Below the pieces are notes generated by a model. The model did no database searches, was not told where the DNA came from, and saw nothing but the letters and a program-made list of their open reading frames with translations. Source: a virus (taxonomy: Duplodnaviria > Heunggongvirae > Uroviricota > Caudoviricetes). Taken from it: a stretch of DNA of 42,087 bases. Below, piece by piece: positions 1 through 42,087 of the stretch; positions within the stretch are counted from its first letter, which is position 1; every line of letters begins with the position of its first letter. The position numbers were made by a program, and so were the translations under genes. The stretch is from the IMG/VR virus record IMGVR_UViG_2565956712_000007; one strand, given 5' to 3'.

Positions 1-516
1 ATGAAATTAAAAAAATGTCTTCTGCCTGTGGCAATGTTAGCGTCATTTACTCTGGCAGGATGCCAGTCAAATGCTGATGATCATGCCGCCGATGTTTATC
101 AAACCGATCAACTGAATACCAAACAAGAAACTAAAACCGTTAATATTATTTCCATTCTTCCCGCAAAAGTTGCCGTAGACAACGCCCAAAATAAACGGAA
201 CGCACAAGCCTTCGGCGCGCTTATTGGCGCTGTCGCTGGCGGTGTTATCGGCCACAACGTCGGGTCTGGCAGCAATTCCGGAACGACAGCAGGTGCAGTT
301 GGCGGCGGAGCTGTTGGCGCAGCAGCGGGTTCTATGGTGAATGATAAAACCTTAGTGGAAGGTGTTTCTTTAACATATAAGGAAGGCACCAAAGTGTATA
401 CCTCCACCCAGGTGGGTAAAGAGTGCCAGTTTACGACAGGTTTAGCCGTTGTTATTACCACGACGTATAACGAAACGCGTATTCAGCCAAATACCAAATG
501 TCCTGAAAAGAGCTAA
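1..516 (+). CDS. Lipoprotein with glycine-zipper segment (YcfJ / Rick_17kDa-like); host or prophage cargo
   Basis: Signal peptide with LAGC lipobox; Gly-rich GALIGAVAGGVIGHNVGSG block; strong RBS of next gene immediately downstream. Confidence 0.6.
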   Translation: MKLKKCLLPVAMLASFTLAGCQSNADDHAADVYQTDQLNTKQETKTVNIISILPAKVAVDNAQNKRNAQAFGALIGAVAGGVIGHNVGSGSNSGTTAGAVGGGAVGAAAGSMVNDKTLVEGVSLTYKEGTKVYTSTQVGKECQFTTGLAVVITTTYNETRIQPNTKCPEKS

Positions 517-531
517 TAATCAGGAGGAGTC

Positions 532-1071
532 ATGAAGAAAGTTTTTCTTTGCGCCATCTTAGCCTCCTTAAGCTATCCGGCTATCGCCTCATCATTGCAG
601 GATCAACTCTCGGCTGTCGCAGAAGCGGAACAGCAAGGTAAAAATGAAGAGCAAAGGCAGCATGACGAATGGGTCGCGGAGCGCAACAGGGAAATCCAGC
701 AAGAGAAGCAACGTCGCGCAAACGCCCAGGCCGCGGCTAATAAAAGAGCGGCAACGGCAGCAGCGAATAAGAAAGCTCGTCAGGATAAACTGGACGCCGA
801 AGCCACTGCGGACAAAAAACGCGATCAAAGTTATGAAGATGAGCTACGTAGCTTAGAGATTCAGAAGCAAAAACTGGCGCTGGCGAAAGAAGAAGCCCGC
901 GTTAAGCGCGAAAACGAATTTATCGATCAGGAACTGAAGCACAAAGCTGCGCAAACCGATGTGGTGCAATCTGAAGCTGACGCAAACAGAAATATGACTG
1001 AAGGCGGTCGCGATCTGATGAAAAGCGTGGGTAAAGCAGAAGAGAACAAATCGGACAGCTGGTTTAACTAA
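532..1071 (+). CDS. Secreted charged coiled-coil protein, hypothetical
   Basis: AGGAGG RBS 8 nt upstream of ATG; N-terminal signal peptide; K/E/Q/A-rich low-complexity body. Confidence 0.6.
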   Translation: MKKVFLCAILASLSYPAIASSLQDQLSAVAEAEQQGKNEEQRQHDEWVAERNREIQQEKQRRANAQAAANKRAATAAANKKARQDKLDAEATADKKRDQSYEDELRSLEIQKQKLALAKEEARVKRENEFIDQELKHKAAQTDVVQSEADANRNMTEGGRDLMKSVGKAEENKSDSWFN

Positions 1072-1110
1072 GCGATGTCAGTAACTTCAAGCCTATGATT
1101 CGTGAGTATA

Positions 1111-1142
1111 AAAAACCCTCTGTAGTAACAGAGGGTTTTGTT
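1111..1142. terminator. Bidirectional intrinsic terminator between convergent genes
   Basis: Stem CCCTCTG / CAGAGGG with 6-nt loop, A-run before and TTTTGTT after. Confidence 0.7.
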
Positions 1143-1289
1143 CATTCATAGTACAGGGTTCAAATCATTCCCACTCAATTATTTACGGATACCATAACTA
1201 ATTGACTGATAACAACTTCCTGCAACATGATTTTCACCGTACCGTTTTATATACCGTCACCGGAAATCAGTACCATGAAAAATGCCATG

Positions 1290-1772
1290 CTATCTTGTCA
1301 GGGTGTCATACTGTTTTTCGCAGACTCTTCCGGCTTCGGCTGCCCGGTCAGCATACTCTGCCAGTTGTCTGTTTCTCTCGAGAGATTTGCTGAGCACGTC
1401 GGCAAGCAAAACTCCGGTGTCTGCGGCTGACGTCCCAGCGCCGACAATGGCGTTATACTGCCTGAGCTGCTCACGGATGGCAAAGAGTTGTTGCTGCAAC
1501 CTGCCAGCGCGAGCGGCAGCATCAAGAGCATCATTGCGCGCCTGGTCGATTCTCTGCTGCGCTTCACGTTCATTGGTCACTTTCTCCTGTTCGTAGTACT
1601 GACGAACTTTGTCTTCTTCGTCTTTGCGGTCTTCTTCCGCCTGCGCATACCCGGCATCGTACTGGCGACTGCCGTGTATATTCCAGGCAACCACTCCGAC
1701 GATGAACAGAGCAGCAAGCATCACCACGATAATCAGTTGTTTCCAATATGCTTTTACGAATGCCCAGATCAT
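1290..1772 (-). CDS. Rz-like i-spanin
   Basis: N-terminal TM segment then charged coiled coil; ATGA overlap with upstream endolysin; contains embedded lipoprotein ORF. Confidence 0.7.
1298..1573 (-). CDS. Rz1-like o-spanin lipoprotein, embedded in Rz in another frame (true start probably an internal Met)
   Basis: LPLALAGC lipobox, Pro-containing short ORF wholly inside 1290..1772. Confidence 0.55.
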   Translation of the reverse strand: MNVKRSRESTRRAMMLLMLPLALAGCSNNSLPSVSSSGSITPLSALGRQPQTPEFCLPTCSANLSRETDNWQSMLTGQPKPEESAKNSMTP

Positions 1773-2398
1773 ATAGCCAGCACCTTACTGGCAGTGACGT
1801 ACCGCGCGCGCCGGTCGTCGATGCCGTTCCGGCCACCATTGATAATCAGAGTTACACGTGCAATATCACCGGTATACTTCATGCATCCTTTGCTGGCAAA
1901 GAACCACGCCGCGCTACGAGCCGCGTATTCGTCCTGCGCCAGCAGTTCAGGATTCTCCAGCAGGTCAACTTTCAGACCGTTTCCGCAGTCACGATAGTTA
2001 TTCAAACCGGTAATCTGGATAAGCCCGCGCCCACGGTAATTCCAGCCATCACCAGGGGCATTGTTCCCCATGCGTTTGCTGTACACCAGATTTGCGATCG
2101 CGCGCTGGCGCTCGAGTGGCAATGGTGGTTCACCAGCACGGCGACCAAGTGCATTAGCCTGCCCCTGAGTGAGACGCCCAGCCCGAACGAAGTTAGCCAA
2201 TCCGGTTACGCTGTAGTTGAAATTTTCCTGCAACCGGGTGAAGCCTCCAGACTCATGCCCGACCTGAGCAATAAACATTGCCTGATCTTCTGGTTTGCTG
2301 ATACCAAACTCTTTCATCGCAGAAGTTATATGCGAGAACCAGCGAGCGGCCAGTTCCTCGCTGATACCAGCAGCTCGCTGGAATTGTTTAATCTCCAT
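1769..2398 (-). CDS. Endolysin, glycoside hydrolase family 19 (chitinase-like)
   Basis: Motifs QVGHESGGF and [12 protein letters not shown] typical of GH19 catalytic core; sits in lysis cassette. Confidence 0.85.
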
Positions 2399-2696
2399 GT
2401 TTAGACCTCGTTATTTTGAAAATCTGAACTACGTTACCGCGCGTTTTAATGACTGCAGCAAGCATGACAGCGTTGATAATGACCTCAGATAAATCCACAA
2501 CCATTGGCGTGCGTAACCAGATTGCATAAGCGACACGAACTGGAATGCTGGCCGCAGCAACAATCAGGAAATAAGCAAGCCACCCACCCCATCGCCTGTG
2601 TTGAGAACCGTTTCTCCGAAATGTGGCAACTCGAACTGCTATACCGGCGCAAATAACCGCATTGGTGGTAAGCAAAAAAAGCTCATGAGTTACCAT
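2388..2696 (-). CDS. Holin-like small membrane protein
   Basis: About 100 aa, hydrophobic segments, immediately upstream of endolysin with overlap. Confidence 0.5.
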
Positions 2697-3096
2697 CGTC
2701 TTTTCTCCCCGGAATTAACTCGCGTGGATTATCGGAACGGTGATAGAGCCAGATCCCAATTCGCACAGCGACGATTGCTGACACAAATGCACCGGCAGAG
2801 AAAACAATCCCTTTCTCGAAAGAATCCTGTGTGATTGTAGGGATCAGGCTGGCTATGCCGATAAGAATTGATGCTGCTGGTTTGTAGAATAGAAGTCCGC
2901 AGAGAAAGCTAAGCATCGACAAGAGCACGCGACGACGAATGGGATACTCTACCGCAGAGGTAACAAAAATCACCGCCCCAGCCAAAGACCCCAAAGCAAC
3001 CTCAGGAGGAACTCCTGCTATCACTGCCGCCAAAGAACTCATGCTAAGCCACTGATTTAAAGTTTCACTGGTTAGTTGAGCTGACATGTTTTCCAC
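2683..3096 (-). CDS. Holin / antiholin-like multi-TM membrane protein
   Basis: Several hydrophobic helices; first gene of lysis cassette; AT-rich promoter region upstream. Confidence 0.5.
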   Translation of the reverse strand: MENMSAQLTSETLNQWLSMSSLAAVIAGVPPEVALGSLAGAVIFVTSAVEYPIRRRVLLSMLSFLCGLLFYKPAASILIGIASLIPTITQDSFEKGIVFSAGAFVSAIVAVRIGIWLYHRSDNPRELIPGRKDDGNS

Positions 3097-3456
3097 CGTT
3101 TATATGCATAACTACCTCCTGAACAGTAAAGCATTACGCATGATAAACCATTTATGGTTTTTTGTTACCCGATATTATCAATCCAATTCGCGATGGTCAA
3201 AACATATCCACAGCGGTAAGTTTGAGTGTTTTCATTTCCAAAACTTTATACAAAAATATATGCAGTCTGTTATTTTTACGCACAATAAAAACACGATACC
3301 AGCTATTTCGCCATAAATACAATTTCCTTTAATGCTGCCAACAGAGCCTGCAAAACATATAACAGAACACATAAATAACAGGCATAATATAGATTTAATA
3401 ATCTAAGTGCATATAAATATCATTTAAGAAGTTAAGAGCATTATTATAATAACAAT

Positions 3457-3480
3457 AACCCCGCTGTTTTATTCGGGGTT
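3457..3480 (-). terminator. Hairpin terminator just 3' of tailspike
   Basis: Stem AACCCCG / CGGGGTT, T/A-rich flanks, 14 nt after the tailspike stop. Confidence 0.55.
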
Positions 3481-3493
3481 ATTGCATTTATTA

Positions 3494-6469
3494 TTACATT
3501 GACATTAATATAAACATGGCTAATTCATCATAGCGAATTCCGTATCGTCCTCCTGCTTTTTTTACAAGAATCATATTTCCTGTTTTATATTGAGAATAAA
3601 TTTTCTCACCTGTATCAGGATCTGTGCTCTCTTCAGTTATCACCTCTTCATCCCATACGTCAGGCCATTCATCGTAACACCAAAAAGCATATTGCTCAGG
3701 ATTTAAACCATGCTTTCTAAGAATATCCCCTACGGTTTGAGCGCCAACGCCAAAATGATACCTGGACGACTCAATTCCTTTGTGATTAATTGAGTCATTA
3801 AATTTAAATTTATAGATGACTGACTTTATTTCAATAGCGGCATCACGCTCTGCATTAAGAATATCATATCTTGTTTTAAGAGTTTCATCTGATGTATTGA
3901 TTGACCCGGTTCCTGCATAGATAACAGAGCATCTGTTTGATGGCTGTCCAATAGCTTTAACATTATCATCAACAGGAGCTATTTTATTAGCATCTGCCAA
4001 CCACCAGTCTGTTCCATCAGCGTGACCGACTCTTACTCTTATCCCACTTCTAATATTTAAACTTCCGGTATTACTCTGTAAATTACAATCTCCTGACGTT
4101 GGTCCAAGCAGTACAGTTTTACCAACACCACATACTACTCTGGCATTTCCTTTTTGTGATACGAGTCTTGACTCACCTCCCGACTGCTCAGGAAGAGATT
4201 TATGGTCTATAAATGCATCGCGGGGGTTAAATACACCGTCTCCAGAATTATATCTTCCTCCTGTATAGTTGTTAAATACAGGACCCCAGTCAACGCCATT
4301 GCCTTCAGAGCACCCGACCATTCTAAGCACTCGTGTATTCCCTGCTGCATATGGTAATGAGCTTGTTGATTGCCGGGAAGCTATCATACGTGCTCCATAA
4401 CCAATAGCATTACCACCATTTATAGTTACATATGCTTGCTGGCTTTCGAAATATGTACTGTAAAAGTTCATATTTCCACAGTCATGCAGATGAATAAGAA
4501 CATCATCCCATCCCTGAATGGTTCCTGCATGTACCTGTACACCGCGAACTGGTTCCCCTGAAACCTCCATACACTCTGATGGCCGGCTGAATGGCTGAGA
4601 CAGGTATTGCGATGTGGCAAGCAGATGTGTGTGGTGATACAGGCTGGTAATGTAGCAATCGAAAAATTGCGTTCCCGCCATACCAAAGTTATCTATGTCA
4701 TTTCGCCGTATAGTAGAACCTACTGTTGCCTCAGAAGCGTTAGACACTCCAGTAAATACTAACTTATCACCGGATACGGATAATCCTGAATAAGTGAAAT
4801 TCCTGCCTCCAGATCTTAAAACCCCGGACGTTTCGAAGGTGTGGCTTGCTGACCATGGGATTTCGATGGTGCTGGACGTTACCGCTGTAATTCGGAATAC
4901 ATCATGGGCGCGGATCGAAACCCCCTTGAATCCCTGGAATCTACAGTGATAATAGTTTTCATCCTCGCCCTGAGCAGCCAGCGTGCCAGATACAGGAATG
5001 TTCGTTTTTAAAAGTGCCGTCTTGCGCCAGTATCCAACCACCTGCAAATTGCGGTATTCATTGCCAAAAGACGCACGTGACCAAATACCTACATCCCACT
5101 CATCGCCAAGACCGGTATTTGCAATGTCTTTATAACCATCCAGACCATTGAAATATGGAACAATACGAAAGTTCTCAAGGCGAACACATCCTGTCTCTGG
5201 CATCAATATTGCGGCAGAGAATGGTTTAAGCGTGGCTCTTGTAGCCCCATTAGCATCACCGTTAGTAAAATCCAATAAATCATATGATGACGCAGGTGCC
5301 GTTGTTGTATACGGGTCTTCGGAAGATGGATTAGAAACCACACCACCACTAACATCCATATTAGAAACACAATCTACAGTATATTTTTTATTTCCTACCC
5401 CGTACATCAGGAATGTGGTCCCTGTGGTAATATCAGGAGCAAATGTTGCAGTATATCCAGAGACCCATTTGCCCACACCAAGACCAATTATCCCACCACC
5501 AGAAACAGGTGTTAACGTATCCGTTATTACATACGCATTATCAGTACCATAAATAACCTTTCCTGTGTTAAGGGCAGCTTGCCACGCGGCCCAGTCTATT
5601 GACTGAGATAATGAGTCAACAAAAGGATATAAGGATTTTGCTTCAGAAATTGAAGAAAACCTCTCAGATAATGGATGATATTTCCCATCCCCAATTGCTC
5701 CGAATTGTTTTACATTTAAGAAAAGAGCATTGTTTTCATGCTGAGTTATAGTTACAGCCCCGGCAAATGGCTGCCTTACACCAATTAATGCATCACCTTT
5801 TCCTTCTCCTGCGCTAGATAATTGCAGAAGAACATCTGCGGCACTGCCAGAAGGCACAGGTACACCTATAGGTTTACCATTGACGATACCAATGACAGTT
5901 TCTTCCAGTAAATGAACTGGAGGAAGTGGTTCAATAAAATTATCTGGAACCCGTAATGTCCTGTTAATATTCACATTAACAATATTATCAACATAATTCT
6001 TTGTAGCTGCATCTTGAGGCTTGGAAGGATCGCGCAAATTGCGGATGTAATTATTCAAAGCATCGTAATAGTTTGCCACAAATGATGGTTTGCGCAGCGC
6101 CAGGCTAAACCAACTGCGGACTTGCTGTATCAGCATCGTCAGCTTATCTAACGCGTCTTCATGCACCTCAGCGAAAAACTTTCCCTGATTTCGCAGATCA
6201 GTTTCCTGCGTAACCGGTAGCTCTCGTGATATAGAAATCTGATAACCGTTAGCTAACGCCTTCGACAGAATTACATTACCGCCATTATATCCACCAGCCC
6301 CTGTGACAGTGTAATCAGTATCAAGAGCCAGCACAGCGATATTTTCGTCAAGGTCAACCACCTGTACTGCCAGATCAGATTCCTTGAAAACCCTAAAGGT
6401 ATACGGAAATGATGTCGTAACGCCGTTACCTGTGTATTCGTTGTGGTCAACTTCGGTTGAGACCGTCAT
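3494..6469 (-). CDS. Tailspike / tail fibre (991 aa): T7-type N-terminal attachment domain, central depolymerase-like body, C-terminal chaperone-like domain
   Basis: N-terminus GNGVTTSFPYTF...LDTDYTV pattern; C-terminal ...YKFKFND...GIRYDELAMFIL; GGAGA RBS. Confidence 0.8.
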   Translation of the reverse strand: MTVSTEVDHNEYTGNGVTTSFPYTFRVFKESDLAVQVVDLDENIAVLALDTDYTVTGAGGYNGGNVILSKALANGYQISISRELPVTQETDLRNQGKFFAEVHEDALDKLTMLIQQVRSWFSLALRKPSFVANYYDALNNYIRNLRDPSKPQDAATKNYVDNIVNVNINRTLRVPDNFIEPLPPVHLLEETVIGIVNGKPIGVPVPSGSAADVLLQLSSAGEGKGDALIGVRQPFAGAVTITQHENNALFLNVKQFGAIGDGKYHPLSERFSSISEAKSLYPFVDSLSQSIDWAAWQAALNTGKVIYGTDNAYVITDTLTPVSGGGIIGLGVGKWVSGYTATFAPDITTGTTFLMYGVGNKKYTVDCVSNMDVSGGVVSNPSSEDPYTTTAPASSYDLLDFTNGDANGATRATLKPFSAAILMPETGCVRLENFRIVPYFNGLDGYKDIANTGLGDEWDVGIWSRASFGNEYRNLQVVGYWRKTALLKTNIPVSGTLAAQGEDENYYHCRFQGFKGVSIRAHDVFRITAVTSSTIEIPWSASHTFETSGVLRSGGRNFTYSGLSVSGDKLVFTGVSNASEATVGSTIRRNDIDNFGMAGTQFFDCYITSLYHHTHLLATSQYLSQPFSRPSECMEVSGEPVRGVQVHAGTIQGWDDVLIHLHDCGNMNFYSTYFESQQAYVTINGGNAIGYGARMIASRQSTSSLPYAAGNTRVLRMVGCSEGNGVDWGPVFNNYTGGRYNSGDGVFNPRDAFIDHKSLPEQSGGESRLVSQKGNARVVCGVGKTVLLGPTSGDCNLQSNTGSLNIRSGIRVRVGHADGTDWWLADANKIAPVDDNVKAIGQPSNRCSVIYAGTGSINTSDETLKTRYDILNAERDAAIEIKSVIYKFKFNDSINHKGIESSRYHFGVGAQTVGDILRKHGLNPEQYAFWCYDEWPDVWDEEVITEESTDPDTGEKIYSQYKTGNMILVKKAGGRYGIRYDELAMFILMSM

Positions 6470-6572
6470 GTTAAATCTCCAGATAGTCGCAGCACCCGTT
6501 GCGCCGCATATCTGGTTATTCTATTACCTGAAAAACCACATATGGATAGAAAGGATGTGAATACGAACAGAT

Positions 6573-6589
6573 ATTACCTTTCAGGTAAT
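6573..6589. promoter_or_regulatory. Operator-like site ATTACC-TTTCA-GGTAAT
   Basis: Perfect 6-bp inverted half-sites, 5-bp spacer; member of a 14-copy family. Confidence 0.6.
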
Positions 6590-6627
6590 TTGCAAAACGT
6601 GCTGGATAGCAAACAAATTATTTGATA

Positions 6628-6643
6628 CTGTATAAATATACAG
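6628..6643. promoter_or_regulatory. LexA (SOS) box CTGTATAAATATACAG
   Basis: CTGT-N8-ACAG with AT-rich centre, flanked tA...tt, 22 nt upstream of the ATG at 6665. Confidence 0.65.
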
Positions 6644-6664
6644 TTATTGCATGGAGAAGATAAG

Positions 6665-6922
6665 ATGCAGCAGTATCACTATCCACTGGAAGACGGATTT
6701 ACCGAAAGGATTCACACGCCGGGAGGCGTCAGGTCACTGGTGGAGGGATCGCACTTGATGAAATTACTCCGGGATCTCGATAAGGATGGATTTAATGTCG
6801 ATGGCCCACTTGCCGAACTGACTGCACTGATTAACTACGTCACCAGCTCACAGATGTCTATGCGGGATCTGCAAACACATCTCGACTATTGTGCCGAACA
6901 ATTACGAAAACAAACCCGGTAA
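6665..6922 (+). CDS. Small SOS-controlled protein (85 aa) carrying the antirepressor C-terminal module; candidate antirepressor
   Basis: GGAG RBS; C-terminal half aligns with the last 77 aa of both Ant proteins (LM.LL..L..DG..V.G..AELT...Y......RD.QTH..Y). Confidence 0.6.
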   Translation: MQQYHYPLEDGFTERIHTPGGVRSLVEGSHLMKLLRDLDKDGFNVDGPLAELTALINYVTSSQMSMRDLQTHLDYCAEQLRKQTR

Positions 6923-6929
6923 ATTTAAA

Positions 6930-6945
6930 GGCCGCAAGAGCGGCC
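6930..6945. terminator. Hairpin terminator GGCCGC-AAGA-GCGGCC between convergent genes
   Basis: Perfect 6-bp GC stem, 4-nt loop, T-rich flanks. Confidence 0.6.
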
Positions 6946-7673
6946 TATCGTTTCGCTTTGTGCTCATCCCAGCACGTTTTGCACCATGCCATTAAGCCGT
7001 CCGCATTTTGATTATTAGGGTAAAAGCTGGTTCGTTTTCTGCGGACATTACAAATTGGGCACCACTTCATATGGCGTGTATTCTTTGGGCCATCGAGACA
7101 CCTTGCACACCATTTAGTCAATCCATCTGGATTTTTTGACGATTTCCTGAATTTTTCATATGGAAGGTTTATTCTGCATCGCAAGCACTGCTTGCTACCA
7201 CTTGAAACTCTGTTAGCTGATTCTTCTTTTGGCGGCGATACAGAAGGTATTCTTGCTGGCTCTGATATTGCCTGAGGTGCTTTTTTAGATGACTGAGACG
7301 ATATGTCATCACCAGGGAATCTTCCATGATATGCCGGACGCGTTGACACTCCAGGTGGAATCTCAGCTGTAAACGGCTTTGGCTGAATCAGTTGCCTCTC
7401 TTTTGCTAACTCCTGCTGTTTATAATATGTCTGGATTACCGCACTATCATAAGCAGGAGGTGCGGAAATATTAGGCGCATTACCTCCAGTTTTTTGAAAC
7501 TGAGTAGAGGTGTGTTCTATCACCTGTGTACGATTAATCGTTATCTCCCCATCTTCGGTCTTTATCGTTTTGTTATGATTAACGACCGTACGATCAGAGA
7601 TCTTAGTCTTGTTCTGGTTGATAACGTAAATAATCACCGCAACCACACCAACAACTATCCAGAAAACTTCCAT
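6945..7673 (-). CDS. Membrane-anchored protein with duplicated Cys-rich (zinc-finger-like) C-terminal repeats; moron
   Basis: N-terminal TM helix; two C-x2-C ... W-C-x2-C repeats; operator-like site in its upstream region. Confidence 0.55.
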   Translation of the reverse strand: MEVFWIVVGVVAVIIYVINQNKTKISDRTVVNHNKTIKTEDGEITINRTQVIEHTSTQFQKTGGNAPNISAPPAYDSAVIQTYYKQQELAKERQLIQPKPFTAEIPPGVSTRPAYHGRFPGDDISSQSSKKAPQAISEPARIPSVSPPKEESANRVSSGSKQCLRCRINLPYEKFRKSSKNPDGLTKWCARCLDGPKNTRHMKWCPICNVRRKRTSFYPNNQNADGLMAWCKTCWDEHKAKR

Positions 7674-7692
7674 TGCTTTTCCTCACAATAAC

Positions 7693-7709
7693 ATTACCTT
7701 AAAGGTAAT
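7693..7709. promoter_or_regulatory. Operator-like site ATTACC-TTAAA-GGTAAT
   Basis: Perfect inverted half-sites. Confidence 0.6.
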
Positions 7710-7785
7710 ATCTTGCTTTCAGGTGATCAAGCGTTAAACGCAATCAACCAAATACGGTTGATTTTAATGTTTCTTCGCGCTTATC

Positions 7786-7802
7786 ATTACCTTTACGGTA
7801 AA
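7786..7802. promoter_or_regulatory. Operator-like site ATTACC-TTTAC-GGTAAA
   Basis: One mismatch to consensus; next to TTTACA -35-like hexamer. Confidence 0.5.
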
Positions 7803-7894
7803 TTTACATCGCACTCCTCTTGTGCCATAGTAATCGGGCACTGGCAAAATCCAGTGCCGGGATTGGCGTCCCGGATTACTACAGAGGCACATAT

Positions 7895-7915
7895 GCCGCA
7901 TAAGCGGTTTTTTTT
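7895..7915 (+). terminator. Intrinsic terminator in the ant leader
   Basis: Short GC stem GCCGC-ATAA-GCGG followed by T8. Confidence 0.5.
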
Positions 7916-8068
7916 ATGTGTAAAGCGCACCTATTCTATGGTGGGCTGTGTGGGGGCACCGAAAGGTGCGCCGGGTCCTTTGTAGCCGGTTACGCCAACC
8001 CTGCACAGTTCACCACCAACCGATTGGCGTCGGTAGTGGTGATTAACCTAACTACAAAGGTGATCACT

Positions 8069-8755
8069 ATGACTGCTAACGTAACCCCATCTGTTTTTCA
8101 TTTTGAATCAGAAGCAACCATTCGAGCCATTGTTATTGATGGAAATCCTTGGTTTGTTGCCAAAGACGTTATTAAAGCTCTTCAACTGACAAACCCCACT
8201 ATGTCAATAAAATCTCTTGATGATGATGAAAGGGCTAAATTTAACTTAGGCCGTCAAGGCGAAACCAATATTATCAACGAGTCAGGCCTCTACACACTGA
8301 TCCTCCGCTGCCGCGATGCGGTGACACCAGGCACTATCCCATACCGCTTTCGTAAATGGGTTACAGGTGAGGTTCTTCCTCAGATCCGCCGCACCGGAAG
8401 TTACATTAAAAACTCGCTCCCGCAAGAAGAACGCATAAAGATGGTTGCCGACCAGGTAGCCAACGCCACGGCGTCAGCAGTAATGCAGGCAATGAAGGTA
8501 GAGAACAAAACCTACAGCGCCCCACTGAAGCCCGGCTACCGCAGCCTGATTCATTCGCCGTCTGGTGTTCTCGGCCTGACAGAGAACTCACTGCTGATGA
8601 ATCTGCTGAACCAGTTACAGGACGACGGGCACGACGTATCGGGCGCGGCGGCGGAGCTGACCACCATGTTCTGCTACATCGTCGGTGTGAGCAAATGCCT
8701 GCGTGATATCCAGACCCACGCGGAGTACATCAACGACAAGGCAGGGTTCTTCTGA
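8069..8755 (+). CDS. Antirepressor, Bro-N-type N-terminal domain (Ant1)
   Basis: N-terminus FHFESEATIRAIVIDGNPWFVAKDV; RBS AAGGTGA; C-terminal 77 aa near-identical to Ant2. Track start 7916 is likely too far upstream. Confidence 0.8.
   Translation: MTANVTPSVFHFESEATIRAIVIDGNPWFVAKDVIKALQLTNPTMSIKSLDDDERAKFNLGRQGETNIINESGLYTLILRCRDAVTPGTIPYRFRKWVTGEVLPQIRRTGSYIKNSLPQEERIKMVADQVANATASAVMQAMKVENKTYSAPLKPGYRSLIHSPSGVLGLTENSLLMNLLNQLQDDGHDVSGAAAELTTMFCYIVGVSKCLRDIQTHAEYINDKAGFF
8522..8755 (+). repeat. Inverted repeat arm A (234 bp, about 96% identical to arm B)
   Basis: Encodes C-terminal 77 aa of Ant1; about 10 mismatches to the reverse complement of 9618..9851. Confidence 0.85.
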
Positions 8756-8825
8756 CGGCGGCGGCGCAGGGACGTGCCTTTAAATAATTCTGTACAGATT
8801 GCAGACTGGGGGTGAATAGCGTACT

Positions 8826-8842
8826 ATTACCTTAAAGGTAAA
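8826..8842. promoter_or_regulatory. Operator-like site ATTACC-TTAAA-GGTAAA
   Basis: One mismatch; directly upstream of an AAGGAGG RBS. Confidence 0.55.
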
Positions 8843-8853
8843 GGAGGCGCGAT

Positions 8854-9021
8854 ATGACAGCGTTGAAAAATCGTACTCAGCACAATGAACAAGCCAAGCA
8901 ATGCTGGGATGTCATTGGAAAAGTTATGCTTGGCCGCGCAAGCAAAGAGCGCGACAAGGATATGGTTTACCAGACAGGAACATCTTTCAGCGACTTCAAG
9001 GCGGCATTTCGCTCCAAATAG
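8854..9021 (+). CDS. Small protein (55 aa), hypothetical; first gene of cassette
   Basis: AAGGAGG RBS 6 nt before ATG; not in ORF track (under 60 aa); opposite-strand track ORF 8827..9027 has no RBS. Confidence 0.5.
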   Translation: MTALKNRTQHNEQAKQCWDVIGKVMLGRASKERDKDMVYQTGTSFSDFKAAFRSK

Positions 9022-9041
9022 AAGCACATTAGGAGTTTGTC

Positions 9042-9482
9042 TTGAAGTTTAACATTAGAATATCTAATAGTTTTCTAAATGGGGAAAGCAACACCCCTTT
9101 CGCTGTAGACGGACCTTTCCTTACTGACGATGAAATAAAAATCATACAAAGGTTTTTAGAAGATGTTGCCAATGGAAGGGCGCTTGTTGGAAAAAACAAG
9201 CCATCGTGGGTTAATGATAACCATGATAAAATTCCCGGCTCAGACAATTATGAGCAAGAGAATTATTGGCATTATCATTGTGGGCCAACATGGTATCCAA
9301 ACACATTTAAGAATTATACCATTAACTTAAATTTCAACCCTGGCGGAATGCATTCTAATGAATGCATTCATTATGCAAAAAATGATAATGAAATTGTCGT
9401 TGTTGGATTTTCAAGAGAACACATACCTTTCCTTTCATCAGATGGAAACGACAATCCGCTTTTTTATGATGAAGAAGAATAG
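9042..9482 (+). CDS. AT-rich hypothetical protein (146 aa, TTG start); moron, function unknown
   Basis: AGGAG RBS 6 nt before TTG; visibly AT-rich versus flanks; strong terminator after stop. Confidence 0.5.
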   Translation: MKFNIRISNSFLNGESNTPFAVDGPFLTDDEIKIIQRFLEDVANGRALVGKNKPSWVNDNHDKIPGSDNYEQENYWHYHCGPTWYPNTFKNYTINLNFNPGGMHSNECIHYAKNDNEIVVVGFSREHIPFLSSDGNDNPLFYDEEE

Positions 9483-9502
9483 CCCGCGGCGCGGGCTTTT
9501 TT
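9482..9502 (+). terminator. Intrinsic terminator GCCCGC-GGC-GCGGGC + T6
   Basis: Perfect GC stem then TTTTTT. Confidence 0.8.
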
Positions 9503-9540
9503 GTGTCTGCGGATTCCCACCCAGGCGGCGGTGGCATTCG

Positions 9541-9566
9541 TTAAAAACAAGGCCGCGAAAGCGGCC
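9541..9566 (-). terminator. Intrinsic terminator downstream of ant2
   Basis: GGCCGC-GAAA-GCGGCC hairpin followed by a U-run on the minus strand. Confidence 0.7.
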
Positions 9567-9567
9567 T

Positions 9568-9579
9568 GTGACATGTCAC
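9568..9579. repeat. 12-bp perfect palindrome GTGACATGTCAC (copy 1)
   Basis: Exact 12-mer, adjacent to the terminator hairpin. Confidence 0.9.
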
Positions 9580-9617
9580 GATAGTTCAGTTTTGCACATC
9601 CCTGTGCCGCCGTTCTG

Positions 9618-9851
9618 TCAGAAGAACCCTGCCTTGTCGTTGATGTACTCCGCGTGCGTCTGGATATCACGCAGGCATTTGCTCACACCAACGATGTAGC
9701 AGAACATGGTTGTCAGCTCCGCCGCCGCGCCCGATACATCATGCCCGTCTTCCTGTAACTGGTTCAGCAGATTCATCAGCAGTGAGTGCTCCGTCAGGCC
9801 GAGAACACCAGACGGAGAATGAATCAGGCTGCGGTAGCCGGGCTTCAGCGG
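9618..9851 (-). repeat. Inverted repeat arm B (234 bp)
   Basis: Encodes C-terminal 77 aa of Ant2; reverse complement matches 8522..8755. Confidence 0.85.
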
Positions 9852-10556
9852 ATAACCATAACATTTTGTCTGTGTTTTAATTGCCTCACGAAGCGCATCT
9901 AACATCTTGACTGCCACTTCATCATTCTCTGATGCAGATCCAGCAGGGAGATACTCCCCTTCAAGCGGAACCCGAGCAACAAGAGACAACGCTTCGGCGA
10001 ATTGATCTTCATCAATTTCTTTGTACGAACAGCCAAAATGAGATTTCAGTGACGACCACATGGTGATCATCGCCTTAGCCTGTTTTTCTTTTGGCAGAGA
10101 CTGACCGCGACTCATGACGAGTTGTTTAATGGCTTCCTGCTGTTCAGTGGTGATTTTACCCGGCAACGCCTTTTTAGCTTTGCGTGGGTTAACTACATGG
10201 CCTTTAGTCCAGTAATCGTAGAGCACATCGTCACACTCTTCCTGATACTGGATTACCTTGTCGCGGATTTCAGGGCGTACTTTGTTTGGACTGATGCTGT
10301 TCAACCAAGCTGCCAATTTTCGTAAAGCCATACAAATCATGGCTTGCACCCCACCGGCAGAAGGTATGGTGATTTCCACCATACCCTTCGAGAAGCGTTG
10401 AGAAATCTTCTTATGTTGAGATTTCCAGTCTAGCCCCATTCCCTCAACGATAGGTTTCATTGGGGTATACGGTTCACCGTTGTGATTGACAACATAAAGC
10501 TCTGCGCCGTGGAATGGCACGTTGATAGTAGATACCGCTGTTGCTATACTCGTCAT
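9618..10556 (-). CDS. Antirepressor, P22 Ant-type N-terminal domain (Ant2)
   Basis: N-terminus VPFHGAELYVVNHNGEPYTPMKPIVEGMGLDW; downstream of arc-like gene as in P22 immI. Confidence 0.8.
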   Translation of the reverse strand: MTSIATAVSTINVPFHGAELYVVNHNGEPYTPMKPIVEGMGLDWKSQHKKISQRFSKGMVEITIPSAGGVQAMICMALRKLAAWLNSISPNKVRPEIRDKVIQYQEECDDVLYDYWTKGHVVNPRKAKKALPGKITTEQQEAIKQLVMSRGQSLPKEKQAKAMITMWSSLKSHFGCSYKEIDEDQFAEALSLVARVPLEGEYLPAGSASENDEVAVKMLDALREAIKTQTKCYGYPLKPGYRSLIHSPSGVLGLTEHSLLMNLLNQLQEDGHDVSGAAAELTTMFCYIVGVSKCLRDIQTHAEYINDKAGFF

Positions 10557-10628
10557 GTCGTTAATTCCTATACGTAGTTTTACGATACTGAAGCCCTGAC
10601 GGTCTGGCCACCGTTGGGCTTCGCTGTT

Positions 10629-10796
10629 TTATGCCACGCTATTCTTCTCACCAGTGAGTCCATACACTTTCCTCAGCTGATAGATAATCTCTGTATTGAA
10701 CTTTCGGCATTCTTTTTCGCCATTTCTTTCAATAGCTAACTTCACATCGTCCGGAAAACGAACTCGTCGTTGACACATCTCTTTTGCTTTTTGCAT
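10629..10796 (-). CDS. Arc-like ribbon-helix-helix repressor (56 aa)
   Basis: RVRFPDDVKLAIERNGEK..FNTEIIYQL resembles P22 Arc; AAGGAG RBS 7 nt before the ATG at 10796. Confidence 0.7.
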   Translation of the reverse strand: MQKAKEMCQRRVRFPDDVKLAIERNGEKECRKFNTEIIYQLRKVYGLTGEKNSVA

Positions 10797-10810
10797 TTCA
10801 TATCTCCTTA

Positions 10811-10825
10811 GCCCCACGGTGGGGC
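10811..10825. promoter_or_regulatory. 15-bp palindrome GCCCCAC-G-GTGGGGC, candidate Arc/Mnt operator
   Basis: Perfect 7-bp arms; between divergent arc-like and mnt-like genes, beside a TTGACA hexamer on the minus strand. Confidence 0.5.
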
Positions 10826-10916
10826 AAAACAATTGTCACACCGTGCGTCATTGATGTCAAGCACACGGTGAGGCATACTTCAATCATTGCAAGTAACTCA
10901 ATATTTGGTGAAGAAC

Positions 10917-11348
10917 ATGAGCAGAGAAGATCCACAACTAAGGATCAGACTTCCCGTTGAAGTAAAAGAAAAAATAGAAATTTCTGCAAAAGCCAATAAG
11001 CGATCAATGAACGCTGAAATAGTACAACGTCTTGACACCAGCTTTCTGAAAGATATTCATGAAGATGACGTAATTTCTGCTTATGAAGCAAAAATTATTG
11101 CAAACAATGCACGGCATGAAATATCAAATATTATTTTCAAAAGAACCTTTAATGAAATTAATAAGAAAATAACACTTGGACATACAAGTTTTTATATAAA
11201 CCTTAATGACCTTGAACTGGAATCACTTGCAGATAATGATTACCAGATCATCTTTGAAAAAACATTTAATAAGCTCAATGAACTAGGTTACATCATCTGT
11301 GAAAACTCATGGGATGCAGATGGTTTTGGAATTGAAATACCTGAATAG
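10917..11348 (+). CDS. Mnt-like RHH repressor fused to an AT-rich C-terminal extension
   Basis: N-terminus DPQLRIRLPVEVKEKIEISAKANKRSMNAEIVQRL matches P22 Mnt; about 60 aa longer than Mnt. Confidence 0.65.
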   Translation: MSREDPQLRIRLPVEVKEKIEISAKANKRSMNAEIVQRLDTSFLKDIHEDDVISAYEAKIIANNARHEISNIIFKRTFNEINKKITLGHTSFYINLNDLELESLADNDYQIIFEKTFNKLNELGYIICENSWDADGFGIEIPE

Positions 11349-11390
11349 GAAGAACAAAAGGCGTGTACATATTACACGTCTTTAATACAA

Positions 11391-12002
11391 TTGAAAAACG
11401 CCACATTACTGATGTATGTTACAACAAGGAGCGATATTTTGAAAACCATATCTATATTAAAGGTTGCATTAGGCGTCGCTATTATTTTGACTCTCTCAAT
11501 ATTGTTTTATTTTTACCACAAAAAAAATGCTATTGCTCTTGATGGTCACGCGGCAAACTCATTTTTCTCAGAGTACATAGTGCCGCTATCAGGAAGCGGT
11601 ATAACAAATAAATATACTGACTATGACATCAAATATGGAATTGATGATGGGGAGACTATTGTATTACATGTAATCATTAAAAACCTAATGACAGTAAATA
11701 AAAATACAGACTTCAACGATAAAAATACAATACATCACAACAACAGCAAAACATTAATTTCTTATAGTAGCAACATCTATACGGATAAATACCTAAAATA
11801 CATCTCAGAAGATACAATAAAAGCAACCAGCGAAAAGTTAAAAAACATATATTGTGCATCCGGCAGTTTTCACAAATTATCGCCGCAGGAGCGTTTATTC
11901 TACGAAGCAAGAAAACAACGTAAGTCAATAATATTACATTATTATGCTGATTCAGGGGAGTCACTCATATTTAATATTGGGGTTTCCCCTGAATCATGCT
12001 AA
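11391..12002 (+). CDS. AT-rich membrane-anchored hypothetical protein; candidate superinfection-exclusion moron
   Basis: N-terminal TM helix (ILKVALGVAIILTLSILFYFY); between ejection-protein gene and mnt-like gene; start uncertain. Confidence 0.45.
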   Translation: MKNATLLMYVTTRSDILKTISILKVALGVAIILTLSILFYFYHKKNAIALDGHAANSFFSEYIVPLSGSGITNKYTDYDIKYGIDDGETIVLHVIIKNLMTVNKNTDFNDKNTIHHNNSKTLISYSSNIYTDKYLKYISEDTIKATSEKLKNIYCASGSFHKLSPQERLFYEARKQRKSIILHYYADSGESLIFNIGVSPESC

Positions 12003-12013
12003 AGGCGTTTAAC

Positions 12014-15000
12014 TCACCGCATCACCGGATCCACCTGGTTTATTAGTGGCGCAATCCAGAACAGGTTATTGCCTGGTATCAGAGTTCGGACATTATGCGC
12101 AATACGATCACCGGCATCACCATTCAACACTCCTGCGGTCACATCAATGATGCTATCCGCAAGACCAAATGACGGTCCGAATAGAGATCCTACGAATCCA
12201 CGACTGGCATACCTAGACTGTGTGCCAGTGCCAAATAAAGCCCCCAGCCCAACAGCACCACCAGTAGCCTTTTCAGCCATGTTGTTATATTCTATCAATG
12301 GCCCAAGAATACCGGATCTATCTATACCCTCAAGCACCAGCTTCTCTGGTGACCAGTCAACATTTTTCCCTTTCGATGCTTCTTTTAGCGCATAGACCAG
12401 TGAGCCAAGAGCAATCTGAAATGCAGTGCCATAATAAAATTGCGCAGTTCCTTCCTGTAACCCACCAAGTAGCGCACGGTTGTATGAAGCCGTTGTGAAT
12501 GATTTAAACTGAAATATCGTTCGCCCCATTGGAGTACTCGCCCATAAAGGTGTGTCACCAATACCGGGGGTGATGATAGTGTTATTAACGTCTTTCAGAA
12601 CCGCTGACTGGAATACTCCGGCAACGTACTGATCGTCCCATTTATCAAAGTTACCAATGTGCCATCCATCAATTACCTCACCATGTTTCTCGAACTCACT
12701 GCGAATACGCGCAGCCATATTGTCGTTGATACCGAGTTTTGCCATGCGACGTGCAGAAAACGCACCGGACAAAATACCGTCTGACGTGAGCATTCCGTTC
12801 ATGGATTTGTTTATGTCATTAAATCGATCCATGAGTGTCAGCTTGCCGAAGGCATCAGTAATTCGCTCCATTCCTGCTTCGACTGCTGTTGTCCTGGAAG
12901 AACTGTCAACAAGATCACCAATTGCACGAGAACGTGAATGTAGTACAGCTTCCAATCCAATCCCCATCTTCAACATATCTTCTTTGCTGGCCTTAAATGC
13001 CGGTGATTGGGATATCTGAGAAGCATAGCCTTTCATGGTGTTACGGAAACCATTAACCATAACCCCTCTGGCCAGATCTGGAATAGCTGATACTGTCATT
13101 CCACCGAGTTTGGTCGTGAAGTTCACATCCCGCAGAAAAGCGCCAGCACGAACAAAAAACGAAGACGGATCATCAGGCATCCCATATGTACCAACAAGAC
13201 GATCGCGTAATGCTGTTATGTCTCTGAGATCATTTGCTCTTGATTTTGAAAGTCTGGACTGTTCTTTCCGTAATTCCTTTTCGTACTTTCGCATTAATGA
13301 ATCGAGTTTACCCTGAGGAACAACTTCACCATTGCTCTCATAACGTGCTTTCAGATTTGCCACACTTTCGTCATATTTCGCCTTTATTTTTTCAGGCACT
13401 TCCCGTAACAGACTGTCATATTCGTCCTCAATTAATTGCAGACGCTCAGTCATAGTTCGTTTGCCAAATGTTCTCGTCAACTCAATTTCTGCTGCCGCTT
13501 CACGGATATGACGTTGCAGCACGTAATTCACATCACTTTCAAGATAATCCCTGATAAGACTATCAGGAACATTTAATGTTCTTTCTTTCGTACTACCTGC
13601 GGCTTTTACAGAAAATACGCTGACAAAATCCTGTGGAACCTTAGCACCAGTAATTTTATTAATTACGATATCCGCTGCAATTTCAGCATCCTCAGGATCC
13701 AGTGTTTTATTTCCTCTCGACCACCAGTCAACCAAAATACGTCGAAATTTATCGCGTTCACTGATTATTTTTCCAACTTTATATATGCGTGGGAAATAGC
13801 TTGCCTGGCCTAATGCTTTCAGTTCTTCATCTGGCGGCAATAAACCAAGCTTTTGCATTTCAACTTTCACCCGATTTAATACAGTTCGCATCGCCTGCGC
13901 CGTTTCCTGAACAACAGGATTAGCATGCACATCACCGCTTCGCATAGCATTCCCAACCTGCTGACGAAATGAATCAAAACTCATGTCACCACCATCAGCT
14001 TTATACTTTGCGTATGCCTGTTTATTTCCGACAACAACAGCAGCTTCTTCACGCTGCCATCCACGTGTACGGGTTTCTACAGCTACCGGTGTTTCAATCC
14101 CCCTTTCATTTCCTTTAAGGGTGAAATTATTTTCGGCTAACTCCAGCGTTGTTTTTCGCACCGTCTTGGACGGAGACTCCATTAACCTTGTCAAAGGAGT
14201 AAGATAGCTCCCTGCTTTCCATGCAGCCTTTCCAACCCACCCACCGGAAACAGGGGTTAAATCATCCAGAGTCGCTGTATCAATTTTCATAGCACCAACA
14301 CTACCACCATCGGAAAGCGAAGCGGCAGCCCTGTCAGTCACTGATGTAATGCTCATATTATCAAGAGCATCAGCAACCTCACGTGTGGCTGCAGCCCGGA
14401 CGGATGGCGAAAGCGCAACACCAGCACTGGCAAACACGCCGCTCATCATCGCACCCGCTGCAACGTGAGCGGCACTTTCACCCCATGAGCGTGTTATTTG
14501 CTGATTATTCAGTACAACCTCGCTTAATGCTGTACCGGCAGCACCAATCGCAATCTGTGAGCCAATACGCGCCAGTGCCCCTCCTTGAGCACCGGGAATA
14601 AACATTGACGCAACAGTAACCGGATCCATTCCCGCAGCAATACTGGCAAGGGTTCCAACTACGCCAGCATCAGACAATAAACGTCTGTCTTCATTTTCAT
14701 CATCTATCTGCTGCTTAATCCACGCCGTTTCCTCTGGCGATCGGGAATCTGCAAATTTCGCCCCCCAGTATTCATAACCGTGCAACTCATTTTTATCAGC
14801 ATATGGGTTATAACCCTCGACCGGTTCAAACTGTCTGGCTGGGCGGAAAAAACCAGACAGAATATTGTTCTGTCGCATTGCAGCCCCCCATACGGAAGGC
14901 TCAGGTGGCAATGGCTCAGGATTAGCCCCTTCCGGAAGGGCAACATCAAACCCAGTTTGTTCCGGCAAAACATTACCTGACGGGATCAGTCCGTTATTAA

Positions 15001-15028
15001 GATCTTCAGCTTGTGCATAAACTGGCAT
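12014..15028 (-). CDS. Large internal virion / ejection protein (1004 aa)
   Basis: Long late-operon ORF after the other internal core proteins; Gly/Ala-rich segments. Confidence 0.7.
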   Translation of the reverse strand: MPVYAQAEDLNNGLIPSGNVLPEQTGFDVALPEGANPEPLPPEPSVWGAAMRQNNILSGFFRPARQFEPVEGYNPYADKNELHGYEYWGAKFADSRSPEETAWIKQQIDDENEDRRLLSDAGVVGTLASIAAGMDPVTVASMFIPGAQGGALARIGSQIAIGAAGTALSEVVLNNQQITRSWGESAAHVAAGAMMSGVFASAGVALSPSVRAAATREVADALDNMSITSVTDRAAASLSDGGSVGAMKIDTATLDDLTPVSGGWVGKAAWKAGSYLTPLTRLMESPSKTVRKTTLELAENNFTLKGNERGIETPVAVETRTRGWQREEAAVVVGNKQAYAKYKADGGDMSFDSFRQQVGNAMRSGDVHANPVVQETAQAMRTVLNRVKVEMQKLGLLPPDEELKALGQASYFPRIYKVGKIISERDKFRRILVDWWSRGNKTLDPEDAEIAADIVINKITGAKVPQDFVSVFSVKAAGSTKERTLNVPDSLIRDYLESDVNYVLQRHIREAAAEIELTRTFGKRTMTERLQLIEDEYDSLLREVPEKIKAKYDESVANLKARYESNGEVVPQGKLDSLMRKYEKELRKEQSRLSKSRANDLRDITALRDRLVGTYGMPDDPSSFFVRAGAFLRDVNFTTKLGGMTVSAIPDLARGVMVNGFRNTMKGYASQISQSPAFKASKEDMLKMGIGLEAVLHSRSRAIGDLVDSSSRTTAVEAGMERITDAFGKLTLMDRFNDINKSMNGMLTSDGILSGAFSARRMAKLGINDNMAARIRSEFEKHGEVIDGWHIGNFDKWDDQYVAGVFQSAVLKDVNNTIITPGIGDTPLWASTPMGRTIFQFKSFTTASYNRALLGGLQEGTAQFYYGTAFQIALGSLVYALKEASKGKNVDWSPEKLVLEGIDRSGILGPLIEYNNMAEKATGGAVGLGALFGTGTQSRYASRGFVGSLFGPSFGLADSIIDVTAGVLNGDAGDRIAHNVRTLIPGNNLFWIAPLINQVDPVMR

Positions 15029-17745
15029 TATTTAGATCCCCACGAAAAGTAATCTTTAAATTTGTCCATACGTTCGTTATGCAGGCGCTGATACTGCTCA
15101 TCCAGAGCGCGATGCTTGTCTTTGAAGTTTCGTATAGCCTGTCCACGCATAATTTCTTCCTGCTCGTACTGCTCCCGTTCCTGCTGCATTTTCTTATAAG
15201 GTTCCCAATCTTCTAGTGATGGTTCCCAACGCATAGGACGCCCATGTTTGTTATAAAACGGCTGGACCCGATCGATGCCATTTTCATCCTTAGTTCTTAC
15301 CATAATGGCGTAATCACCATTACGGGGTGTTAACACGTCAGGGGTTATGAATAATTCTCCATTAATACGACTCTCAGGGGTTTTTGTCTCAACTACAGGA
15401 GCATTACCTGACGTGATCCCAAGCAACGTCGGACTGGTTGTTATAATCTCTTTGCGCTCACCGTACATCAGCCGTTCTTTTTCAGCTTTCCACTGCGCCG
15501 CCTGCCAGCCTGACGGCCCATATTGATAAAGCGCCTCCGGTGCATATTTCATAAACTGCGCTTCTCCGTTAACCTCGCTGATACTCCAAGTGCGGGCTAT
15601 CTGCTGGTTGGTCATTTGCTTCGCTACGTCAGCGTTACCACCAGCAACGCGGTAGTTAATGTCATACATCGTCTGATAGTCATTACGGAATCTAGCTGCT
15701 TCCGGCGTCTGGTCATCCGCAGACGGATCCCAACGGAACCACTGCGCCATATTGCTGACAGCAGAATTCATCGCCTTGCTGCGATCATTTTTGTACTCTT
15801 TTGAACTCTGCGTTGATGCCAATTGAGCTTTAAGTGCATCGGTCTGGTTGTACGTAAGGTTCTGCGCCTGCTCGATAGCCGCATCAGCAGACATGCCAGA
15901 ATCAGTTAGTTGCTTAACAGTCAGATAAAAACCCTGCATATCCTTCGGCATATTTCCAATAGATGCATTGTCTGTTTCATATAACCGACTAAACAGTTCC
16001 GCCGCATTTTTAACCACTTCCTGATTGCTGGATCGGGATACTGCTGAAAGCTGCGTGATGACCTGCGAAGGCATTATGCCAGTCTGAGCCACAAGCCGAA
16101 CAACCCCATCATGAGTGGAGACATCATTAATACGAAAGTTCTGCGCCATTTCTGTGTAATCAGCAGCTTTCTGCATTGACTTGTTGCTTGGGTCTAATTT
16201 TTCACCTATTGTCAGCGCCTCATTGAATCTGCGTGAATCCCGTTGCGCCTGAATTGCTTCATTTGATCTCTGAAGCAATGCAGACAATTTTCCGTAAGCA
16301 TCGAGTTTTAACGCATAGTGAGGATCGTTAACCTCAGGCTTCACTTTCTGCATTTCTTCTTGCTGCTGAGAAGGAGGCAAATACTGAATTGCCTGGAATA
16401 TTCTCGCGTTATCAATCGCTATATCCAGTTGATTGATTATTTTATCTGCGTTTTTTCCATACCCCCTGATGATGGTCTCCTGAGCCGGTATATAATCTGG
16501 AACCTCACCGTTATATAGCTGGGCCATGGTGTTATTAATAGCTGGCTCAAGCTGTTCTAATATTAACTTCCTTTGCTTTTCTATCTGACTATTAGCAAGG
16601 TTATCTATTTGATAAATAGTCAGTGGATCCATTCCAGTTTTATTTTTTCTATATCGGGAAAGCCACCCTTGTGTTTCTGATGGAAGATTTCGGATAAATT
16701 CTTCTTCTGATATTTCACCTTTACGTGGATCACCGACTTTGGCGATCAGTTTATCCACGTTACCCATCCCCCAGTTATATGCTGCTCCGGTCAATATTTC
16801 TGAGCCGTACTTACCATACAGTTGATTTACATAGTCACTGGCAAGCATTTCATGCTGTTGTTCGTCCGTAGGGTTGTATTCAACGCCACGTTTGGCCGCC
16901 AGTTCTTTCCCTGTGCCCGGCATTAACTGGTATTTCCCCTGGGCCCTCTCTCCAGAAGATGTTTTCGGTCCTTCAAGAATACTACCATCAGGATTAAAAT
17001 GACGATCACCTGATTCAACAAGGCGTATGGCACGCATGTCCATGCCTCCAGAATCATTTTTCTGAAACTGACCATTTAACCATCCTTCCGGATTAGCAGC
17101 GGCATAATTCTTCGCCCGCATTTCTGTGGCACTGCGATCATCACTTTCTATTTCTTCCAGAATGCGTTCTTGTGACCATCCCCTGGCTGCTCCATATCTG
17201 GCAATGGCTACCATTCTGGAATTTCTGGCTAAAGTGGCAGTTTGCGGGTCATTCCAGGCATCCGCTTCATTTTGTATCCATAATTTTCTCGTTGCCTGAT
17301 ATTGCTCATCTTCATAGGCATTTGTCTGCCCTATCTCATGTCTGAGAACTCCAGTACTGAACTGAATTTTCTGTGTTCTGGCTTGTTGCAAAAACATATT
17401 TCTTGCTGCTTCATCAGTCAATGAAGCAGCTATTTCTTCCACATCCTGATCAAATCCAGATATGTACTCTTGCCCCTTACCAATCGCATTTTTGCCTTGT
17501 TGTGCATAAAAACCGGTTTGAGGGTTATAAAGACGTTCATTGCTGCGCTGATTAAGCTGAAGGATGGCATCCTGAGACAATGCAACATTCGCTTTCTGCC
17601 TGGCTTCACCATATGCCACCGCATACTGATCTGCGACATTCGCCAGCACCTGACCTGCTTGAGGAACATCGAAGGTTTGAAAACCACCGGTTTGCACACC
17701 ACGACTTTGCACCTGGCGTCCGGATGTAGTAGGAACAACAGGCAT
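15028..17745 (-). CDS. Internal virion protein with lytic transglycosylase domain (905 aa)
   Basis: SLT-like block RLVESGDRHFNPDG...AQGKYQLMPGTG...YNWGMGNV. Confidence 0.8.
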   Translation of the reverse strand: MPVVPTTSGRQVQSRGVQTGGFQTFDVPQAGQVLANVADQYAVAYGEARQKANVALSQDAILQLNQRSNERLYNPQTGFYAQQGKNAIGKGQEYISGFDQDVEEIAASLTDEAARNMFLQQARTQKIQFSTGVLRHEIGQTNAYEDEQYQATRKLWIQNEADAWNDPQTATLARNSRMVAIARYGAARGWSQERILEEIESDDRSATEMRAKNYAAANPEGWLNGQFQKNDSGGMDMRAIRLVESGDRHFNPDGSILEGPKTSSGERAQGKYQLMPGTGKELAAKRGVEYNPTDEQQHEMLASDYVNQLYGKYGSEILTGAAYNWGMGNVDKLIAKVGDPRKGEISEEEFIRNLPSETQGWLSRYRKNKTGMDPLTIYQIDNLANSQIEKQRKLILEQLEPAINNTMAQLYNGEVPDYIPAQETIIRGYGKNADKIINQLDIAIDNARIFQAIQYLPPSQQQEEMQKVKPEVNDPHYALKLDAYGKLSALLQRSNEAIQAQRDSRRFNEALTIGEKLDPSNKSMQKAADYTEMAQNFRINDVSTHDGVVRLVAQTGIMPSQVITQLSAVSRSSNQEVVKNAAELFSRLYETDNASIGNMPKDMQGFYLTVKQLTDSGMSADAAIEQAQNLTYNQTDALKAQLASTQSSKEYKNDRSKAMNSAVSNMAQWFRWDPSADDQTPEAARFRNDYQTMYDINYRVAGGNADVAKQMTNQQIARTWSISEVNGEAQFMKYAPEALYQYGPSGWQAAQWKAEKERLMYGERKEIITTSPTLLGITSGNAPVVETKTPESRINGELFITPDVLTPRNGDYAIMVRTKDENGIDRVQPFYNKHGRPMRWEPSLEDWEPYKKMQQEREQYEQEEIMRGQAIRNFKDKHRALDEQYQRLHNERMDKFKDYFSWGSK

Positions 17746-18323
17746 CAGTAACCTCCTATTTTGAATCGGGAGTCAGAATTCATAAAACCTGAGTTAGATA
17801 ACATTGGCGTCCCACCACTAGATGTACTTCCTTTAGAGAACGGGCTCCACGTTCCGCCGCCCATCTGGTATGCACCGTATGCTTTTAGTGGTGCCGTTAA
17901 CAAAGTGCTGGTCATCGATGATTTAGCAGCCGACTGAGCAGCAGCCCCCTGTGCCTGAGCATTCATTCCCTGAACCTGATACCCATATGCCTCACGCTGA
18001 GCATTATTCACTGTCGTTAACGCATCAAGAGTGCCGAACTGAGCATTATCCGCAAAAACGTCAAGAGCTGTTCCGCTACTTAATTCCGCACCGGTAGCCC
18101 CCATAGTAGCCGCCGCAGTGCCTGAGCGTTGACGCATTTCACGACGACGCTGATCCGCTTCAATATTCCCACGATTGATTGAATCCTGTGCCTGAGCTTC
18201 AGCAATTTCAGCATTCCGATCTGCTATGGCTGACTGGTATTTTGCCTGCTTGCTCTGGCTGTACATTGACGCTGCTGTGGATGCCACTGTGACGGCAACC
18301 AAAGCGATGGCTGGGTTACACAT
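17745..18323 (-). CDS. Internal virion protein (192 aa)
   Basis: Position and size; hydrophobic N-terminus, Ala/Gln-rich. Confidence 0.55.
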   Translation of the reverse strand: MCNPAIALVAVTVASTAASMYSQSKQAKYQSAIADRNAEIAEAQAQDSINRGNIEADQRRREMRQRSGTAAATMGATGAELSSGTALDVFADNAQFGTLDALTTVNNAQREAYGYQVQGMNAQAQGAAAQSAAKSSMTSTLLTAPLKAYGAYQMGGGTWSPFSKGSTSSGGTPMLSNSGFMNSDSRFKIGGY

Positions 18324-18787
18324 TATTTTCTCTCCATGTGAAATCTGTGGAAATTAAGACCAAGAGCACCATAAGGCGCGGCTTCTTCAAGCCTGAATCC
18401 AAGCCAGTGCAGCCATGCTTTGGCAACATGGTTTCGCTCGTCGACGTAGTTTTCCAGGCGCGGATAAACTGCCAGCATCTGCTGCAATACAGGTCGGCAG
18501 TGGCGAAGAAATGTCTTCTGATATTTTTCAATACGGCTGGTTCCGACCAGCCAGGGTGTACCATTGCCACCGATCATTGACGCCGGAGATACACCAAACA
18601 TGGTTACCAGTTCTCCGTTCGCGAACCCTGACCAGGCCATAGTCGCAGTGCGAAGACCAACACGCAGCGCATCTTCGGTAGTCATCAGCGATACCGCATA
18701 CAGTTCGTCAATATCAGCCTGACGAACATCCGGCAAAATCATCTGAAGATGCTCTTCGGTGGCGGGAATAATTCGAACATCGATCAT
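18323..18787 (-). CDS. Virion-associated protein (154 aa)
   Basis: Position in structural operon, overlapping stop/start with neighbours. Confidence 0.5.
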   Translation of the reverse strand: MIDVRIIPATEEHLQMILPDVRQADIDELYAVSLMTTEDALRVGLRTATMAWSGFANGELVTMFGVSPASMIGGNGTPWLVGTSRIEKYQKTFLRHCRPVLQQMLAVYPRLENYVDERNHVAKAWLHWLGFRLEEAAPYGALGLNFHRFHMERK

Positions 18788-21252
18788 CAGAATCCCCCAA
18801 CAGTAAGACGAGGAATAACGGCAAGAACAGACAGCGGCAACGGGTCAAGCTGACGGATTCTTACACGTCCGTTTTTGCCCCAGTTACTGTCCAGTTTCAC
18901 TTCTACTTTTCCGGTAGCGTCATCAACAGGATCATCGTAGAACTCGAATTCACGCTGTGGATATTCGTACCATTTACCGCCGGGCGTAGTCGCCCAGATG
19001 CCACGACTGGCATTCACAACCAGAGTAACGGACGGGATCACCTGTTTTTTGTCCAGCAGCGTTTCCTGTCCGTTAATGTTGATATCCAGTGTTTCGAATT
19101 CAGCAGTTATTGGCAGGCCGATGTGCACTACAGCCCCAGGTGATTCCAGCGTGACGGCACCTCCGGAAACCACTTTCTGTGGTTCCACGTTCGCATCAGA
19201 GAGAATGTTTACGGTCTGGCCTTCAAGATGAGACAGGCCTCCAAATGTCCGGCGCGCCATCTGCCAGTTCGTGGTGGCCACATTCCTGAGGGATGGCGGG
19301 ACGTTCCTGTTAGCACGAACCACTACAGCGGTATTGCTGGTTACAGAAATAATGTCGCAACGTAATTCTTTTGACACTTCAGTATCAGGATCAGTTCCGG
19401 TATAAGGGAACTGTAGTTGCGCGCCGACATCACTACTGGTGAAGTACGCACCACCAGAAACACTGATTGTATATTCCGCACGGTAATCCCATTCACCAGA
19501 ACCACCAGTGATGGTCATCGTTCTGTCAGACGTATTTCTTCCATCATAGCTAAGGCCAGAATCAACAAAGAAAGCATCTTCATCGCTGGTAAATAAACGG
19601 CTGGACAGTCGCTCTATGTATCTCACTGTTTGCCCGTTAACGGTTCGGTTAACGACGAAATACACCGCATCTTCATTGCCTTCGCTGATACTGCATGTGC
19701 TTTCATATTTTCCGGTACTGGATTGTGGTGCCCATGCAAAAACCTGCTGATCACGCAAATAGGTCATCACCAGTAATTTACCGTCATCACGAATGCAGAA
19801 GGCGCTGGAGTAAGGGACAATCGAGAAGCACCAGTCAACAATGCTGTGCTTCTGAAAAAGATGATTGGCAAGGATGGTCAGGTCGTTCCCCTGATAGCCG
19901 TCAACATCGAATGAGTAGGCCAGATCACGGACAACACTGCCTTTCTCCTGGACGAACAGAGCAATATTCGCCACGGCAATTGGTGGGACATTGCTCGAGC
20001 CATTTGATCCCTGAGAGCTGAATGCAAATGATGATGGGGTAAGCACTTTGTTCTGGTCGCCAGTGATGACGTACTCACCTCCGGAAGTCAGCGCCACCAG
20101 CGAACCAACATCAATCAGGTGACGGATCTCATTAACCTGACGCCCGGCATAGGTGTAGATAATTCTGTCGTCATCCTGCGTAGGATTGCTTTTGCCAAAA
20201 TCCTTATAATCCCCGGTACGGCTGGCCCAGATAGTCTGAGGGAACGCAGTCGATGCGGCGAAGTAAAGGCGTTGTTGATAATAAACAACAGTGCCAGGAT
20301 AACCGTTAATACTGTTCCAGGCATATTTAGCCCATTTATAGCTGGCATTATCCTCGCCAACTACCTGCGAAGGGATATAGGAAATCACCTCGGCAGTTGC
20401 AGTAGTTCCATTTGCAGCAGAGATACGGGCAATGCCAAAACCACTGTGCAGATACTCCCACTCAATGCCGGTATCATCATCACCGGATCCGCCCCAGCCA
20501 TCCCATGATGTGCCTTCTGTATGCGAAGGGCGCAAAGTGCCTGTTTTGCCTGCTGTAACGGCGCGATAGTAGTTACTGTCTGCACGGCGAATATCGCCAA
20601 TCGACGTACTCTTACTGGTTTCCCATACCGGCACAGAATCCACTGCAGGCTGTTCCAGATAGAACAATTTGCCTACCTGCTCCGCGCCAAAAATTGAGGC
20701 GCTTGCCGTTAACGTAATTGTCCCGGTGCTGGCGCTGGCATAAACCGTCACTGACTCGTCAATATTGATATCTTCAAATGGCCCGTTCTTCGTTACCACA
20801 TCAACCAGTTGCCAGTTGTCATGCGCATAGCGGCGCAACTCTTTCGGCGGGTATGCCGGATGAACCAGCGTAAGCACGTCTGCGCTTTGCGTGAATTTAA
20901 TTCGGAACAGATCGGCTTCAGTATATGGCGTGGCAATTTCATAAATAACATTGCTGCTGTTCAGCACCAACGCACCATCTTTGATAACGCGCATGTACTG
21001 GTGTCCGAACTCCAGAGCATAAGTCTGAACCGTCGAGAACTGGAACGGGATCAGGCGGCATTTCCGATTTGGGTATTTGGCGGCACCGACAAAACGCGTA
21101 CCAGGTCGATTCTCAACGCCGCCATACTGCCGCACGATAAAGTTATCGCACTTGCGCAATGCCACCTGGTACTTCGCCATGTCGATACGACCGTACAACG
21201 ACGGTCCAATCTCACCACCGGCAAAGCTGGGCTGGATCCAACTGATAGCCAT
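18787..21252 (-). CDS. Tail tubular protein B-like / nozzle protein (821 aa)
   Basis: Size and position after a roughly 200-aa tube-A-like gene in a T7-like order. Confidence 0.65.
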   Translation of the reverse strand: MAISWIQPSFAGGEIGPSLYGRIDMAKYQVALRKCDNFIVRQYGGVENRPGTRFVGAAKYPNRKCRLIPFQFSTVQTYALEFGHQYMRVIKDGALVLNSSNVIYEIATPYTEADLFRIKFTQSADVLTLVHPAYPPKELRRYAHDNWQLVDVVTKNGPFEDINIDESVTVYASASTGTITLTASASIFGAEQVGKLFYLEQPAVDSVPVWETSKSTSIGDIRRADSNYYRAVTAGKTGTLRPSHTEGTSWDGWGGSGDDDTGIEWEYLHSGFGIARISAANGTTATAEVISYIPSQVVGEDNASYKWAKYAWNSINGYPGTVVYYQQRLYFAASTAFPQTIWASRTGDYKDFGKSNPTQDDDRIIYTYAGRQVNEIRHLIDVGSLVALTSGGEYVITGDQNKVLTPSSFAFSSQGSNGSSNVPPIAVANIALFVQEKGSVVRDLAYSFDVDGYQGNDLTILANHLFQKHSIVDWCFSIVPYSSAFCIRDDGKLLVMTYLRDQQVFAWAPQSSTGKYESTCSISEGNEDAVYFVVNRTVNGQTVRYIERLSSRLFTSDEDAFFVDSGLSYDGRNTSDRTMTITGGSGEWDYRAEYTISVSGGAYFTSSDVGAQLQFPYTGTDPDTEVSKELRCDIISVTSNTAVVVRANRNVPPSLRNVATTNWQMARRTFGGLSHLEGQTVNILSDANVEPQKVVSGGAVTLESPGAVVHIGLPITAEFETLDININGQETLLDKKQVIPSVTLVVNASRGIWATTPGGKWYEYPQREFEFYDDPVDDATGKVEVKLDSNWGKNGRVRIRQLDPLPLSVLAVIPRLTVGGF

Positions 21253-21860
21253 CAGGACAACCTCGCAATGGTAAACTCGTCAACCGGTGGCTGTGGTTCC
21301 TGTGATTCATTCTGGCTATGCGAGCCAGCACTAAGAATCACGCGATTGTACATATTGAGGGCAAACGTACCGAGGTCTGCATTCCCAGTGAGCGCCATGT
21401 TAATAGCTGCCGCAAGACGCCAGGCCAACGCCTCCATAAAAATGGCATCAAACATGTTCACATCTGAAACGCGAGAGACATACTTGAGCCATGCCTGCGG
21501 CTGGTCTGTGTAGATCAACTTTCCTGTTCCGTTGGTGTCTGCACCAACTTCGTACTGAACGCGCATTGCTGCTGTTGGATTGCGTACACCAGGAAGCATA
21601 ATTTCAGTAATGCGCAGACAATCGGACGGGTACTGGTACGCATATTCCCAGTCAGGCGGTGGATTGCTCGTATCTGCAAGCGCCACGCGTTTGGTAGCAA
21701 AGTTCCAGTCAAAATCAGAAAGAACAGCATCACGGCAGGCCTCAAAGTGCAGCGAACATTCCCCCGCTTCCTTGCTGGCTTCCGTCAGGCTGTTAATACT
21801 GCGGCTGTTGCCAATATTGGACAGCGCACGATTACAGATCTCTACTACAGAGGCCATCAC
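21252..21860 (-). CDS. Tail tubular protein A-like / adaptor (202 aa)
   Basis: Size and position. Confidence 0.55.
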   Translation of the reverse strand: MMASVVEICNRALSNIGNSRSINSLTEASKEAGECSLHFEACRDAVLSDFDWNFATKRVALADTSNPPPDWEYAYQYPSDCLRITEIMLPGVRNPTAAMRVQYEVGADTNGTGKLIYTDQPQAWLKYVSRVSDVNMFDAIFMEALAWRLAAAINMALTGNADLGTFALNMYNRVILSAGSHSQNESQEPQPPVDEFTIARLS

Positions 21861-22186
21861 TCACCTCCGTTACCGTACAGAGTTTCAGCCGCTGATTTTT
21901 CTACATCCCTGGAAACAGGAGCGATCGCCATATCAGTGATCTGCAGATCGGCGCTGCGATTAACACCATCGTCAGTTTCTCTGGCAGACAGGCCTCGAAT
22001 AACAGCCTTTGCAGTTATCATCACTTCTGTTCCGACGCCCTGAGGTTGCGCCTTCAGCTTATTCAATGTGTCGTTATTAAGAGTGATGCACAGCCCCCAC
22101 GGGTATTCATCGCGAGTTCTGGTTTCTCCGCTCTCATCCTGGTAGCTGTCAGTGCCGGTTTTGAGGTTTACGAGTTCCATATACAC
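21857..22186 (-). CDS. Structural protein, hypothetical (109 aa)
   Basis: Late-operon position, RBS AGGAGTG. Confidence 0.55.
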   Translation of the reverse strand: MYMELVNLKTGTDSYQDESGETRTRDEYPWGLCITLNNDTLNKLKAQPQGVGTEVMITAKAVIRGLSARETDDGVNRSADLQITDMAIAPVSRDVEKSAAETLYGNGGE

Positions 22187-22230
22187 TCCTGCAATAAAGG
22201 GGCCGAAGCCCCTTGTCGGATTCGCGAGGC

Positions 22231-22575
22231 TTACACGCCCAGTTCTTTACGCTTATCTGCGATCTTCTCTCGGAGCGTTTCGGCTTTAGCGTTATGGTGT
22301 GGCTTCTCGTTAAAGAGCAATTCGTACTCTTCACGGAGCTTATCCAGTTCACCATCATCTGACACATCGTTGATGATTTTGGTGCTGGTTGCTGCCATAG
22401 ACACCTTTCCTGCTACCTTTGCTTTTGCCTGTCTGGCTGCATCGTTAACAGGTTCCAGTGCGCTACCAGGCTCACCTTCGTATTCGATTTCTGCCCCCTC
22501 CGGCCACAGTGTGTTATGGATATGAGAGAGGCGCAGAACGCGGTATCTTGGTTTCTCACCTGACATCGATATCAC
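22231..22575 (-). CDS. Structural protein, hypothetical (114 aa)
   Basis: Late-operon position; followed by an intercistronic hairpin. Confidence 0.55.
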   Translation of the reverse strand: MISMSGEKPRYRVLRLSHIHNTLWPEGAEIEYEGEPGSALEPVNDAARQAKAKVAGKVSMAATSTKIINDVSDDGELDKLREEYELLFNEKPHHNAKAETLREKIADKRKELGV

Positions 22576-22576
22576 C

Positions 22577-23014
22577 TTAACCAGTTACTTTTGAGCGGAT
22601 CGGGTACGGCGTATTGGCATCAACATCCAGACTGATACCCGCAGTGAATTTGCCGGCCGTTAGTGGGCCAGTTGCGACGGAGTAGTTAACACGCAGATAT
22701 CGCTGAACACCGGCTGGCACCTTTGCAGAAACAACTCGCTTACCTGCTGTCAGGGTGGCCTTTGCCAACGCACCACTATCATAAATAGTGGTCCAAGAGC
22801 TGTTATTCTCACTCGTCTGCAACTGGATGTTTACAGTTGCCTCACCACTTGCCGTGGCGGCTTCGTTAACCAGCACCCAAAACTCAAGCGGGTAACCCAC
22901 ACCGATATCGCGACGGTTTCCATCAATTGGACCGAGATCGATTACGTCAGTAGAAGCCGCGGTATTCGTAACCGCCTGAGCTTCGGAGAACATCAACAGT
23001 TTGTCGGTGATCAT
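22577..23014 (-). CDS. Head-associated protein, hypothetical (145 aa)
   Basis: Immediately downstream of capsid gene, GGAGA RBS. Confidence 0.55.
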   Translation of the reverse strand: MITDKLLMFSEAQAVTNTAASTDVIDLGPIDGNRRDIGVGYPLEFWVLVNEAATASGEATVNIQLQTSENNSSWTTIYDSGALAKATLTAGKRVVSAKVPAGVQRYLRVNYSVATGPLTAGKFTAGISLDVDANTPYPIRSKVTG

Positions 23015-23065
23015 CTTCTTTCTCCATTAGTGGGTCTGTTACGACCCACAGGTTAATAACAGGCG

Positions 23066-24058
23066 TTACACCACGCGGGCTTCTGTTTCCAGAAGCGCAT
23101 CAGTTTCACGGATTGGTACACCACGGAATGACGTCCACCACTCGCCTTCAGTCTCTTTTACGCTAATCGCCAGAGATGTTTTCTCCAGAGACTGCAGATC
23201 AAGAGCCTGGCCTACAGTGCGGTTCATGTAGAACACCGGGCGACCCATGCCACGGTTTGGAATGCGATGCAGTGCTTTAACCATCAACTTCGCAATATTT
23301 GCGGCAGAGGAAGGTTCTGAAAGATTGCTGACATCGATGTTTGCAATGCGAACAACATAACGCCAGTCACGCAGAGCAAGTCCGTTGTCCCATTTGTAAT
23401 GGGTACGGTAGCCTTCGTACTTGCCGCCATTAGCATCTTCCAGTGTCACCTGGCCTTTATCTTCCATCTGAATGCCAGCCTTCTGCCCTTTCGGGAAGAT
23501 GCCATGCACGGTGTTTTCGCCCCACACCACTAACCAGATTGAGGTGTTATCTGTGCCCGTGCCACCAGCATCAATGATGTTCTGAGCATTACCTGCAGAC
23601 AGGCTGGAATAGCGGGAGGACAGTCCCATAAACTGCTGAGGGTTAACGCTGGAATCACCATAAAACAGCGTCTGCGCCATCTGCTGATTCATCGCTTCAA
23701 TAAATGCGCGGTCTTCAGACAGGCGGAATTCGGCGGTATTGCCGTTCAGATCAGCCAGTGACTTATCGACTTCAGCATAGGTTTCCAGCATGCCAACGGA
23801 ATCGGTTACCTGCACTGTGGTTGATTTGCTTGGCTGTACGCCATAGTTCAGCAAACGCCAGGTAGCTGAAGGTAAACCAGAACGAATGGTGGTTCGGTGT
23901 CCGGTAGGAAGGTTCCCTTCGACAAAAGGCATATCCTGAAGGATCGGGTTAGTTTGACCGAGAAGCTCGATAATCTTATCGACTTTCCCGTTTGGATCGA
24001 CGCGCTTACCCCAGTCAGCCAGCGTTAGCGCAGTTAAGCCTTTAACAGCCATTGTCAT
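23066..24058 (-). CDS. Major capsid protein (330 aa)
   Basis: Position after the scaffold-like gene; size; followed by an intercistronic hairpin. Confidence 0.75.
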   Translation of the reverse strand: MTMAVKGLTALTLADWGKRVDPNGKVDKIIELLGQTNPILQDMPFVEGNLPTGHRTTIRSGLPSATWRLLNYGVQPSKSTTVQVTDSVGMLETYAEVDKSLADLNGNTAEFRLSEDRAFIEAMNQQMAQTLFYGDSSVNPQQFMGLSSRYSSLSAGNAQNIIDAGGTGTDNTSIWLVVWGENTVHGIFPKGQKAGIQMEDKGQVTLEDANGGKYEGYRTHYKWDNGLALRDWRYVVRIANIDVSNLSEPSSAANIAKLMVKALHRIPNRGMGRPVFYMNRTVGQALDLQSLEKTSLAISVKETEGEWWTSFRGVPIRETDALLETEARVV

Positions 24059-24066
24059 TTCCTCTC

Positions 24067-24768
24067 TTATTTGCCATAGAGCACTTCGGCCGCACTACGC
24101 TGGCCTTCATTACCACCGGTGACCATGCCATCTTCAGACATCGCCTTTCCGATTTTCACGAACGTTTTGACCAGGTCAGGGTGATTACCCAGTCCGGTGG
24201 TGTTCAGATATTCTTTGAGTTCAGGTGTCCCGAACTGGTCAAGCGCACGCTGTGCGGCGCTAAGGTTAGAAATCAACTTGTCGCCACCGATTTCTTTGTC
24301 AGCTTTTACATCCGCAGCCCACTGCTCGGTTGTTTTCTGCCAGGCTTCTGCCTGGCGCTGCTGAACACCTGCCAGAATCTTCGGATAAGCATCAACCAGC
24401 TTTTGCGCTTGCTCGTTGGTCAGGTTTAGTTCTCGCGCCACCGGCTCGAATTCCTTCAACGCTTCTGTATCCAGCTCTACGCCTTCGGCAGCCTGAAACT
24501 CGTACTTCTCAGGCGCACCCTCTGGTTTATCGCCGCCCTTTTTTTCATCCTGCTTATCGTTTTCAGGCTTTTTGTCATCAGCAGGTTTATCGCCATCAGA
24601 AACAGGTTGTGGCTTATCACCTTCCTGTTGTGATGGATCACCAACTGGAGCAGGGTTATCATCTGCATGCGCTGACGGTTCTGACGCAGCCGGAGCTGCC
24701 CCACCATCGACTTGTTGCTCATTGCAAAGACGGCGATACAGCAAACGCTCAAATAAACTCATGATCAC
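24067..24768 (-). CDS. Scaffolding protein (acidic, low complexity)
   Basis: Acidic, Pro/Asp/Lys-rich N-terminus with helical C-terminus; between portal and capsid. Confidence 0.65.
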   Translation of the reverse strand: MIMSLFERLLYRRLCNEQQVDGGAAPAASEPSAHADDNPAPVGDPSQQEGDKPQPVSDGDKPADDKKPENDKQDEKKGGDKPEGAPEKYEFQAAEGVELDTEALKEFEPVARELNLTNEQAQKLVDAYPKILAGVQQRQAEAWQKTTEQWAADVKADKEIGGDKLISNLSAAQRALDQFGTPELKEYLNTTGLGNHPDLVKTFVKIGKAMSEDGMVTGGNEGQRSAAEVLYGK

Positions 24769-25061
24769 TCCTGTTCACTGGCCTCTTTGGCCATCTTCAA
24801 ATACTGTTCAGGGCAATGCGCCATAACGCGCTGAAACAGTTCCAGCGCCAGATTGCGTTGCCCCTCATTAAATGCCATTGCCATAGCATCCATCGGAGAG
24901 ATAGCGGAAAACACCCGGCCTTTCTCCAGCACCGACCAGACAACGCGACGCCCCTGTTCACTGCTCATGACAAAGCGAATGTCATCAATTTCACGCTGTG
25001 CCATGTCACGTTGCTTACGGGCGTTTTCTTCTTTCAGTTGATCGTCTTCGTAATCTGTCAT
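24765..25061 (-). CDS. Hypothetical protein (98 aa) between portal and scaffold
   Basis: Overlapping start/stop coupling with neighbours. Confidence 0.5.
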   Translation of the reverse strand: MTDYEDDQLKEENARKQRDMAQREIDDIRFVMSSEQGRRVVWSVLEKGRVFSAISPMDAMAMAFNEGQRNLALELFQRVMAHCPEQYLKMAKEASEQE

Positions 25062-26737
25062 TGTGATTGCCCACCCTGACCACTAACTGCATTCGCCATA
25101 GCTGACAACACACTCGGATCCGAAGTTTTAGCTTCGCTTAGCGTCTTGGCCCCCTGTGCCGCCGCCATCCCCATCGCCATCATTTGTTGCTGCTGTTGTT
25201 GCTGTGCCCGTTGCTGGCGAGCCTGCTCAACCTGTTCCTGCGGAACAATGACGGTTGGAGACACTCCGGACATATCAGCGAATGCATCGATCGCCTGATC
25301 AACGTTGAGTTTGTCGAGAGCTTCTGGTTTCGCTTGCGCAAGTTGACCAATGAAGTTAACCGTGGACGCCAGACTGGACAGGCCGATAGACTTCTGCGCC
25401 TGAGCCATGACGGAAATGTATTCGACCTTCAGGGGCATGCCTTCCATCGCGTCAGGCGGTGGCGGCAGCATGTTTTTGCGCACCATCATCGAGAAAGCGC
25501 GGTCAATGAGAGGATTAAGACATTCGTCGTTCAGACGCTCCAGAACCGGCCCCAACATCAGAAGTTTTTCTTCTTTCATTTCGATCACCGCTTCAACAGG
25601 CATCGAGCGGGTATTGATGTTCTGCAACATCATGAACAGATCGACAAAGTAGGCGCTGTTAATGATTTGACGAGTGTCCTGAATGTCTGCCACCAAATCT
25701 GCTGTACTGGGGTTAACCAGATAAGCAGGCCTGAAGCCATCCTGACCAGTAATCTGATCGATATACGTGATGTCGCCAGGAAGAAGGGAGGCGCGCTGAT
25801 TCTTGAGGGAATTCGGAGCAACCATCGGCGGATTGGTGGCTTTATCAATCAACTGCGACTTGCGCTTCTGGAGAAGCTGCAATGCCTTAACAGGTCCAAG
25901 CGCCAGCATACCCGGGCATGATGATCCATAAACATCTTCGCCGTTAACTTCCCAGCGCGGAGCCATAATTGGAAACTCATCGAATCCGGACTCACGCAAC
26001 AACTTGTCGTTATCTCCACCAACCTCGTAATAAACCGATTTGAATGGCTTGTTCTTGCTATCCAGCTTCGATGTATCGCGGTCAATGTTCGGGTAAACCG
26101 AATGCATCACTTCGATCCACTTCTCGTAGGTGCCGCTTTCCCACATGCTTTTTACGGATTCGCTGACGTTATTTAGCCCGAACTCCTGAACAAGCTGACG
26201 AACAGTCATAGAGAACTTGCGAAAACAGGTGTCAACACTGCCACGAGGTGAGTTAGCCAGGTAGTAACTGCCTATCGGGAATGGCATTGTGCGAATGATG
26301 TCCTCGTCATCCTCCAGCACTGCCATTGCACCAGTGCTGTATGTGCCGAGGCTTCCGTATAACTGCGGAAGAGACTGGTAGAGATTCGACTTATTGAACA
26401 TATCGTTCATGCGGTTCTGAACTGCCTCAAGCCACAACTTAACAGGGCCATAATCCATCATTTCAGGATCTGGCGTAGCCAGGCGAAACCACGGACGCGC
26501 GGGGCTTGTGATGCCTGACATCATGCCGCTGGCGAGAGTGCGCGCCGCCATAGTCCCGGTCGAATCAATAATGCGTGTATTGCGCCGATCGTTACGGTTG
26601 GCCTCAGAAGTCAGAAAGCGGGAACCACGCGGGTTGATGTAATCACTCAACTCGCGCCAGTGCGGCTCGAACGACTGACGCTCGCTTTCAAGTTGTGCGA
26701 ACTGTTTGTTCAATCGCTCTTTAGTTGTTTCCGCCAT
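25058..26737 (-). CDS. Portal (head-tail connector), T7-like type
   Basis: 559 aa; Gln/Ala/Met-rich C-terminal tail (QQQQQQQMMAMGMAAAQG) like podovirus connectors. Confidence 0.8.
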   Translation of the reverse strand: MAETTKERLNKQFAQLESERQSFEPHWRELSDYINPRGSRFLTSEANRNDRRNTRIIDSTGTMAARTLASGMMSGITSPARPWFRLATPDPEMMDYGPVKLWLEAVQNRMNDMFNKSNLYQSLPQLYGSLGTYSTGAMAVLEDDEDIIRTMPFPIGSYYLANSPRGSVDTCFRKFSMTVRQLVQEFGLNNVSESVKSMWESGTYEKWIEVMHSVYPNIDRDTSKLDSKNKPFKSVYYEVGGDNDKLLRESGFDEFPIMAPRWEVNGEDVYGSSCPGMLALGPVKALQLLQKRKSQLIDKATNPPMVAPNSLKNQRASLLPGDITYIDQITGQDGFRPAYLVNPSTADLVADIQDTRQIINSAYFVDLFMMLQNINTRSMPVEAVIEMKEEKLLMLGPVLERLNDECLNPLIDRAFSMMVRKNMLPPPPDAMEGMPLKVEYISVMAQAQKSIGLSSLASTVNFIGQLAQAKPEALDKLNVDQAIDAFADMSGVSPTVIVPQEQVEQARQQRAQQQQQQQMMAMGMAAAQGAKTLSEAKTSDPSVLSAMANAVSGQGGQSQ

Positions 26738-26751
26738 TTCAATGACTCCGG

Positions 26752-26958
26752 TTACTGACCAAGCAGCGTTTTACCGCTGGTATTAGCGGTTGATGTGTCG
26801 CCCTGAGAACCGGTAAGCAGCGTAGAACTACGACCAGCAGCAGCGCGACGGCGACGTGTTTCTTCGTCGCGGGCATCAACAACGGCAGCATCCTGCTCCT
26901 GTGGTGCTGCCTGAACTTCTGGTGTTGCAGGCACTGATGGTGAGCTACCCATGCACAT
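26752..26958 (-). CDS. Small hypothetical protein upstream of portal (68 aa)
   Basis: GGAG RBS; low-complexity sequence; could be spurious. Confidence 0.35.
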   Translation of the reverse strand: MCMGSSPSVPATPEVQAAPQEQDAAVVDARDEETRRRRAAAGRSSTLLTGSQGDTSTANTSGKTLLGQ

Positions 26959-27047
26959 ATCAATGACTCCGTACGCAATTAAATTATTACCAATTTAACC
27001 ACATATGATTTATTTATCGTAGATAGTTGACATTTAACGCGCGAATT

Positions 27048-27064
27048 ATTACCTTTCAGGTAAC
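27048..27064. promoter_or_regulatory. Operator-like site ATTACC-TTTCA-GGTAAC
   Basis: Same half-sites and same spacer as the 6573 site. Confidence 0.55.
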
Positions 27065-27385
27065 TAAAGAGTTCATTCCGGTTACTAACCTGACTGGCTT
27101 GTCGTTAAATTGAACAGGTGGAGTGAGCTTTTATTTTGAGCAGTACGGCGTATGGCACATGCGACGATAGCGGTCTGGATACGTTTAAGGGGCACCCTCC
27201 CTTGCTCGGGCAAACGAACCAGGTAGCCGGAATGTGCAAGTCGAGCGGTTTTATTCCGCGCACGGGGATTCACCATCCCGGCGATTCGGTGTGACGCCTC
27301 GGAAGAGACGAGGGTACAACGATGAGAGCATTTATGGAGCCGCGACAAAGTGTGGTGCCTTAACAGGCTAAGTGCTCTCAGCGTT

Positions 27386-27462
27386 GTGGCATTAGCTCAG
27401 TTGGACAGAGCAACCGCCTTCTAAGCGGTTGGTCGCAGGTTCGAATCCTGCATGCCACGCCA
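27386..27462 (+). tRNA. tRNA-Arg (anticodon UCU)
   Basis: Hand-folded cloverleaf: 7-bp acceptor GTGGCAT/ATGCCAC, D-stem GCTC/GAGC, anticodon stem ACCGC/GCGGT with loop CTTCTAA, T-arm GCAGG-TTCGAAT-CCTGC, discriminator G, encoded CCA. Confidence 0.85.
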
Positions 27463-27505
27463 GAATCACGCCTAAGGACCGTGATGCCAGAAGTTCCAGG
27501 GGCTT

Positions 27506-27547
27506 GGCGGTGATGGTTTCCCTTGAAGGACTATCACCGCCCTTTTT
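27506..27547 (+). terminator. Hairpin + T5 downstream of the tRNA
   Basis: 9-bp stem GGCGGTGAT / ATCACCGCC with large loop, then CTTTTT. Confidence 0.5.
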
Positions 27548-27625
27548 ACAGCAGGACGCCATTGCGATGACTTCATGCTGTAAACCAGTACAGCCACGGA
27601 AGGCATAACTCATTGCTTCCAGTTC

Positions 27626-27650
27626 GCCCGGTTCGCCGGGCATTTTTTTA
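27626..27650 (+). terminator. Intrinsic terminator GCCCGG-TTCG-CCGGGC + T7
   Basis: Perfect stem with tetraloop followed by ATTTTTTTA, 10 nt before the moron RBS. Confidence 0.7.
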
Positions 27651-27660
27651 AGGTGAGATT

Positions 27661-28083
27661 ATGAAGACAATTGATATGTTGGCTAAGTATCTAAATGAAT
27701 GGCCATTAAAATATTCTCGTATCGTTCAGGCTGAAGACTGCGTTTTTTATGGCGTTTTTGCTGGTAATGAAATGCATTACGAAGTAATTCAGAGTGAGGG
27801 ACTGACCGGGTTAACTCTTAGCGAAGACCATGGTACTAGCGTTACGTTCCATGACTGGATAACAGCACAACGTTCTGAAATGGAAAAAGGCGATGTGTTT
27901 GATATTTCTCGCGCTGTATACGCCAAAGAAAAAAGTGATGATGATTACATGCGCGAAAACTTATACAACATGAAGTTACAATGCCTGGCTGAAGTGCTTA
28001 GTAAAAGATCTTTACTTGATGTGGTTGGTGCTGAGCAGGACGCCAAGGCAATCAACGCCGCATTCGATAAAATAACCTTCTAA
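27661..28083 (+). CDS. Moron protein (140 aa), function unknown
   Basis: RBS AAGGTGAG; antisense to late operon; own terminator. Confidence 0.6.
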   Translation: MKTIDMLAKYLNEWPLKYSRIVQAEDCVFYGVFAGNEMHYEVIQSEGLTGLTLSEDHGTSVTFHDWITAQRSEMEKGDVFDISRAVYAKEKSDDDYMRENLYNMKLQCLAEVLSKRSLLDVVGAEQDAKAINAAFDKITF

Positions 28084-28087
28084 CGCA

Positions 28088-28099
28088 GTGACATGTCAC
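28088..28099. repeat. 12-bp perfect palindrome GTGACATGTCAC (copy 2)
   Basis: Exact 12-mer, 4 nt after the moron stop, 4 nt before the terminator hairpin. Confidence 0.9.
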
Positions 28100-28103
28100 A
28101 AAC

Positions 28104-28130
28104 AGCCAGCCGATGAGCTGGCTTTGTTTT
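28104..28130 (+). terminator. Intrinsic terminator AGCCAGC-CGATGA-GCTGGCT + TTGTTTT
   Basis: 7-bp perfect stem and T-rich tail. Confidence 0.75.
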
Positions 28131-28173
28131 ATCCTCATCAGAGGATATCAACGACATTATCCCCACCAGCGGA

Positions 28174-29649
28174 TTAAGCATAGGGATCGTAATCTGTGAT
28201 GGCCTTGCCTTGCTGGTTCTGCTGACCGGGAATTCGCAGACGCTTCGACACAGGGAACGCAAACGTCAGCAGTAGCGCATCGCCTTTACCAGGAGAACGC
28301 CCAAGCCGCTCCTTGATATCTTCCTTCTGTTCGATAATGATTTTACCGTCCACGCGAACTTTGTACTCTGCCGCCGACAGGTCGTCCGCTGTTTCCTGGT
28401 CATCCAGCATGCCGCCCAGCCTCAGCCATGTCTTGCATGAATTGAACATCTCCCCACGCTTGTTGAGCATCTGCGGGTCAGTAGACGCGCCACCGAACGG
28501 AACAAGTTGCCATGTACGACCCCATCCGTCACCGATTGACTTCAAACCGGTTCCGTAACCGAAGTCGATGAACACCGCGTCAGCCTGATACTGGTCTTCA
28601 AAGTCAGCGATACGCTTTGCCATAATCAGATCGTCAGTGGTCTTGTTGCCAGTCCACAGCACCTTACTGTGCAGCCCCTGCCGCAGGTATATCACAGCGT
28701 CATCAACGCCTGAGTATGCCGGGTCAACGCCGATTATCACCGGAGCATGTGCAACCTGCGCAGCGGTGACCACCCGTTTCATTGCCTCGTCAGTAAGTCC
28801 GGTAGGGATAAACTGCAATTCAGATGCATCCGGGAATATGCCGCGCACACGGATTTTAACGAAGTCGCTGTCTTCCCCGTAGTCATCAACCCATTTCTGC
28901 AACTGCTGTTTGTTGGTGCCTTCCACCGTCCGGCTGTCAATCTGCGCAGTTTTCCAGCGGTGTTTATATTTGCGGAAACATTCGCGGAAACGTCCGGTAT
29001 TACGCGTCGGGTTTCCGAACGCCACCCAGATAATCTCAGTGTCTTCGTCCGTTAGCGCACCCTCGGCAACTTCCCACACCAGATCCGCAATGTTCGACGC
29101 TTCATCGAATACCACGATGATGCGTTTGCGCTCGTTGTGTAGTCCGGCGAATGCCTCAGTGTTGTGCTCAGACCAGGGTATTGCGTCAGCTCGCCACCGC
29201 TTGTCGTGTCCAGGATCATTGCTGTACATCGCGGTAGCGGTACAGGTAAACCAGTCTTTCGTGATAGCAAGGTTCGACCACTTGATAATTTCCGGCCAGG
29301 TCTTCGTTCGTAGCTGGTTGTCGGTGTTGGCGGTCACCACAACCTTACAATCCTCGCAAGTGGACATGCCCCAGTTGATCAGCATTGAGATGAATGCGGA
29401 TTTACCAATACCGTGACCCGAAGCGCGTGCCAGCATAAGCGGCTGATAGCGCGTCTCTGGATTCTGCAGGTGATCACGTATCTCTCGGAACGCATCAGCC
29501 TGCCACTGACGTGGACCGGTGGCATGTGCCAGTTCAGTCCCATCTTCCCCCCACGGGAACGCATAGAGGGCATAGCCAAGCGGATCGTGAGTGAACCCTG
29601 CAATATCCTCGATTAACTGCTCTTCAGGAGATAACGCTGTATCTGTCAC
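28174..29649 (-). CDS. Terminase large subunit
   Basis: Walker A-like SGHGIGKS; 491 aa; overlaps small-subunit gene by 4 nt. Confidence 0.85.
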   Translation of the reverse strand: MTDTALSPEEQLIEDIAGFTHDPLGYALYAFPWGEDGTELAHATGPRQWQADAFREIRDHLQNPETRYQPLMLARASGHGIGKSAFISMLINWGMSTCEDCKVVVTANTDNQLRTKTWPEIIKWSNLAITKDWFTCTATAMYSNDPGHDKRWRADAIPWSEHNTEAFAGLHNERKRIIVVFDEASNIADLVWEVAEGALTDEDTEIIWVAFGNPTRNTGRFRECFRKYKHRWKTAQIDSRTVEGTNKQQLQKWVDDYGEDSDFVKIRVRGIFPDASELQFIPTGLTDEAMKRVVTAAQVAHAPVIIGVDPAYSGVDDAVIYLRQGLHSKVLWTGNKTTDDLIMAKRIADFEDQYQADAVFIDFGYGTGLKSIGDGWGRTWQLVPFGGASTDPQMLNKRGEMFNSCKTWLRLGGMLDDQETADDLSAAEYKVRVDGKIIIEQKEDIKERLGRSPGKGDALLLTFAFPVSKRLRIPGQQNQQGKAITDYDPYA

Positions 29650-30242
29650 TGATTACCATCCTGACGTTCTTTGAGTCGCTTCCTGGCTGCTGCTATGCGA
29701 TCAGCAATTGTCACATTCACATTAACATCCAGACGTTCTTTGAATGCGTTGACATCAACATGCTTACCAATCAGCTCAAGGTTCTTCACCTTGTCAGGCC
29801 ATTTAATTTTTTTGAGGATTGTCTCTATTGAATCCTCGTTCATGTTCATGATGGTCGATGACAGATCAAAGCCACTAAGCGTAGTGCGCCAGATTTTCGG
29901 CCACTCACGGATTGGTTTAAGGCTCCCATCGTCGTTGAGGATGTCGATCACGTCCATCTGGTCGATCTCCACCAGGCGCATGAGAACGTAATCAGCACTG
30001 ACACGCATTCGTTTGTTGCGCTCCTCCATCAACTCGGCAATCCGTTTCTGAATGCGTTCATCGCGCATCATGACACTGGCTTTAACTGCCGCTGTATTTG
30101 GGGAGAATCCTGCGTTAATCGCAGCCTGAGTCTGGTTTTCAGGCGTTTTGATGTATGACTGGCAATAAGCCTCCTGCATTGCTGTGAGCGGCTTAAATTG
30201 CGTTGATTTGCGTTTATAGGTTTTAGGTTCAGCAGGCATCAT
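29646..30242 (-). CDS. Terminase small subunit (start probably the ATG-ATG at 30242/30239, not the track TTG at 30320)
   Basis: Terminase_2-like region LTAMQEAYCQSYI...AAINAGFS; upstream 78 nt hold an operator-like site and a terminator hairpin. Confidence 0.7.
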   Translation of the reverse strand: MMPAEPKTYKRKSTQFKPLTAMQEAYCQSYIKTPENQTQAAINAGFSPNTAAVKASVMMRDERIQKRIAELMEERNKRMRVSADYVLMRLVEIDQMDVIDILNDDGSLKPIREWPKIWRTTLSGFDLSSTIMNMNEDSIETILKKIKWPDKVKNLELIGKHVDVNAFKERLDVNVNVTIADRIAAARKRLKERQDGNQ

Positions 30243-30258
30243 AACCACCGTGGTAATT

Positions 30259-30275
30259 GTTACCGTTGTGGTAAT
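30259..30275. promoter_or_regulatory. Operator-like site GTTACC-GTTGT-GGTAAT in the terminase leader
   Basis: Inverted half-sites, 5-bp spacer. Confidence 0.5.
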
Positions 30276-30280
30276 AGTAC

Positions 30281-30311
30281 CATGCAAAATAAAGCCGCCA
30301 TAGTTGGCGGC
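30281..30311 (-). terminator. Hairpin terminator upstream of the late operon (tR'-like)
   Basis: GCCGCC-N6-GGCGGC followed on the minus strand by UUUAUUUUG. Confidence 0.55.
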
Positions 30312-30352
30312 AGTATTCAAAATCCATCAAATTCATCATGCATAATCTACTC

Positions 30353-30364
30353 GTGACATGTCAC
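30353..30364. repeat. 12-bp perfect palindrome GTGACATGTCAC (copy 3)
   Basis: Exact 12-mer overlapping the stop of gene 30361..30702, about 40 nt before the hairpin. Confidence 0.9.
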
Positions 30365-30702
30365 ACTATTAATTTCGTTTCATGCCAGCCTTTAGTCACC
30401 CAGCATTGCGAGTCACCATTACACGGGCATGAATTAACTGGAACTCTCTCGCCGCACTTACCGCAACGTTTTCTGCTGATCGATTTTATACGCCCGCGCA
30501 CGCGTGCATCATCCTGGCGGATCAGTAACGCTATATACTCACCAAATTCGTAAGGCGCACGCCCGGGGCGACGCGTGGCACAGTTACGCTCCAGCATTTC
30601 AATTTCCTGAGCATCAAGCACAATCTCCAGCTTACGCACACCAGATGCAGCTTGTCTGGCTCTCTGAGCGGCTTTGCGCTCTGCTGCTGATTTAGCCATC
30701 AA
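30361..30702 (-). CDS. Small basic protein with C-terminal Cys cluster (zinc-ribbon-like); candidate late regulator
   Basis: CGKCGERVPVNSCPCNGDSQC; last gene before the late operon. Confidence 0.5.
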   Translation of the reverse strand: MMAKSAAERKAAQRARQAASGVRKLEIVLDAQEIEMLERNCATRRPGRAPYEFGEYIALLIRQDDARVRGRIKSISRKRCGKCGERVPVNSCPCNGDSQCWVTKGWHETKLIV

Positions 30703-30973
30703 TATTTACCTTTATCGCGAACACCTTTACCGGTTTATCACCGAAGTGCGGATGTGTGATTGTCTTGATTTCATATCCGTCATACGGAATATCAATTCTG
30801 CGGCTGGAATCGTCGCGCTTCGGATATCCCTTTGTGATAATCAGGCGGTCATACTTACGATTAACGAGGCGTTTATTCCAGTAGTCATTGCACAGGCGAT
30901 ACTCTTCCGTTTTCTCCCCGCGAATCATGGCATCGAAGTATTCACCTTTGACGGCAAGTTGCAGGTTAGTCAC
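30692..30973 (-). CDS. ASCH / DUF3850-like small protein
   Basis: KGEYFDAMIRGEKTEEYR resembles PUA-like ASCH fold proteins. Confidence 0.5.
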   Translation of the reverse strand: MTNLQLAVKGEYFDAMIRGEKTEEYRLCNDYWNKRLVNRKYDRLIITKGYPKRDDSSRRIDIPYDGYEIKTITHPHFGDKPVKVFAIKVNIDG

Positions 30974-31640
30974 GGTTAACCTCCTGCGGCGGCTCCGGTA
31001 GCGGCATCCAGAACAAGGCGTTCCCTAACCACGATAAAGTGCCGTCGCTCAACTCCACGTATTCCCCTTGTACCTGTCCTGCCATATACTCGCCGTGCTT
31101 TGAATAAATTAAAATCCAATCATCTTGAGGGGGCATTCGCTCACTACAGCTTATCCAACCATCCGGAGTTACCGGATAGTTGCCAGCCAGTCTACGCAAA
31201 ACAGCCTTAACAGCCTCAATACGGTCATCATCGCAATTTTCCAGCGTATCTATGCGGTCGAGCATGATGATGGCGTTATCAATATCAGGATTGCCGGTCC
31301 ACTCATTACCGCGATTGGATTCGGCAGCCTGGTTGCGCATAATCTCAGGCGTAAGCTCTTTGTAAGCATAAGCAAGAGGCTCTGATGCATTATCCGGCAC
31401 AACCGACGCAGGCGCGGCAGCATAAACAGGAATAACGTCCGGTTGCTCTTTATTGCTTTCATCCGTTAAAGCCCAGAATAATTTTCCAGCCGGATGTTTG
31501 AAAATATAAGCAACTGGATCTGCTTCCAGCGATGCCAGTGCAATTTCATAAGCCCGGCGTTCAATATTGTCTCGAACGTCCAGGCTGCTGATACGCTCTT
31601 TGATTTCTTTAATCAGTTCTTTGTCGGTGAAAGTGGTCAT
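30966..31640 (-). CDS. Hypothetical phage protein with DUF551-like C-terminus
   Basis: AAAGGAGA RBS 6 nt before the ATG at 31640; C-terminal ...WMPLPEPP; track start 31766 likely too far upstream. Confidence 0.55.
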   Translation of the reverse strand: MTTFTDKELIKEIKERISSLDVRDNIERRAYEIALASLEADPVAYIFKHPAGKLFWALTDESNKEQPDVIPVYAAAPASVVPDNASEPLAYAYKELTPEIMRNQAAESNRGNEWTGNPDIDNAIIMLDRIDTLENCDDDRIEAVKAVLRRLAGNYPVTPDGWISCSERMPPQDDWILIYSKHGEYMAGQVQGEYVELSDGTLSWLGNALFWMPLPEPPQEVNRD

Positions 31641-31641
31641 A

Positions 31642-31833
31642 TCACTCTCCTTTAGTGCGAAAGTGGTTTTTCCTGCGGTTTTGTGCTGCGCTTCTGTTTC
31701 GCCAGACACCGTAAAAACGAATAGAGGAACACCCCCTAAAACCCAGATATCTATAGTAAATAACAAGCCGATTTGAGATACGGATACGCTGCCCGGGCTT
31801 TGCTATCAGCATCTTTGCCTTACGGTTTTTCAT
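31642..31833 (-). CDS. Small basic ORF (63 aa), paralogous N-terminus MKNRKAK
   Basis: ATGA overlap with upstream ORF; shares 19-bp 5' end with the 32006 ORF. Confidence 0.35.
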   Translation of the reverse strand: MKNRKAKMLIAKPGQRIRISNRLVIYYRYLGFRGCSSIRFYGVWRNRSAAQNRRKNHFRTKGE

Positions 31834-32006
31834 CGCACTGCGTACCCCTTCTCTCGTCTGTTCCGCGACGCGGTGGGTTTATAGTTAAATGCGAATACCA
31901 CCCTACCAAACATGCCGATCACCGCCCGTTTGTGATTGCTGATTGGTAGCTTCTCGTACCCCGTCGAACGCGATAAAAGAAGTAATTTTGCTTTACGGTT
32001 TTTCAT
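31830..32006 (-). CDS. Small basic ORF (58 aa), N-terminus MKNRKAK
   Basis: AGGAGA RBS 8 nt before ATG. Confidence 0.4.
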   Translation of the reverse strand: MKNRKAKLLLLSRSTGYEKLPISNHKRAVIGMFGRVVFAFNYKPTASRNRREKGYAVR

Positions 32007-32628
32007 CGTTTTGTTCTCCTGCGTCTCCTTTGATGCGAATGCCAGTAGCGCGGATTGCATCGATGACTTCAGAAACTTTGTATGCCATTACCGTTTGGTA
32101 ATCATCGTGAAAATCTGTTCGATGAAGCATGCTGCTACGTTCCGGGAGCAGTATTTCCCGCTCCTCCAGTTCTGCTATGCGCTTCTCTGCGGCTCCCAGC
32201 TTCTCGCGCATATCGTCAACGTACTCGACCAGAGAACCGCCAGCAGGAATTTCGCACTCCTCGACCAGTTGGAAGTAGATATCAGCTGCGGCCCGTGTGT
32301 TGCTATGCCTAGCGTCGCCCATCTCACCTTCACGAAGAGCATCGCGTTCGGCGGTAAGATTGGCTATTTTGCTGTCTTTGCCTTCCAGCTCAACACGCAG
32401 CTTCCCTACCGTTAGCGCAATATCCTCGTTCTCCTGGTCGCGGCGTTTGATGTATTGCTGGTTTCTTTCCCGTTCATCCAACAATACCAGCGCGATATCT
32501 GGCGAAAAGTGCTTCATAAAATCGTTAAGCGCATTAATTCGCTGATCGAAAGGCATTACAGGTGCTTCACCAGCAATTTTTGTTTTTTCAGCGATTTCAC
32601 GAAGCTTTTGATAATCAATCTTGCTCAC
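31993..32628 (-). CDS. Hypothetical coiled-coil phage protein (211 aa)
   Basis: Charged, heptad-like repeats; nin-like region. Confidence 0.5.
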   Translation of the reverse strand: MSKIDYQKLREIAEKTKIAGEAPVMPFDQRINALNDFMKHFSPDIALVLLDERERNQQYIKRRDQENEDIALTVGKLRVELEGKDSKIANLTAERDALREGEMGDARHSNTRAAADIYFQLVEECEIPAGGSLVEYVDDMREKLGAAEKRIAELEEREILLPERSSMLHRTDFHDDYQTVMAYKVSEVIDAIRATGIRIKGDAGEQNDEKP

Positions 32629-32929
32629 TGGTTGCCTCCTTTGCTGGGCTTTCTATCTTCTGAGTGGTTGTATCAAACTCAAACAACTTAACCACGTCAT
32701 CAAACAGGACATAATCGCCATCAGAATCTTCTGTCATGTCAGCGCCACAATCCTGACCGCACGAGTCACAACCACCCATATCAAGCTCGTATCGCTTGAG
32801 GTTTGCGATATTTGATAAATTCAGCGCCAGTACAGCCAGGTCATAAACCTCTTCGGCAGTGACATCGCTGTTCAGTCCCATTTCATGGCGATATATGATT
32901 TTTTCTACTCGTTGTTTTGTGATTGTCAT
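32615..32929 (-). CDS. Hypothetical protein (104 aa)
   Basis: Operon position, overlapping coupling. Confidence 0.45.
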   Translation of the reverse strand: MTITKQRVEKIIYRHEMGLNSDVTAEEVYDLAVLALNLSNIANLKRYELDMGGCDSCGQDCGADMTEDSDGDYVLFDDVVKLFEFDTTTQKIESPAKEATSEQD

Positions 32930-33471
32930 TTTTGCTCGCCTCCCTGTTCTTCCAGAAAAATGCGCATAGTCTCAAGCATCTCTTCGGTGTCATACGGTGA
33001 CAACTTGTCACGCAGGATGTGTTCAATGCTGTTAATGAACTTTCGGATTGCTTTGCGTTCAATTTCAGTCAGGAAAGCATCGGTGGCTGGAATGGGCTTT
33101 TGTGGTGATATAGCAATGCGAATTGTCTCAAGGTCTGGATCTGTTTCCGCTGCTGGCACCTTGATATAACCCATCTGCACCCCATTCATGATGAATCTGC
33201 GACGGTCATCACATATCGCCTTTAGCCCCGCATTCTCCGCTGCCAGCGTCGAAAACTTCTCGTGTGCCAACTTAACAGCTGCATCAGCCTGCTTAATTGA
33301 CTCAATCGCTCTCTGGTGGTCTTCGGCCAGCTCATTAGCACGCACCAACTGAACTTCCAGTTGCGCTGCCAAACAGCGAACAAGCACGGATGGTGCGCCT
33401 GTCATGTCGTCAGCTAACGCATGCCCTGATGCCACTAAATCTTTGATCATACCTTCAGCCATACTTTCCAT
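32926..33471 (-). CDS. Hypothetical protein (181 aa)
   Basis: Operon position. Confidence 0.5.
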   Translation of the reverse strand: MESMAEGMIKDLVASGHALADDMTGAPSVLVRCLAAQLEVQLVRANELAEDHQRAIESIKQADAAVKLAHEKFSTLAAENAGLKAICDDRRRFIMNGVQMGYIKVPAAETDPDLETIRIAISPQKPIPATDAFLTEIERKAIRKFINSIEHILRDKLSPYDTEEMLETMRIFLEEQGGEQK

Positions 33472-33532
33472 CTTTACCCTCGCTTATCCACATAACTTAT
33501 TGATTACATTGATAACTAAAAAGATCGTCGAT

Positions 33533-33877
33533 TCAGAACTCTTCGATGTTCCAGCCACCACCTGCTTTCTTTGGTTTAACCGTTACCCCGATGATTCGGA
33601 ACGGATACTGATCTGCGGCGACTTTGGTTTTCACCCTGGCGTCGTCGGTCCAGAAACCTTTCACTTCGTGCAGTTCCATCTCTCCGGTGGCGAGCATCAC
33701 AGCGAAATCTGGCGTATAGAACGTGTTGTCAGCTAACCGCAGCTTGATACCCTCGAATCGATACCATGCGATTTCCCCTGCACGTTTACGCAGCTCAAGG
33801 TGCTGGCAATACGCAGATTCTGTTTTGTTCATCTGGCCTGTTTTGAGCCGACCAAGAGCCTGTATCTGTTTTCTCAT
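33533..33877 (-). CDS. DUF1064-like small phage protein (114 aa)
   Basis: Pattern YTPDFAV...HEVKG.W resembles small nuclease-fold phage proteins. Confidence 0.5.
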   Translation of the reverse strand: MRKQIQALGRLKTGQMNKTESAYCQHLELRKRAGEIAWYRFEGIKLRLADNTFYTPDFAVMLATGEMELHEVKGFWTDDARVKTKVAADQYPFRIIGVTVKPKKAGGGWNIEEF

Positions 33878-33879
33878 GA

Positions 33880-33896
33880 TTTACCCCTTAGGTAAT
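33880..33896. promoter_or_regulatory. Operator-like site TTTACC-CCTTA-GGTAAT
   Basis: Between P-like gene stop and next gene start. Confidence 0.5.
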
Positions 33897-33941
33897 TAAA
33901 AACCACATAAGACATGAAATCAATAGATACTAGAATATTTT

Positions 33942-33958
33942 ATTACCCATCAGGTAAT
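33942..33958. promoter_or_regulatory. Operator-like site ATTACC-CATCA-GGTAAT
   Basis: Perfect half-sites. Confidence 0.6.
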
Positions 33959-33994
33959 CATGTGGGCGTAAAAAAATGCGCTATCGCGCTGGTA

Positions 33995-34795
33995 TTACTT
34001 GATAAATCCTGCCGCCTTTCCCCGCCTGTATTCCTCCATCAGCCACTGCGCCGGTGTTATTCCCCCCAGGGTGGCGGCGTTAGGCATACACCCGAAACTT
34101 CGCCCTGGTGGATGGTAAACGTCTCTCCCTGTGTCCGGAGGCGTACTCATGGGTTCTGGCTTTGCCTGTATGCTGATCACCGGATCGGGTATCTGCTGTC
34201 CGGAAGCCACCTTTTTCGCCCAATCATCGAGCAGCCTGCGCGCGTGTTTCTCAACCTCAATCTCGCTAAGCTGGCGCTGATACATTGCACGGCGGGTATC
34301 ACATACGACCCAGTACATAACCGGATGTCGCCACGGGAATCTTTCGGGACCACCAGGATATAAACTTTTTTCCTTGCTGTACCGGTGAAACTCCGCCATC
34401 ACATCGTCAATGGTGACGCCAAGAACCATCTTGCTGTCTTTGCACCACTTGATAAATTGCCCTGGCGACGGCCAGAACGGAGATTCACTGGCGCGGGCGT
34501 GGCGCATACCAGCAGAAACCTGTTCACGGGTTCGGATCCCACCTTCGGCAAACGCAGCAATCCACTGCTGTTTTGCAGCAACTTCCTGCTCTGGCGTCTT
34601 CAGGTTGGTTACCACTGCCGCCGGAAACAGCTGTTTCAGCTGTTTGAAAAGAGCATCAACAAGCCTCTCTGCTGACATGTTCACCACATTGTCATTGTTG
34701 ACGTACTGATGCTCATAACCTGACATGCGAGAAAGGGCTTCTCCGTCACGGTTTTGTATCGCGGTAAAAACGTTGTTCACAAGAAATCCTCCCAT
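33995..34795 (-). CDS. Replication protein, lambda P-like helicase loader
   Basis: Blocks QWIAAF.EGGI.T.EQV.AGMR.AR....PF.PSPGQF..WC, LYP, YW match my recollection of lambda P. Confidence 0.7.
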   Translation of the reverse strand: MGGFLVNNVFTAIQNRDGEALSRMSGYEHQYVNNDNVVNMSAERLVDALFKQLKQLFPAAVVTNLKTPEQEVAAKQQWIAAFAEGGIRTREQVSAGMRHARASESPFWPSPGQFIKWCKDSKMVLGVTIDDVMAEFHRYSKEKSLYPGGPERFPWRHPVMYWVVCDTRRAMYQRQLSEIEVEKHARRLLDDWAKKVASGQQIPDPVISIQAKPEPMSTPPDTGRDVYHPPGRSFGCMPNAATLGGITPAQWLMEEYRRGKAAGFIK

Positions 34796-35592
34796 GCTTC
34801 AGGGCTGTTCCAGTGCGGAACGTTGTTATCAGGTAATGTTGATTGCTTCTGTCTGCTAATCTGCAGCCGCCTTGCCAGCTTCTGCTCCCACTGTGCCTGA
34901 TGGTATGCCTTACCCTCAGCCATCCAGTAAATTCTGAACTCTGCAAGTTCCTGTGCCGTTGGCAGACTGTCCAGGTAGATCCCCTGCAATGAGCTTTTCC
35001 GAAGAAAGTCATCTGATGGCTGCCATTGTTCATGCATGACAAATTTGCCTAATTGCCCTGGCCCACCAGGAGGAACAAAGTTATTCATCACGGCGTTGTT
35101 TGCGCCGGGGTCATGAGGCACAGAATCCCCGCTTTTTGTCCTGCTCTCCCTCTCTTGGTTAAATGACTGGTTATATGACTGGTTCTGGATCCCGTTTTTG
35201 GGATCATTCAACATCCCGTTTTTGGGATCATTCAACATCCCGTTTTTGGGTATATTCCCGTTTCCGGTAACATTACCGTTTTCGGGTTCATTACCCCCTT
35301 CCCGGTTGCCTTTAATGTTCCCGTTTTTGGTTATATTAAGAGAGAAAACCCGTACTCTTTTCGTCGCCCCCTTTCTCTCTCCGGTATCTGAAATAAGCCC
35401 CATTTTCATGAGCGATATAAGCCCGGCCTGCACGGTTTTTTTATTCAGGCAAGTGTCTTTAACGAGGCGTTCTATGCTGGGGTAGCAGAGGTTATATTCA
35501 TCGGCTCTGTCAGCCATCGAGAGCAGTATGAGCTTTAATGACGAGCTACCTGGATCTGTCTCCCAGGCCCAATCTGTTGCATGTCTGCTCAT
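34777..35592 (-). CDS. Replication initiator, O-like, with N-terminal HTH; contains origin iterons
   Basis: N-terminal HTH-like LKLILLSMADRADEYNLCYPSIERL; central Asn/Gly repeats encoded by iterons. Confidence 0.7.
   Translation of the reverse strand: MSRHATDWAWETDPGSSSLKLILLSMADRADEYNLCYPSIERLVKDTCLNKKTVQAGLISLMKMGLISDTGERKGATKRVRVFSLNITKNGNIKGNREGGNEPENGNVTGNGNIPKNGMLNDPKNGMLNDPKNGIQNQSYNQSFNQERESRTKSGDSVPHDPGANNAVMNNFVPPGGPGQLGKFVMHEQWQPSDDFLRKSSLQGIYLDSLPTAQELAEFRIYWMAEGKAYHQAQWEQKLARRLQISRQKQSTLPDNNVPHWNSPEAWEDFL
35189..35337. repeat. Origin iterons: about 7 direct repeats with core CCCGTTTTTGG
   Basis: Two identical 24-bp units ATCCCGTTTTTGGGATCATTCAAC then degenerate units at 19-24 bp spacing. 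Confidence 0.75.
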
Positions 35593-35607
35593 GATTAATC
35601 TCCGCTA

Positions 35608-35877
35608 TCAGCTTGAATGTTGTGGGGAGGAATTAATCATGATCTGCTTAATCTCAGCCCTGATGCGACGGTTTGATTCCATGGTGCACTCAACACAGTG
35701 TCCGTTGTAAACCCAGCGTTCACTGTCATGTCCGTGCTTACATGGTTTTCCGGTGTAGTAGCGTTTAAGTCCGCGCTTTGCGGCATCAATACGTGTAATG
35801 ATTTCCATGGTAAGCCCTGTTATTAGTATTGGGATTACGGTCATTTTGTGCTGACACAAAAAAAAGATCAACCACAT
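35608..35877 (-). CDS. Small Cys/His-containing protein at the cII-equivalent position (start uncertain)
   Basis: KPCKHGH...NGHCVEC; between tR1-like terminator and O-like gene. Confidence 0.45.
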   Translation of the reverse strand: MWLIFFLCQHKMTVIPILITGLTMEIITRIDAAKRGLKRYYTGKPCKHGHDSERWVYNGHCVECTMESNRRIRAEIKQIMINSSPQHSS

Positions 35878-35887
35878 TTGGTTTTTT

Positions 35888-35904
35888 ATTACCCTTAAGG
35901 TGCT
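35888..35904. promoter_or_regulatory. Operator-like site ATTACC-CTTAA-GGTGCT (degenerate right half)
   Basis: Upstream of gene 35608..35877. Confidence 0.4.
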
Positions 35905-35910
35905 AATAGA

Positions 35911-35936
35911 TATTAAAAGACCGCCGGATGGCGGTC
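35911..35936 (-). terminator. tR1-like intrinsic terminator after the cro-like gene
   Basis: GACCGCC-GGAT-GGCGGTC hairpin followed on the minus strand by UUUUAAUA. Confidence 0.7.
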
Positions 35937-35958
35937 TACAGAGGGTTGTAGCTGGATA

Positions 35959-36189
35959 TCATGAGTAGAAGAAGTATGCCAGTTCTGCTTTTGAGCGCAG
36001 CCATTGTCTTGTTTTACAGGCTTTAAAAAGCCCATTCATCAATACTTTACCTGGCATTTTGCGCTTACCTGTTAAGTGAGTCTGGATATAGTGACTCGTC
36101 GTTCCGGCTTCCTGTGCGAAGGCTTCACGCTCATCCGGAGTAAGTGCAAGCCAGTGCTTTTTGAAATCGAAATGTCCGTTATCGCTCAT
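35959..36189 (-). CDS. Cro-like HTH regulator (YdaS-type)
   Basis: Small HTH protein divergent from the repressor gene across an operator cluster. Confidence 0.65.
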   Translation of the reverse strand: MSDNGHFDFKKHWLALTPDEREAFAQEAGTTSHYIQTHLTGKRKMPGKVLMNGLFKACKTRQWLRSKAELAYFFYS

Positions 36190-36224
36190 AGCTATTGCCT
36201 GATATTTATTTCAGATAATAAATA

Positions 36225-36289
36225 TTCACCCATAAGGTAACAAAAATCAAGGATAGTTACCCATGAGGTGCATTTACCTGTTGGGTAAT
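36225..36289. promoter_or_regulatory. OR-like operator cluster of three 17-bp sites (36225-36241, 36256-36272, 36273-36289)
   Basis: TTCACC-CATAA-GGTAAC, GTTACC-CATGA-GGTGCA, TTTACC-TGTTG-GGTAAT between divergent cro-like and cI-like genes. Confidence 0.7.
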
Positions 36290-36343
36290 ATTGCTTTAAA
36301 TTGAATCATCTACTGATTCATATATGAGGCGATTTTCCAGAAA

Positions 36344-36928
36344 ATGAAAAGTATCCAGGACGTCCGCAGGCAAAATCTCAACGACTTGATCGACCGTGAA
36401 TTCAATGGTGTTCAGACGCGGATGGCTGAAAAACTTGGAACTCAGGCAAATCTGGTAAACCGCTGGGCTCTTGGTAAGAAGGTTATCGGCGATCAGGTTG
36501 CGCGAAAAATTGAAGCTGCCGCCAATAAACCCCGTAACTGGCTTGATATCGATCGCTCGCTTTCTCAGGAAGGTTTTCAGCCTGTCGGCCCAAGCGACAT
36601 TGGCCAGCTGGCGGCTCACAACCTGGAACGCTGGATGAGCGAAAGCCGCGACCTTTCAACACAGGGAAAACTTCACCGCGCATCCGGCGTCGCCCAGGTG
36701 ACAATCAGCCGCCTGTTAAACAATGAGGTCAGCGTTTCCATTTCCACCCTGGAGAATGTTGCATCCGCATTCGGGCGTCACGGCTATGAATTACTGATTC
36801 ACCCGCACGACCCTGCGACCATCAACTATGATCGCTCGCGCTACGCATTGTTACCCGAAACCGAGAAAGCAAAGATCGAAAGTTACATTGAATTTGTCAT
36901 CAACCAGAACGAAAAAAACAAACAATAA
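36344..36928 (+). CDS. Prophage repressor, cI-position, HTH (XRE-type) without recognisable S24 autocleavage domain
   Basis: HTH motif TRMAEKLGTQANLVNRWALGKK plus second HTH-like segment; flanked by OR-like and OL-like operator clusters. Confidence 0.7.
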   Translation: MKSIQDVRRQNLNDLIDREFNGVQTRMAEKLGTQANLVNRWALGKKVIGDQVARKIEAAANKPRNWLDIDRSLSQEGFQPVGPSDIGQLAAHNLERWMSESRDLSTQGKLHRASGVAQVTISRLLNNEVSVSISTLENVASAFGRHGYELLIHPHDPATINYDRSRYALLPETEKAKIESYIEFVINQNEKNKQ

Positions 36929-36950
36929 AACCATATTTTTCAGTAAGTAA

Positions 36951-36972
36951 GCCGCCTTATGGCGGCTTTTTT
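36951..36972 (+). terminator. Intrinsic terminator GCCGCC-TTAT-GGCGGC + T6
   Basis: Perfect stem and T-run after the repressor gene. Confidence 0.85.
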
Positions 36973-36984
36973 ATTGCCTATTCG

Positions 36985-37063
36985 ATTACCTAACGGGTAA
37001 TTTTTTTAACTCATATCTATTGACATCAAACCATATACGCATAATTATTACCTCAACGGTAAC
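36985..37063. promoter_or_regulatory. OL/pL-like region: two 17-bp operators (36985-37001, 37047-37063) flanking a TTGACA -35 hexamer (37020-37025)
   Basis: ATTACC-TAACG-GGTAAT and ATTACC-TCAAC-GGTAAC; promoter points into the early-left operon. Confidence 0.65.
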
Positions 37064-37081
37064 AGACCGAGGTAACAAGTT

Positions 37082-37234
37082 ATGCAGTGGAAAATCATCA
37101 ACGGTTGGTACTGCGTTACTGCATGCGGATTCATGAGCTGGAAGTTCCGCACCTTACAGGAAGGCATTAAGTGGGCTTTCGTCAGCAAAGAAGCTCGCGA
37201 TGTGGCCAACGATAACGAGATATGGGAGGGCTGA
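37082..37234 (+). CDS. Small Trp-rich ORF (50 aa), first gene of early-left operon
   Basis: GAGGT RBS 8 nt upstream; not in track. Confidence 0.35.
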   Translation: MQWKIINGWYCVTACGFMSWKFRTLQEGIKWAFVSKEARDVANDNEIWEG

Positions 37235-37236
37235 TA

Positions 37237-37536
37237 ATGAACGTTAATCAGCAGAAAAATCTTCAAAAAATCATGCTGGCATTCGACAAGGACTACCGTC
37301 TGTCAGAACAGCTATATGACCGACAAGTTGAACTGATTGAGAGTATCCGGCTTCATCAACTGGCATCAACTTTCGACGTTGTAACAGTTAAAGGCGTTCG
37401 CCAGGAAGTACTGGAGGCCGCTAAAGACAGCCCTGAGTTCGAAGAACTAATGGATGCCTACCGGCGCGAGGCAATGGCAATTATCGCCCGCTGGGATCTG
37501 GCTGATCAGCTTGATGGGCAGAGGGACGCGGCATGA
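37237..37536 (+). CDS. Hypothetical early protein (99 aa)
   Basis: GGAGGG RBS 7 nt before ATG. Confidence 0.55.
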   Translation: MNVNQQKNLQKIMLAFDKDYRLSEQLYDRQVELIESIRLHQLASTFDVVTVKGVRQEVLEAAKDSPEFEELMDAYRREAMAIIARWDLADQLDGQRDAA

Positions 37537-38354
37537 AACCGGGAATTTATTTCGACATCAGCAACGAAGACTACCACGCCGGTGACGGCGTGAGTAAGTC
37601 GCAACTGGACATGGTTGCCAAGAATCCGGCGCTTCTTAAATGGGTTCAGGCAGCACCAGAAGACGAAGAGAAAAAGTCTGCACTGGATATGGGAACCGCA
37701 TTGCACTGTCTGCTTCTGGAGCCTGGAGAGTTCGACAAACGCTTCATTGTTTCACCGAAATTCGATCGTCGGACGAAACAAGGTAAAGCTGACGAAGAGG
37801 AATTTCTTCGTGATGTGGCGGATATGGGGATTACGGTACTTGATGCCGAGCAGTGGCGGAAACTGGAGCTGATGCGTGATAGCGCAATGGCTCACCCGGC
37901 GGCACGCTGGATGCTGGAAGCACCTGGTTACTGCGAAGCATCAATGTACTGGAACGATGAAGAGACGGGGGAGTTGTGCCGAATTCGTCCAGACAAATGG
38001 CTGAACGAGCACAACGTGATCGTCGACGTGAAAAAGGTTGCAGATATGGACCGTTTTGCACGCCACATCGAGGAATTCCGCTACCACGTGCAGGACGCAA
38101 TGTACCGCGAAGGCGCAATGAGGGTTACTGGTCAGCCGCATGGTTTTTTCTTTCTTGCCGTGAGCGAAAGCATTGATTGTGGTCGGTATCCGGTACGCGT
38201 GTTCGAGCTGGATGCGCAGGATGTCGATGCCGGGCACGCTCTGTTCCGCCGGGATCTGAATACCTATCACGAATGCCGCATCAATGATGAATGGGGCGGT
38301 GTGGAAATCATTAAACGCCCTGAGTGGGCACGCAAACAGGATATGTACATATGA
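37533..38354 (+). CDS. PD-(D/E)XK exonuclease (recombination exonuclease partner)
   Basis: Motif IRPDKW...VIVDVKKV; ATGA-coupled to the annealing-protein gene. Confidence 0.7.
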   Translation: MKPGIYFDISNEDYHAGDGVSKSQLDMVAKNPALLKWVQAAPEDEEKKSALDMGTALHCLLLEPGEFDKRFIVSPKFDRRTKQGKADEEEFLRDVADMGITVLDAEQWRKLELMRDSAMAHPAARWMLEAPGYCEASMYWNDEETGELCRIRPDKWLNEHNVIVDVKKVADMDRFARHIEEFRYHVQDAMYREGAMRVTGQPHGFFFLAVSESIDCGRYPVRVFELDAQDVDAGHALFRRDLNTYHECRINDEWGGVEIIKRPEWARKQDMYI

Positions 38355-39292
38355 GCAACGACATCGCAAACATCAACGCACCAGTAGACACAGCAATCGC
38401 TGGAACTGCTGCAACTATTTTCAGCCCAGACGGCTTGAACCAACTGATGAAATTCGCCGAGGTAATGGCGCAAAGCCGCGTAACGGTACCGGCGCACCTC
38501 GCCGGGAAACCAGCTGATTGCATGGCCGTGGCAATGCAGGCTGCGCAGTGGGGAATGAACCCGTTTGCCGTGGCTCAGAAAACCCATGTTGTGAACGGCA
38601 CGCTAGGTTATGAAGCCCAATTAGTAAACGCAGTTATCTCAACGATGTCGCCAACAAAAGATCGCATCAACTACGAGTGGTTCGGGCCGTGGGAACGCGT
38701 GATCGGTAAGTTTGTTGAGAAAACATCCAAAAACGGCAATCCATATATCGCACCAGGCTGGACTCTAAAAGACGAAGAAGGCTGCGGTGTTCGCGTATGG
38801 GCAACCATGAAGGGCGAGGATCAACCTCGAGTGCTTGAGTTAATGCTGTCTCAAGCACAGGTAAGAAACTCCACACTTTGGGCCAGTGATCCGAAACAAC
38901 AACTCGCATACCTTGCGACAAAACGCTGGTCTCGCCTGCACTGTCCTGACGTAATCATGGGCGTCTACACCCCAGACGAATTACAGGAAACGGCACCGCG
39001 CGTTGAGCGAGACATTACTCCGCAAACGACCACTGCTGCGGGAATGAACAGTCTGATCAACGCTAAACCAGCGAAAAAGCCTGATGAGCAAACGCGTAAA
39101 TCGGACAGCCGTGATCCAGAAGAAATGCTGATGGCCTTTACCAGCGCAGCGATGAATTACAGCACTGTCTCCGAACTGGATAAGGCTTACAAATACATTG
39201 CACAAAAACTTTCAGATGATGACGAACTGCTGGCAAAAGCCACCGACGTTTACAGCGTTCGTCGGGAAGAATTAAACGAAACATCTATGTAA
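38351..39292 (+). CDS. RecT/Red-beta family single-strand annealing protein
   Basis: QWGMNPF...PKQQLAYLATKRWSRL pattern; paired with exonuclease. Confidence 0.75.
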   Translation: MSNDIANINAPVDTAIAGTAATIFSPDGLNQLMKFAEVMAQSRVTVPAHLAGKPADCMAVAMQAAQWGMNPFAVAQKTHVVNGTLGYEAQLVNAVISTMSPTKDRINYEWFGPWERVIGKFVEKTSKNGNPYIAPGWTLKDEEGCGVRVWATMKGEDQPRVLELMLSQAQVRNSTLWASDPKQQLAYLATKRWSRLHCPDVIMGVYTPDELQETAPRVERDITPQTTTAAGMNSLINAKPAKKPDEQTRKSDSRDPEEMLMAFTSAAMNYSTVSELDKAYKYIAQKLSDDDELLAKATDVYSVRREELNETSM

Positions 39293-39341
39293 CCACCACC
39301 GCGGCGCCACGCGCGCCGCACTGCAACCAAGAGAGGTATTT

Positions 39342-39590
39342 ATGAAAGGTGCATTAGGTAAGAAGGAACTCCTGGCGGTGGTTCCACTGTCATGGAGCAC
39401 TATCGACCGTATGGAGCGCGCAGGGGAATTTCCTAAACGCTGGTATATCACCGATAAACGCTGCGCATGGAACCGTGATGAAGTTGAGCGTTGGCTTGAT
39501 GAACGTCAGGCAGCAAGCCCGGCAGAGTTCCAGGGTAAAAAACCTCCTGTTCAGCAACGTGTATATCGTCCCGTGAGCAACGCGGCATGA
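39342..39590 (+). CDS. AlpA-like excisionase / prophage regulatory protein
   Basis: PLSWSTIDRMERAGEFPKRWY...WNRDEVERWL matches AlpA/Xis-type HTH. Confidence 0.65.
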   Translation: MKGALGKKELLAVVPLSWSTIDRMERAGEFPKRWYITDKRCAWNRDEVERWLDERQAASPAEFQGKKPPVQQRVYRPVSNAA

Positions 39591-39699
39591 GTGTGCTGCT
39601 AAGGCACTGGAGCAAATGGTCAGGATGGTACTTATTCCTGGCCTCTGTTTCAGCATGGCTTTATCTGCTGGCATTAATTTTCAGAGAGGGTTGGATTAA

Positions 39700-39999
39700 G
39701 TGAGAAAGTTAAGCCGACTTGAAAAATATCACATGAACAAGGTTTCAATGCGCAGTCCGTCAAAGATTGTCGCCGTTACTCCTGCGGCGATAGAGATCGA
39801 AAAACGCGCGATTGAAAGAGAGAAAAAAGGGCAGTTCCGCATTGCCGCTCACCTTTGGCTTCAGTGTATGGATGTTGCTTCTGGTGATGTTGAGCGTGCA
39901 AGGATCGCGGTTCGCAGGGACCAATGTATCACAAAAGGTAACGGCCTTCGCCGTGGCGACTATAGCGGCATAGGATGTTGTGGGGTGGTTTATGACTAA
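39700..39999 (+). CDS. Hypothetical protein
   Basis: ORF only; start uncertain. Confidence 0.4.
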   Translation: MRKLSRLEKYHMNKVSMRSPSKIVAVTPAAIEIEKRAIEREKKGQFRIAAHLWLQCMDVASGDVERARIAVRRDQCITKGNGLRRGDYSGIGCCGVVYD

Positions 40000-40642
40000 G
40001 AAATACACACTAATCTATGCAGATCCACCCTGGGTATACCGGGACAAAGCCGCAGATGGTAATCGCGGTGCCGGTTTTAAATATCCGGTTATGAGTGTGC
40101 TGGATATCTGCCGCCTTCCTGTGTGGGATTTGGCCGATGAAAACTGTCTGTTGGCCATGTGGTGGGTGCCAACACAACCACTCGAAGCACTAAAAGTTGT
40201 TGAGGCCTGGGGATTCCGTCTGATGACCATGAAGGGATTCACGTGGATAAAATGTGGTAGTCGACAACCAGATAAACTGGTTATGGGTATGGGTCACATG
40301 ACTCGCGCCAATAGTGAAGATTGCCTGTTTGCAGTAAAGGGAAAACTACCTACGCGCATTAATGCAGGGATCGTTCAGTCATTTACCGCACCGCGGCTTG
40401 AGCATTCAAGAAAACCAGATATCGTTCGTGAAAAACTTGTGCAATTGTTAGGCGATGTTTCTCGCATTGAACTGTTCGCCCGCCAGTCGTCTCATGGTTT
40501 CGATGTTTGGGGTAATCAGTGCGAAGACCCGGCAGTGCAACTACACCCTGGATACGCGTTGGATATTGCCAGATTAACAAATGCATTCAGCAATGCTCCG
40601 CTGTCACCAACAGACAACCAGGGGCGGGAGCGTGCAGCATGA
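39992..40642 (+). CDS. MT-A70 family DNA N6-adenine methyltransferase
   Basis: Catalytic DPPW motif in LIYADPPWVY; start ATG 39992 or GTG 39980. Confidence 0.8.
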   Translation: MTKKYTLIYADPPWVYRDKAADGNRGAGFKYPVMSVLDICRLPVWDLADENCLLAMWWVPTQPLEALKVVEAWGFRLMTMKGFTWIKCGSRQPDKLVMGMGHMTRANSEDCLFAVKGKLPTRINAGIVQSFTAPRLEHSRKPDIVREKLVQLLGDVSRIELFARQSSHGFDVWGNQCEDPAVQLHPGYALDIARLTNAFSNAPLSPTDNQGRERAA

Positions 40643-40833
40643 ACAGGGCATCACCATCAGATTTAAGGAAATGCCTTGAAACTGCAAACATGCTTGCACA
40701 CAGCGGGATCAGGTTTGTTCCAATTCCCGCTGTCACTGATGCTGAATTTGCAACACTGTCAGCAATATTCACAGATAAAATTGAATCACTGGCAGCAGAA
40801 GCCGAGATGGAAGAAAATCAGCAGAATAATTAA
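40639..40833 (+). CDS. Small hypothetical protein (64 aa), ATGA-coupled to the methylase
   Basis: Start overlaps methylase stop. Confidence 0.45.
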   Translation: MNRASPSDLRKCLETANMLAHSGIRFVPIPAVTDAEFATLSAIFTDKIESLAAEAEMEENQQNN

Positions 40834-40836
40834 ACG

Positions 40837-42087
40837 TTATTCCCCCGCCATCCACTTCTCAAACTTCGACGGGGAGAACGGAATCAGATCCGTATGCTCC
40901 CCGTTAATCCAGGAATCAATCATATCGGCCCACTGCTGCAACATGTAGGCGCGCTGTCTGGCGTATTCCGCTTTGTTATATACGGCGCGCACACCTTTCT
41001 GCTCATGTGCCAGAGCCTTTTCAATCCAGTCTGAAGGATAACCAGCCTCATGCAACAACGTACTGGCTGTACGGCGCATATCGTGTACGGTGAAATCCTG
41101 AATATGCTCACCATCTTCATTTATTATTTTCACCGTTCTGTCGATCAGAGAGTTCAGCGCGGCATTAGATAATGGCTTCCGGAAATTGTAACGACCAGGA
41201 ACCAGATATTCACTTCCACCAGCGCACATCTGCAACCCGACCAATATATCCTGAGCCTGTTTAGGCAGGTAAATAACATGCGCCCGGCTTCCCTTCATGC
41301 GGTCTGAAGGAATTGTCCATGTCCATTTTTTAAAATCTATTTCATCCCACGTTGCATTGGTGAATTCGCCCTTACGAACCATAGTGATAAGCACCAGTTT
41401 TAAAGCCATTTTCATAGTGCCCATAGCACCAATGGCATCCAACGTGCGGAAGAACAGGCCAATTTCTTCTGGTGTCAGTGTTCGCTCTCGTGGTTTAAAT
41501 ATGGCGATAGACGAAGGCTTAATGTCAGCCGCAGGATTAAACAAACCATGACCACGGTCATTGGCGTGACGGTATACGCTGCTGATGATCTCCCTGGCCT
41601 GCACTGCTGTTGCCCGGCCACCGCGTTCGACAATCCGGTCACACAAATCACGAACCATCGATGTGGTAATTTCAGCCATCATTTTGTTGCCAAGAACCGG
41701 AAGTATGTCACGGTCGATCACTGCCTGCTTCATTGCGCGGGTACTTTCAGCCAGGATGACGTGTTTCATATAACTGTCGGTATGTACCGCAAACGTTTCG
41801 GCACCACGAATCTTTTTGATACCGTCACGTTTAGCCGCAGCCGGTGACTGGCCTGCTTTAAGCAGCTTCTTTGCAGCAATCAGTTCTTCCCGCGCTTCTG
41901 CCAGGCTGATACCGTCACGCCCATACTGCCCGATTACCAGTGTTTCGCGGCGACCGTTGATACGGTAGTCATAACGAAATGAGACCGTGCCTGACGTAAG
42001 CACAGCTACATACAGCCCGTCACGATCGGAGACCTTGTACAGTTTGTCCTGCGGCTTGAGGTTTTTTAATTTTGTATCGGTAAGCAC
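40837..42087 (-). CDS. Tyrosine integrase (P4-type); GTG start at window edge, may be truncated
   Basis: C-terminal catalytic residues HDMRRT...LAH...Y; N-terminal arm-binding-like domain. Confidence 0.9.
   Translation of the reverse strand: MLTDTKLKNLKPQDKLYKVSDRDGLYVAVLTSGTVSFRYDYRINGRRETLVIGQYGRDGISLAEAREELIAAKKLLKAGQSPAAAKRDGIKKIRGAETFAVHTDSYMKHVILAESTRAMKQAVIDRDILPVLGNKMMAEITTSMVRDLCDRIVERGGRATAVQAREIISSVYRHANDRGHGLFNPAADIKPSSIAIFKPRERTLTPEEIGLFFRTLDAIGAMGTMKMALKLVLITMVRKGEFTNATWDEIDFKKWTWTIPSDRMKGSRAHVIYLPKQAQDILVGLQMCAGGSEYLVPGRYNFRKPLSNAALNSLIDRTVKIINEDGEHIQDFTVHDMRRTASTLLHEAGYPSDWIEKALAHEQKGVRAVYNKAEYARQRAYMLQQWADMIDSWINGEHTDLIPFSPSKFEKWMAGE

Follow-up and report, generated by a model that had tools for sequence, protein, structure and literature searches.

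The 12-bp palindrome GTGACATGTCAC (GTGAC-NN-GTCAC) is, as judged from sequence comparisons, a conserved DNA signal of many enterobacterial prophages, and its strongest, family-wide association is with a putative regulator gene rather than with terminators. We found no description of this 12-bp element in the literature, and it appears to be undescribed. Our preferred interpretation, to which we assign a probability of about 0.4, is that it is the operator of a dimeric phage protein of the ribbon-helix-helix (RHH)/zinc-finger type at operon boundaries, where it would promote transcriptional read-through.

The window analysed here, a stretch of 42,087 nucleotides, is an Epsilon15-like (Uetakevirus) prophage of E. 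coli. It contains three exact copies of the palindrome, at 9568-9579, 28088-28099 and 30353-30364, for a mean expectation of 0.01 in shuffles of the window, none of 100 shuffles having reached three. The threefold occurrence reported in an earlier note on this DNA thus holds, as does its statement that every copy lies beside an intrinsic terminator: a hairpin and a T-tract are found near all three, always in the order gene stop, palindrome, hairpin, T-tract. The G+C-rich hairpins and T-tracts typical of intrinsic terminators belong to the three neighbouring hairpins and not to the palindrome itself, which is present at three of the ~11 strong terminator-like sites of the window. The sequence common to the three copies is limited to the 12 bp, with no similarity in the flanks. 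A single copy with one mismatch, GTGCCATGTCAC (24998-25009), lies within a coding region, and this count is compatible with chance. The copies had also been proposed to mark module borders, and BLAST alignments to other E. coli prophages indeed repeatedly begin or end at the edge of the palindrome. The names 'ant2', 'moron' and 'tR'' in the earlier note are mere labels.

Copy 3 (30353-30364; slot A) contains the TGA stop codon (30363-30361, - strand) of a gene coding for a 112-residue protein (30361-30699, - strand), our candidate binding protein, which belongs to the phrog_536 family with phiV10 p55, epsilon15 gp49 and N15 gp46. From the palindrome, 41 nt lead to a hairpin (30311-30294) followed by TTTATTTT; this intrinsic terminator (GCCGCCAACTATGGCGGC plus TTTATTTT, 30286-30311, - strand) lies between the regulator gene and that of the small terminase subunit (29646-30239, - strand; Pfam Terminase_2, TL-2011b annotation), the first late gene. 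For the latter, we assumed an ATG start near 30239; the listed ORF, with a TTG start, extends to 30320. The terminator is conserved in phiV10, TL-2011b, SPN1S and Tyrion. No recognisable promoter was found between the regulator and terminase genes, where this strong terminator is present; slot A has one weak promoter-like match, in which the palindrome serves as the -35 element and which partly overlaps the apparent remnant of a deleted ORF. The description of copy 3 as adjoining a 'tR'-like' hairpin is correct for the window, but the arrangement is evolutionarily plastic: in a near-identical E. coli prophage, a gene for a 70-residue protein is inserted directly after copy 3, between the palindrome and the terminator, and the distance from slot A to the terminator is not conserved.

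Copy 2 (28088-28099; slot B) is located between the stop codon of an inverted accessory ('moron') gene and its terminator. This ORF of 140 residues (27661-28083, + strand; phrog_4846, of unknown function) ends at 28083, and 4 nt, the palindrome and a further 2-3 nt precede the hairpin (28102-28125, + strand), itself followed by GTTTTATC. The terminator (ACAGCCAGCCGATGAGCTGGCTTT plus T-tract, 28102-28133, + strand), whose homologous sequence is annotated as such in phiV10, is weakly bidirectional, with TGTTTGTG after the hairpin on the - strand. The palindrome is thus placed 5' of the terminator for the accessory-gene transcript, not for late transcription. Slot B is also occupied in phiV10, SPN1S, Tyrion and phiv142-3, in the last case with one mismatch. 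Other genes replace the 140-residue ORF in relatives, and the homology break is at the palindrome.

Copy 1 (9568-9579; slot C) lies directly 5' of the terminator that ends a P22-type ant unit. The antirepressor gene upstream of it (P22_AR_N domain; 9618-10556, - strand) stops at 9618; 38 nt, the palindrome and, at a distance of 0 nt, the hairpin (9567-9550, - strand) and TGTTTTTA follow, with the whole terminator (AGGCCGCTTTCGCGGCCT plus TGTTTTTA) covering 9542-9567 on the - strand. Copy 1 and its terminator form a ~39-bp unit that recurs by itself in prophage regions with no other relatedness, the alignments being confined to query 173-211. In relatives, the slot C palindrome comes after p21, gp19 or other genes; we counted at least six different genes ahead of the same palindrome-terminator unit. 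A match to the sar antisense RNA is also present near the ant gene, at 10558-10625.

The three slots are syntenic in five relatives (TL-2011b, phiV10, phiv142-3, Tyrion and SPN1S), which carry the 12-mer there with different flanks, neighbouring genes and terminator sequences around it. We analysed the linkage between gene and site in 64 loci picked by similarity to the phrog_536 protein alone (one genome per species, 48-81% identity). The motif GTGAC-NN-GTCAC is present in 62 of them, with 92 copies for 1.2 expected; arms separated by 0, 1, 3, 4, 5 or 6 bp yielded 3, 2, 2, 1, 1 and 4 copies, respectively. In 41 of the 64 loci the motif is found at -15 to +60 nt of the regulator stop, mostly with the TGA embedded; gene and site travel together because one copy incorporates the stop codon. 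Conservation is 100% in the arms and 84% and 94% at the two central positions, compared with 28-59% for most downstream columns. The last codon of the regulator gene is variable (V, M, P, L, A, S), its third base being always G. The linkage extends to distant relatives: the N15 gp46 gene (~35% identity) has GTGACTGGTCAC over its stop codon, and N15 harbours two further copies, its copies lying in both orientations; in Vibrio phage K303 (31% identity), GTGACACGTCAC is found 226 nt downstream of the gene. P22 has no copy of the site. Two to four copies are found per genome, some of them inside coding regions (N15 repA; the 3' portion of a CII-like gene that precedes the replication genes) or immediately ahead of the Shine-Dalgarno sequence (GGAG) of the next gene, with no hairpin.

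In the unbiased set, a terminator is found within 45 nt of 19 of 76 copies (25%), compared with 2.3% of random positions. The palindrome-plus-terminator unit of the earlier note thus describes the window, but across the family three quarters of the copies have no canonical adjoining terminator, and the gene is the primary link. When 160 distinct contexts were compared, the palindrome preceded the hairpin and T-tract 41 times and followed them 7 times, and at slots B and C it was 0-7 nt from the hairpin. We saw no conserved lambda-type promoter or pause element beside the site, and in 30 distinct contexts no -10-like hexamer recurred at a fixed offset from it.

The 112-residue protein has a basic, arginine-rich N-terminal helix, a predicted RHH fold and an invariant C-terminal Cys4 motif. 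A strand-helix-helix sequence motif and the fold prediction suggest the Arc/Mnt/CopG/MetJ type; searches of Pfam, NCBIfam and PDB sequences gave no match. A CI-like repressor is encoded elsewhere, at 36344-36928, and the palindrome-linked gene is a different, non-immunity early gene. In Pantoea, Erwinia and Serratia prophages, gene and site likewise close an early operon, directly before xis and int. A short palindrome would suit the antiparallel beta-sheet of an RHH dimer. In contrast with the operators of the Arc/Mnt/CopG/MetJ repressors, which overlap promoters, the sites studied here lie at gene 3' ends and terminators, and the candidate has an additional Cys4 domain. Operators of RHH regulators are normally found at promoters and not at gene 3' ends, which counts against reading the palindrome as an operator. 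We found no promoter-overlapping arrangement of that kind: the sites are at stop codons, between stop and terminator, or inside genes.

Of the roles envisaged in the earlier note, that of a dimeric protein-binding site appears to be the best reading, the candidate being the RHH/zinc protein encoded by the gene that ends within copy 3. We infer that the 112-residue protein binds the site and that binding alters transcription, more probably through read-through (antitermination) than through a block. The protein would be made from the delayed-early operon, occupy its sites and act on RNA polymerase passing through, such that the following terminator would be read through. The site would be akin to the Q/qut or RfaH/ops loading sites, yet symmetrical and repeated along the path of late transcription. 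Slot A is located ahead of the terminase genes, slot B past the large terminase gene and slot C in front of the terminator that divides the structural genes from those for the tail spike and lysis. Copies away from the regulator gene are found where transcription units end and are nearly always promoter-proximal to a hairpin. The bias towards the 5' side of terminators and the operon-closing position in Pantoea, Erwinia and Serratia prophages favour this reading; the many copies with no canonical terminator, the placement of the slot B palindrome with respect to late transcription and the variable distance at slot A count against it.

The order found in Uetakevirus, i.e. regulator gene, presumed DNA site, strong terminator and late genes, is reminiscent of the Q-qut-tR' systems of lambda and P22 (in P22, gene 23, P-late, qut and t-late lie within ~140 bp), and a further likeness to Q is that the candidate is a small, predicted zinc-binding protein. 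However, the phage site has no conserved promoter or -10-like pause and is present in several copies per genome, some of them 5' of other terminators or inside genes. Loading of the Q type would need a -10-like or pause element at a fixed distance, and its absence argues against such loading. The 112-residue protein has no homology to Q and no Q match in Pfam or PHROGs. In favour of the proposed read-through, no Q- or N-like protein was detected with PHROGs in the early regions, and a strong terminator with no recognisable promoter lies ahead of the terminase gene. N15 has both the Q-like gp40 and the phrog_536 family member gp46; as gp40 is a separate Q-like late activator, the family cannot be a universal late switch. 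The gene order agrees with a Q-type antitermination module, whereas the late promoter, the Q-binding element, the pause site and homology to Q were not found.

The same protein-DNA pair might have the opposite effect, acting as a roadblock or boundary of the stoperator or insulator kind, maybe with bridging of copies by the zinc domain, to stop or confine transcription at module borders. Its roles would be early shut-off, insulation of accessory genes and keeping polymerase out of the terminase, xis/int or replication genes. Copies at module borders and convergent junctions are consistent with this possibility, as are those within the CII-like gene and N15 repA and those directly ahead of a Shine-Dalgarno sequence with no hairpin; the number of copies per genome is what a looping or bridging protein requires. 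We nevertheless consider it unlikely. A block at slot A would silence the terminase and structural genes, for which no other promoter is evident, and a block assisting terminators is expected downstream of the T-tract, an order that is rare (7 vs 41). Expression of the regulator in the lysogen is also unlikely, because its gene, which overlaps the ORF upstream of it, is the last of an early lytic operon. The likeness to stoperators resides in short, repressor-type sites dispersed in intergenic regions of temperate phages and acting on elongating polymerase rather than on promoters. Those of mycobacteriophages L5 and Bxb1 are reportedly asymmetric 13-mers, in 20-30 oriented copies, bound by the immunity repressor. 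Rather than >20 asymmetric, co-oriented sites, we found two to four symmetric copies and a linked gene that is not CI-like. One could also dispense with a dedicated binding protein and regard the 12-mer and terminator as a conserved linker, or cassette junction, for homologous or site-specific module swapping. The palindrome edge is exactly where alignments to other prophages lose homology (query 211, 192-199 and 214; position 9580), and the variety of genes ahead of the palindrome-terminator unit, the 70-residue-protein gene inserted after copy 3 and the presence of RecE/RecT genes in these phages also point in that direction. Conserved linker or boundary sequences are said to occur at lambdoid mosaic joints; like the palindrome, they are short and intergenic, lie between alternative modules and have homology breaking at their edges. 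In contrast, the element described here has a defined, symmetric 12-bp core under selection, occurs within genes too and is associated with a single protein family. Twelve bp are too short to drive homologous exchange alone, whereas exact arms, a free centre and a strict 2-bp spacing indicate selection for sequence-specific recognition, and the site is kept inside coding regions with no synonymous change and linked to one gene family across bacterial orders. Junctions are expected anyway at the edge of any conserved functional element. The 'recombination linker' of the earlier note thus captures mosaic joints that are real, but these are more simply explained by homologous exchange within a conserved functional element and are probably a consequence of site conservation; we regard the linker as the least probable of the explanations considered.

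An RNA element appears very unlikely to us. In that case GUGACAUGUCAC at transcript 3' ends would form a hairpin recognised by a protein, or a self-complementary 'seed' upstream of the terminator hairpin, as in 3'-UTR-derived sRNAs, and would act on the terminator or the next Shine-Dalgarno sequence. The site is on the transcribed 5' side of terminators, within 0-7 nt, and the GGAG of the next gene often abuts it; a terminating ribosome would cover an element with the stop codon inside, the N-terminal helix of the protein is arginine-rich, and the N15 transcripts would carry complementary versions given the two orientations. Against this, the RNA hairpin of the palindrome amounts to -1.2 kcal/mol and is not more stable than those of shuffles, and predicted folds show no competition between it and the terminators. 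Across proteins of 31-100% identity the arms stay invariant and show no compensatory change, and C5/G8, which would close the loop, are likewise invariant and complementary, as expected of a symmetric site in duplex DNA. The predicted fold is of the dsDNA-binding RHH type, Rfam gave no match at the sites, and features of nut (boxA/boxB) or other known RNA families were not found there. A host factor as the ligand is highly improbable. The site would then be a matS shortened by one base (GTGACA/TGTCAC half-sites), and MatP or a similar nucleoid protein would use it to position phage DNA relative to Ter and the divisome, or it would serve as a decoy. The range of MatP overlaps that of the phrog_536 hosts, chiefly Enterobacterales but also Vibrio and Aeromonas. 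The 13-bp matS, GTGACRNYGTCAC, has identical GTGAC/GTCAC half-sites, a degenerate centre and few dispersed copies, and shares with the phage site an RHH-containing protein (predicted for the phage) and an enterobacterial host range (PMC3603311, PMC7394560). Its consensus is GTGAC[AG]N[TC]GTCAC (PMC3603311), and deletion of the central base of the laboratory matS, GTGACAGTGTCAC, gives exactly the palindrome (PMC7394560). True matS sites, which are avoided in prophages (PMC3603311), are absent from the window, and no 3-bp-spacer matS was found in it or in six related phages. However, the matS spacer is 3 bp, whereas that of the phage site, on the phage and at gene ends, is strictly 2 bp (92 copies vs 2 with 3 bp), and a 1-bp shift rotates the half-sites by ~36 degrees. 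MatP consists of a four-helix bundle, an RHH and a coiled coil; the candidate phage protein has neither bundle nor coiled coil, and its sequence shows no detectable similarity to that of MatP. Tight linkage to a phage gene would also go unexplained, and, with many E. coli sites known, a 5-bp arm in common with one of them is not very surprising. The site bound by SlmA, reportedly GTGAGTACTCAC, is likewise palindromic over 12 bp and has identical outer bases (GTGA...TCAC); it differs in its four central bases, SlmA is a TetR-family helix-turn-helix protein, and we found no further link.

As to what an operator of the RHH/zinc protein might mean for these phages, we may be dealing with a new antitermination or boundary system, although we consider this rather speculative and quite unlikely. 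The protein, tethered to a symmetric 12-bp site immediately behind hairpin-coding DNA, would engage RNA polymerase terminator by terminator, in either direction and with no promoter-linked loading. With matS half-sites and a spacer shorter by 1 bp, such a system would be orthogonal to, or in competition with, MatP.

The 12-bp palindrome GTGACATGTCAC occurs exactly three times in the window, at 9568-9579, 28088-28099 and 30353-30364 (copies 1 to 3). As the earlier note had proposed, this number is beyond chance: dinucleotide-preserving shuffles of the window contained 0.01 copies on average, and three copies were reached in 0 of 100. With mismatches allowed, the sole additional copy is GTGCCATGTCAC (24998-25009), in a coding region, which is within the chance level. 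It sits in a small head-region ORF, is kept as such in phiV10 and TL-2011b, and is probably a coincidence. The same note placed each copy beside an intrinsic terminator, and all three are indeed found next to terminator-like hairpins. Along the strand of the adjacent gene, its stop codon is followed in each case by the palindrome, then by a G+C-rich hairpin and finally by a T-tract. Copy 1 follows a P22-type antirepressor gene (9618-10556, minus strand; Pfam P22_AR_N) and touches the hairpin AGGCCGCTTTCGCGGCCT. A 140-aa accessory ORF (27661-28083, plus strand) precedes copy 2, which lies 2-3 nt 5' of ACAGCCAGCCGATGAGCTGGCTTT. Copy 3 includes the TGA stop codon of a 112-aa ORF (30361-30699, minus strand; hereafter the linked gene), and 41 nt further on come GCCGCCAACTATGGCGGC-TTTATTTT and then the small terminase gene. 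A longer repeat or a mobile element was ruled out, as the copies have only the 12 bp in common.

Some neighbouring features deserve mention. A bidirectional terminator, AGGCCGCTCTTGCGGCCT (6929-6946), is near-identical to the copy-1 hairpin and has no palindrome; in an IMG/VR relative (locus L061), this hairpin does come with the palindrome. On the plus strand, Rfam matches to isrK (7838-7914) and the C4 antisense RNA (7934-8020) are present just upstream of a 279-aa ORF (7916-8755), and the arrangement looks like a P1/P7-type c4-icd-ant immunity module. As in P22 immI, an Rfam match to the sar RNA (10558-10625, plus strand) is antisense to the antirepressor gene at its 5' end. As the c4-icd-ant-like module adjoins this P22-type ant/sar module, the prophage appears to harbour two antirepressor systems.

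The window is an Epsilon15-like (Uetakevirus) prophage of Escherichia coli, whose nearest relatives are TL-2011b, phiV10, phiv142-3 and PAS61 and whose late genes are on the minus strand. Three syntenic slots, A, B and C, corresponding to copies 3, 2 and 1, hold the palindrome in phiV10, phiv142-3, Enterobacter phage Tyrion and Salmonella phage SPN1S, and TL-2011b has it in slots A and C, slot B being missing. A p55/gp49-like gene, upstream of terS, has its stop codon at slot A. At slot B, the palindrome is flanked by the end of terL on one side and by the stop codon of an inverted accessory gene on the other. Slot C immediately precedes the terminator closing a late-direction unit; this is the ant unit in the window and TL-2011b, and in phiV10, Tyrion and SPN1S it is the structural operon. 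The flanks, the neighbouring genes and even the terminator sequences vary among these phages, while the 12-mer is constant apart from single central or near-central changes, namely GTGACATGTTAC at slot A of phiV10 and GTGACACGTCAC at slot B of phiv142-3. In EC.W1-9 (PP445227.1; L196 3444-3790; L195), the linked gene is frameshifted before the region of its cysteines, a lesion common to IMG/VR locus L096; the slot-A palindrome is kept and those of slots B and C are missing. The system could have decayed in this phage, or the sequence could contain an error, and the case is one anecdote in line with our favoured interpretation. The spacing at slot A is plastic. E. coli JNEC-KY171 (L198 213-425) has a 70-aa ORF between palindrome and terminator that is inserted exactly after the palindrome and whose 3' end matches part of the 41-nt spacer of the window; part of this spacer seems to be a remnant of the deleted ORF. 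Between the slot-A terminator and the start codon of terS, the window also harbours two imperfect direct repeats, GTGGTAAT(T/A)GT(T)ACC (30250-30281), which could be a terminase (pac) or a regulatory site.

A peptide pattern taken from the alignment of the linked protein was used to search bacterial genomes in which each species was represented once, the palindrome not being a criterion. This yielded 64 usable loci with 48-81% identity, across the Enterobacterales plus two outliers (1.24 Mb). They contain 92 copies of GTGAC-NN-GTCAC for 1.2 expected, at least one being present in 62 of the 64 loci, and spacers of 0, 1, 3, 4, 5 and 6 bp gave 3, 2, 2, 1, 1 and 4 copies, respectively. In 41 loci, a copy falls between -15 and +60 nt relative to the stop of the linked gene, mostly with the TGA embedded. 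Conservation reaches 100% in the arms, compared with 84% and 94% in the two central columns, and AT is the central dinucleotide in 76 of the 92 copies; elsewhere, most downstream columns are conserved at 28-59% and upstream coding columns at 38-94%. The last codon of the linked gene specifies V, M, P, L, A or S and yet its third base is always G, meaning that the DNA rather than the amino acid is under selection.

The gene-site link extends to phage N15 (L194), whose gp46 (~35% identity) terminates in GTGACTGGTCAC. N15 has three copies of GTGAC(TG/CA)GTCAC (28550, 33237 and 39269), all unannotated. Besides the one over the gp46 stop codon, there is one downstream of gene 33 and another within repA, ~620 nt into the gene. 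In Vibrio phage K303, GTGACACGTCAC is present 226 nt downstream of the linked gene, and P22 has no copy of the palindrome. In Providencia, Proteus and Xenorhabdus prophages, one copy is kept within a CII-like gene, in its 3' part, where it reads R-D-M-S-H/Q with zero synonymous changes while the adjoining codons have diverged; other copies are at gene junctions. Dense GTGAC/GTCAC arrays including the 12-mer were also found in unrelated viral contigs of IMG/VR, some of them of high GC content (L074, L073/L082, L091, L115 and L116). These arrays look iteron-like and are probably a separate system.

The linked protein gave no match in Pfam, NCBIfam and PDB sequence searches. It belongs to phrog_536 ('transcriptional regulator'), with 726 database relatives at E <= 0.001, nearly all of them nameless or tagged 'hypothetical protein'. 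Alignments revealed a basic N-terminal segment, ERKAAQRARQ, a strand-helix motif, RKLEIVLDxQExEML, followed by a second helix, and four invariant cysteines (C79, C82, C91 and C99), which correspond to a predicted ribbon-helix-helix protein with a Cys4 motif (RHH-Zn). The AlphaFold2 model has helices at residues 5-19, 30-42 and 52-75 (mean pLDDT 77). Sequence homology to MatP, Q or any solved structure was sought and none was found.

The association with terminators in the relatives matches the earlier note in part. A strict terminator lies within 45 nt of 19 of the 76 exact copies in the 64-locus set, compared with 2.3% of random positions, and among 160 distinct contexts the palindrome-hairpin-T-tract order was counted in 41 and the reverse one in 7. 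Palindrome and hairpin are 0-7 nt apart at sites of the slot-B and slot-C types and 19-41 nt apart at slot A. The association is thus real, tight and orientation-specific, with a bias to the 5' side, yet it is a trait of a subset of copies. Many others lead directly into the GGAG of the next gene, a LexA-box promoter, or a T-tract-less hairpin before xis/int. In seven loci (L126, L127, L133, L005, L011, L049 and L067), a near-consensus LexA box, TACTGT-N8-ACAGTA, is present in promoter-like sequence directly after the slot-A palindrome, which suggests that an SOS-controlled gene is inserted between the linked gene and terS. In Pantoea, Erwinia and Serratia prophages, a small conserved hairpin is found ~10-40 nt past the palindrome (CCTGTTGCAGCAGG in L140, L145, L148, L159, L161, L176 and L184; CCCGATGCAGCGGG in L144), and L180 and L181 have another one, GCCCGTATGCGGCGGGC, at the equivalent position. 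All of these hairpins lack a T-tract. Next to them come a G-rich Shine-Dalgarno region, which reads GTGGAG in many loci, and then a xis-like gene (confirmed for L184 and L180 only). The hairpins may represent an unrecognised regulatory RNA structure.

We consider the palindrome as a candidate duplex-DNA operator to which the linked RHH-Zn protein would bind, with a probability of roughly 0.65. This reading stems from the symmetry of the arms, the free centre, the strict spacing and the absence of compensatory changes, and from the facts that the site is kept inside coding regions and that one copy is merged with the stop codon of a gene whose product is predicted to bind DNA as a dimer. A role of the element at the RNA level is less likely. 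Copies do precede hairpins, but a stable RNA hairpin was rejected for the 12-mer itself, which alone folds at -1.2 kcal/mol with z about 0; the predicted terminator folds are undisturbed by it, and Rfam has no match at the palindrome sites. A pure recombination linker, proposed in the earlier note, is less likely as well. The claim that the unit marks module borders does hold: when ~410-bp probes around each copy were aligned to 5426 E. coli genomes, the alignments of all three began or stopped at the palindrome (stopping at query position 211 or spanning just 173-211 for copy 1, beginning at 192-199 for copy 2 and at 214 for copy 3). Copy-1 alignments starting at 225 represent a separate joint, 14 nt past the palindrome, in records whose similarity to the antirepressor gene is limited to its 3' part. 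The copy-3 region was found in 637 of the 5426 complete genomes. Public collections were further scanned with the pattern GTGACATGTCAC-N{0,30}-TT, and the same palindrome-terminator unit is preceded by at least six different genes. Nevertheless, such joints need not be the function of the element, because breaks at the borders of a selected element are the expected outcome when diverged phages undergo homologous exchange.

The site might also be directed at host MatP, whose matS consensus is GTGAC[AG]N[TC]GTCAC (PMC3603311); removing the central base of one laboratory matS, GTGACAGTGTCAC (PMC7394560), gives exactly the phage palindrome. Prophages avoid true matS (PMC3603311), and none was detected in the window or the related phages scanned. 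The linked protein has no sequence similarity to MatP. We regard this likeness as a lead rather than as membership, and a MatP site as less likely. A pac site was considered because copies flank terS and terL, but it is unlikely since the site accompanies the linked gene where terminase genes are not adjacent, i.e. before xis/int, before a gene under LexA control and in the early region of N15. A late promoter or activator site was also rejected: the only promoter-like match takes GTGACA as its -35 element, other lineages have no -10-like hexamer at a fixed offset from the site, and the E. coli spacer seems to consist in part of what is left of the deleted 70-aa ORF. To our knowledge, the palindrome matches no methylase or restriction target, nor the boxes of host regulators (CRP, LexA, Fur and others).

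As for the function of the candidate operator, the protein at the site would control terminator read-through on the late transcription path by antitermination. This full explanation is more tentative, and we hold it at somewhat less than even odds. Antitermination is favoured because the sites are found where transcription units end, upstream of hairpins, because a strong terminator and no evident promoter separate the linked gene from the terminase genes, and because other antiterminator candidates were not found, PHROGs detecting no Q- or N-like protein in the early regions of the window. The main rival is that the same protein-site complex acts as a roadblock or insulator.

Related known kinds are phage regulator/operator pairs and Q-like or stoperator-like control. 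In the searchable library of papers, neither the 12-mer nor its N15 variant nor the generalised motif turned up in connection with phages, and therefore the element-protein pair appears to be undescribed. A widespread family of 'hypothetical proteins' is now paired with a precise candidate DNA target at exact positions, and the conserved site accounts for the exchange of modules at these points. The half-site identity with matS raises the question of cross-talk with, or deliberate avoidance of, the chromosome-organising MatP. If read-through is controlled from just upstream of terminators, this would add to the few known mechanisms of phage antitermination or insulation and would give synthetic biology a small building block of 12 bp. 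The finding bears on the switching of late, excision and accessory genes in Epsilon15-like and many other enterobacterial temperate phages.

Follow-up and report, generated by a model that had tools for sequence, protein, structure and literature searches.

As read from its sequence, the region from 9618 to 11383 of the window (the whole 42,087-nucleotide stretch of viral DNA analyzed here) forms a complete secondary-immunity module of the P22 immI type, or 'ant moron', comprising a P22_AR_N antirepressor gene, sar, an Arc-like gene and a divergent Mnt-like gene (Table 1). Its carrier is an epsilon15/phiV10-like prophage close to Escherichia phage TL-2011b, and the module is a variant of the known P22 switch that is common and has had no earlier study. 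The immI region of P22 is a textbook circuit, and its Arc and Mnt proteins are models for DNA recognition by beta-sheets. On balance, we favor an explanation in which the module works as a P22-type switch and the tail of its long Mnt replaces the tetramerization helix, most likely by assembling ribbon-helix-helix (RHH) dimers. A first-pass annotation had recognized a P22 immI-like arc/mnt/ant island here, and this identification holds on more evidence than it was built on: sar is present, and the palindrome that we call O1 is the counterpart of the P22 mnt operator in both sequence and position.

Table 1. Features of the immI-type module, in window coordinates
Feature	Position	Strand	Details
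Antirepressor ant, 312 aa	9618..10556	-	N-terminal P22_AR_N, E 2.5e-45 (Pfam)
Psar-like promoter (predicted)	10522..10550	+	TTGATA, 17 nt, TATACT, extended TG; scan 10/12 matches
sar-type antisense RNA (predicted)	10558..10625	+	Rfam RF00262, 45.2 bits vs gathering score 43, full length 1-68
Arc-like RHH repressor, 55 aa	10629..10796	-	ATG at 10796, with AAGGAG 7 nt before it; promoter-proximal gene of the Pant operon
Operator O1 (putative), GCCCCACGGTGGGGC	10811..10825	.	Perfect 15-bp palindrome, ~+1 to +15 of Pant
Pant promoter (predicted)	10832..10860	-	-35 TTGACA (10860..10855), 17 nt, -10 GACAAT (10837..10832), TG extension; scan 10/12 matches
Operator O2 (putative), TGTCACACCGTGCGTCA	10834..10850	.	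Within Pant spacer, overlapping -10; near-invariant across loci
Pmnt promoter (predicted)	10851..10879	+	-35 TTGATG (10851-10856), 17 nt, -10 CATACT (10874-10879)
Operator O3 (putative), AGCACACGGTGAGGC	10860..10874	.	Within Pmnt spacer, abutting -10, just upstream of Pant -35
Mnt-like gene, 143 aa	10917-11348	+	Pfam Arc, residues 2-46, E 1.1e-14
Long-Mnt residues 1-43, RHH DNA-binding domain (predicted)	10917..11045	+	Pfam Arc, hhalign and PDB profile matches
Long-Mnt residues 44-143 and stop codon	11046..11348	+	Linker and compact alpha/beta domain: helix 55-86, strand, helix 106-123, beta-hairpin
Hairpin past the mnt-like stop codon	11357..11383	+	Core CGTGTA-CATAT-TACACG, 11362-11378; -13.1 kcal/mol, z = -5.3

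The Mnt-like gene and the arc-ant unit are transcribed divergently from start codons 120 nt apart, and the module adjoins an internal-virion-protein gene. The antirepressor gene that had been placed downstream of arc is there, recognizable by its N-terminal domain. The predicted sar RNA, which aligns with the sar region of P22, is complementary to the ribosome-binding region of ant and ends in a hairpin (GAAGCCC...GGGCTTC; -23.1 kcal/mol, z = -3.0) followed by a run of T. Its Psar-like promoter lies inside the 5' end of ant, pointing against that gene, with a conserved -10 block, TTGCTATACT, shared by P22 and by loci from Enterobacter, Yersinia and Raoultella. At its other end, Ant resembles a second antirepressor of the same phage: residues 233-308 (the C-terminal ~76 aa) are 43% identical (E 1e-16) to an 85-aa ORF at 6665-6922. 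This ORF lies behind a perfect SOS box (6626-6645) and shares 87% identity with an SPC32H gene whose annotation reads 'ant: anti-repressor protein'. Because the C-terminus of Ant is homologous to SPC32H-type Ant, the same kind of repressor is presumably targeted, and Ant may inactivate the main repressor through this domain. In all, the phage holds two other Ant paralogues, one with a LexA box and one with C4/IsrK RNAs. LexA control of the 312-aa ant itself was rejected, as 10500-11400 contains no SOS box.

The Arc-like protein matches PHROG 228 ('Arc-like repressor', E 3.4e-5) and, by BLASTP, P22 Arc (33% identity, E 4e-5); because these PHROG and BLASTP matches are not joined by one in Pfam, its assignment to the RHH class is weaker than that of the Mnt-like protein. 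Its beta-strand, QRRVRFP, has a Gln-Arg-Arg pattern in common with the beta-strand of the Mnt-like protein. A 67-aa ORF opening with TTG is the same frame read longer.

The N-terminus of the Mnt-like protein, MSREDPQLRIRLP, is nearly invariant in the long-Mnt family. By hhalign, residues 1-41 align with P22 Mnt (probability 97%, 46% identity) and the alignment ends at residue 41; PDB 1mnt, which is the N-terminal domain of P22 Mnt, matches the same end of the protein at E 2.4e-7, and in profile searches the solved Arc, Mnt and AmrZ structures match the RHH part only. Past residue 41 the similarity is limited to tblastn extensions of low identity and a match to PHROG 795 that spans residues 1-84. 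When the 46-residue N-terminus was used as the query of a word-indexed protein search, the output consisted of fragments only, and neither NCBIfam nor PADLOC was informative on the long Mnt, the Arc-like protein or the neighboring AT-rich genes. Measured against the 83 aa of P22 Mnt, the 143-aa protein does carry the roughly 60 additional residues noticed at first pass.

Several observations bear on the possibility that this long ORF is an artefact in which a frameshift has fused two genes, or else encodes an antitoxin- or partition-type RHH protein unrelated to the control of ant. The TL-2011b record annotates only a 113-aa 'hypothetical protein', and PHROGs 795 and 2685 are labeled 'partition protein ATPase', both of which would fit such a reading. 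However, the TL-2011b record has one extra G at codon 9, which shifts the frame and explains the shorter annotation, and the partition label is also borne by genuine mnt genes in P22-like phages and is therefore annotation carry-over. The long Mnt matches PHROG 1388 over its full length (positions 1-143 of 143, E 5.1e-72), has more than 260 full-length homologues of 142-152 aa at ~100% coverage, and is conserved end to end across many genera at 57-69% identity. In 14 other viral contigs the protein is 99-100% identical and its ORF intact, and E. coli chromosomes carry an identical protein under the RefSeq name 'Arc family DNA-binding protein' (WP_000085730.1, present in 36 complete E. coli genomes). 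No conserved toxin or ParA-like partner adjoins the gene. We rejected an RHH type II antitoxin on the same ground, together with a downstream neighbor that varies and often lies on the other strand and the lack of any PADLOC match. An artefactual or unrelated ORF is thus scarcely credible, and the frameshift that the first-pass annotation had feared lies in TL-2011b. Homologues with the same fusion, its other reservation, do exist, but they come without a known function, and a literature search for experimental work on the long Mnt or the PHROG 1388 family found none.

Domain prediction for the C-terminal region, proposed at first pass, gave a confident, separate and compact fold for residues 50-143 (predicted structure, pLDDT 92) without known relative: a structural search with these residues returned no informative relative, and none among known oligomerization domains. 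The domain occurs essentially only behind an RHH. Several of its polar residues (R76, T77, H89, D98, T116 and D133) are invariant or near-invariant; these could equally mark a ligand- or partner-binding site.

The tail had been described as a foreign, AT-rich domain fused to Mnt. That it is a unit distinct from Mnt stands, for Mnt homology stops at residue 41 and the remainder has its own fold and can be swapped; that it is foreign or peculiar to this phage does not, given the spread of its homologues through PHROG 1388 and E. coli. GC content is 0.38 in codons 1-43, 0.30 in the rest of the gene and 0.48 in the window. When 15 homologues were compared, GC content was equal in the two halves of the protein-coding sequence, and there is therefore no compositional seam; on this ground we rejected a foreign, recently grafted C-terminus. 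In a Pluralibacter locus (L024), the same operators and Arc-like gene accompany an 87-aa Mnt with a different tail, and more generally relatives that begin MSREDPQL[RK][IV]R[LI]P and have unrelated C-termini (87-201 aa) have two or three CAC-S-GTG-core palindromes upstream. Because such relatives keep the N-terminus and the operators and differ in their C-termini, the tail is a swappable module. The same long Mnt also occurs with different Ant types, which argues against Ant-specific binding. Together, these comparisons suggest that the C-terminal domain is an old, widespread, exchangeable module and not a recent fusion, and that it is most likely an oligomerization domain.

Between the divergent genes lie three related palindromes with a CAC-S-GTG core, centered at 10818, 10842 and 10867 (spacings of 24 and 25 bp). 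The perfect 15-bp palindrome reported at first pass is present as O1, and within it is a third CACGGTG that had been overlooked. The reported inverted repeat of CACCGTG (10839-10845) and CACGGTG (10864-10870) is there as well, but with 18 nt between its arms and not 21. A single 7-1-7 palindrome would not be unusual (7 in the window versus 2.8 ± 1.6 in shuffles), and CACSGTG occurs 5 times in the window against 4.85 expected; three of these five sites fall within 56 bp (P ~6e-5 under uniform placement). O1 agrees with the P22 mnt operator, AGGTCCACCGTGGACCT, in its CCAC-S-GTGG core and in lying 22-23 nt away from the start codon of arc, and O2 occupies the position of the arc operator in P22. 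The family consensus of O3 is ACCCCAC-N-GTGGGGC; in the window its left half is degenerate.

These sites are interleaved with two back-to-back predicted promoters whose -35 hexamers overlap on opposite strands. Both Pant hexamers are conserved in a 16-locus alignment. Pmnt, which was absent from the output of the consensus promoter scan, was assigned by reading the sequence and by a TTGAnG...CATAAT pattern conserved in that alignment; its -10 is CATAAT in most homologues, and the CATACT of the window is weaker than this family consensus.

At least three sites are found in 78 of 80 viral loci, and the three-site arrangement recurs in all 15 genome loci. The O2-O3 center distance is 25 bp in each of 16 loci compared and in almost all of the 50 distinct intergenic sequences from viral loci, and O3 is centered 47-52 nt before the ATG of the mnt-like gene in almost all surveyed loci, the sole outlier being a viral locus (L072) in which a single site was found. 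O1 is kept in the 50 distinct intergenic sequences, with its central base free and its outer bases variable. A divergent Arc-like partner lies 118-147 nt away in all but one of the 80 viral loci and in every one of the 15 genome loci (94 of the 95 surveyed), and the operators accompany the MSREDPQL[RK][IV]R[LI]P N-terminus even where the divergent partner is a non-RHH protein. Downstream, an antirepressor is the constant cargo in the loci surveyed, its type varying among P22_AR_N, Bro-N and KilA-N/ANT. The long-Mnt cassette circulates in podovirus-, siphovirus- and myovirus-like prophages across Enterobacterales, with a fixed three-operator control region and Arc-like partner and with interchangeable antirepressor cargo and Mnt tails.

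Alternatively, the palindromes could be mainly RNA structures, with O1 serving as a 5'-leader hairpin for the translation or stability of arc/ant and 11357-11383 as a terminator. O1 does fall within the predicted arc/ant leader, shortly before the Shine-Dalgarno sequence, where it can form a 6-bp stem (-10.7 kcal/mol), and the hairpin past the stop codon folds well. Yet the O1 hairpin does not exceed shuffled sequence in stability (z = -1.3, with 18 of 200 shuffles folding as well or better). In many loci the half-sites of O1 differ, so that an RNA stem would be mismatched, whereas the CAC-N-GTG core persists; O2 and O3 precede both predicted start sites, and the P22 equivalent of O1 is a protein operator. 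We consider this reading very improbable. The 17-bp palindrome noted behind the Mnt-like gene is indeed present, 14 nt past the stop codon. The hairpin built on it is terminator-like in our scan on the minus strand only, with just three U behind the core stem on the plus strand; it is possibly a weak terminator.

With the palindromes taken as protein operators, which protein binds which of them we infer from sequence and position. Covariation gave no assignment of O2 to the Arc-like protein, because there is too little variation in N-termini and operators across the family, and two distant members (L034 and L035) were not decisive. In the switch that we propose, Pant would drive the Arc-like repressor and then Ant, and Pmnt the 143-aa Mnt-like repressor. 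In a lysogen, the RHH N-terminus of the latter, placed on the operators, would shut Pant and limit its own promoter via O3; with Pant shut, no Ant would therefore be made. Upon infection or derepression, Pant would fire, the Arc-like protein would exert negative feedback, probably at O2, sar would block translation of ant, and Ant would inactivate the main repressor of the phage via the domain homologous to SPC32H-type Ant. P22 Mnt requires its C-terminal coiled coil for tetramerization and operator binding. Residues ~50-143 of the long Mnt would take the place of this short helix, joining RHH dimers into a tetramer or higher oligomer for cooperative binding to two-half-site operators. The same domain may in addition span the 49 bp from O1 to O3; the distance between these two sites (49-52 bp) does not correspond to an integral number of helical turns, which gives simple looping no obvious advantage.

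The tail might instead be an input, acting as a small-molecule sensor or as a docking site for a host or phage protein and releasing the Mnt-like repressor from DNA. If so, antirepressor expression and induction would respond to a cue other than DNA damage. The first-pass annotation had suggested a novel effector or sensor fusion, and nothing that we found supports an effector or sensor role; in particular, we found no NikR-like, ACT-like ligand-binding domain in the C-terminus of the long Mnt, and no fold or sequence relationship to one. An input role would suit an autonomous, confidently folded globule with invariant or near-invariant polar residues such as R76, T77, H89, D98 and D133, and RHH proteins with regulatory C-terminal domains, NikR for example, are known. 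A third input would also fit the pattern set by the two other Ant paralogues, which are already placed under distinct inputs. We judge such a role for the tail unlikely. That a signal received by the tail, together with the LexA-controlled and C4/IsrK-controlled Ant proteins, makes up three independent triggers converging on one repressor is a quite doubtful extension. Were it true, the shared C-terminal domain of the Ant proteins would be the route of convergence, and the long-Mnt arm would be a form of SOS-independent induction common in Enterobacterales prophages.

The commonest Mnt tail is a well-folded domain without known relative. If all that it does is oligomerize, it offers a tidy case of modular repressor evolution; signal reception by the tail would amount to a new trigger of prophage induction. 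For annotation, the TL-2011b reference is wrong at the mnt-like gene because of the frameshift, and 'partition protein ATPase' is a misleading label for Mnt homologues.

Among known systems, the closest to the module is P22 immI. In both, mnt is divergent from arc-ant, both repressors are of the RHH class, sar (predicted here) lies between arc and ant, and Ant carries P22_AR_N; a CCAC-S-GTGG palindrome precedes arc in each, and the Pant spacer contains a second operator, putative here. The place in the genome is also alike, as the 'ant moron' of P22-like phages adjoins virion-internal-protein genes according to a passage in PMC2629481. The host phage here is epsilon15/phiV10-like, not P22-like. 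Whereas P22 immI has two operators, the module here has three putative ones with one common core, the third in the mnt promoter spacer; it also differs in that the beta-strands of its Arc-like and Mnt-like proteins show the same Gln/Arg/Arg pattern and in that its Ant ends in an SPC32H-type Ant domain.

LexA-controlled antirepression by Ant is described for the epsilon15-like phage SPC32H (Kim and Ryu 2013, as cited in a passage of PMC7380047). There a small ant is under LexA, and the window carries its counterpart with an SOS box. The 312-aa Ant has a homologous end domain but also extra N-terminal domains, and its control is proposed to lie with Mnt, Arc and sar. NikR-type regulators offer a similar architecture, an N-terminal RHH followed by a globular alpha/beta domain, as an analogy only. 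The long Mnt itself is a member of PHROG 1388, showing no difference from WP_000085730.1, in a family to which no function has been assigned. Compared with P22 Mnt, the maintenance repressor of Pant, for which we predict the same role here, the long Mnt is alike over its first 41 residues and then diverges: in place of the C-terminal tetramerization coiled coil of P22 Mnt (~50-82), it has an unrelated alpha/beta domain of ~95 aa, formed by a longer helix and a beta-alpha-beta-beta unit.

The region carries a full immI module, the second immunity region of phage P22 (Table). The first-pass annotation had recognized a P22 immI-like island with an antirepressor downstream of the Arc-like gene, and both points are right: the minus-strand antirepressor has a P22_AR_N domain, the Mnt-like protein matches Arc, a sar RNA is present, and O1, the first of three putative operators, is the counterpart of the P22 mnt operator. 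A good promoter (TTGATA, 17 nt, TATACT) lies directly upstream of sar in a promoter scan, and a hairpin with a T-run marks its end; the stretch can be aligned to the P22 sar region, with both the TTGCTATACT -10 block and the GAAGCCC...GGGCTTC hairpin in common. The gene for a 1,004-aa internal virion protein adjoins the module, and the variable "ant moron" of P22-like phages is kept at such a place (PMC2629481).

Table. Genes and RNAs of the immI-type module and the RNAs of the Bro-N antirepressor unit
Feature	Position	Strand	Evidence
isrK	7838-7914		Rfam; immediately upstream of Bro-N antirepressor
C4 antisense RNA	7934-8020		Rfam; immediately upstream of Bro-N antirepressor
Antirepressor gene ant, 312 aa	9618-10556	-	P22_AR_N domain, E 2.5e-45
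sar antisense RNA	10558-10625		Rfam, 45.2 bits (gathering score 43)
Arc-like gene, 55 aa	10629-10796	-	Direct reading and ORF list; ATG preceded by AAGGAG site; upstream of ant
Mnt-like gene, 143 aa	10917-11348	+	Pfam Arc over residues 2-46, E 1.1e-14

Both palindromes reported earlier are present, a perfect 15-bp one, GCCCCACGGTGGGGC, at 10811-10825 and the 17-bp CGTGTA-CATAT-TACACG at 11362-11378, but the 21-nt spacer given for CACCGTG (10839-10845) and CACGGTG (10864-10870) was miscounted and is 18 nt. Because the 15-bp palindrome also holds CACGGTG, the control region has three related sites, O1, O2 and O3 (centered at 10818, 10842 and 10867), spaced 24 and 25 bp apart. A single palindrome with 7-nt arms and one central base is in itself no remarkable feature (7 in the window versus 2.8 ± 1.6 in shuffles). 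CACSGTG occurs 5 times with 4.85 expected, and three of the five copies fall inside 56 bp (probability ~6e-5). Five of the seven perfect 7-1-7 palindromes (7181, 7694, 8827, 9482 and 10811) lie inside a 3.6-kb accessory region, 7181-10811. Whether the putative sites are real or due to chance is settled, at the level of sequence, by conservation across loci.

Homologous loci were gathered from bacterial genomes and from viral contigs. A long Mnt gene stands opposite an Arc-like gene of the 55-aa class, 118-147 nt away, in all 15 genome loci, which come from different genera, and in 79 of the 80 viral ones; at least three sites occur in 78 of these 80 viral loci, with 50 different intergenic sequences among them. 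Across loci the central base of the sites is free, as expected because the palindromes are odd. From center to center, O2 and O3 are separated by 25 bp in all 16 aligned loci and in nearly all viral intergenic sequences, the O1-O2 spacing is 24-27 bp, and O3 is centered 47-52 nt upstream of the mnt-like ATG in the surveyed loci. A TTGAnGTCAA block kept in the alignment comprises a pair of -35 hexamers, one per strand, that overlap. From the promoter scan, the predicted promoter of arc-ant, Pant, has its -35 (TTGACA, 10860..10855) and -10 (GACAAT, 10837..10832) on the minus strand, with O2 placed between them. A CATAAT hexamer (CATACT in the window) is conserved 0 nt after O3, and thus gives the predicted mnt-like promoter, Pmnt, a 17-nt spacer filled by O3; because the consensus scan made no Pmnt call, this prediction rests on hexamer conservation. 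The layout is therefore nearly mirror-symmetric: each promoter spacer contains one operator (O2 for Pant, O3 for Pmnt), and O1 falls on the start of Pant. The gene after the Arc-like gene is an antirepressor in every case, its type varying among P22_AR_N, Bro-N and KilA-N/ANT, and the phages that carry these loci include podovirus-like, siphovirus-like and Mu-like tail contexts. As judged across loci, the control region is a conserved cassette.

The N-terminus of the Mnt-like protein, MSREDPQLRIRLP, is virtually invariant in the family and recurs with unrelated C-termini of 87 to 201 aa in relatives from Acinetobacter, Rhizobium, beta-proteobacteria, Xenorhabdus and Serratia. Each of these has two or three upstream palindromes with a CAC-S-GTG core at 23-34 bp spacing, the two Rhizobium sites being 49 bp apart, and the palindromes are kept even with a divergent partner that is not a ribbon-helix-helix (RHH) protein. 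This pattern would tie the core to the Mnt-type N-terminus, and it suggests that the Mnt-like protein could bind all three sites. The Arc-like protein may share this core, since its strand QRRVRFP and the Mnt-like strand QLRIRLP have the same Gln/Arg/Arg pattern. O2 is the best candidate for an Arc-preferred site because its flanks are distinctive and vary hardly at all; covariation between N-terminus and operator was too weak to prove this assignment.

Profile comparison of the Mnt-like protein with P22 Mnt is significant over residues 1-41 only, and matches to solved structures are limited to the same part. AlphaFold2 models the whole protein (pLDDT 81) with a beta-alpha-beta-beta unit after the RHH and a long helix (55-86). 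The domain prediction called for by the first-pass annotation indicates that residues 50-143 are a real, compact domain, because they reach pLDDT 92.3 and pTM 0.80 when modeled alone. An exhaustive HMMER search with this domain retrieved 19 clusters only among 1.84 billion representatives, and it sits behind an RHH in all retrieved full-length members except one spurious repeat-protein match. A short internal repeat (IIFKRTFNEINK and IIFEKTFNKLNE, residues 71-82 and 110-121; 11127-11162 and 11244-11279) is present, and suggests that the domain arose by duplication of a helix-strand unit.

The proposal of a novel fusion holds for the separate tail domain but not for its being peculiar to this phage: there are >260 full-coverage homologues of the 143-aa protein, and phrog_1388 (function unknown in PHROGs) is a full-length match. 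By this distribution, the long-Mnt architecture is old and widespread. Likewise, the supposedly foreign tail is AT-rich in the window (GC 0.30, against 0.38 in the RHH part and 0.48 overall; the downstream gene is AT-rich as well), but there is no compositional seam, because the two halves of the gene have equal GC in 15 homologues. The three operators and the Arc-like gene are the same in a Pluralibacter locus, yet its 87-aa Mnt has a different tail; on a longer timescale, then, the tail is a module.

Escherichia phage TL-2011b (NC_019445) matches the region at 96% identity; among 5,426 complete E. coli genomes, 36 have the same 800 bp, each time in the chromosome. TL-2011b is annotated at the mnt-like gene with only a 113-aa hypothetical protein, a truncation due to one extra G in codon 9 (~7440-7450; aligned to 10941-10943 here), which makes the window ORF the intact form and TL-2011b the odd one out. 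That the 143-aa ORF is a frameshift artefact is ruled out: the frameshift is in the TL-2011b record, and 14 other viral contigs are intact, with a full-length protein 99-100% identical. The extra G reflects either an error in sequencing or a true mutation that inactivated the gene in an induced phage. Several RefSeq records and PHROGs 795 and 2685 label genuine mnt genes of P22-like phages 'partition protein ATPase', which appears to be a propagated misannotation.

The phage apparently operates three antirepressors that share one effector end but have three different controls, the immI-type arm being one. The C-terminal ~76 aa of the immI-type Ant share 43% identity (E 1e-16) with an 85-aa ORF at 6665-6922, which is 87% identical to an SPC32H gene annotated "ant: anti-repressor protein". 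Directly upstream of this ORF, at 6626-6645, is a perfect SOS (LexA) box, TACTGTATAAATATACAGTTA. A LexA-controlled antirepressor is described for the epsilon15-like phage SPC32H (Kim and Ryu 2013, as cited in PMC7380047). A Bro-N antirepressor that ends at 8755 is the third paralogue, and it has nearly the same C-terminus as the immI-type Ant; 7838-8755 has the look of a second antirepressor unit, RNA-controlled in the P1/Gifsy style and convergent with the immI-type one. Since both genes and the 85-aa ORF hold the shared domain, there are three paralogous copies under three different controls. Because the convergent genes share near-identical C-terminal ~76 aa (about 8520-8755 and 9618-9855), their 3' ends together make up a long inverted repeat.

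Between these convergent genes lies an AT-rich ORF (9042-9482; GC 0.35, 146 aa, PHROG 5954). The overlapping TL-2011b gene carries a YafO-family toxin annotation, for which Pfam and NCBIfam gave no match in this ORF. Downstream of mnt, at the place of sieA in P22, the window has an AT-rich gene (11439-12002, GC 0.33) whose 187-aa product carries a membrane anchor at its N-terminus (PHROG 8033, unknown function); comparison with defense systems gave no significant match, the sole one being weak and TIR-like (E 0.005). A tRNA gene at 27386-27459 (+; Rfam tRNA, 73.3 bits) may be a prophage end marker or a phage-borne tRNA.

In P22 Mnt, the C-terminal helix is required for tetramerization. The best reading of the tail's role is oligomerization and cooperativity, because it replaces that helix, each operator is a palindrome of two half-sites, the tail can be exchanged for short, apparently helical ones in the same setting, and tail type does not covary with Ant type; bridging of O1 and O3 by the tail is possible. 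A role as sensor or partner-binding domain is less likely, but would be compatible with the invariant or nearly invariant polar residues of the tail. A signal-sensing tail would be interesting because three antirepressors with a common end are apparently under three different controls. A literature search found no paper characterizing the long Mnt form; one genomic survey records, in Pf prophages, proteins of 145-225 aa with an Arc/Mnt domain (PMC7549136).

We retrieved the P22 immI sequence and turned it to the same orientation. Its order is arc start, AGGTCCACCGTGGACCT, ATAGTAGAGTGCTTCTATCAT, mnt start, where AGGTCCACCGTGGACCT is the mnt operator and ATAGTAGAGTGCTTCTATCAT the arc operator. 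O1 and the P22 mnt operator have a common CCAC-S-GTGG core and the same distance of 22-23 nt from the arc start, and the P22 arc operator occupies the position of O2, between the Pant -35 and -10. Compared with P22, the module is a new form of a known circuit, and its Mnt-like protein carries an uncharacterized domain.

Follow-up and report, generated by a model that had tools for sequence, protein, structure and literature searches.

A prophage gene at the P22 sieA position encodes a predicted periplasmic protein with a pilotin-like fold and is a candidate superinfection-exclusion factor

What kind of protein is encoded by a small, AT-rich gene that stands, in an Escherichia coli prophage, where phage P22 carries sieA, and could it act in exclusion as SieA does? 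P22 SieA blocks DNA injection, and mutations that escape it lie in C-terminal parts of ejection proteins gp16 and gp20 (PMC10883804). The gene studied here is found in a 42,087-nt stretch of DNA (IMGVR_UViG_2565956712_000007; hereafter the window), a segment of the E. coli chromosome that opens with the host genes yfgH and yfgI and continues with a complete prophage. Over the 1.8 kb compared (window positions 10500-12300), this prophage is 99.2% identical to Escherichia phage TL-2011b, and the segment 10850-12010 is 100% identical to a prophage of strain AHB29. The virion module is of the BPP-1/epsilon15 type, with a Bbp16/Bbp19-type capsid and an epsilon15-type staple protein, and it encodes a T7 gp14-family protein and an SLT protein as core proteins. 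By gene annotation, the module is not P22-like.

The order of genes around the open reading frame (ORF) was compared with that of P22, which reads 20 > 16 > / < sieA < orf59a < mnt / arc > ant > 9. Along the minus strand, the window reads SLT protein (905 aa) > ejection protein (1004 aa) > / < ORF < Mnt homologue / arc-like > ant (Table 1). Order and orientation are therefore equivalent to those of P22, and the placement in the sieA slot made in an earlier note, drawn from the window's sequence, holds. The upstream gene, judged by sequence comparison, is a true relative of P22 Mnt. It shares 30-38% identity with Mnt of the P22 group (tblastn), and its AT-rich coding sequence joins an Arc/Mnt ribbon-helix-helix N-terminus to a C-terminal extension of ~90 aa. 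The ORF and the 1004-aa ejection-protein gene are convergent, with their stop codons 11 nt apart.

Table 1. Coordinates of the ORF, its predicted parts and the neighbouring features in the window
Feature	Position	Strand	Evidence
Antirepressor Ant, P22_AR_N domain	9618..10556	-	Pfam 2.5e-45
Arc-like small repressor ORF	10629..10832 (PGAP: 10629-10796)	-	PHROG Arc-like matches; TL-2011b 'Arc-like repressor'
Control region separating the divergent arc-like and mnt-like genes	10797..10916	.	
Mnt homologue	10917..11348	+	Pfam Arc 1.2e-14; PHROG 1388; PGAP start; directly upstream of the ORF
Palindrome CGTGTACATATTACACG between Mnt homologue and ORF	11362..11378	.	Consensus scan, no better than chance
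In-frame 5' extension, probably an untranslated leader holding the RBS AAGGAG (11426-11431)	11391..11438	+	Sequence
Coding sequence, 187 aa, TTG start, TAA 12000-12002	11439..12002	+	ORF list; PGAP/RefSeq 564 nt; PHROG 8033 match
Predicted N-terminal signal-anchor/transmembrane helix, residues 2-28	11442..11522	+	AlphaFold helix 2-28/29 (both models); charge/hydrophobicity
Predicted periplasmic alpha/beta domain, residues 30-187	11526..11999	+	PA3611/AspS-like fold
Low-confidence insertion, residues 85-114	11691..11780	+	pLDDT below 50 at 85-114 and 88-105; alignment gaps
Cys139 codon, end of long helix 124-138	11853..11855	+	Invariant, 28/28; position of AspS Cys74 on helix alpha2 (PMC3542185)
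Hairpin, 24-nt arms, formed by DSGE and SPES codons in the ORF 3' end	11948..11996	.	Repeat search
Cys187 codon, C-terminal residue, putative disulfide partner of Cys139	11997..11999	+	Invariant, 28/28
Last large internal virion/ejection protein, 1004 aa	12014..15028	-	PHROG 342/16310; synteny in 39 loci
Internal virion protein, 905 aa, with lytic transglycosylase (SLT) domain	15028..17745	-	PGAP name; Pfam SLT in homologous loci

The plus-strand frame is open without interruption from 11391 to 12002 (203 aa counted from TTG). Translation is nevertheless likely to begin at the TTG at 11439 rather than at 11391, because a ribosome-binding sequence, AAGGAG, lies 7 nt upstream of it and because both PGAP/RefSeq and PHROG 8033 agree on this start. 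PHROG 8033 matches residues 17-203 of the long frame over its full length (profile positions 1-187 of 187, E 2.4e-127), and the 16 codons of the 5' extension are covered by no homologue or profile. The frame recorded earlier as 11391-12002 is thus genuine, with a likely coding part of 187 aa. We regard it as a real gene and not a chance ORF, since its homologues retain invariant residues at 27-50% identity and its fold is predicted with confidence. The counterpart in TL-2011b is gp39 and the RefSeq entry is WP_021524917.1, each named 'hypothetical protein'. The exact 187-aa protein is present on 264 contigs.

The ORF has a GC content of 0.33; the ejection-protein gene next to it has 0.47 and the window as a whole 0.48. 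This agrees with its earlier description as AT-rich. It belongs to a low-GC block of ~10.85-12.0 kb that also takes in the upstream plus-strand Mnt homologue. The further suggestion that this composition is foreign is corrected by comparison with the homologues: across seven clades the family has a GC content of 0.29-0.38 and the adjacent gene 0.39-0.57. In every host, the family member is richer in AT than the gene beside it, so that low GC characterises the family and does not point to recent import.

A word-index search with the ORF product returned near-identical E. coli proteins only. An exhaustive HMMER scan of 1.84 billion representatives gave 17 matches, several of them at 27-48% identity, and follow-up searches added groups from Providencia/Proteus, Klebsiella/Raoultella and Salmonella/Citrobacter. 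The family is carried by prophages of Escherichia, Klebsiella, Salmonella, Citrobacter, Providencia and Proteus, and all members are named "hypothetical protein" in the databases. Nine residues are invariant in the 28-sequence alignment: Y46, P49, Y62, Y138, C139, Y168, Y169, P184 and C187. No model in Pfam (at E up to 1), NCBIfam or PADLOC matches the 28 members consistently, and PHROG 8033 itself has no functional annotation; the wider family assembled here, at 27-50% identity, is more diverse than that cluster of close relatives. The statement that the protein has no recognisable family is therefore accurate for Pfam, NCBIfam and PADLOC, and has to be amended for PHROG 8033 and for a conserved clade that reaches across genera of the Enterobacterales.

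Several weak matches were set aside. A TIR/Thoeris (ThsB) match at E 0.005 occurs in one of the 28 members, and the predicted structure has no TIR-like match. Matches to Imm42, ParE, Anthrax_toxA and other Pfam models are confined to one member each and are attributed to chance. A search of the profile against PDB sequences gave a marginal, repeat-summed match to iota-carbonic anhydrase with domain E-values of 2.7-8.5, and it was also rejected. A search of the viral structures in BFVD with the model returned nothing significant, and no similarity of the ORF product to known exclusion or defence proteins was found.

The N-terminus of the protein begins with MKTISILK, giving a positively charged flank, and continues into an uncharged segment of 19 aa. 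All 28 aligned members have an N-flank of +2 to +4, a hydrophobic segment of 15-25 aa and a mostly acidic C-flank. This charge pattern fits the signature of Sec export with an N-in/C-out orientation, which would place the C-terminal domain outside the cytoplasm. The protein has no lipobox or N-terminal Cys, indicating that it is not a lipoprotein. Some other clades have a cleavable signal peptide, or a Cys with a non-canonical residue at -1. In members of the Salmonella/Citrobacter type the signal peptide is short and carries an AFA|S or TFA|T cleavage site, and the first strand and helix of the domain are missing. The property common to the family is, by these sequence features, a periplasmic location; membrane anchoring is clade-specific and is predicted for the window's protein. 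The earlier designation as a membrane protein is accordingly apt for an envelope-targeted product with a single predicted N-terminal helix, oriented N-in/C-out, and does not extend to the clades with cleavable signal peptides.

AlphaFold2 modeling of the protein gave a pLDDT of 75 with 15 sequences, and a pLDDT of 80.3 and pTM of 0.71 with 28 sequences; the core exceeds a pLDDT of 90 in both models. The model is a five-stranded sheet with flanking helices. The poorly predicted insertion at residues 85-114 is found only in the Escherichia, Klebsiella, Salmonella and Citrobacter clades, and in E. coli it has a 7-aa indel polymorphism (180-aa allele, P0001/L029). Structure searches by two independent methods gave as best matches AspS, EpsS and YghG (GspS-beta) together with Pseudomonas PA3611. 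AspS has the topology alpha1, beta1-3, alpha2, alpha3, beta4-5, alpha4, and a conserved disulfide joins its alpha2 to the C-terminal helix; in PA3611 an additional helix follows beta3 (PMC3542185). The elements of our model follow in the same order as in AspS, down to a short C-terminal helix, and a PA3611-like extra element is present after beta3.

The two invariant cysteines lie at places equivalent to those of the pilotin-type proteins. In AspS, PA3611 and YghG the C-terminal Cys is bonded to the Cys of alpha2, and the spacing pattern of E. coli YghG is the same as that of the ORF product. By this analogy, Cys139 and Cys187 would fit a putative periplasmic disulfide. Several features set the protein apart, however. 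Its domain of 155 aa is larger than the pilotins of ~100-110 aa, carrying an N-terminal beta-strand/helix extension and the clade-specific 30-aa insertion. It also has no lipobox. AspS and YghG have a lipoprotein signal and PA3611 a plain signal peptide; this protein has a predicted signal-anchor, and other clades of the family have cleavable signal peptides. A pilotin would be encoded with a type II secretin and bind its S-domain; the context of this protein is phage: no secretion-system genes lie near a family member in the 39 loci, all of which are prophage late regions. The Pfam model T2SSS_2 (PF16549) is unmatched by any of the 28 members at E up to 1 and matches E. coli YghG at 1.3e-16, and hhalign of the family profile against YghG gave a probability of 0.5%. 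Since homology is undetectable at the sequence level, we interpret the modeled match to PA3611/AspS, which is moderate, as a resemblance of fold and not as family membership.

The genomic setting of the family was examined in 39 loci from E. coli, Klebsiella, Salmonella, Citrobacter, Providencia and Proteus and from one metagenome contig. In every one of the 39, the family member and the last large ejection-protein gene (937-1133 aa) converge, with 0-30 nt between the stop codons. The other side is variable. E. coli and Klebsiella have an upstream Mnt/Arc-like gene of the same orientation, and in Klebsiella the two overlap by 20 nt; in Providencia and Proteus the upstream gene is divergent and encodes a secreted protein of 175-180 aa; and in Salmonella and Citrobacter a 113-aa protein and the large terminase are encoded upstream. 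The metagenome contig has the 113-aa/terminase pair plus an additional 98-aa, three-TM gene directly adjoining the family member. In the Salmonella, Citrobacter and metagenome loci the family member is opposite in strand to all of its late-region neighbours.

Outside prophages, the gene is nearly absent. TL-2011b is the only carrier among 50,697 GenBank phage records. Among free-phage relatives whose ejection proteins are homologous, EC.W1-9 and Vibrio phage 284E43-1 have no family member by family profile search, and Kp4865-1 and the other Vibrio phages have none by a search of protein against DNA only. No copy was found on plasmids. The ejection gene's 3' end is present in 44 complete E. coli genomes; 36 of these carry both the Mnt homologue and the ORF, which is intact in each of the 36. 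Three genomes without it were inspected (L045/L047, L046), and in these homology ends exactly at the ejection-gene stop codon. The slot is then occupied by an unrelated AT-rich protein, either of 175 aa with a single TM segment or of 98 aa with two (WP_000451652.1, WP_001555166.1), beside ejection proteins that are 96-99% identical. The slot is a variable cargo site, and the ORF has the anatomy of a moron: it forms an antisense island within the late region, is distinct in composition and replaceable, and is almost confined to prophages.

Rates of change also distinguish the ORF from its neighbours. Within E. coli it shows up to 7 non-synonymous and 2 synonymous changes, in addition to the 7-aa indel, compared with 0-1 non-synonymous and 3-4 synonymous changes in the Mnt homologue and a pN/pS of ~0.05-0.15 in both ejection proteins and Ant. 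The difference between the ORF (7 N/2 S) and the pooled neighbours (23 N/74 S) gives a Fisher p of 0.002. Faster amino-acid turnover fits an arms-race or accessory gene, and an elevated N/S can also arise from relaxed constraint. Between E. coli and Klebsiella, Salmonella or Citrobacter, the ORF protein is 48-52% identical and the adjacent ejection protein 70-79%. The relation is reversed between Providencia and Proteus, where the family protein is 78% identical and the adjacent ejection proteins 44.5%. The ORF and the ejection-protein gene are thus linked without strict co-divergence. The decoupling in Providencia and Proteus makes a specific, co-evolving pair less convincing and allows for a target in the host.

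Promoter and terminator scans of four clades were at chance level, promoters scoring no better than in shuffled sequence. In the divergent control region, a consensus scan marks a minus-strand promoter-like TTGACA-17-GACAAT, whose -35 hexamer overlaps a weak plus-strand TTGATG-17-CATACT (8/12, below the scan threshold and read by eye). The palindrome between the Mnt homologue and the ORF has a T-rich run after its minus-strand copy, as a terminator would, and overlaps a weak plus-strand promoter-like site. The hairpin at the 3' end of the ORF has a folding energy of -27.5 kcal/mol (z -5.3) and, as a predicted stem-loop, may act on the converging transcripts. In enterobacteria, H-NS silencing of AT-rich genes is common, which counts against a role in exclusion. 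The published prophage transcriptome of LF82 comes from a strain without a related prophage (PMC9928086).

SieA itself provides the closest comparison in position. It is integral to the inner membrane, where three TM helices are predicted for it (four in types B and C), and has a cytoplasmic FxRYPxEAxxFNK motif near its C-terminus (PMC10883804). The ORF product differs in having one signal-anchor and a predicted periplasmic domain of ~155 aa with a Cys pair, and direct reading of the 187-aa sequence found no RYP or FNK motif. BLASTP against P22 SieA (164 aa) gave E 0.34 over a TM segment only, and hhalign gave a probability of 0.3%, type A being the only type compared. On these sequence comparisons the ORF product is not a SieA homologue. 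In both cases, nevertheless, the gene comes directly after that of the last ejection protein, on the strand opposite the late operon and next to mnt, and both products are prophage-borne, envelope-located, of similar length (162-164 and 187 aa) and patchy among related phages (PMC10883804). The virion and ejectosome type of P22 differs from that of the ORF's prophage.

Other phages provide precedents of a different build. T4 Imm and Sp (Spackle), HK97 gp15, TP-J34 Ltp, T5 Llp and phi80 Cor are small phage-encoded proteins, exposed to the periplasm or at the surface, that bind the penetration protein of a superinfecting phage, or its receptor, and so halt it no later than DNA entry. Their targets are the tail lysozyme, the tape-measure protein and the outer-membrane receptors of myo- and siphoviruses, not the podovirus ejectosome. 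None of the six resembles the ORF product in sequence, and structure searches with our model returned none of them.

We propose that the ORF product is a prophage-expressed, periplasm-facing factor of the superinfection-exclusion type that acts on the ejection conduit, and assign this reading a probability of roughly 0.45. Exclusion at DNA entry is the best-supported mechanism because SieA, which blocks the gp20/gp16 conduit (PMC10883804), holds the same slot and because linkage to the last ejection-protein gene is absolute. We infer expression in the lysogen, the disulfide, a binding partner and the exclusion phenotype, the function itself being argued from position, predicted location and evolutionary pattern. 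The protein would be a prophage accessory (moron) product exported to the periplasm, where an uncleaved signal-anchor would hold the E. coli form at the inner membrane and a cleavable signal peptide would release the Salmonella/Citrobacter form. Its compact alpha/beta domain, putatively disulfide-stabilised, would be of the pilotin-like PA3611/AspS type, whose known members clamp a peptide segment of a partner. Transcription antisense to the late operon would allow the protein to be made in the lysogen; in E. coli and Klebsiella the gene would be transcribed jointly with the Mnt-type maintenance repressor or immediately downstream of it. Waiting on the periplasmic face of the inner membrane, it would bind the ejection (internal virion) proteins of a superinfecting phage of the same ejectosome type and keep the trans-envelope DNA conduit from assembling or opening, so that exclusion occurs at DNA entry. 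It would then be a functional analogue of SieA and not a homologue. A more specific form of this proposal, which we consider doubtful, is that temperate podophages have recruited a pilotin-fold protein as a new class of injection-blocker, the groove of which captures a terminal segment of the ejected gp15/gp16-type core proteins, so that no periplasmic tunnel is made.

The main rival is a target in the host. The protein may be a lysogenic-conversion factor that stabilises, mislocalises or blocks a host secretin, outer-membrane protein or cell-wall enzyme, with consequences for fitness, virulence or the cell surface and with phage resistance as a side effect. The best structural matches, AspS and EpsS, are host periplasmic secretin binders, and the same has been proposed for PA3611; the family tree tracks the host groups more closely than it tracks the neighbouring ejection protein, as the Providencia and Proteus identities illustrate; and the moron architecture is also seen in genes without a role in exclusion. 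The late-region morons bor and lom of lambda have functions other than exclusion, which counts against our preferred reading. For a host-directed factor, however, absolute linkage to the 3' end of the ejection gene across six genera and three genome architectures would be unexpected, and the missing lipobox, the lack of association with secretion genes and the unmatched T2SSS_2 model all speak against it; we judge it unlikely. T4 Sp, which inhibits the gp5 lysozyme, is the model for a different mode of exclusion, in which the target would be the SLT domain of the 905-aa core protein: once ejected, it would be inhibited by the periplasmic domain, and the cell wall would stay uncut. A predicted periplasmic and putatively disulfide-bonded protein resembles the known inhibitors of lysozymes and transglycosylases in this respect, and at every locus the module includes a gene for an SLT-domain core protein. 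This mode is nonetheless improbable, as the ORF adjoins the last ejection protein, which is not the SLT protein, and has no structural match to Ivy, MliC, PliC or Spackle.

A role in the phage's own lytic cycle, in DNA entry, lysis timing or release, would be in keeping with the tight linkage to a virion gene and with the nature of pilotins as assembly chaperones. The ORF lies on the strand opposite the late operon, however, is absent from related free phages, and encodes a periplasmic protein that could not meet virion precursors in the cytoplasm; its replacement by unrelated genes beside nearly identical ejection proteins implies that it is dispensable for the virion. Such a helper function is highly improbable. 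There is a very slim chance that the frame is decaying or non-functional and kept by hitch-hiking, as might be read from an N/S near 0.8-0.9 within E. coli and from frameshifted database entries (P0002-P0004, P0009, P0019). The frameshifts, each at an A-run and in a single contig, could reflect errors of assembly, and the retention of invariant residues and motifs down to 27-30% identity across genera, the confident fold and the intact frame in every complete E. coli genome that carries it are not those of a decaying gene. A same-strand ribbon-helix-helix gene directly upstream, overlapping in Klebsiella, is a common antitoxin layout, and the two genes could in principle form a toxin-antitoxin or abortive-infection pair. 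Here, however, the ribbon-helix-helix gene belongs to a P22-type immI region and encodes an Mnt homologue, such a gene is lacking upstream of most family members, the product is predicted to be exported, and PADLOC and toxin matches are inconsistent (ParE, Imm42 and ThsB in one of 28 members each); genomic context rules this pair out to a negligible probability.

If the ORF product acts instead on a host secretin or another envelope target, a phage would have copied the pilotin fold, which would be unusual. If the preferred reading of exclusion at DNA entry is correct, the family would represent a second, unrelated solution to the problem that SieA solves, how to halt DNA delivery by short-tailed phages once they have adsorbed, and one acting from the periplasm rather than from within the membrane. 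It would also provide a small soluble domain with which to trap and study ejection-protein intermediates, and, should the injection-blocker form of the proposal hold, exclusion specificity would reside in a gene glued to the ejection-protein gene, giving a handle on periplasmic assembly of the ejectosome. The gene, which hundreds to thousands of assemblies of Escherichia, Klebsiella and Salmonella contain, would become a further marker of defence, with a bearing on host range in phage therapy. More broadly, the end of the ejection-gene cluster would be a general hotspot for envelope-acting cargo in temperate podophages.

Most members of the family outside E. coli carry a conserved Cys-x-Gly within the signal or anchor segment (for example, the family proteins P0006, P0012, P0013 and P0025). 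The residue at −1 of this Cys is bulky in the non-E. coli members, so the motif does not qualify as a canonical lipobox. The label 'Lipoprotein' is attached to one UniRef entry of the family, and a Cys of this type is absent from the N-terminal hydrophobic segment of the window protein.

Several database entries of the family, among them the homologues P0003, P0007, P0009 and P0019, are frameshifted at poly-A runs. In two separate clades some of these frameshifts fall at an identical position, KLK|N; the window gene too contains an A-run. The most likely cause of the interruptions is homopolymer misassembly of the AT-rich DNA, slippage at the poly-A runs being the less likely explanation. Towards its 3′ end the gene encodes a strong hairpin, formed by 12 perfect pairs from the DSGE and SPES codons (folding energy −27.5 kcal/mol, z −5.3). 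The hairpin is partly retained in the Klebsiella, Salmonella, Citrobacter and metagenome versions, via wobble-position changes, and is absent from the Providencia and Proteus versions. Because the stop codons of the family gene and the convergent ejection-protein gene are only 11 nt apart, the hairpin might act on both transcripts.

The upstream Mnt homologue (10917–11348; PHROG 1388) has 143 aa, compared to 83 aa in P22 Mnt, with an additional, AT-rich C-terminal region. Its Klebsiella counterpart differs from it, having the ribbon-helix-helix part alone in common. Further upstream lie two convergent antirepressor genes, which have different N-terminal domains and share a C-terminal domain of ~85 aa. 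The region contains an inverted repeat with 270-nt arms (8487–8756 and 9617–9886) of 90% complementarity. Together with the 146-aa ORF, the antirepressor pair and inverted repeat could represent a recombination or inversion cassette. Phage TL-2011b differs from the window in gene content at this region, which there includes a YafO toxin. The tRNA-Arg(tct) gene of the window is annotated in strain AHB29 too.

Features of the window and of homologous loci (positions without a locus name are those of the window)
Feature	Position	Strand	Remark
Antirepressor gene, Bro-N N-terminal domain	7916–8755	+	
146-aa ORF, AT-rich, PHROG 5954	9042–9482		between the two antirepressor genes
Antirepressor gene, P22_AR_N N-terminal domain	9618–10556	−	
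A-run in family gene	11840–11846		
Strong hairpin	11948–11996		within final 50 nt of ORF
tRNA-Arg(tct) gene	27386–27462		inside prophage, between portal and terminase region genes
Second AT-rich gene (secreted CxxC protein), Providencia/Proteus loci	L004 7352–7879; L007 7339–7881	−	
98-aa three-TM protein, metagenome locus	L008 3223–3519	−	at place of Providencia/Proteus secreted-protein gene
175-aa single-TM protein WP_000451652.1	L045 3948–4475; L047 3948–4475	+	convergent, as for family gene
98-aa two-TM protein WP_001555166.1	L046 4180–4476	−	

In Salmonella the prophage encoding the family protein P0030, for which the index lists 456 collection blocks, adjoins pipB2-like and pipA genes at its integration site (L040 773–2319). 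In the Providencia and Proteus loci another AT-rich gene runs divergently to the family member; its secreted product of 175–180 aa has a CxxC motif. About 36 further complete E. coli genomes share only a 45-nt stretch from the 3′ end of the last ejection-protein gene (window 12020–12064), with 100% identity and within unannotated DNA; this may be the leftover of a lost or replaced prophage. Three other E. coli prophages (L045, L046 and L047), in which the last ejection protein is 96–99% identical, have the site beside its gene filled by unrelated AT-rich genes. The end of the ejection-gene cluster behaves as a hotspot for cargo genes that encode envelope proteins.

Follow-up and report, generated by a model that had tools for sequence, protein, structure and literature searches.

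Genetic organization of the locus

The window, that is, the whole stretch of 42,087 nt analyzed here, holds a prophage of the phiV10/epsilon15 type (Uetakevirus). A plus-strand island is set between the minus-strand gp3/portal and terL genes, and positions 27027 to 28133 appear to form one plus-strand transcription unit, embedded antisense in the late operon and conserved in Uetakeviruses. After the promoter, the order is a structured RNA (X-RNA), a tRNA-Arg(UCU) that follows it directly, two conserved RNA segments each ended by a terminator, and a slot for cargo genes. The features are:

25058-26737, minus strand, portal gene
26752-26958, minus strand, gp3-like gene (68 aa)
27027-27055, plus strand, promoter-like element TTGACA-N17-TACCTT, read from the sequence (−35 at 27027-27032, TACCTT at 27050-27055)
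27049-27063, no strand assigned, prophage repressor operator TTACCTTTCAGGTAA, overlapping the −10
27145-27385, plus strand, X-RNA, an undescribed structured RNA of about 240 nt (covariation, CM)
27386-27462, plus strand, tRNA-Arg(UCU) with encoded CCA (ARAGORN, Rfam)
27463-27550, plus strand, tRNA 3′ trailer with the hairpin AUCACG..CGUGAU, a single-stranded stretch and terminator T1 (stem 27506-27541)
27551-27649, plus strand, conserved leader with hairpins and terminator T2 (stem 27626-27641, then AUUUUUUU); fold z = −3.0
27650-28083, plus strand, RBS AAGGTGAG and 140-aa cargo ORF (ORF 27661-28083), PHROG 4846
28104-28133, plus strand, terminator T3 (hairpin 28104-28123), after the ORF and facing the terL end (terminator scan)
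28174-29649, minus strand, terL
29646-30320, minus strand, terS
40837-42087, integrase gene

An earlier, sequence-only reading had described an antisense island with an intact tRNA, a 140-aa ORF, three terminators and an operator-like site, and all of these were confirmed on the plus strand. It had also regarded the island as inserted into the late operon. The island is not a recent acquisition of this phage alone, since the RNA part occupies the same place in Uetakeviruses of E. coli, Salmonella, Klebsiella, and Enterobacter. The 240 nt from the operator to the tRNA, which had been regarded as spacer, turned out to be a conserved structured RNA and the most constant element of the locus. The possibility that the same reading had raised against itself, namely that the island belongs to the conserved backbone, proved right for every part except the ORF; judged from these comparisons, the genus shares the cassette, and the ORF is its only exchangeable part.

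The tRNA-Arg is not an attachment site, because the integrase gene lies at a distance (40837-42087) and an identical prophage was found integrated beside guaA. Its earlier designation as phage cargo can thus be retained.

Promoter and repressor operator

A search for TTACC-N5-GGTAA with at most one mismatch found 14 sites in the window against 0.69 expected, a number that none of 100 shuffles reached. Two sites, at 36226 and 36274, lie between the cro-like and repressor genes, and a homologous operator site is labelled "repressor; lysogeny" in the epsilon15 record. The operator-like site noticed upstream of the island is a real operator. The −35 and the −10/operator are kept across lineages, and the sequence of the spacer varies. 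A consensus promoter scan gave no call at 27027-27055; the −10 is weak, with three of its six positions matching.

Because the operator overlaps the conserved TTGACA-N17-TACCTT promoter, the unit is probably an early, repressor-controlled operon, and the position of the operator over the plus-strand −10 predicts that it would be repressed in the lysogen.

X-RNA is a conserved structured RNA

X-RNA consists of a P1 hairpin, a long-range P2 helix around a variable domain, two further hairpins (P4, with its loop engaged in a pseudoknot, and P5, with the loop GAAGAGA), and a covarying P6 helix that closes a hypervariable insert. Its 3′ end abuts the 5′ end of the tRNA. Among 35 diverse copies, 95.5% of the cells were paired, compared with 27-46% when the partners were slid; 11 pairs had changed on both sides, and none of 500 shuffles reached the score. 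There are also invariant G-U pairs, the pseudoknot covaries (CACC/GGUG to AACC/GGUU), and the X-RNA CM (R1) matched the window with 159.7 bits, on the plus strand only. On the strength of the covariation, the invariant G-U pairs, the covarying pseudoknot, and the strand-specific CM match, we conclude that X-RNA is a real plus-strand RNA.

Rfam 15 had no family at 27145-27385, either at the gathering score or at E values up to 10, and an Rfam search for X-RNA in five related loci found nothing. The sampled RefSeq matches carried no annotation of it, and no description was present in the searchable literature on the conserved 16-mer, RprA-like prophage RNAs, or Uetakevirus tRNAs. Judging by sequence motifs, we rejected RNase P RNA, tmRNA, group I/II introns, retron msr, omega/bridge RNA, and Y RNA, whose conserved cores or partner genes are absent; most of these classes would have been caught by the Rfam search. 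A leader peptide (AUG AGA..., a 13-codon ORF inside X-RNA) was discarded because its AUG is not conserved, and so was a functional role for the boxA-like UGCUCUUU in the 3′ strand of P6, which changes together with the strand it pairs with and has an imperfect match in the window.

The tRNA-Arg(UCU) and AGA codons

The only tRNA that ARAGORN detected in the window is a plus-strand tRNA-Arg(tct) at 27386-27462. It scored 73.3 bits with Rfam RF00005 (gathering score 29), so that its description as an intact tRNA with encoded CCA is well founded. It has the same anticodon loop (CUUCUAA) and T-arm as argU of E. coli C, and a D-loop that differs only at position 21. The acceptor and anticodon stems differ from argU, with compensatory changes. 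The identity elements for ArgRS are A20, C35, U36, and G73, and the phage tRNA retains A20, C35, U36, and the discriminator G73.

The UCU anticodon reads AGA, as had been pointed out. This codon occurs in the phage about 7.4 times per 1000 codons (AGG, 5.6), around 3.5 times as often as in E. coli genes, and is concentrated in tail and ejection genes: 13 AGA codons were counted in the tailspike gene and 23 in the two ejection-protein genes, and none in terS, terL, portal, or capsid. A role in AGA codon supply would be the standard inference for such a tRNA.

Phages in which a tRNA-Arg is already annotated here include O157 typing phages 9 and 10, phiv142-3, and SPC32H/N. The tRNA is absent from epsilon15 owing to a secondary deletion. 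Like argN/argO of Stx phages, the T4 tRNA-Arg, and host argU, the phage tRNA has a UCU anticodon and keeps the identity elements. Unlike them, it is joined head-to-tail to a structured RNA, and in related phages its position is occupied by a tRNA-like RNA.

Terminators and the cargo slot

The terminator scan called four plus-strand hairpins, against 1.7 ± 1.6 in shuffles, a count that is not decisive by itself. The three terminators of the sequence-only reading were all recovered (27506-27541, 27626-27641, and 28104-28123); a weak terminator-like hairpin is also present at 27078-27097 on the plus strand. T1 and T2 are kept in relatives with compensatory stem changes, those of T2 being GCCCGG/CCGGGC versus GCCCAC/GUGGGC, and the phiV10 record annotates an equivalent of T3. 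The tRNA trailer (27463-27550) has an sRNA-like shape (fold z = −2.6), and relatives carry an RprA-like seed in this region. The leader at 27551-27649 is kept in epsilon15 ahead of a different ORF. The T-run of T2 ends at 27649, directly ahead of the RBS, as first noticed in the sequence; with a strong terminator in this place, expression of the ORF is expected to need read-through.

The cargo ORF starts with ATG, 4 nt downstream of AAGGTGAG. Its product matched PHROG 4846, a family of unknown function, over residues 1-140 of 140 (E = 4.7e-92), and had no match in Pfam, PADLOC, or PDB. The AlphaFold model had a mean pLDDT of 61.7, and Foldseek searches with it against PDB and BFVD returned nothing below E = 0.04.

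The cargo slot begins exactly after T2 and the RBS. Behind identical T2 and RBS sequences, relatives have at least five different ORF starts, or no ORF. Among the loci that span the slot through to terL, seven had the 140-aa ORF, nine had Gp49/66, and 14 had neither; one Enterobacter prophage had three ORFs in the slot. A scan from T1 to the cargo ORF revealed no promoter-like site, and the sole upstream promoter is the one covered by the operator.

The term moron, used for this ORF in the sequence-only reading, is apt insofar as the slot is real and its content is present, absent, or replaced in collinear relatives. Like lambdoid morons, the ORF can be exchanged, keeps constant borders, and has a terminator behind it. 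It is probably no classical moron of lysogenic conversion, because an operator lying over the −10 would be expected to keep the unit repressed in the lysogen. Unlike lambdoid morons, it seems to lack a promoter of its own and sits behind two terminators in a repressor-controlled operon, and for this reason it is probably not expressed from the prophage.

Distribution and genomic settings of X-RNA

About a third of complete E. coli genomes (1840 of 5426) carry X-RNA, which is also present in the model phage P1, in Stx2-converting phages, and in 2H10. A scan of the genome collection with a 16-mer, which is too short a pattern, returned mostly chance matches and recovered it in only 14 of 120 fetched loci, all from Enterobacterales. 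Each phage has one copy, with no equivalent of putR. Of 130 loci, 69 have X-RNA directly behind a cI-type repressor gene that is read from the same strand, 43 correspond to the Uetakevirus slot, and 12 belong to the ban operon of P1, which is controlled by C1. The copy in phage P1 is 2.3 kb from the promoter and has no P6 domain. No partner protein gene co-occurred with X-RNA among the loci compared.

A strong same-strand terminator follows X-RNA at about 320 nt in 77% of the loci. Wherever there is a downstream tRNA (29 loci and the window), it is always tRNA-Arg(tct), and in 28 of the 29 the distance from the start of the 3′ motif to the start of the tRNA is 15 nt; in the exception, L099, the motif search found no 3′ motif. 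Other loci have at this position a tRNA-like RNA with a GUGGUG..CACCAC stem. Enterobacter relatives keep X-RNA, and the tRNA is absent.

In lambdoid phages without an N gene in the usual position, X-RNA heads a pL-type operon. Lambda nutL/N and HK022 putL hold the matching position in their phages. The order in mEp460 is the cI stop codon, a terminator, two operator-like repeats with TTGCAT-N17-TATCTT, X-RNA, the tRNA-like RNA, a strong terminator, and the first early-left gene, which encodes an acidic product with no arginine-rich N-type motif.

Comparison with put antiterminator RNAs

HK022 putL/putR and the putL-like RNA of HK639 bring about processive antitermination by RNA only; such read-through of terminators occurs in cis and depends on the β′ zinc-binding domain. 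In lambdoids with no N gene at the usual place, X-RNA resembles them in its position, close behind an early promoter under repressor control and ahead of terminators and the genes that come after these. This put-type location was observed in the layout of mEp460 and cdtI, in the operator and promoter of the window, and in the 69 of 130 loci behind a repressor gene. In the put RNAs, G35 at the junction of stems I and II is essential. Stem I of HK022 putL is formed by C10-G14 and C30-G34 with U28 bulged (numbering from PMC9378689). The P1 hairpin of X-RNA (ACGGCG...CAUGCGUCG, then AGCG) has the same five pairs (CGGCG/CGUCG) and AUG, so that stem and AUG bulge are identical to putL stem I, and its pair G6-C18/A-U covaries. 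The signature CGGCR-N5-20-ATGYGYCG-N0-4-AGCG matches the X-RNA loci and HK022 putL, and among about 105 unrelated loci it has only a single match. On the 3′ side, X-RNA and the put RNAs of HK022 and HK639 also have an AAUG(N)UGC motif in common.

The differences are considerable. X-RNA measures about 240 nt, against some 70 nt for put, and has in addition a variable domain, a pseudoknot, three further helices, and a tRNA or tRNA-like RNA after it. The stem I/II junction is U/A/C(U) in X-RNA and GG in put, that is, G35/G36 are not conserved, and a put-type stem II could not be mapped. CM R1 had no match in HK022 or HK639, an nhmmer comparison of put with a trimmed X-RNA profile (variable domain removed) found nothing, and the put CM (R2) had no match at X-RNA in the X-RNA loci. 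In a permissive local-alignment scan the put windows reached only a nonsignificant z of about 2.3-2.6. Homology between X-RNA and put is thus not demonstrable, and the short signature is the only match.

Possible function of the transcription unit

Our best guess, put forward tentatively, is that a co-transcriptional antitermination RNA and an AGA-decoding tRNA share a repressor-controlled unit, the function of the RNA being inferred. The unit would be silent in the lysogen and would fire early upon induction or infection. Cleavage by RNase P at the 5′ end of the tRNA would release X-RNA and the tRNA, and the latter would add decoding capacity for the AGA codons clustered in the tailspike and ejection-protein genes. 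X-RNA may help RNA polymerase to read through terminators: it would act on the transcribing enzyme as the HK022 put RNAs do, making it resistant to T1/T2, and the read-through would allow expression of the downstream ORF or, in lambdoids without N in the usual position, of the early-left genes. Put-like RNA antitermination has already been suspected in an N-less lambdoid related to 2H10 (PMC12315714). Several observations speak against this explanation. The −10 of the promoter is weak, the searches gave no demonstrable homology to put, there is a single copy of X-RNA per phage, and G35 is not conserved; in phage P1, the RNA is 2.3 kb from the promoter and the P6 domain is absent. Read-through of T3 as well would send transcription antisense into terL. 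Finally, the arrangement of promoter, RNA, tRNA-like unit, and terminator would also fit a self-contained ncRNA gene.

This last arrangement leads to a second explanation that we consider quite possible, in which X-RNA is a stable early ncRNA acting in trans (e.g., by titrating a host protein or a defense system as a decoy or sponge). The tRNA or tRNA-like unit would then only mark the 3′ end of X-RNA for RNase P, transcription would really end at T1, and the cargo ORF would be expressed only by leak-through. Besides the gene-like layout, this explanation agrees with a fold whose pseudoknot and three further domains far exceed the ~70 nt of put, with the hypervariability of the P6 insert and of the trailer "seed," and with the negative profile tests against put. 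Phage regulatory RNAs released by RNase P, such as P1 C4 and P4 CI, are known and provide a precedent. It leaves unexplained, however, how early-left expression passes a strong terminator in lambdoids without N in the usual position, and why the cargo ORFs, apparently without promoters of their own, are always directly behind T2; moreover, no gene for a partner protein accompanies X-RNA.

The antitermination reading can be extended to a broader proposal, which we regard as rather doubtful in this full form. X-RNA would be a new class of protein-independent RNA that reprograms host RNA polymerase, either related to put or analogous to it but larger. N-less lambdoids, P1 (ban operon), and epsilon15-like phages would use it for early transcription through intrinsic terminators. 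The adjoining tRNA or tRNA-like unit would be an RNase P release signal, and the phage tRNA-Arg a co-opted, working version of that signal. P1/P7 C4, P4 CI, and the 3′-end formation of MALAT1-mascRNA likewise combine a functional RNA with a following tRNA-shaped element, here a predicted RNase P target, but X-RNA has no sequence or Rfam similarity to them.

It is improbable that the locus is simply a tRNA that supplies AGA decoding and a lysogen-expressed moron, inserted together between terminase and portal with spacer DNA around them. The intact tRNA, the enrichment of AGA, and the variation of the ORF among relatives would suit such an insertion. Its non-coding part is contradicted by the "spacer" being a covarying RNA in 1840 of 5426 E. 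coli genomes, and the cassette is at the same place throughout the genus, the operator on the −10 predicts repression in the lysogen, and the Enterobacter relatives retain X-RNA without the tRNA. Phage tRNAs that neutralize tRNA-cleaving defenses are known, and the acceptor and anticodon stems unlike those of argU might suggest that this tRNA-Arg does not supplement codon usage but replaces a host tRNA and evades an anticodon nuclease of the host. We find this very improbable, since the anticodon loop, the T-arm, and nearly the whole D-loop are those of argU, leaving the usual nuclease determinants unchanged, and AGA enrichment offers a simpler reason. Minus-strand protein coding of the conserved 240 nt, for which minus-strand ORFs exist (27085-27348 in the window; annotated in two records as mEp460_037 and, over the tRNA, PhiV10p04), is already contradicted by compensatory helix substitutions, by indels that are not multiples of three, by ORFs that are not kept between lineages, by the lack of any annotation there in cdtI and RefSeq, and by the overlap of PhiV10p04 with a bona fide tRNA.

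Neither the tRNA-Arg nor the cargo gene is unusual, and annotations of both exist in several relatives; the structured RNA is the main feature of this locus. If X-RNA is an antiterminator, it would explain early gene expression in a large group of lambdoids without an N gene, and it would be a second, much larger example of control of RNA polymerase by RNA only. If it is not, X-RNA is still a widespread and complex phage RNA that can be easily tested. In either case, annotation pipelines currently place spurious ORFs over it.

Genomic context of the island

The window is a prophage of the phiV10/epsilon15-like (Uetakevirus) type and nearly complete. The island, a plus-strand unit at about 27027-28133, lies antisense among its late genes, with the following features in and around it.

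29646-30320, minus strand: terS, late gene
28174-29649, minus strand: terL, late gene
27661-28083, plus strand: 140-aa ORF with a good RBS
27506-27541, 27626-27641 and 28104-28123, plus strand: terminator-like hairpins from the terminator scan (T1, T2 and T3)
27049-27063: operator-like site TTACCTTTCAGGTAA
26752-26958, minus strand: gp3 homologue of 68 aa, late gene
25058-26737, minus strand: portal, late gene

The sequence-only reading had described the locus as a tRNA plus a moron with an operator-like site and three terminators. We found all of these parts, but a 240-nt RNA next to the tRNA, here called X-RNA, had been overlooked.

Escherichia phages HEMP4 and PAS61 matched the whole island at ~95% identity (blastn), and phiV10, TL-2011b, the O157 typing phages 9 and 10, and others matched its non-ORF part. 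A prophage adjoining guaA in the chromosome of E. coli strain 85.0412 has the same gene order across the island; its X-RNA is 100% identical to that of the window.

The tRNA-Arg(UCU)

ARAGORN found a single tRNA in the window, tRNA-Arg(tct) at 27386-27462, which scored 73.3 bits in Rfam (threshold 29). Relative to host argU (E. coli C), the anticodon loop and T-arm are identical, the D-arm/loop has one change, and the acceptor- and anticodon-stem differences are compensatory. From its sequence, this is a working-looking tRNA, intact as had been claimed. Because the tRNA keeps the argU anticodon loop, we do not favour a role against nucleases.

In E. coli, AGA and AGG occur at about 2 and 1 per 1000 codons. 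In a rough set of ORFs from the window the values were 7.4 and 5.6, respectively. AGA is concentrated in the genes for the tailspike (13 codons) and for the two large ejection proteins (23), and also in some early genes; terS, terL, portal, and capsid have none. This enrichment and clustering makes the supply of AGA decoding a reasonable candidate function for the tRNA. The spread is very uneven, with 36 AGA codons in three tail/ejection genes (3494-6469, 12014-17745) and none in the head-morphogenesis genes (21252-30320), which suggests modules of different origins.

Distribution of the X-RNA

The X-RNA, the 240 nt separating the tRNA from the promoter region (27145-27385), is highly conserved. 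By blastn, it occurs in Uetakeviruses, P1/P7-like phages, Klebsiella/Enterobacter/Salmonella phages, and many lambdoid phages (mEp460, cdtI, 2H10, Ayreon, and Stx2a/Stx2c/Stx2k phages), and it was present in 1840 of 5426 complete E. coli genomes. An IMG/VR scan with its most conserved 19-mer returned at least 120 contigs with 107 distinct versions; the invariance of the 19-mer in alignments is thus partly due to selection by it, and one Enterobacter copy has GGUGGCC within it where others have GGUAGCC. With a 16-mer, 14 of 120 fetched genome loci had the X-RNA, all in Enterobacterales; the remainder were chance matches.

No Rfam family matched the X-RNA even at E = 10, no feature was annotated at it among the RefSeq matches listed, and our literature search found no paper containing its sequence or describing such an RNA.

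Structure of the X-RNA

The fold was tested on 35 diverse copies, in which 95.5% of the cells were paired, compared with 27-46% when partners were slid. Eleven pairs were altered on both sides, and the covariation score was reached by 0 of 500 shuffles. The elements are:

P1: hairpin
P2: long-range helix enclosing the variable domain
P4: hairpin whose loop CACC pairs with downstream GGUG, forming a pseudoknot (AACC/GGUU in one lineage)
P5: hairpin with loop GAAGAGA
P6: CAAC-GAUGAGAGCA ... UGCUCUCAGC-GUUG, closing an insert of 20 to >250 nt, with several compensatory variants

The X-RNA lies on the strand of the tRNA, as shown by invariant G-U pairs and by the covariance model match (159.7 bits, plus strand only). 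Annotated or mechanically called minus-strand ORFs over the X-RNA and tRNA (window 27085-27348 and 27392-27643; PhiV10p04, 2934-3185 of the phiV10 locus; mEp460_037, 2943-3311 of the mEp460 locus) are almost certainly spurious.

In many copies the P6 3' strand (window 27365-27385 and equivalents) has the sequence (C)AGUGCUCUUUCC GUUGUGG, resembling rrn boxA (UGCUCUUU) with a GU-rich, boxC-like stretch after it; the window reads UGCUCUCA. The resemblance is perhaps accidental, since this strand covaries with its pairing partner. A 13-codon ORF (AUG AGA GCA ... UAA, 27321-27362) within the X-RNA, a short way upstream of the tRNA-Arg(UCU), has AGA as its second codon, and a leader-peptide role is unlikely because the AUG is absent in many relatives. 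Directly 5' of the X-RNA, 27120-27144 has a sequence (GGAGUGAGCUUUUAUUUUGAG; GGAGUGCGCUUCCAGGUGUG in relatives) similar to the motif at the 3' end of the X-RNA itself, apparently a remnant of a preceding unit; SPN1S is without it.

Flanks and genomic position

Any true tRNA downstream of the X-RNA is tRNA-Arg(tct) (29 loci plus the window), and in 28 of the 29 loci its start is 15 nt downstream of that of the X-RNA 3' motif; in the exception (L099) the motif search found no 3' motif. P1-type loci have tRNA-Ile2 14 nt upstream of the X-RNA. Most lambdoid loci and Enterobacter Uetakevirus-like prophages have, at the tRNA position, a tRNA-like RNA with the terminal stem GUGGUG...CACCAC. In mEp460 (3241-3375 of its locus) and an Enterobacter prophage (L256, 2649-2795) this RNA has 130-150 nt, D-arm-like and T-arm-like hairpins, and CACCAC followed by AAC; ARAGORN called neither as a tRNA. 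A conserved hairpin, a short variable stretch, and a strong terminator follow in that order, the terminator lying ~320 nt downstream in 77% of X-RNA loci. The X-RNA is therefore the constant element, and a true tRNA is an optional occupant of the next position. The Enterobacter prophage (2016-3010) has the same operator, promoter, and X-RNA, but in it a P6-type module is duplicated ahead of the tRNA-like RNA.

In epsilon15 (2603-2722 of its locus) the first ~70 nt of the X-RNA are fused to the T1 3' half, and the tRNA is lost. This type phage is a deletion derivative, which explains its lack of the tRNA. Both deletion endpoints carry the motif CCCTTGATGCT.

The 130 X-RNA loci include 69 where a cI-type/HTH repressor gene immediately precedes the X-RNA on its own strand. 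Another 43 occupy the Uetakevirus slot, and 12 belong to the P1 ban operon under control of the C1 operator Oban. In mEp460, the cI stop is followed by a terminator, two operator-like inverted repeats with TTGCAT-N17-TATCTT, the X-RNA ~40 nt on, the tRNA-like RNA, a strong terminator, and the first early-left gene, whose product is acidic, of 120 aa, and without an arginine-rich motif. In cdtI a different operator and promoter precede the same X-RNA. The lambdoid position is that of nutL/N in lambda and of putL in HK022. For an N-less lambdoid related to 2H10, which itself has the X-RNA, antitermination by a put-like RNA has already been suspected (PMC12315714).

Operator and putative promoter

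The operator claimed upstream is borne out by its motif, TTACC-N5-GGTAA, which has 14 copies in the window versus 0.69 expected (6574, 7694, 7787, 8827, 27049, 30260, 33881, 33943, 36274, 36986, 37048, and three one-mismatch sites), and by the epsilon15 record, where the homologous site is annotated as a repressor binding site. One pair (36226, 36274) lies between divergent cro-like and repressor genes; further sites are upstream of terS and near the C4/isrK region. Operators are thus dispersed over the entire prophage, nearer to the dispersed C1 operators of P1 than to a lambda-type immunity region. In Rfam, isrK, C4 antisense RNA, and sar RNA scored above threshold at 7838-7914, 7934-8020, and 10558-10625, suggesting a P1/P22-type immI (antirepressor control) region in this prophage; the sites at 7694 and 7787 adjoin it.

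TTGACA stands exactly 17 nt upstream of TACCTT, the left half of the operator, in E. coli, Salmonella, Klebsiella-type, and Enterobacter lineages, with a variable spacer sequence. We infer a plus-strand promoter that the repressor would cover. The consensus promoter scan of the window did not call it, owing to its weak -10.

Terminators and accessory genes

The scan gave four terminator-like hairpins versus 1.7 +/- 1.6 in shuffles, a count unremarkable by itself; relatives nevertheless keep T1 and T2, with compensatory changes in the stems. The stretch separating T1 from the tRNA or tRNA-like RNA (window 27463-27550; L008 2131-2250; trailers of L006 and L011) is sRNA-like with a swappable seed. 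Trailers of several relatives contain GCUGUGUGUAGUC, as in RprA, and the window differs there; the RprA-like trailer scored 50 bits against Rfam RprA, under the 70-bit threshold.

Downstream of the tRNA, 28 distinct relatives are collinear through the T2 T-run and the RBS AAGGTGA, past which some have no ORF and the others show at least five different ORF starts. Of the loci spanning the slot to terL, seven had the 140-aa family, nine had a Gp49/66-family protein, the type found in phiV10 and epsilon15, and 14 had neither; further examples of both families come from a few partial loci. The Enterobacter prophage has three slot ORFs (PHROG 4846-like, Gp49/66, and 82-aa).

The 140-aa protein belongs to PHROG 4846, a family without known function, seen in Enterobacterales only, and had no match in Pfam, PADLOC, or PDB. 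Structure prediction, proposed as a check, yielded a poor AlphaFold model (pLDDT 61.7), so fold searches were uninformative. The promoter scan of the window found no promoter-like site specific to this ORF. Behind two strong terminators, its expression would need read-through, as had been suggested.

Possible functions of the X-RNA

HK022 putL, an antiterminator RNA, and the annotated HK639 putL-like RNA start ACGGCG...CAUGCGUCG, like the X-RNA. In the numbering of the cryo-EM study PMC9378689, that stretch is stem I pairs C10-G14/C30-G34 plus a bulge with the essential U28; putR has the same stem with a compensatory change. The signature CGGCR-N5-20-ATGYGYCG-N0-4-AGCG matched X-RNA loci, HK022 putL, and only one of ~105 unrelated loci, and CGG(C)AAUG(N)UGC on the 3' side is common to both RNAs. 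However, G35, essential in put, is not conserved in the X-RNA. The X-RNA covariance model had no match in HK022 or HK639, nhmmer with the X-RNA profile minus its variable domain found no put match, a permissive alignment scan did not rank put first, and a put covariance model did not find the X-RNA. It is therefore not classed as a put RNA, and by analogy it may work like one.

In the main rival reading, the X-RNA is stable and acts in trans, and transcription truly stops at T1; we consider this plausible, at rather less than an even chance. Action in antitermination is a tentative and somewhat doubtful proposal; other or mixed functions take the remaining probability. We rate the operon description apart from X-RNA function much higher than either.

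In the mechanism we favour, the island is probably an early, repressor-controlled RNA operon. Sequence analysis shows its component parts, how they are conserved and folded, their contexts, and the operator counts; timing, processing, and antitermination are inferred. On induction, transcription would start near 27062, the X-RNA would fold co-transcriptionally, and RNase P would cut at 27385/27386, releasing X-RNA and tRNA. The tRNA would aid translation of the AGA-rich tail and ejection genes, and the X-RNA might carry polymerase past T1 and T2 to the cargo ORF, or, in lambdoids, to the early-left genes.

The tRNA-Arg with a variable accessory ORF is real but ordinary, phage tRNA-Arg being already known. 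The interest of the locus is an undescribed, very widespread structured RNA joined to a tRNA.

Follow-up and report, generated by a model that had tools for sequence, protein, structure and literature searches.

Anatomy of the early/late junction

The window, by which we mean the whole 42,087-nucleotide stretch of DNA that was analyzed, is a phiV10/epsilon15-like (Uetakevirus) E. coli prophage. The region is 92 to 98% identical to the corresponding parts of phiV10, HEMP4, PAS61, TL-2011b, and the O157 typing phages, and the gene order matches that of the Uetakeviruses: integrase, early-left genes, repressor, early-right genes, terS, terL, and portal, followed by the tailspike and lysis genes. 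The early-right and late genes of the window lie on the minus strand. The junction site is found between the final early-right gene and terS, where the first-pass annotation had placed a small gene, a palindrome, a hairpin, and an operator-like site. The sequence, the copy count, and the folding confirm each of these at its place, and all four are likewise on the minus strand. Read along that strand, the junction contains the following features.

30361 to 30699, minus strand: gene for a 112-aa basic protein (phrog_536), ATG at 30699, stop codon TGA at 30363-30361
30353 to 30364, unstranded: palindrome GTGACATGTCAC, copy a, overlapping and containing the stop codon of the 112-aa gene, 41 nt from the terminator
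30312 to 30352, minus strand: 41-nt spacer between palindrome and terminator, aligned with related prophages
30285 to 30311, minus strand: conserved intrinsic terminator with a 7-bp G+C stem, a 4-nt loop, and a U-run, which ends the early-right operon
30274 to 30282, minus strand: candidate terS promoter, an extended -10-like TGgTACTAT read from the sequence, overlapped by operator 1
30259 to 30275, unstranded: CI-type operator 1 (ATTACCACAACGGTAAC), 17 bp, one mismatch from the consensus
30241 to 30257, unstranded: CI-type operator 2 (ATTACCACGGTGGTTAT), 17 bp, one mismatch, covering the terS Shine-Dalgarno sequence and first ATG
29646 to 30242, minus strand: terS, small terminase subunit (Terminase_2, Pfam E = 1e-29; phrog_51)

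The start codon of terS is the ATG at 30242 or that at 30239, and not the TTG at 30320 from which some records begin. The ATG of the 112-aa gene overlaps the stop codon of the preceding ASCH gene (ATGGCTAA), and the gene is indeed the last of the early-right operon, with the terminator and terS coming next. No known RNA family was found on the junction with Rfam. The phiV10 record ends in the middle of the palindrome, and this end was considered as a physical genome end (cos or pac); it was rejected, as the annotator had closed the record at the stop codon of the last gene.

The hairpin GCCGCCAACTATGGCGGC extends from 30311 to 30294 and is followed by a U-run to 30285. It folds with -13.8 kcal/mol (z = -3.9) and is conserved in PAT1 and in epsilon15, whose record carries a terminator annotation at this place, all of which bears out its earlier reading as a terminator. 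The spacer is not conserved; it is the remnant 3' end of a 70-aa open reading frame (ORF) that is intact in related prophages. A promoter scan ahead of the hairpin gave nothing above chance: it yielded only a 9/12 match, GTGACA-18-CATGAT, and matches of this kind numbered 7 against 9.3 expected in shuffles. Long-range RNA pairing predicted around the terminator was rejected, as epsilon15 does not preserve it.

The last early-right gene and its family

The small protein had been described as a basic protein of 113 amino acids with a C-terminal Cys4 cluster. Its basic character is borne out by a pI of 9.8, but its length is 112 amino acids, the figure of 113 counting a TTG one codon upstream. 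Cysteines are present at positions 40, 79, 82, 91, 93, and 99, and "Cys4" describes them approximately, the conserved ones being C79, C82, and C99 together with the nearly invariant C40. The family alignment of phrog_536, the only family matched, has R8, R13, L28, L36, R43, Y50, E54, L59, C79, C82, and T102 as invariant positions, with C99 nearly so. The match to the phrog_536 profile is strong (E = 8.3e-55) and places residues 2 to 112 on profile positions 2 to 114 of 115. By family, the protein is the equivalent of phiV10p55, epsilon15 gp49, and N15 gp46, with 77 to 99% identity to the Uetakevirus copies and 35% to that of N15. In epsilon15 and phiV10, the phrog_536 gene is likewise the final gene ahead of terS.

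The family comprises 154 clusters at 50% identity. Members are encoded by N15 (gene 46), ZF40 (gp22), P2-like Yersinia phages, N15-like Klebsiella phages, many Vibrio phages, and some Aeromonas phages, and the carriers include phages of Salmonella, Klebsiella, Yersinia, Pectobacterium, Vibrio, and Aeromonas. Among complete E. coli genomes, 1229 of 5426, or about one in four, have prophages that encode the 112-aa protein itself. PHROG names the family "transcriptional regulator," and NCBI and PGAP name it "hypothetical protein." A "gp46" of a telomere phage that had been detected in lysogens was considered as a homolog and rejected, being the cB repressor. The subject of the ZX5 paper is a repressor, an antirepressor, and an integrase, not the 112-aa protein. 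Our literature search returned no account of a link between phrog_536 and the palindrome, and the motif strings were found in none of the papers searched.

Sequence searches of the protein against PDB, Pfam, and NCBIfam gave nothing significant, nor did a Foldseek search against PDB. The N-terminal half looks ribbon-helix-helix-like and the C-terminal half looks like a zinc finger. The latter aligns with TraR with an hhalign probability of 76% and, in a PDB profile search, an E value of 0.2; none of 36 phrog_536 members matches the DksA/TraR Pfam model, and the hhalign probability for phrog_536 against P2 Orf82 is 2%. The phrog_536 zinc finger lacks the second C-x2-C of the DksA/TraR family, with an invariant Thr in that place. 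Kinship with TraR is thus a tentative lead from sequence comparison. The protein is plausibly a DNA-binding protein of the dimeric type and a regulator with an adjacent target.

A palindrome repeated at operon boundaries

The palindrome GTGACATGTCAC is present in three exact copies in the window, against 0.01 expected from shuffles. The copies other than copy a are the following.

28088 to 28099, unstranded: copy b, in the gap that separates terL from an accessory gene converging on it from the plus strand; the plus-strand terminator at 28104-28123 follows after 4 nt
9568 to 9579, unstranded: copy c, after the ant gene (9618-10556, minus strand), abutting the minus-strand terminator at 9567-9549 (0 nt)

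Copies b and c are at the next two operon boundaries after copy a. Every copy follows a stop codon and is situated 5' of an intrinsic terminator that has the same orientation as the gene just ended. Epsilon15 and PAS61 have the same three copies in the same relative places, the epsilon15 equivalents of copies b and c being at 2142 and at 19517, the latter just ahead of a terminator at 19531-19556.

The motif follows the gene in unrelated phages

The more general motif GTGAC-N2-GTCAC occurs three times each in epsilon15, PAS61, N15, ZF40, and Vibrio K303, where 0.03 to 0.05 are expected per genome. Epsilon15, N15, ZF40, and the Vibrio phage all have a phrog_536 gene, and in most of them one of the sites borders its stop codon. 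A Yersinia P2-like phage has one exact site and, 33 bp off, a copy with one mismatch. The spacing is strict: across seven genomes, the N1 and N4 variants were not found and N3 was found once, in Vibrio K303. There is no copy of GTGAC-N2-GTCAC in lambda or P2, and two GTGAC-N1-GTCAC strings in lambda were rejected as sites, being coding coincidences (Val-Thr-Val-Thr).

Among close relatives in IMG/VR, the palindrome is at the 3' end of the phrog_536 gene in 77 of 80. What follows it downstream is of three kinds: the terminator and terS, the ribosome-binding site of an inserted 70-aa ORF, or, in a lambdoid PL operon, the ribosome site of an unrelated gene that precedes xis and int. The palindrome thus follows the 112-aa gene across contexts and not the terminase. 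N15 and ZF40 likewise have the palindrome at the 3' end of the phrog_536 gene, and in N15 motif positions 2 to 4 are the stop codon TGA, as in the window, despite the low identity of the two proteins. The last codon varies (GTG, ATG, or CTG) and the flanks have diverged, while the 12-bp palindrome is invariant. The reverse test used 80 short IMG/VR stretches picked solely for the 14-mer TGTGACATGTCACA, a selector that biases the sample to T...A flanks. A family member was encoded in 21 to 29 of the 80, and 14 family members had the motif 0 to 8 nt from the ORF end; many of the remaining stretches contained ZF40-like motif pairs flanking an immunity region, with the gene outside the stretch.

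The sites are not confined to gene ends. In N15 and ZF40 about half of them are inside genes, and in several phages the motif is 9 to 19 nt ahead of start codons. In 16 of 119 distinct contexts the motif is directly against the 5' foot of a terminator, and these terminators have at least four unrelated hairpin sequences. Throughout, the arms of the motif are invariant, without compensatory changes, and the center is variable, a pattern that fits protein-DNA recognition. Predicted strand residues of phrog_536 differ between clades, with the half-sites constant. Because motif and gene co-occur across unrelated phages, the palindrome is most likely, as judged from these comparisons, the binding site of the 112-aa protein.

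Operators in the terS leader belong to the repressor regulon

The operator-like site in the terminase leader is real and is in fact two sites, which belong to the regulon of the CI-type repressor and are located downstream of the terminator. Counting sites with up to 2 mismatches to the consensus ATTACC-N5-GGTAAT, we found 14 in the window against 1.1 expected. Those outside the terS leader are listed here.

36273 to 36289, and another starting at 35888: OR
starting at 36985 and 37047: OL
starting at 33880 and 33942: within the early-right operon
starting at 27048: ahead of the portal module
starting at 6573: ahead of the tailspike gene
starting at 7693, 7786, and 8826: ant region
2728: weak match, 2 mismatches

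The GenBank record of epsilon15 lists "repressor" binding sites of the form ATTACC-N5-GGTAAT at OL, near early genes, ahead of both the portal module and the tailspike gene, and in the terS leader at 12-27, the last being the homolog of operator 1. A direct repeat, ATTACCAC, was considered as a terminase or pac element and rejected, since the left halves of two CI operators account for it better.

The extended -10-like element overlapped by operator 1 reads TGtTACTAT in epsilon15 and PAT1, both Salmonella phages, and the same overlap of -10 element and operator occurs at the OL-side promoter (37020-37063), which has a clear TTGACA-17-ATAATT. A consensus promoter scan of the terS leader found no promoter. 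Judged by sequence context, a promoter of terS's own, under repressor control, most likely lies beyond the terminator, and the terminase may be transcribed from there and not by Q-type read-through. With CI operators over the putative promoter and the ribosome site, the terminase would be shut off directly in the lysogen. The junction combines a terS start probably under CI control and an ordinary terminator with a cassette of gene and site that had not been described before.

A model for the junction

The data establish the anatomy of the junction, the repressor-operator regulon, and the gene-motif link across unrelated phages. Building on these, we propose that the junction stacks three independent controls, with the 112-aa protein acting on RNA polymerase at its own palindrome sites, a reading to which we assign a probability of roughly 0.5. 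In the first control, the 112-aa protein would bind GTGAC-AT-GTCAC overlapping its own stop codon, as well as the copies at the next two operon boundaries. Once bound, it would act on RNA polymerase crossing the palindrome and so set how much transcription passes each operon boundary. In the second, the intrinsic terminator ends the early operon, and in the third, two repressor operators cover the probable terS promoter and ribosome site.

Since all three copies are 5' of terminators, the protein probably modulates read-through, and read-through control, whether negative or positive, is the most economical reading for this phage. We favor a negative role, in which the protein may serve as a roadblock, a boundary, or an occluding element. 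Most ribbon-helix-helix proteins are repressors, and in other phages the site is found between a stop codon and the ribosome site of the next gene; these are our grounds.

Several observations count against the model. Copy a is 41 nt from its terminator and does not abut it, what a phage would gain from a roadblock immediately 5' of a terminator is not obvious, and the pairing of gene and palindrome rests on co-occurrence. The variation of the predicted strand residues between clades, the intragenic position of about half of the N15 and ZF40 sites, and the negative consensus scan for a terS promoter also weigh against it.

The protein and its exact 12-bp site make an immediately testable protein-DNA pair, with three defined positions per genome at which action of the protein is predicted. 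If read-through control at operon ends is true, it would explain the timing of late genes in epsilon15-like phages without Q or N.

Alternative readings

The first-pass annotation had expected a Q-type antiterminator or late activator and its target at this junction, while noting that the protein is not a recognizable lambda Q. The latter point was upheld, with no Q match in Pfam, NCBIfam, or PHROG. As to the former, a plausible DNA-binding regulator with an adjacent site is present, but a Q-type module is not: homologs occur beside Q-like genes, no above-chance promoter precedes the hairpin, and the spacer is an ORF remnant. In N15 and ZF40, a Q-like gene (gp40 and gp25, respectively) is found elsewhere in the genome alongside the phrog_536 gene. 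The phrog_536 gene of a P2-like phage comes after the replication gene gpA, in the early operon, and that of a lambdoid prophage is in the PL operon next to xis and int. The occurrence of homologs beside Q-like genes and in a lambdoid PL operon speaks against late activation as a function of the whole family, and the 112-aa protein is probably not a late switch of the lambda Q type.

A switch could nevertheless be peculiar to the Uetakeviruses, in which no recognizable Q-like or N-like gene was found. The protein would load onto RNA polymerase from the site at the end of its own gene, following a Q-like logic without Q homology, and would allow the polymerase past the terminators that precede terS and the tailspike and lysis genes. 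The 112-aa gene is the last early gene and adjoins terS, copies a and c come before terminators in the direction of late transcription, and the late operon can reach the tailspike gene only across the ant region. The alignment of the C-terminal half with TraR, which binds the secondary channel of RNA polymerase, points the same way, but neither P2 Orf82 nor Pfam confirms that link. Moreover, homologs coexist with Q-like genes and lie far from the late genes, and others reside in the P2-like early and lambdoid PL operons; the terminator next to copy b is on the opposite strand, so that polymerase passing it would transcribe terL in antisense; and the presence of CI operators beyond the terminator implies that the late genes have separate promoters. 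We therefore consider a Uetakevirus-only switch unlikely. A bolder combination, to which we give little credence, is that of a new kind of termination controller, which would sit on GTGAC-N2-GTCAC 5' of terminators, engage RNA polymerase through a TraR-like zinc finger, determine whether it stops, and constitute the Uetakevirus early-to-late switch, with matS-type half-sites that were borrowed from the chromosome-organizing system of the host or arose by convergence with it.

A different reading starts from the host. The matS site, GTGACRNYGTCAC, has the form GTGAC[AG]N[TC]GTCAC and is 13 bp long (PMC3603311). The half-sites of the phage motif, GTGAC and GTCAC, are those of matS placed one base closer (12 bp with N2 versus N3), and this resemblance could be convergence, distant ancestry, or coincidence. 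The 112-aa protein might accordingly be a MatP-like architectural protein that bridges or marks matS-like phage sites, with any effect on transcription being secondary; its purposes could be looping, shielding from host MukBEF, or positioning of phage or plasmid-prophage DNA. The identical half-sites, the few sites per genome with some of them inside genes, and the presence of the family in phages of enterobacteria, Vibrio, and Aeromonas are in keeping with this. An hhalign comparison of phrog_536 with MatP also has ribbon-helix-helix on ribbon-helix-helix as its best local alignment, but the match is not significant (probability 0.1%), and there is no MatP sequence homology. The spacing is 12 bp and not 13, and no 13-bp matS-type (N3) site was found in the window, epsilon15, N15, or ZF40. 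The protein has a zinc finger and neither the four-helix bundle nor the long C-terminal coiled coil, and the repeated abutment of terminators is left unexplained. An architectural role is in our judgment improbable. Were it true, the cassette would be a phage counterpart of MatP-matS, notable given that prophages are reported to avoid true matS sites (PMC3603311).

The palindrome could also be the target of a host factor or of another phage protein, with the 112-aa gene merely hitch-hiking. Sharing of half-sites with the host matS would agree with this, but five unrelated phage types that share only the phrog_536 gene have extra copies unlinked to it, and lambda and P2 have none, making this explanation very unlikely. 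It is scarcely credible that the palindrome acts as RNA, a small hairpin affecting mRNA stability or translation with or without the protein: sites precede start codons by 9 to 19 nt in several phages and the intergenic RNA is more structured than shuffles (z = -3.3), but the hairpin formed by the palindrome is weak (-2.9 kcal/mol, z = -0.4), its arms do not covary, and some sites are intragenic, in either orientation.

Comparison with known systems

The arrangement can be compared with the PR'-qut-tR' region of lambda, where a regulator gene, Q, ends the early operon and is followed by a DNA site just downstream and then by a terminator before the late genes. The present cassette differs in that its protein has no homology to Q, its site is outside any detectable promoter, there are three sites and not one, phrog_536 homologs coexist with Q-like genes, and the downstream operator is that of the CI-type repressor. 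The late activators RinA, LtrC, and ArpU of Gram-positive phages activate a promoter upstream of terS. They resemble the 112-aa protein as small regulators encoded immediately upstream of terS, and no sequence relationship to it was found.

At the level of the protein, a small basic polypeptide with a predicted strand-helix-helix core and a palindromic operator recalls Arc, Mnt, and CopG. Unlike those repressors, the 112-aa protein has an added zinc finger, its site is at a gene 3' end and not at a promoter, and the sites are several and dispersed, some of them abutting terminators. TraR, lambda Orf73, and P2 Orf82 share with it a long helix followed by a C-x2-C-G-x2-(I/L/V)-P zinc finger and an origin in an early accessory gene. 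Unlike in that group, the second C-x2-C is missing (Thr) and a DNA-binding module replaces the acidic N-terminal tip, and the homology is tentative. Finally, MatP and matS offer the likeness of a dimeric ribbon-helix-helix protein with an inverted repeat of the same half-sites; the system described here differs from them in being phage encoded and in having a zinc finger in place of the four-helix bundle and coiled coil.

Antirepressor modules

Two sets of features in the window are annotated as follows.

7838-7914, plus strand: isrK RNA (Rfam)
7934-8020, plus strand: C4 antisense RNA (Rfam)
7916-8755, plus strand: Bro/Ant-type antirepressor gene (listed ORF)
9618-10556, minus strand: ant
10558-10625, plus strand: match to sar antisense RNA
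10629-10793, minus strand: arc-like gene
10887-11348, plus strand: mnt-like gene

The first set, in which Rfam places isrK and the C4 antisense RNA immediately 5' of the Bro/Ant-type gene, is an antirepressor module under RNA control in the style of those of P1 and N15. The real start of that gene is probably further downstream than 7916, because the listed start overlaps the C4 RNA. The second module, at 9618-11348, resembles P22 immI, with its mnt-like and arc-like genes, ant and the sar match. The phage therefore has two antirepressor systems, and these are of different types.

Zinc-finger proteins and an early terminator

Two zinc-finger proteins are encoded elsewhere in the window.

35918-35937, minus strand: tR1-like terminator 3' of the cro-like gene
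35608-35808, minus strand: zinc-finger protein of 66 aa with the pattern C-x-H-G-H ... C-x2-C; function unknown (phrog_1081)
6945-7673, minus strand: 242-aa protein with repeated C-x2-C zinc fingers and, in its N-terminal part, a membrane segment (endonuclease VII/Lar-like matches)

A tR1-like terminator so early implies that some means of read-through is needed. The 66-aa protein gene is the first past this terminator, after the cro-like gene; that of the 242-aa protein has the tailspike gene on one side and the antirepressor region on the other.

The terS start and operator-associated boxes

Several database records place the terS start at TTG 30320, for a 224-aa product (29646-30320, minus strand), a frame that would cross the terminator and both CI operators. 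The 198-aa form, from ATG 30242 or 30239, fits better with epsilon15 and with the Pfam match. A second short box, AAACCACAT(A/T)(A/T)G, has five matches in the window against 1.4 expected; at 6533, 26996, 33900 and 35869 it lies 8 to 35 nt from CI operators. The related GTGGTTA lies within operator 2 of the terS leader, and two of the places corresponding to box positions carry annotated IHF sites in the epsilon15 record.

Surroundings of the palindrome in the window and in relatives

Two features lie near palindrome copy b.

27386-27462, plus strand: tRNA-Arg (anticodon TCT)
27661-28083, plus strand: accessory gene (phrog_4846, function unknown)

The accessory gene ends at copy b, and the tRNA lies between it and the CI operator at 27048. 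In Klebsiella phage ST11-OXA245phi3.2 (relative L093, 3290-3360), a canonical LexA box, TACTGT-N8-ACAGTA, comes after the gene-end palindrome, and then a umuD-like gene inserted 5' of terS; the second palindrome, with a GT centre, lies 3' of terL and also abuts a terminator. The ZF40-like phages (motif-bearing sequences L091, L141, L143, L162 and L165) carry two motif copies 2.1 to 2.5 kb apart, at 5125 and 7622 in ZF40 itself (L091), located within early-left and early-right genes on either side of the cI/cro immunity region, a placement that recalls nutL and nutR of lambda.

Follow-up and report, generated by a model that had tools for sequence, protein, structure and literature searches.

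The two short, highly basic ORFs that stand in tandem in the early region of this prophage are, on the comparative evidence presented here, genuine protein-coding genes, and both belong to phrog_1380, a narrow family confined to Enterobacteriaceae prophages. Considering the evidence as a whole, we think it probable that they are best explained as genuine phrog_1380 paralogs, translated by relay among the early genes, organised as exchangeable cassettes, and presenting a putative nucleic-acid-binding surface. The DNA concerned, referred to below as the window, is a stretch of 42,087 nucleotides (IMG/VR record IMGVR_UViG_2565956712_000007) corresponding to a phiV10/TL-2011b-type (Uetakevirus-like) prophage, with structural genes 98.5% identical to those of TL-2011b.

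Two basic ORFs of the phrog_1380 family

Both ORFs are encoded on the minus strand and begin with MKNRKAK. ORF-A (32006..31830, 58 aa; MKNRKAKLLLLSRSTGYEKLPISNHKRAVIGMFGRVVFAFNYKPTASRNRREKGYAVR) carries the core "ISNHK" and the tail NRREKGYAVR, and is of the phrog_1380 type found in non-last positions, and ORF-B (31833..31642, 63 aa; MKNRKAKMLIAKPGQRIRISNRLVIYYRYLGFRGCSSIRFYGVWRNRSAAQNRRKNHFRTKGE) ends in QNRRKNHFRTKGE and is of the last-position type. Lysine and arginine make up 15 residues of ORF-A and 18 of ORF-B, next to only 2 and 1 acidic residues (D+E), with a predicted pI of 11.6 and 11.9, respectively (family range 10.4–12.0, median 11.7). The sequence-only reading had described two small, Arg/Lys-rich ORFs in tandem with a common start, and this description is confirmed, as is the duplicated 5′ coding segment that it had pointed out. 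This segment is a 22-nt repeat with one copy at the ORF-A start (31987..32008, minus strand; CGATGAAAAACCGTAAAGCAAA; family D2, 95% identity) and one at the ORF-B start (31814..31835, minus strand; CGATGAAAAACCGTAAGGCAAA), the two being identical at 21 of 22 positions, and at 19 of 21 nt when only the stretch coding for MKNRKAK is considered. Across the 42-kb window there are exactly two occurrences of the 21-nt pattern coding for MKNRKAK, vs. none in 100 shuffles.

Matches to the phrog_1380 profile run along the whole of both proteins (ORF-A: E-value 5.8e-23, residues 1–58 on profile positions 1–60 of 62; ORF-B: E-value 4.5e-12, residues 1–63 on positions 1–62 of 62), and the family HMM recovers them with E-values of 8e-21 and 3e-27, respectively. 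The family signature consists of an N-terminal M[KN]NRKA[KR]-h-L, a central [RK]-h-S-N-[RH], and a [KR]-x-S-A-A-Q-N-R-W-K-N-H stretch near the C-terminus, and all three motifs used to define membership (M[KN]NRKA[KR]xL, [RK]h[ST]N[RH] and [ST]A[AS][QR]NR) are found in both ORFs; variation is located in the hydrophobic core between the motifs and in the last 4–10 residues. Catalogued members, which include PhiV10p50 and p51 (phiV10), pMIN27_09 (Min27), VT2-Sap08, F365_gp16 (TL-2011b) and gp057 (RCS47), share these three motifs with the window ORFs, as well as their genomic position and junctions. The window differs from them in its pairing of core type 1 followed by core type 2, and in an Arg replacing the Trp of QNRWKNH in ORF-B. 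At this position (codon 54, 31672–31674, minus strand) ORF-B reads AGG (Arg), and 54 of 75 family sequences read TGG (Trp), a residue also found in most last-position copies; as judged from the sequence, replacement of this near-invariant Trp could reflect a relaxed constraint on that copy.

When 5.8 billion protein clusters were searched with the profile, 174 homolog clusters were matched; these come without exception from Enterobacteriaceae prophages (hosts Escherichia, Salmonella, Citrobacter, Enterobacter and Klebsiella) and are all named "hypothetical" or "prophage protein." An exhaustive HMM scan of 1.84 billion representatives at 50% identity gave 54 matches. In a scan of 185,579 species-representative genomes the family turned up only once, and since this sole match is Citrobacter braakii, there is no broad taxonomic signal. 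Among phage records, 146 of 50,697 include a member, in every case annotated as hypothetical protein, and these carriers include 933W/EDL933-Stx, Min27, Stx2-86, phiV10, TL-2011b, D6 and RCS47. The exact ORF-A protein has been deposited from 95 contigs as "hypothetical protein," and the exact ORF-B protein is absent from a collection of 15 billion proteins. The neighborhood of the more distant members includes no constant partner, and is made of small early genes of no known function.

Database annotation of these genes varies from genome to genome. PGAP annotates neither ORF-A nor ORF-B in NZ_CP033635, a twin genome with 99.4% identity, and for RCS47 and TL-2011b the RefSeq annotation is limited to the A-like copy. 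L0068 of 933W has been assigned a GTG start and overlaps, out of frame, an unannotated B-like ORF; PhiV10p51 has a 5′-extended start; and several database "homologs" are frameshift fusions with neighboring genes (e.g., P0142, P0144 and P0125). The literature yielded nothing specific to either the motif or the PHROG identifier, and no ribosome-profiling or proteomic report covering ORF-A or ORF-B was found in it.

The evidence for coding status comes from 125 family ORFs (76 distinct nucleotide sequences) gathered from 80 IMG/VR loci, four reference loci and the window. The sequence-only reading had proposed a comparison with related prophages, in which reading frames might have turned out not to be conserved; the annotated frame is open in 76 of 76 distinct sequences, with 0 stops, vs. 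1.5–3.9 stops per sequence in the other five frames, and it stays open down to about 30% identity among family members. The pooled ratio of non-synonymous to synonymous polymorphism (pN/pS) is 0.41 in the annotated frame, vs. 0.61–1.93 in the other frames. A pN/pS of about 0.4 indicates only moderate constraint; within groups of the same core type, the values range from 0.05 to 0.45, with variable sites concentrated at third codon positions. An antisense gene was considered and rejected, as the reverse frames carry stops (pN/pS 0.61–1.93).

Codon usage at the motifs adds to this picture. Five codons (AGC, AGT, TCA, TCG and TCT), of both the AGY and TCN classes, encode the invariant Ser in the central motif; six different codons are used for the Arg beside it, CGC, AGG, AGA or CGT for the Arg of QNR, and 4–6 codons at the Arg/Ala positions. 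The motif residues are thus kept across differing codons, which corresponds to a conservation at the amino-acid level and not merely of the DNA. The motifs are also retained in members with unrelated flanks.

Junctions, coupling and cassette shuffling

Three stereotyped junctions delimit the pair in the window. The entry junction (CGCAGGAGAACAAAACG; 32007..32023, minus strand) includes a Shine-Dalgarno sequence AGGAG at 32020–32016, 9 nt before the ATG of ORF-A. The middle junction (GAGAAGGGGTACGCAGTGCGATGA; 31830..31853, minus strand) encodes the ORF-A tail EKGYAVR and its stop, together with a weak Shine-Dalgarno (GAAGGGG), and ends in the ATGA overlap at 31833–31830. The exit junction (CGCACTAAAGGAGAGTGATATG; 31638..31659, minus strand) encodes the ORF-B tail RTKGE, with a Shine-Dalgarno AAGGAG at 31652–31647, followed by the ORF-B stop TGA (31644–31642), a single-nucleotide spacer (31641), and the ATG (31640–31638) of the downstream DUF551-domain gene. 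Of the two ATGA overlaps described in the sequence-only reading, the one between ORF-A and ORF-B therefore stands, but ORF-B and the DUF551 gene are joined by TGA-T-ATG (TGATATG) and do not overlap.

All three junctions agree with the consensus derived from 85 sources. The entry consensus (CAGGAGARCAAARCG-ATG) is found ahead of the first family copy in most loci, regardless of the upstream gene; the middle consensus is GAARGGGTACGCAGTRMG-ATGA, and the ATGA overlap is present at 39 of 39 adjacent tandem junctions; the exit consensus is CGCACTAAAGGAGAG-TGA-N-ATG, and genes of at least 10 different families are found downstream of it. In the window, stops overlap or abut the following starts, and AAGGAG lies within the upstream coding sequence, 6 nt upstream of the next gene, as is the case for coupled genes. 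From this architecture we infer a relay translation of ORF-A, ORF-B and the DUF551 gene: ORF-A would initiate at its own AGGAG site 9 nt upstream, ORF-B would start by termination-reinitiation at the ATGA overlap, and the DUF551 gene would start from the AAGGAG embedded in the last codons of ORF-B.

The C-terminal tails follow the same logic. The tail R[KE]KGxAVR is shared by all 39 non-last copies, and last copies mostly end in WKNH[LF]R[TI]KG[EDA], i.e., the tail depends on the position of the copy in the array, because it encodes the ribosome-binding site of the next gene. The 3′ end of lambda ea22 (CGCATCAAAGGAGAGTGA, also AAAGGAGAGTGA) is identical to the exit junction.

The array is part of a chain of overlapping early genes comprising an O-like replication gene, P, DUF1064, two unknowns, an Ea22-like gene, ORF-A, ORF-B, the DUF551 gene, ASCH, one further unknown and terS. 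The DUF551-domain gene downstream (30966..31640, minus strand; 224 aa from the ATG at 31640; PF04448, E-value 6.1e-10) has homologs that begin with MTTFTDKE straight after the same exit junction. Upstream, the Ea22-like gene (31993..32628, minus strand; 211 aa; PF13935, E-value 2.1e-18) has its stop at 31995–31993, and its last 14 nt overlap the first 14 nt of ORF-A, a consequence of its reading through the entry junction in a different frame. The end of this gene (31993–32030, minus strand) is not the usual IRIKG[GE]E before the stop, and readthrough gives instead IKGDAGEQNDEKP before the stop; its counterpart in NZ_CP033635 is marked as partial by PGAP. In an alignment, the 3′ end of the Ea22-like gene tracks the RCS47 Ea22 end up to AAAGGAG and then follows the RCS47 ORF0-end/entry junction, a switch which is consistent with a crossover between two junction repeats that would have deleted ORF0.

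ORF0 (phrog_13831) is absent from the window. It is a putative gene for a very basic protein of 51–58 aa (MRVACIGLLPYPTRFW...AAKRRRRAKR) and stands ahead of the array in roughly half of the loci (copies at L002 1584–1760, L003 1357–1533, L004 878–1033 and L092 1149–1325, for example). An ATGA links it to the array, and its Arg-rich tail is the translated entry junction. Elsewhere, the gene before the array is an Ea22-like gene reading through the entry junction, or something else. A further family copy is found in the ECCNB12-2 E. coli prophage, which is otherwise 99.4% identical to the window: this third copy (WP_000797268.1; L001 1458–1643), of core type 0 and with a different exit sequence, lies between homologs of a 181-aa and a 104-aa gene. 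In the window, these two genes abut directly with an ATGA overlap (32926–32929), and no third copy stands between them.

ORF-A and ORF-B share about 35% amino-acid identity (BLASTP aligns only their first 10 residues), and each has far closer orthologs in other phages. At about 35% identity, the two are old paralogs and not the product of a recent duplication; the recent duplication raised as a possibility in the sequence-only reading is therefore contradicted, also by the occurrence of the core types in differing pairings. Arrays contain one copy in 47 sources, two in 36 and three in 2 (85 sources), and the cores cluster into nine types, which are found in the combinations 1+2 (the window), 1+5, 3+5, 7+5, 4+5, 3+4 and 3+4+5. 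Core types 4 and 7 can stand either first or last in the array and carry the tail appropriate to that place, and the genes after the array belong to at least 10 families (N-termini MAIAAS, MALTHR, MPTLFR, MTTFTD and others).

Exchange by recombination at short, partially homologous flanks has been documented for temperate-phage mosaics (PMC3945230), and the array layout fits homologous or relaxed-homologous recombination at short conserved flanks, a mechanism that we infer from the sequences. The conserved 5′ end (MKNRKAK), the 3′ motif (SAAQNR) and the three stereotyped junctions would act as homology anchors, and recombination at these anchors would shuffle core types, alter copy number between 1 and 3, and swap the flanking accessory genes. 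On these comparisons, ORF-A and ORF-B are divergent, exchangeable cassettes.

Several other elements of the window were noted along the way. On its plus strand, Rfam identifies isrK (7838–7914, 76.8 bits), a C4 antisense RNA (7934–8020, 79.5 bits) and a sar RNA (10558–10625, 45.2 bits), which together form the small-RNA set of P1/P7- and P22-type antirepressor (immI-like) control regions; the same scan of the whole window identified no RNA family at the ORF-A/ORF-B region. The window also carries a phage-borne tRNA-Arg (27386–27462, plus strand; anticodon TCT, reading AGA) on the strand opposite to the surrounding late genes. The Arg-rich small ORFs contain some AGA and AGG codons, with one AGA in ORF-A, and one AGA and two AGG in ORF-B. 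A promoter scan compared to the shuffled expectation detected no promoter-like site inside the segment, and the 6 terminator-like sites of the region are not above chance (shuffled 4.0 ± 2.0); one such hairpin followed by a T-run (TAGGGGGTGTTCCTCTA TTCGTTTTTA; 31738–31722, minus strand) lies inside ORF-B and is not significant.

Predicted fold and comparison with known proteins

Two independent AlphaFold2 models, one for each protein and built with a 53-sequence alignment, suggest the same order of elements, alpha-beta-beta-beta-alpha. The ORF-A model (pLDDT 71.7) includes a helix at residues 4–11, strands at 18–21, 26–30 and 36–41, and a helix at 46–56; the ORF-B model (pLDDT 72.9) a helix at 4–10, strands at 16–20, 23–26 and 42–45, and a helix at 49–61. 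In these models, NRKAK is located on helix 1, SN[RH] at the beta1–beta2 turn, and SAAQNRWKNH at the start of helix 2. Double-stranded RNA-binding domains (dsRBD) and HicA-type proteins, which are also alpha-beta-beta-beta-alpha, contact RNA through helix 1, the beta1–beta2 loop and the N-terminus of helix 2. The phrog_1380 models thus resemble them in predicted element order and domain size, and the family's motifs are predicted to fall in the corresponding three places.

No sequence relation to these domains was found. The references used with hhalign (dsRBD, HicA and the lambda Int arm domain) were verified in Pfam beforehand. For dsRBD (PF00035), the hhalign probability was 0.2%, and no match to it in Pfam was obtained among 53 members; for the HicA toxin (PF07927), the probability was 2.1% over 5 columns, again with no Pfam match and with no adjacent HicB-like gene. 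The AP2/integrase arm-type domain was rejected as well (hhalign against the lambda Int arm 0.1%, structural matches not significant); this fold consists of a three-stranded sheet and a C-terminal helix with a basic N-terminal tail, and phrog_1380 differs from it by an extra predicted N-terminal helix. Pfam and NCBIfam searches gave no match for either ORF, Pfam gave none for the 53 members at E-values up to 10, and a sequence profile search of the PDB gave no match either. Structural searches of the PDB with Foldseek returned a best E-value of 0.35 (integrase arm domain 0.43, HicA-type 1whz 0.85). Against BFVD, the best match (E-value 0.019) was an uncharacterised protein of phage Av-05, which is probably a relative of the family given a tblastn identity of 52% over 50 residues, and a "HicA-like" protein was matched at an E-value of 0.065; the HicA-type matches in both databases are at noise level. 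By the tests run, phrog_1380 falls in no known domain family, and the likeness of its models to dsRBD and HicA is one of topology only.

The three polar and basic motifs may together provide a surface for binding nucleic acid, which would be put to use early in infection or following induction. Nucleic-acid binding is compatible with the extreme basicity of these proteins, their conserved N/R/K/Q/S motifs and the compact fold predicted for them, and it had been one of the possibilities raised in the sequence-only reading. Going by charge, motif chemistry and the models, we hold nucleic-acid binding at an early stage of infection or induction to be plausible, if somewhat short of an even chance. 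It is tempting to speculate further that phrog_1380 could be an unrecognised minimal (~60 aa) alpha-beta-beta-beta-alpha nucleic-acid-binding domain, with a dsRBD-like layout and an unrelated sequence, distributed as one-to-three-copy cassettes in temperate enterobacterial phages including Shiga-toxin phages, with the choice of target or partner tuned by the variable cores, and with the conserved N/R/K/Q motifs making contact with RNA or DNA soon after infection or induction. In this complete form, the proposal is in our view unlikely.

The position of the array invites a comparison with the small exo-xis proteins of lambda and Stx phages. The region after ea22 houses a gene set variable in number and kind (PMC8614690), the small exo-xis proteins influence the lytic/lysogenic decision (PMC8614690; PMC10834534), and lambda Orf55, in an analogous position, has a predicted beta-beta-beta-alpha fold (PMC8614690). 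Like Orf60a, Orf61, Orf63, Orf73, Orf55 and Ea8.5, the window ORFs are small early-operon genes beside an Ea22-type gene, and in Stx phages homologous ORFs do lie after ea22, in the exo-xis-type variable region. In the window, however, the array is located downstream of the replication genes, and not between exo and xis. The family HMM detected no member in lambda 28700–31500, where Orf55 scored below zero, and Orf55 was rejected as a relative: it is acidic, as opposed to a family pI of about 11.7, and shows no sequence relation.

Competing readings and significance

Beyond the reading of ORF-A and ORF-B as paralogous early genes with a putative nucleic-acid-binding surface, the junctions themselves suggest that the array could be a recombination linker, in which the conserved ends and junctions would serve as portable anchors and for ribosome hand-over, and the peptide would have little or no function. 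The stereotyped entry, middle and exit junctions beside many unrelated genes, tails that follow position and not core type, a lambda ea22 that ends like the exit junction, an Ea22-like gene that apparently lost ORF0 by a junction-repeat crossover in the window, and the homology-flanked mosaics documented in temperate phages (PMC3945230) would all fit such a linker. However, the variable core is also under in-frame purifying selection, SN[RH] lies far from any junction and is retained through codon switches of non-synonymous distance, and distant members retain the motifs without the stereotyped junctions, so that we regard a linker with an inert peptide as distinctly improbable. The linker and coding-gene readings are not mutually exclusive. 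We give a similarly low probability to the proteins acting on a host or phage protein, as early host-takeover factors or lysis-lysogeny modulators like Orf60a, Orf61 and Orf63. This would be in line with an early accessory array that immediately follows an Ea22-like gene, and with homologs after ea22 in Stx phages, where exo-xis proteins sway the lytic/lysogenic decision (PMC8614690; PMC10834534), but there is no sequence relation to the lambda exo-xis proteins, the net charge of these proteins (+13 to +17 over some 60 residues) would rather be expected of nucleic-acid binders, and no defence or anti-defence model is matched (PADLOC, for ORF-A, ORF-B and ORF0 at E-values up to 0.1).

Two further readings appear very improbable to us. 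The sequence-only reading had mentioned leader peptides. As such leaders, or as translation spacers, the ORFs would matter only through the act of their translation, which would regulate the DUF551 gene or bring ribosomes to it. The tight coupling of both ORFs and the downstream gene, with the exit junction holding the Shine-Dalgarno of that gene, would be expected of such leaders, yet the constraint is at the amino-acid level and the peptide is under purifying selection, RNA folding is not significant on either strand (mRNA strand z −1.57, opposite strand −0.20), terminator-like sites do not exceed chance, the downstream gene varies by locus, family members also occur as solitary copies in unrelated contexts, and a compact fold is predicted for both ORFs; this suggestion was thus not upheld. 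At a comparably slight probability, the ORFs would be spurious, or a recent in-place duplication with no function. PGAP does omit both in the twin genome, and the ORFs are short with an identical 5′ end, but a frame open in 76 of 76 distinct sequences and a full-length phrog_1380 match speak against spurious ORFs, and the ~35% identity between ORF-A and ORF-B, together with closer orthologs elsewhere, means that comparative data already contradict a recent duplication.

Part of this was already known: the family is catalogued as phrog_1380, ORF-A is deposited as "hypothetical protein," and the GenBank record of phiV10 already states that p51 is similar to p50. Tandem overlapping small genes are commonplace in lambdoid accessory regions, so their presence here will not surprise a specialist, and if the proteins are inert, this would be an ordinary pair of small phage ORFs. 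What is added here is evidence of coding status, position-dependent tails, the combinatorics of the cassettes, and a consistent fold prediction, for a family whose annotation is inconsistent or missing.

Prophages of medical relevance, namely the Stx phages 933W, Min27 and Stx2-86 and the O157 phage phiV10, carry this family in their early accessory region. The position-dependent tails of the family would represent coding sequence with a second use, as a ribosome hand-over signal and a recombination anchor, and should be of help to gene-calling programs and in modeling phage mosaicism. Finally, a 60-residue protein is a concrete and cheap target, and could help explain the effect of this region on phage development.
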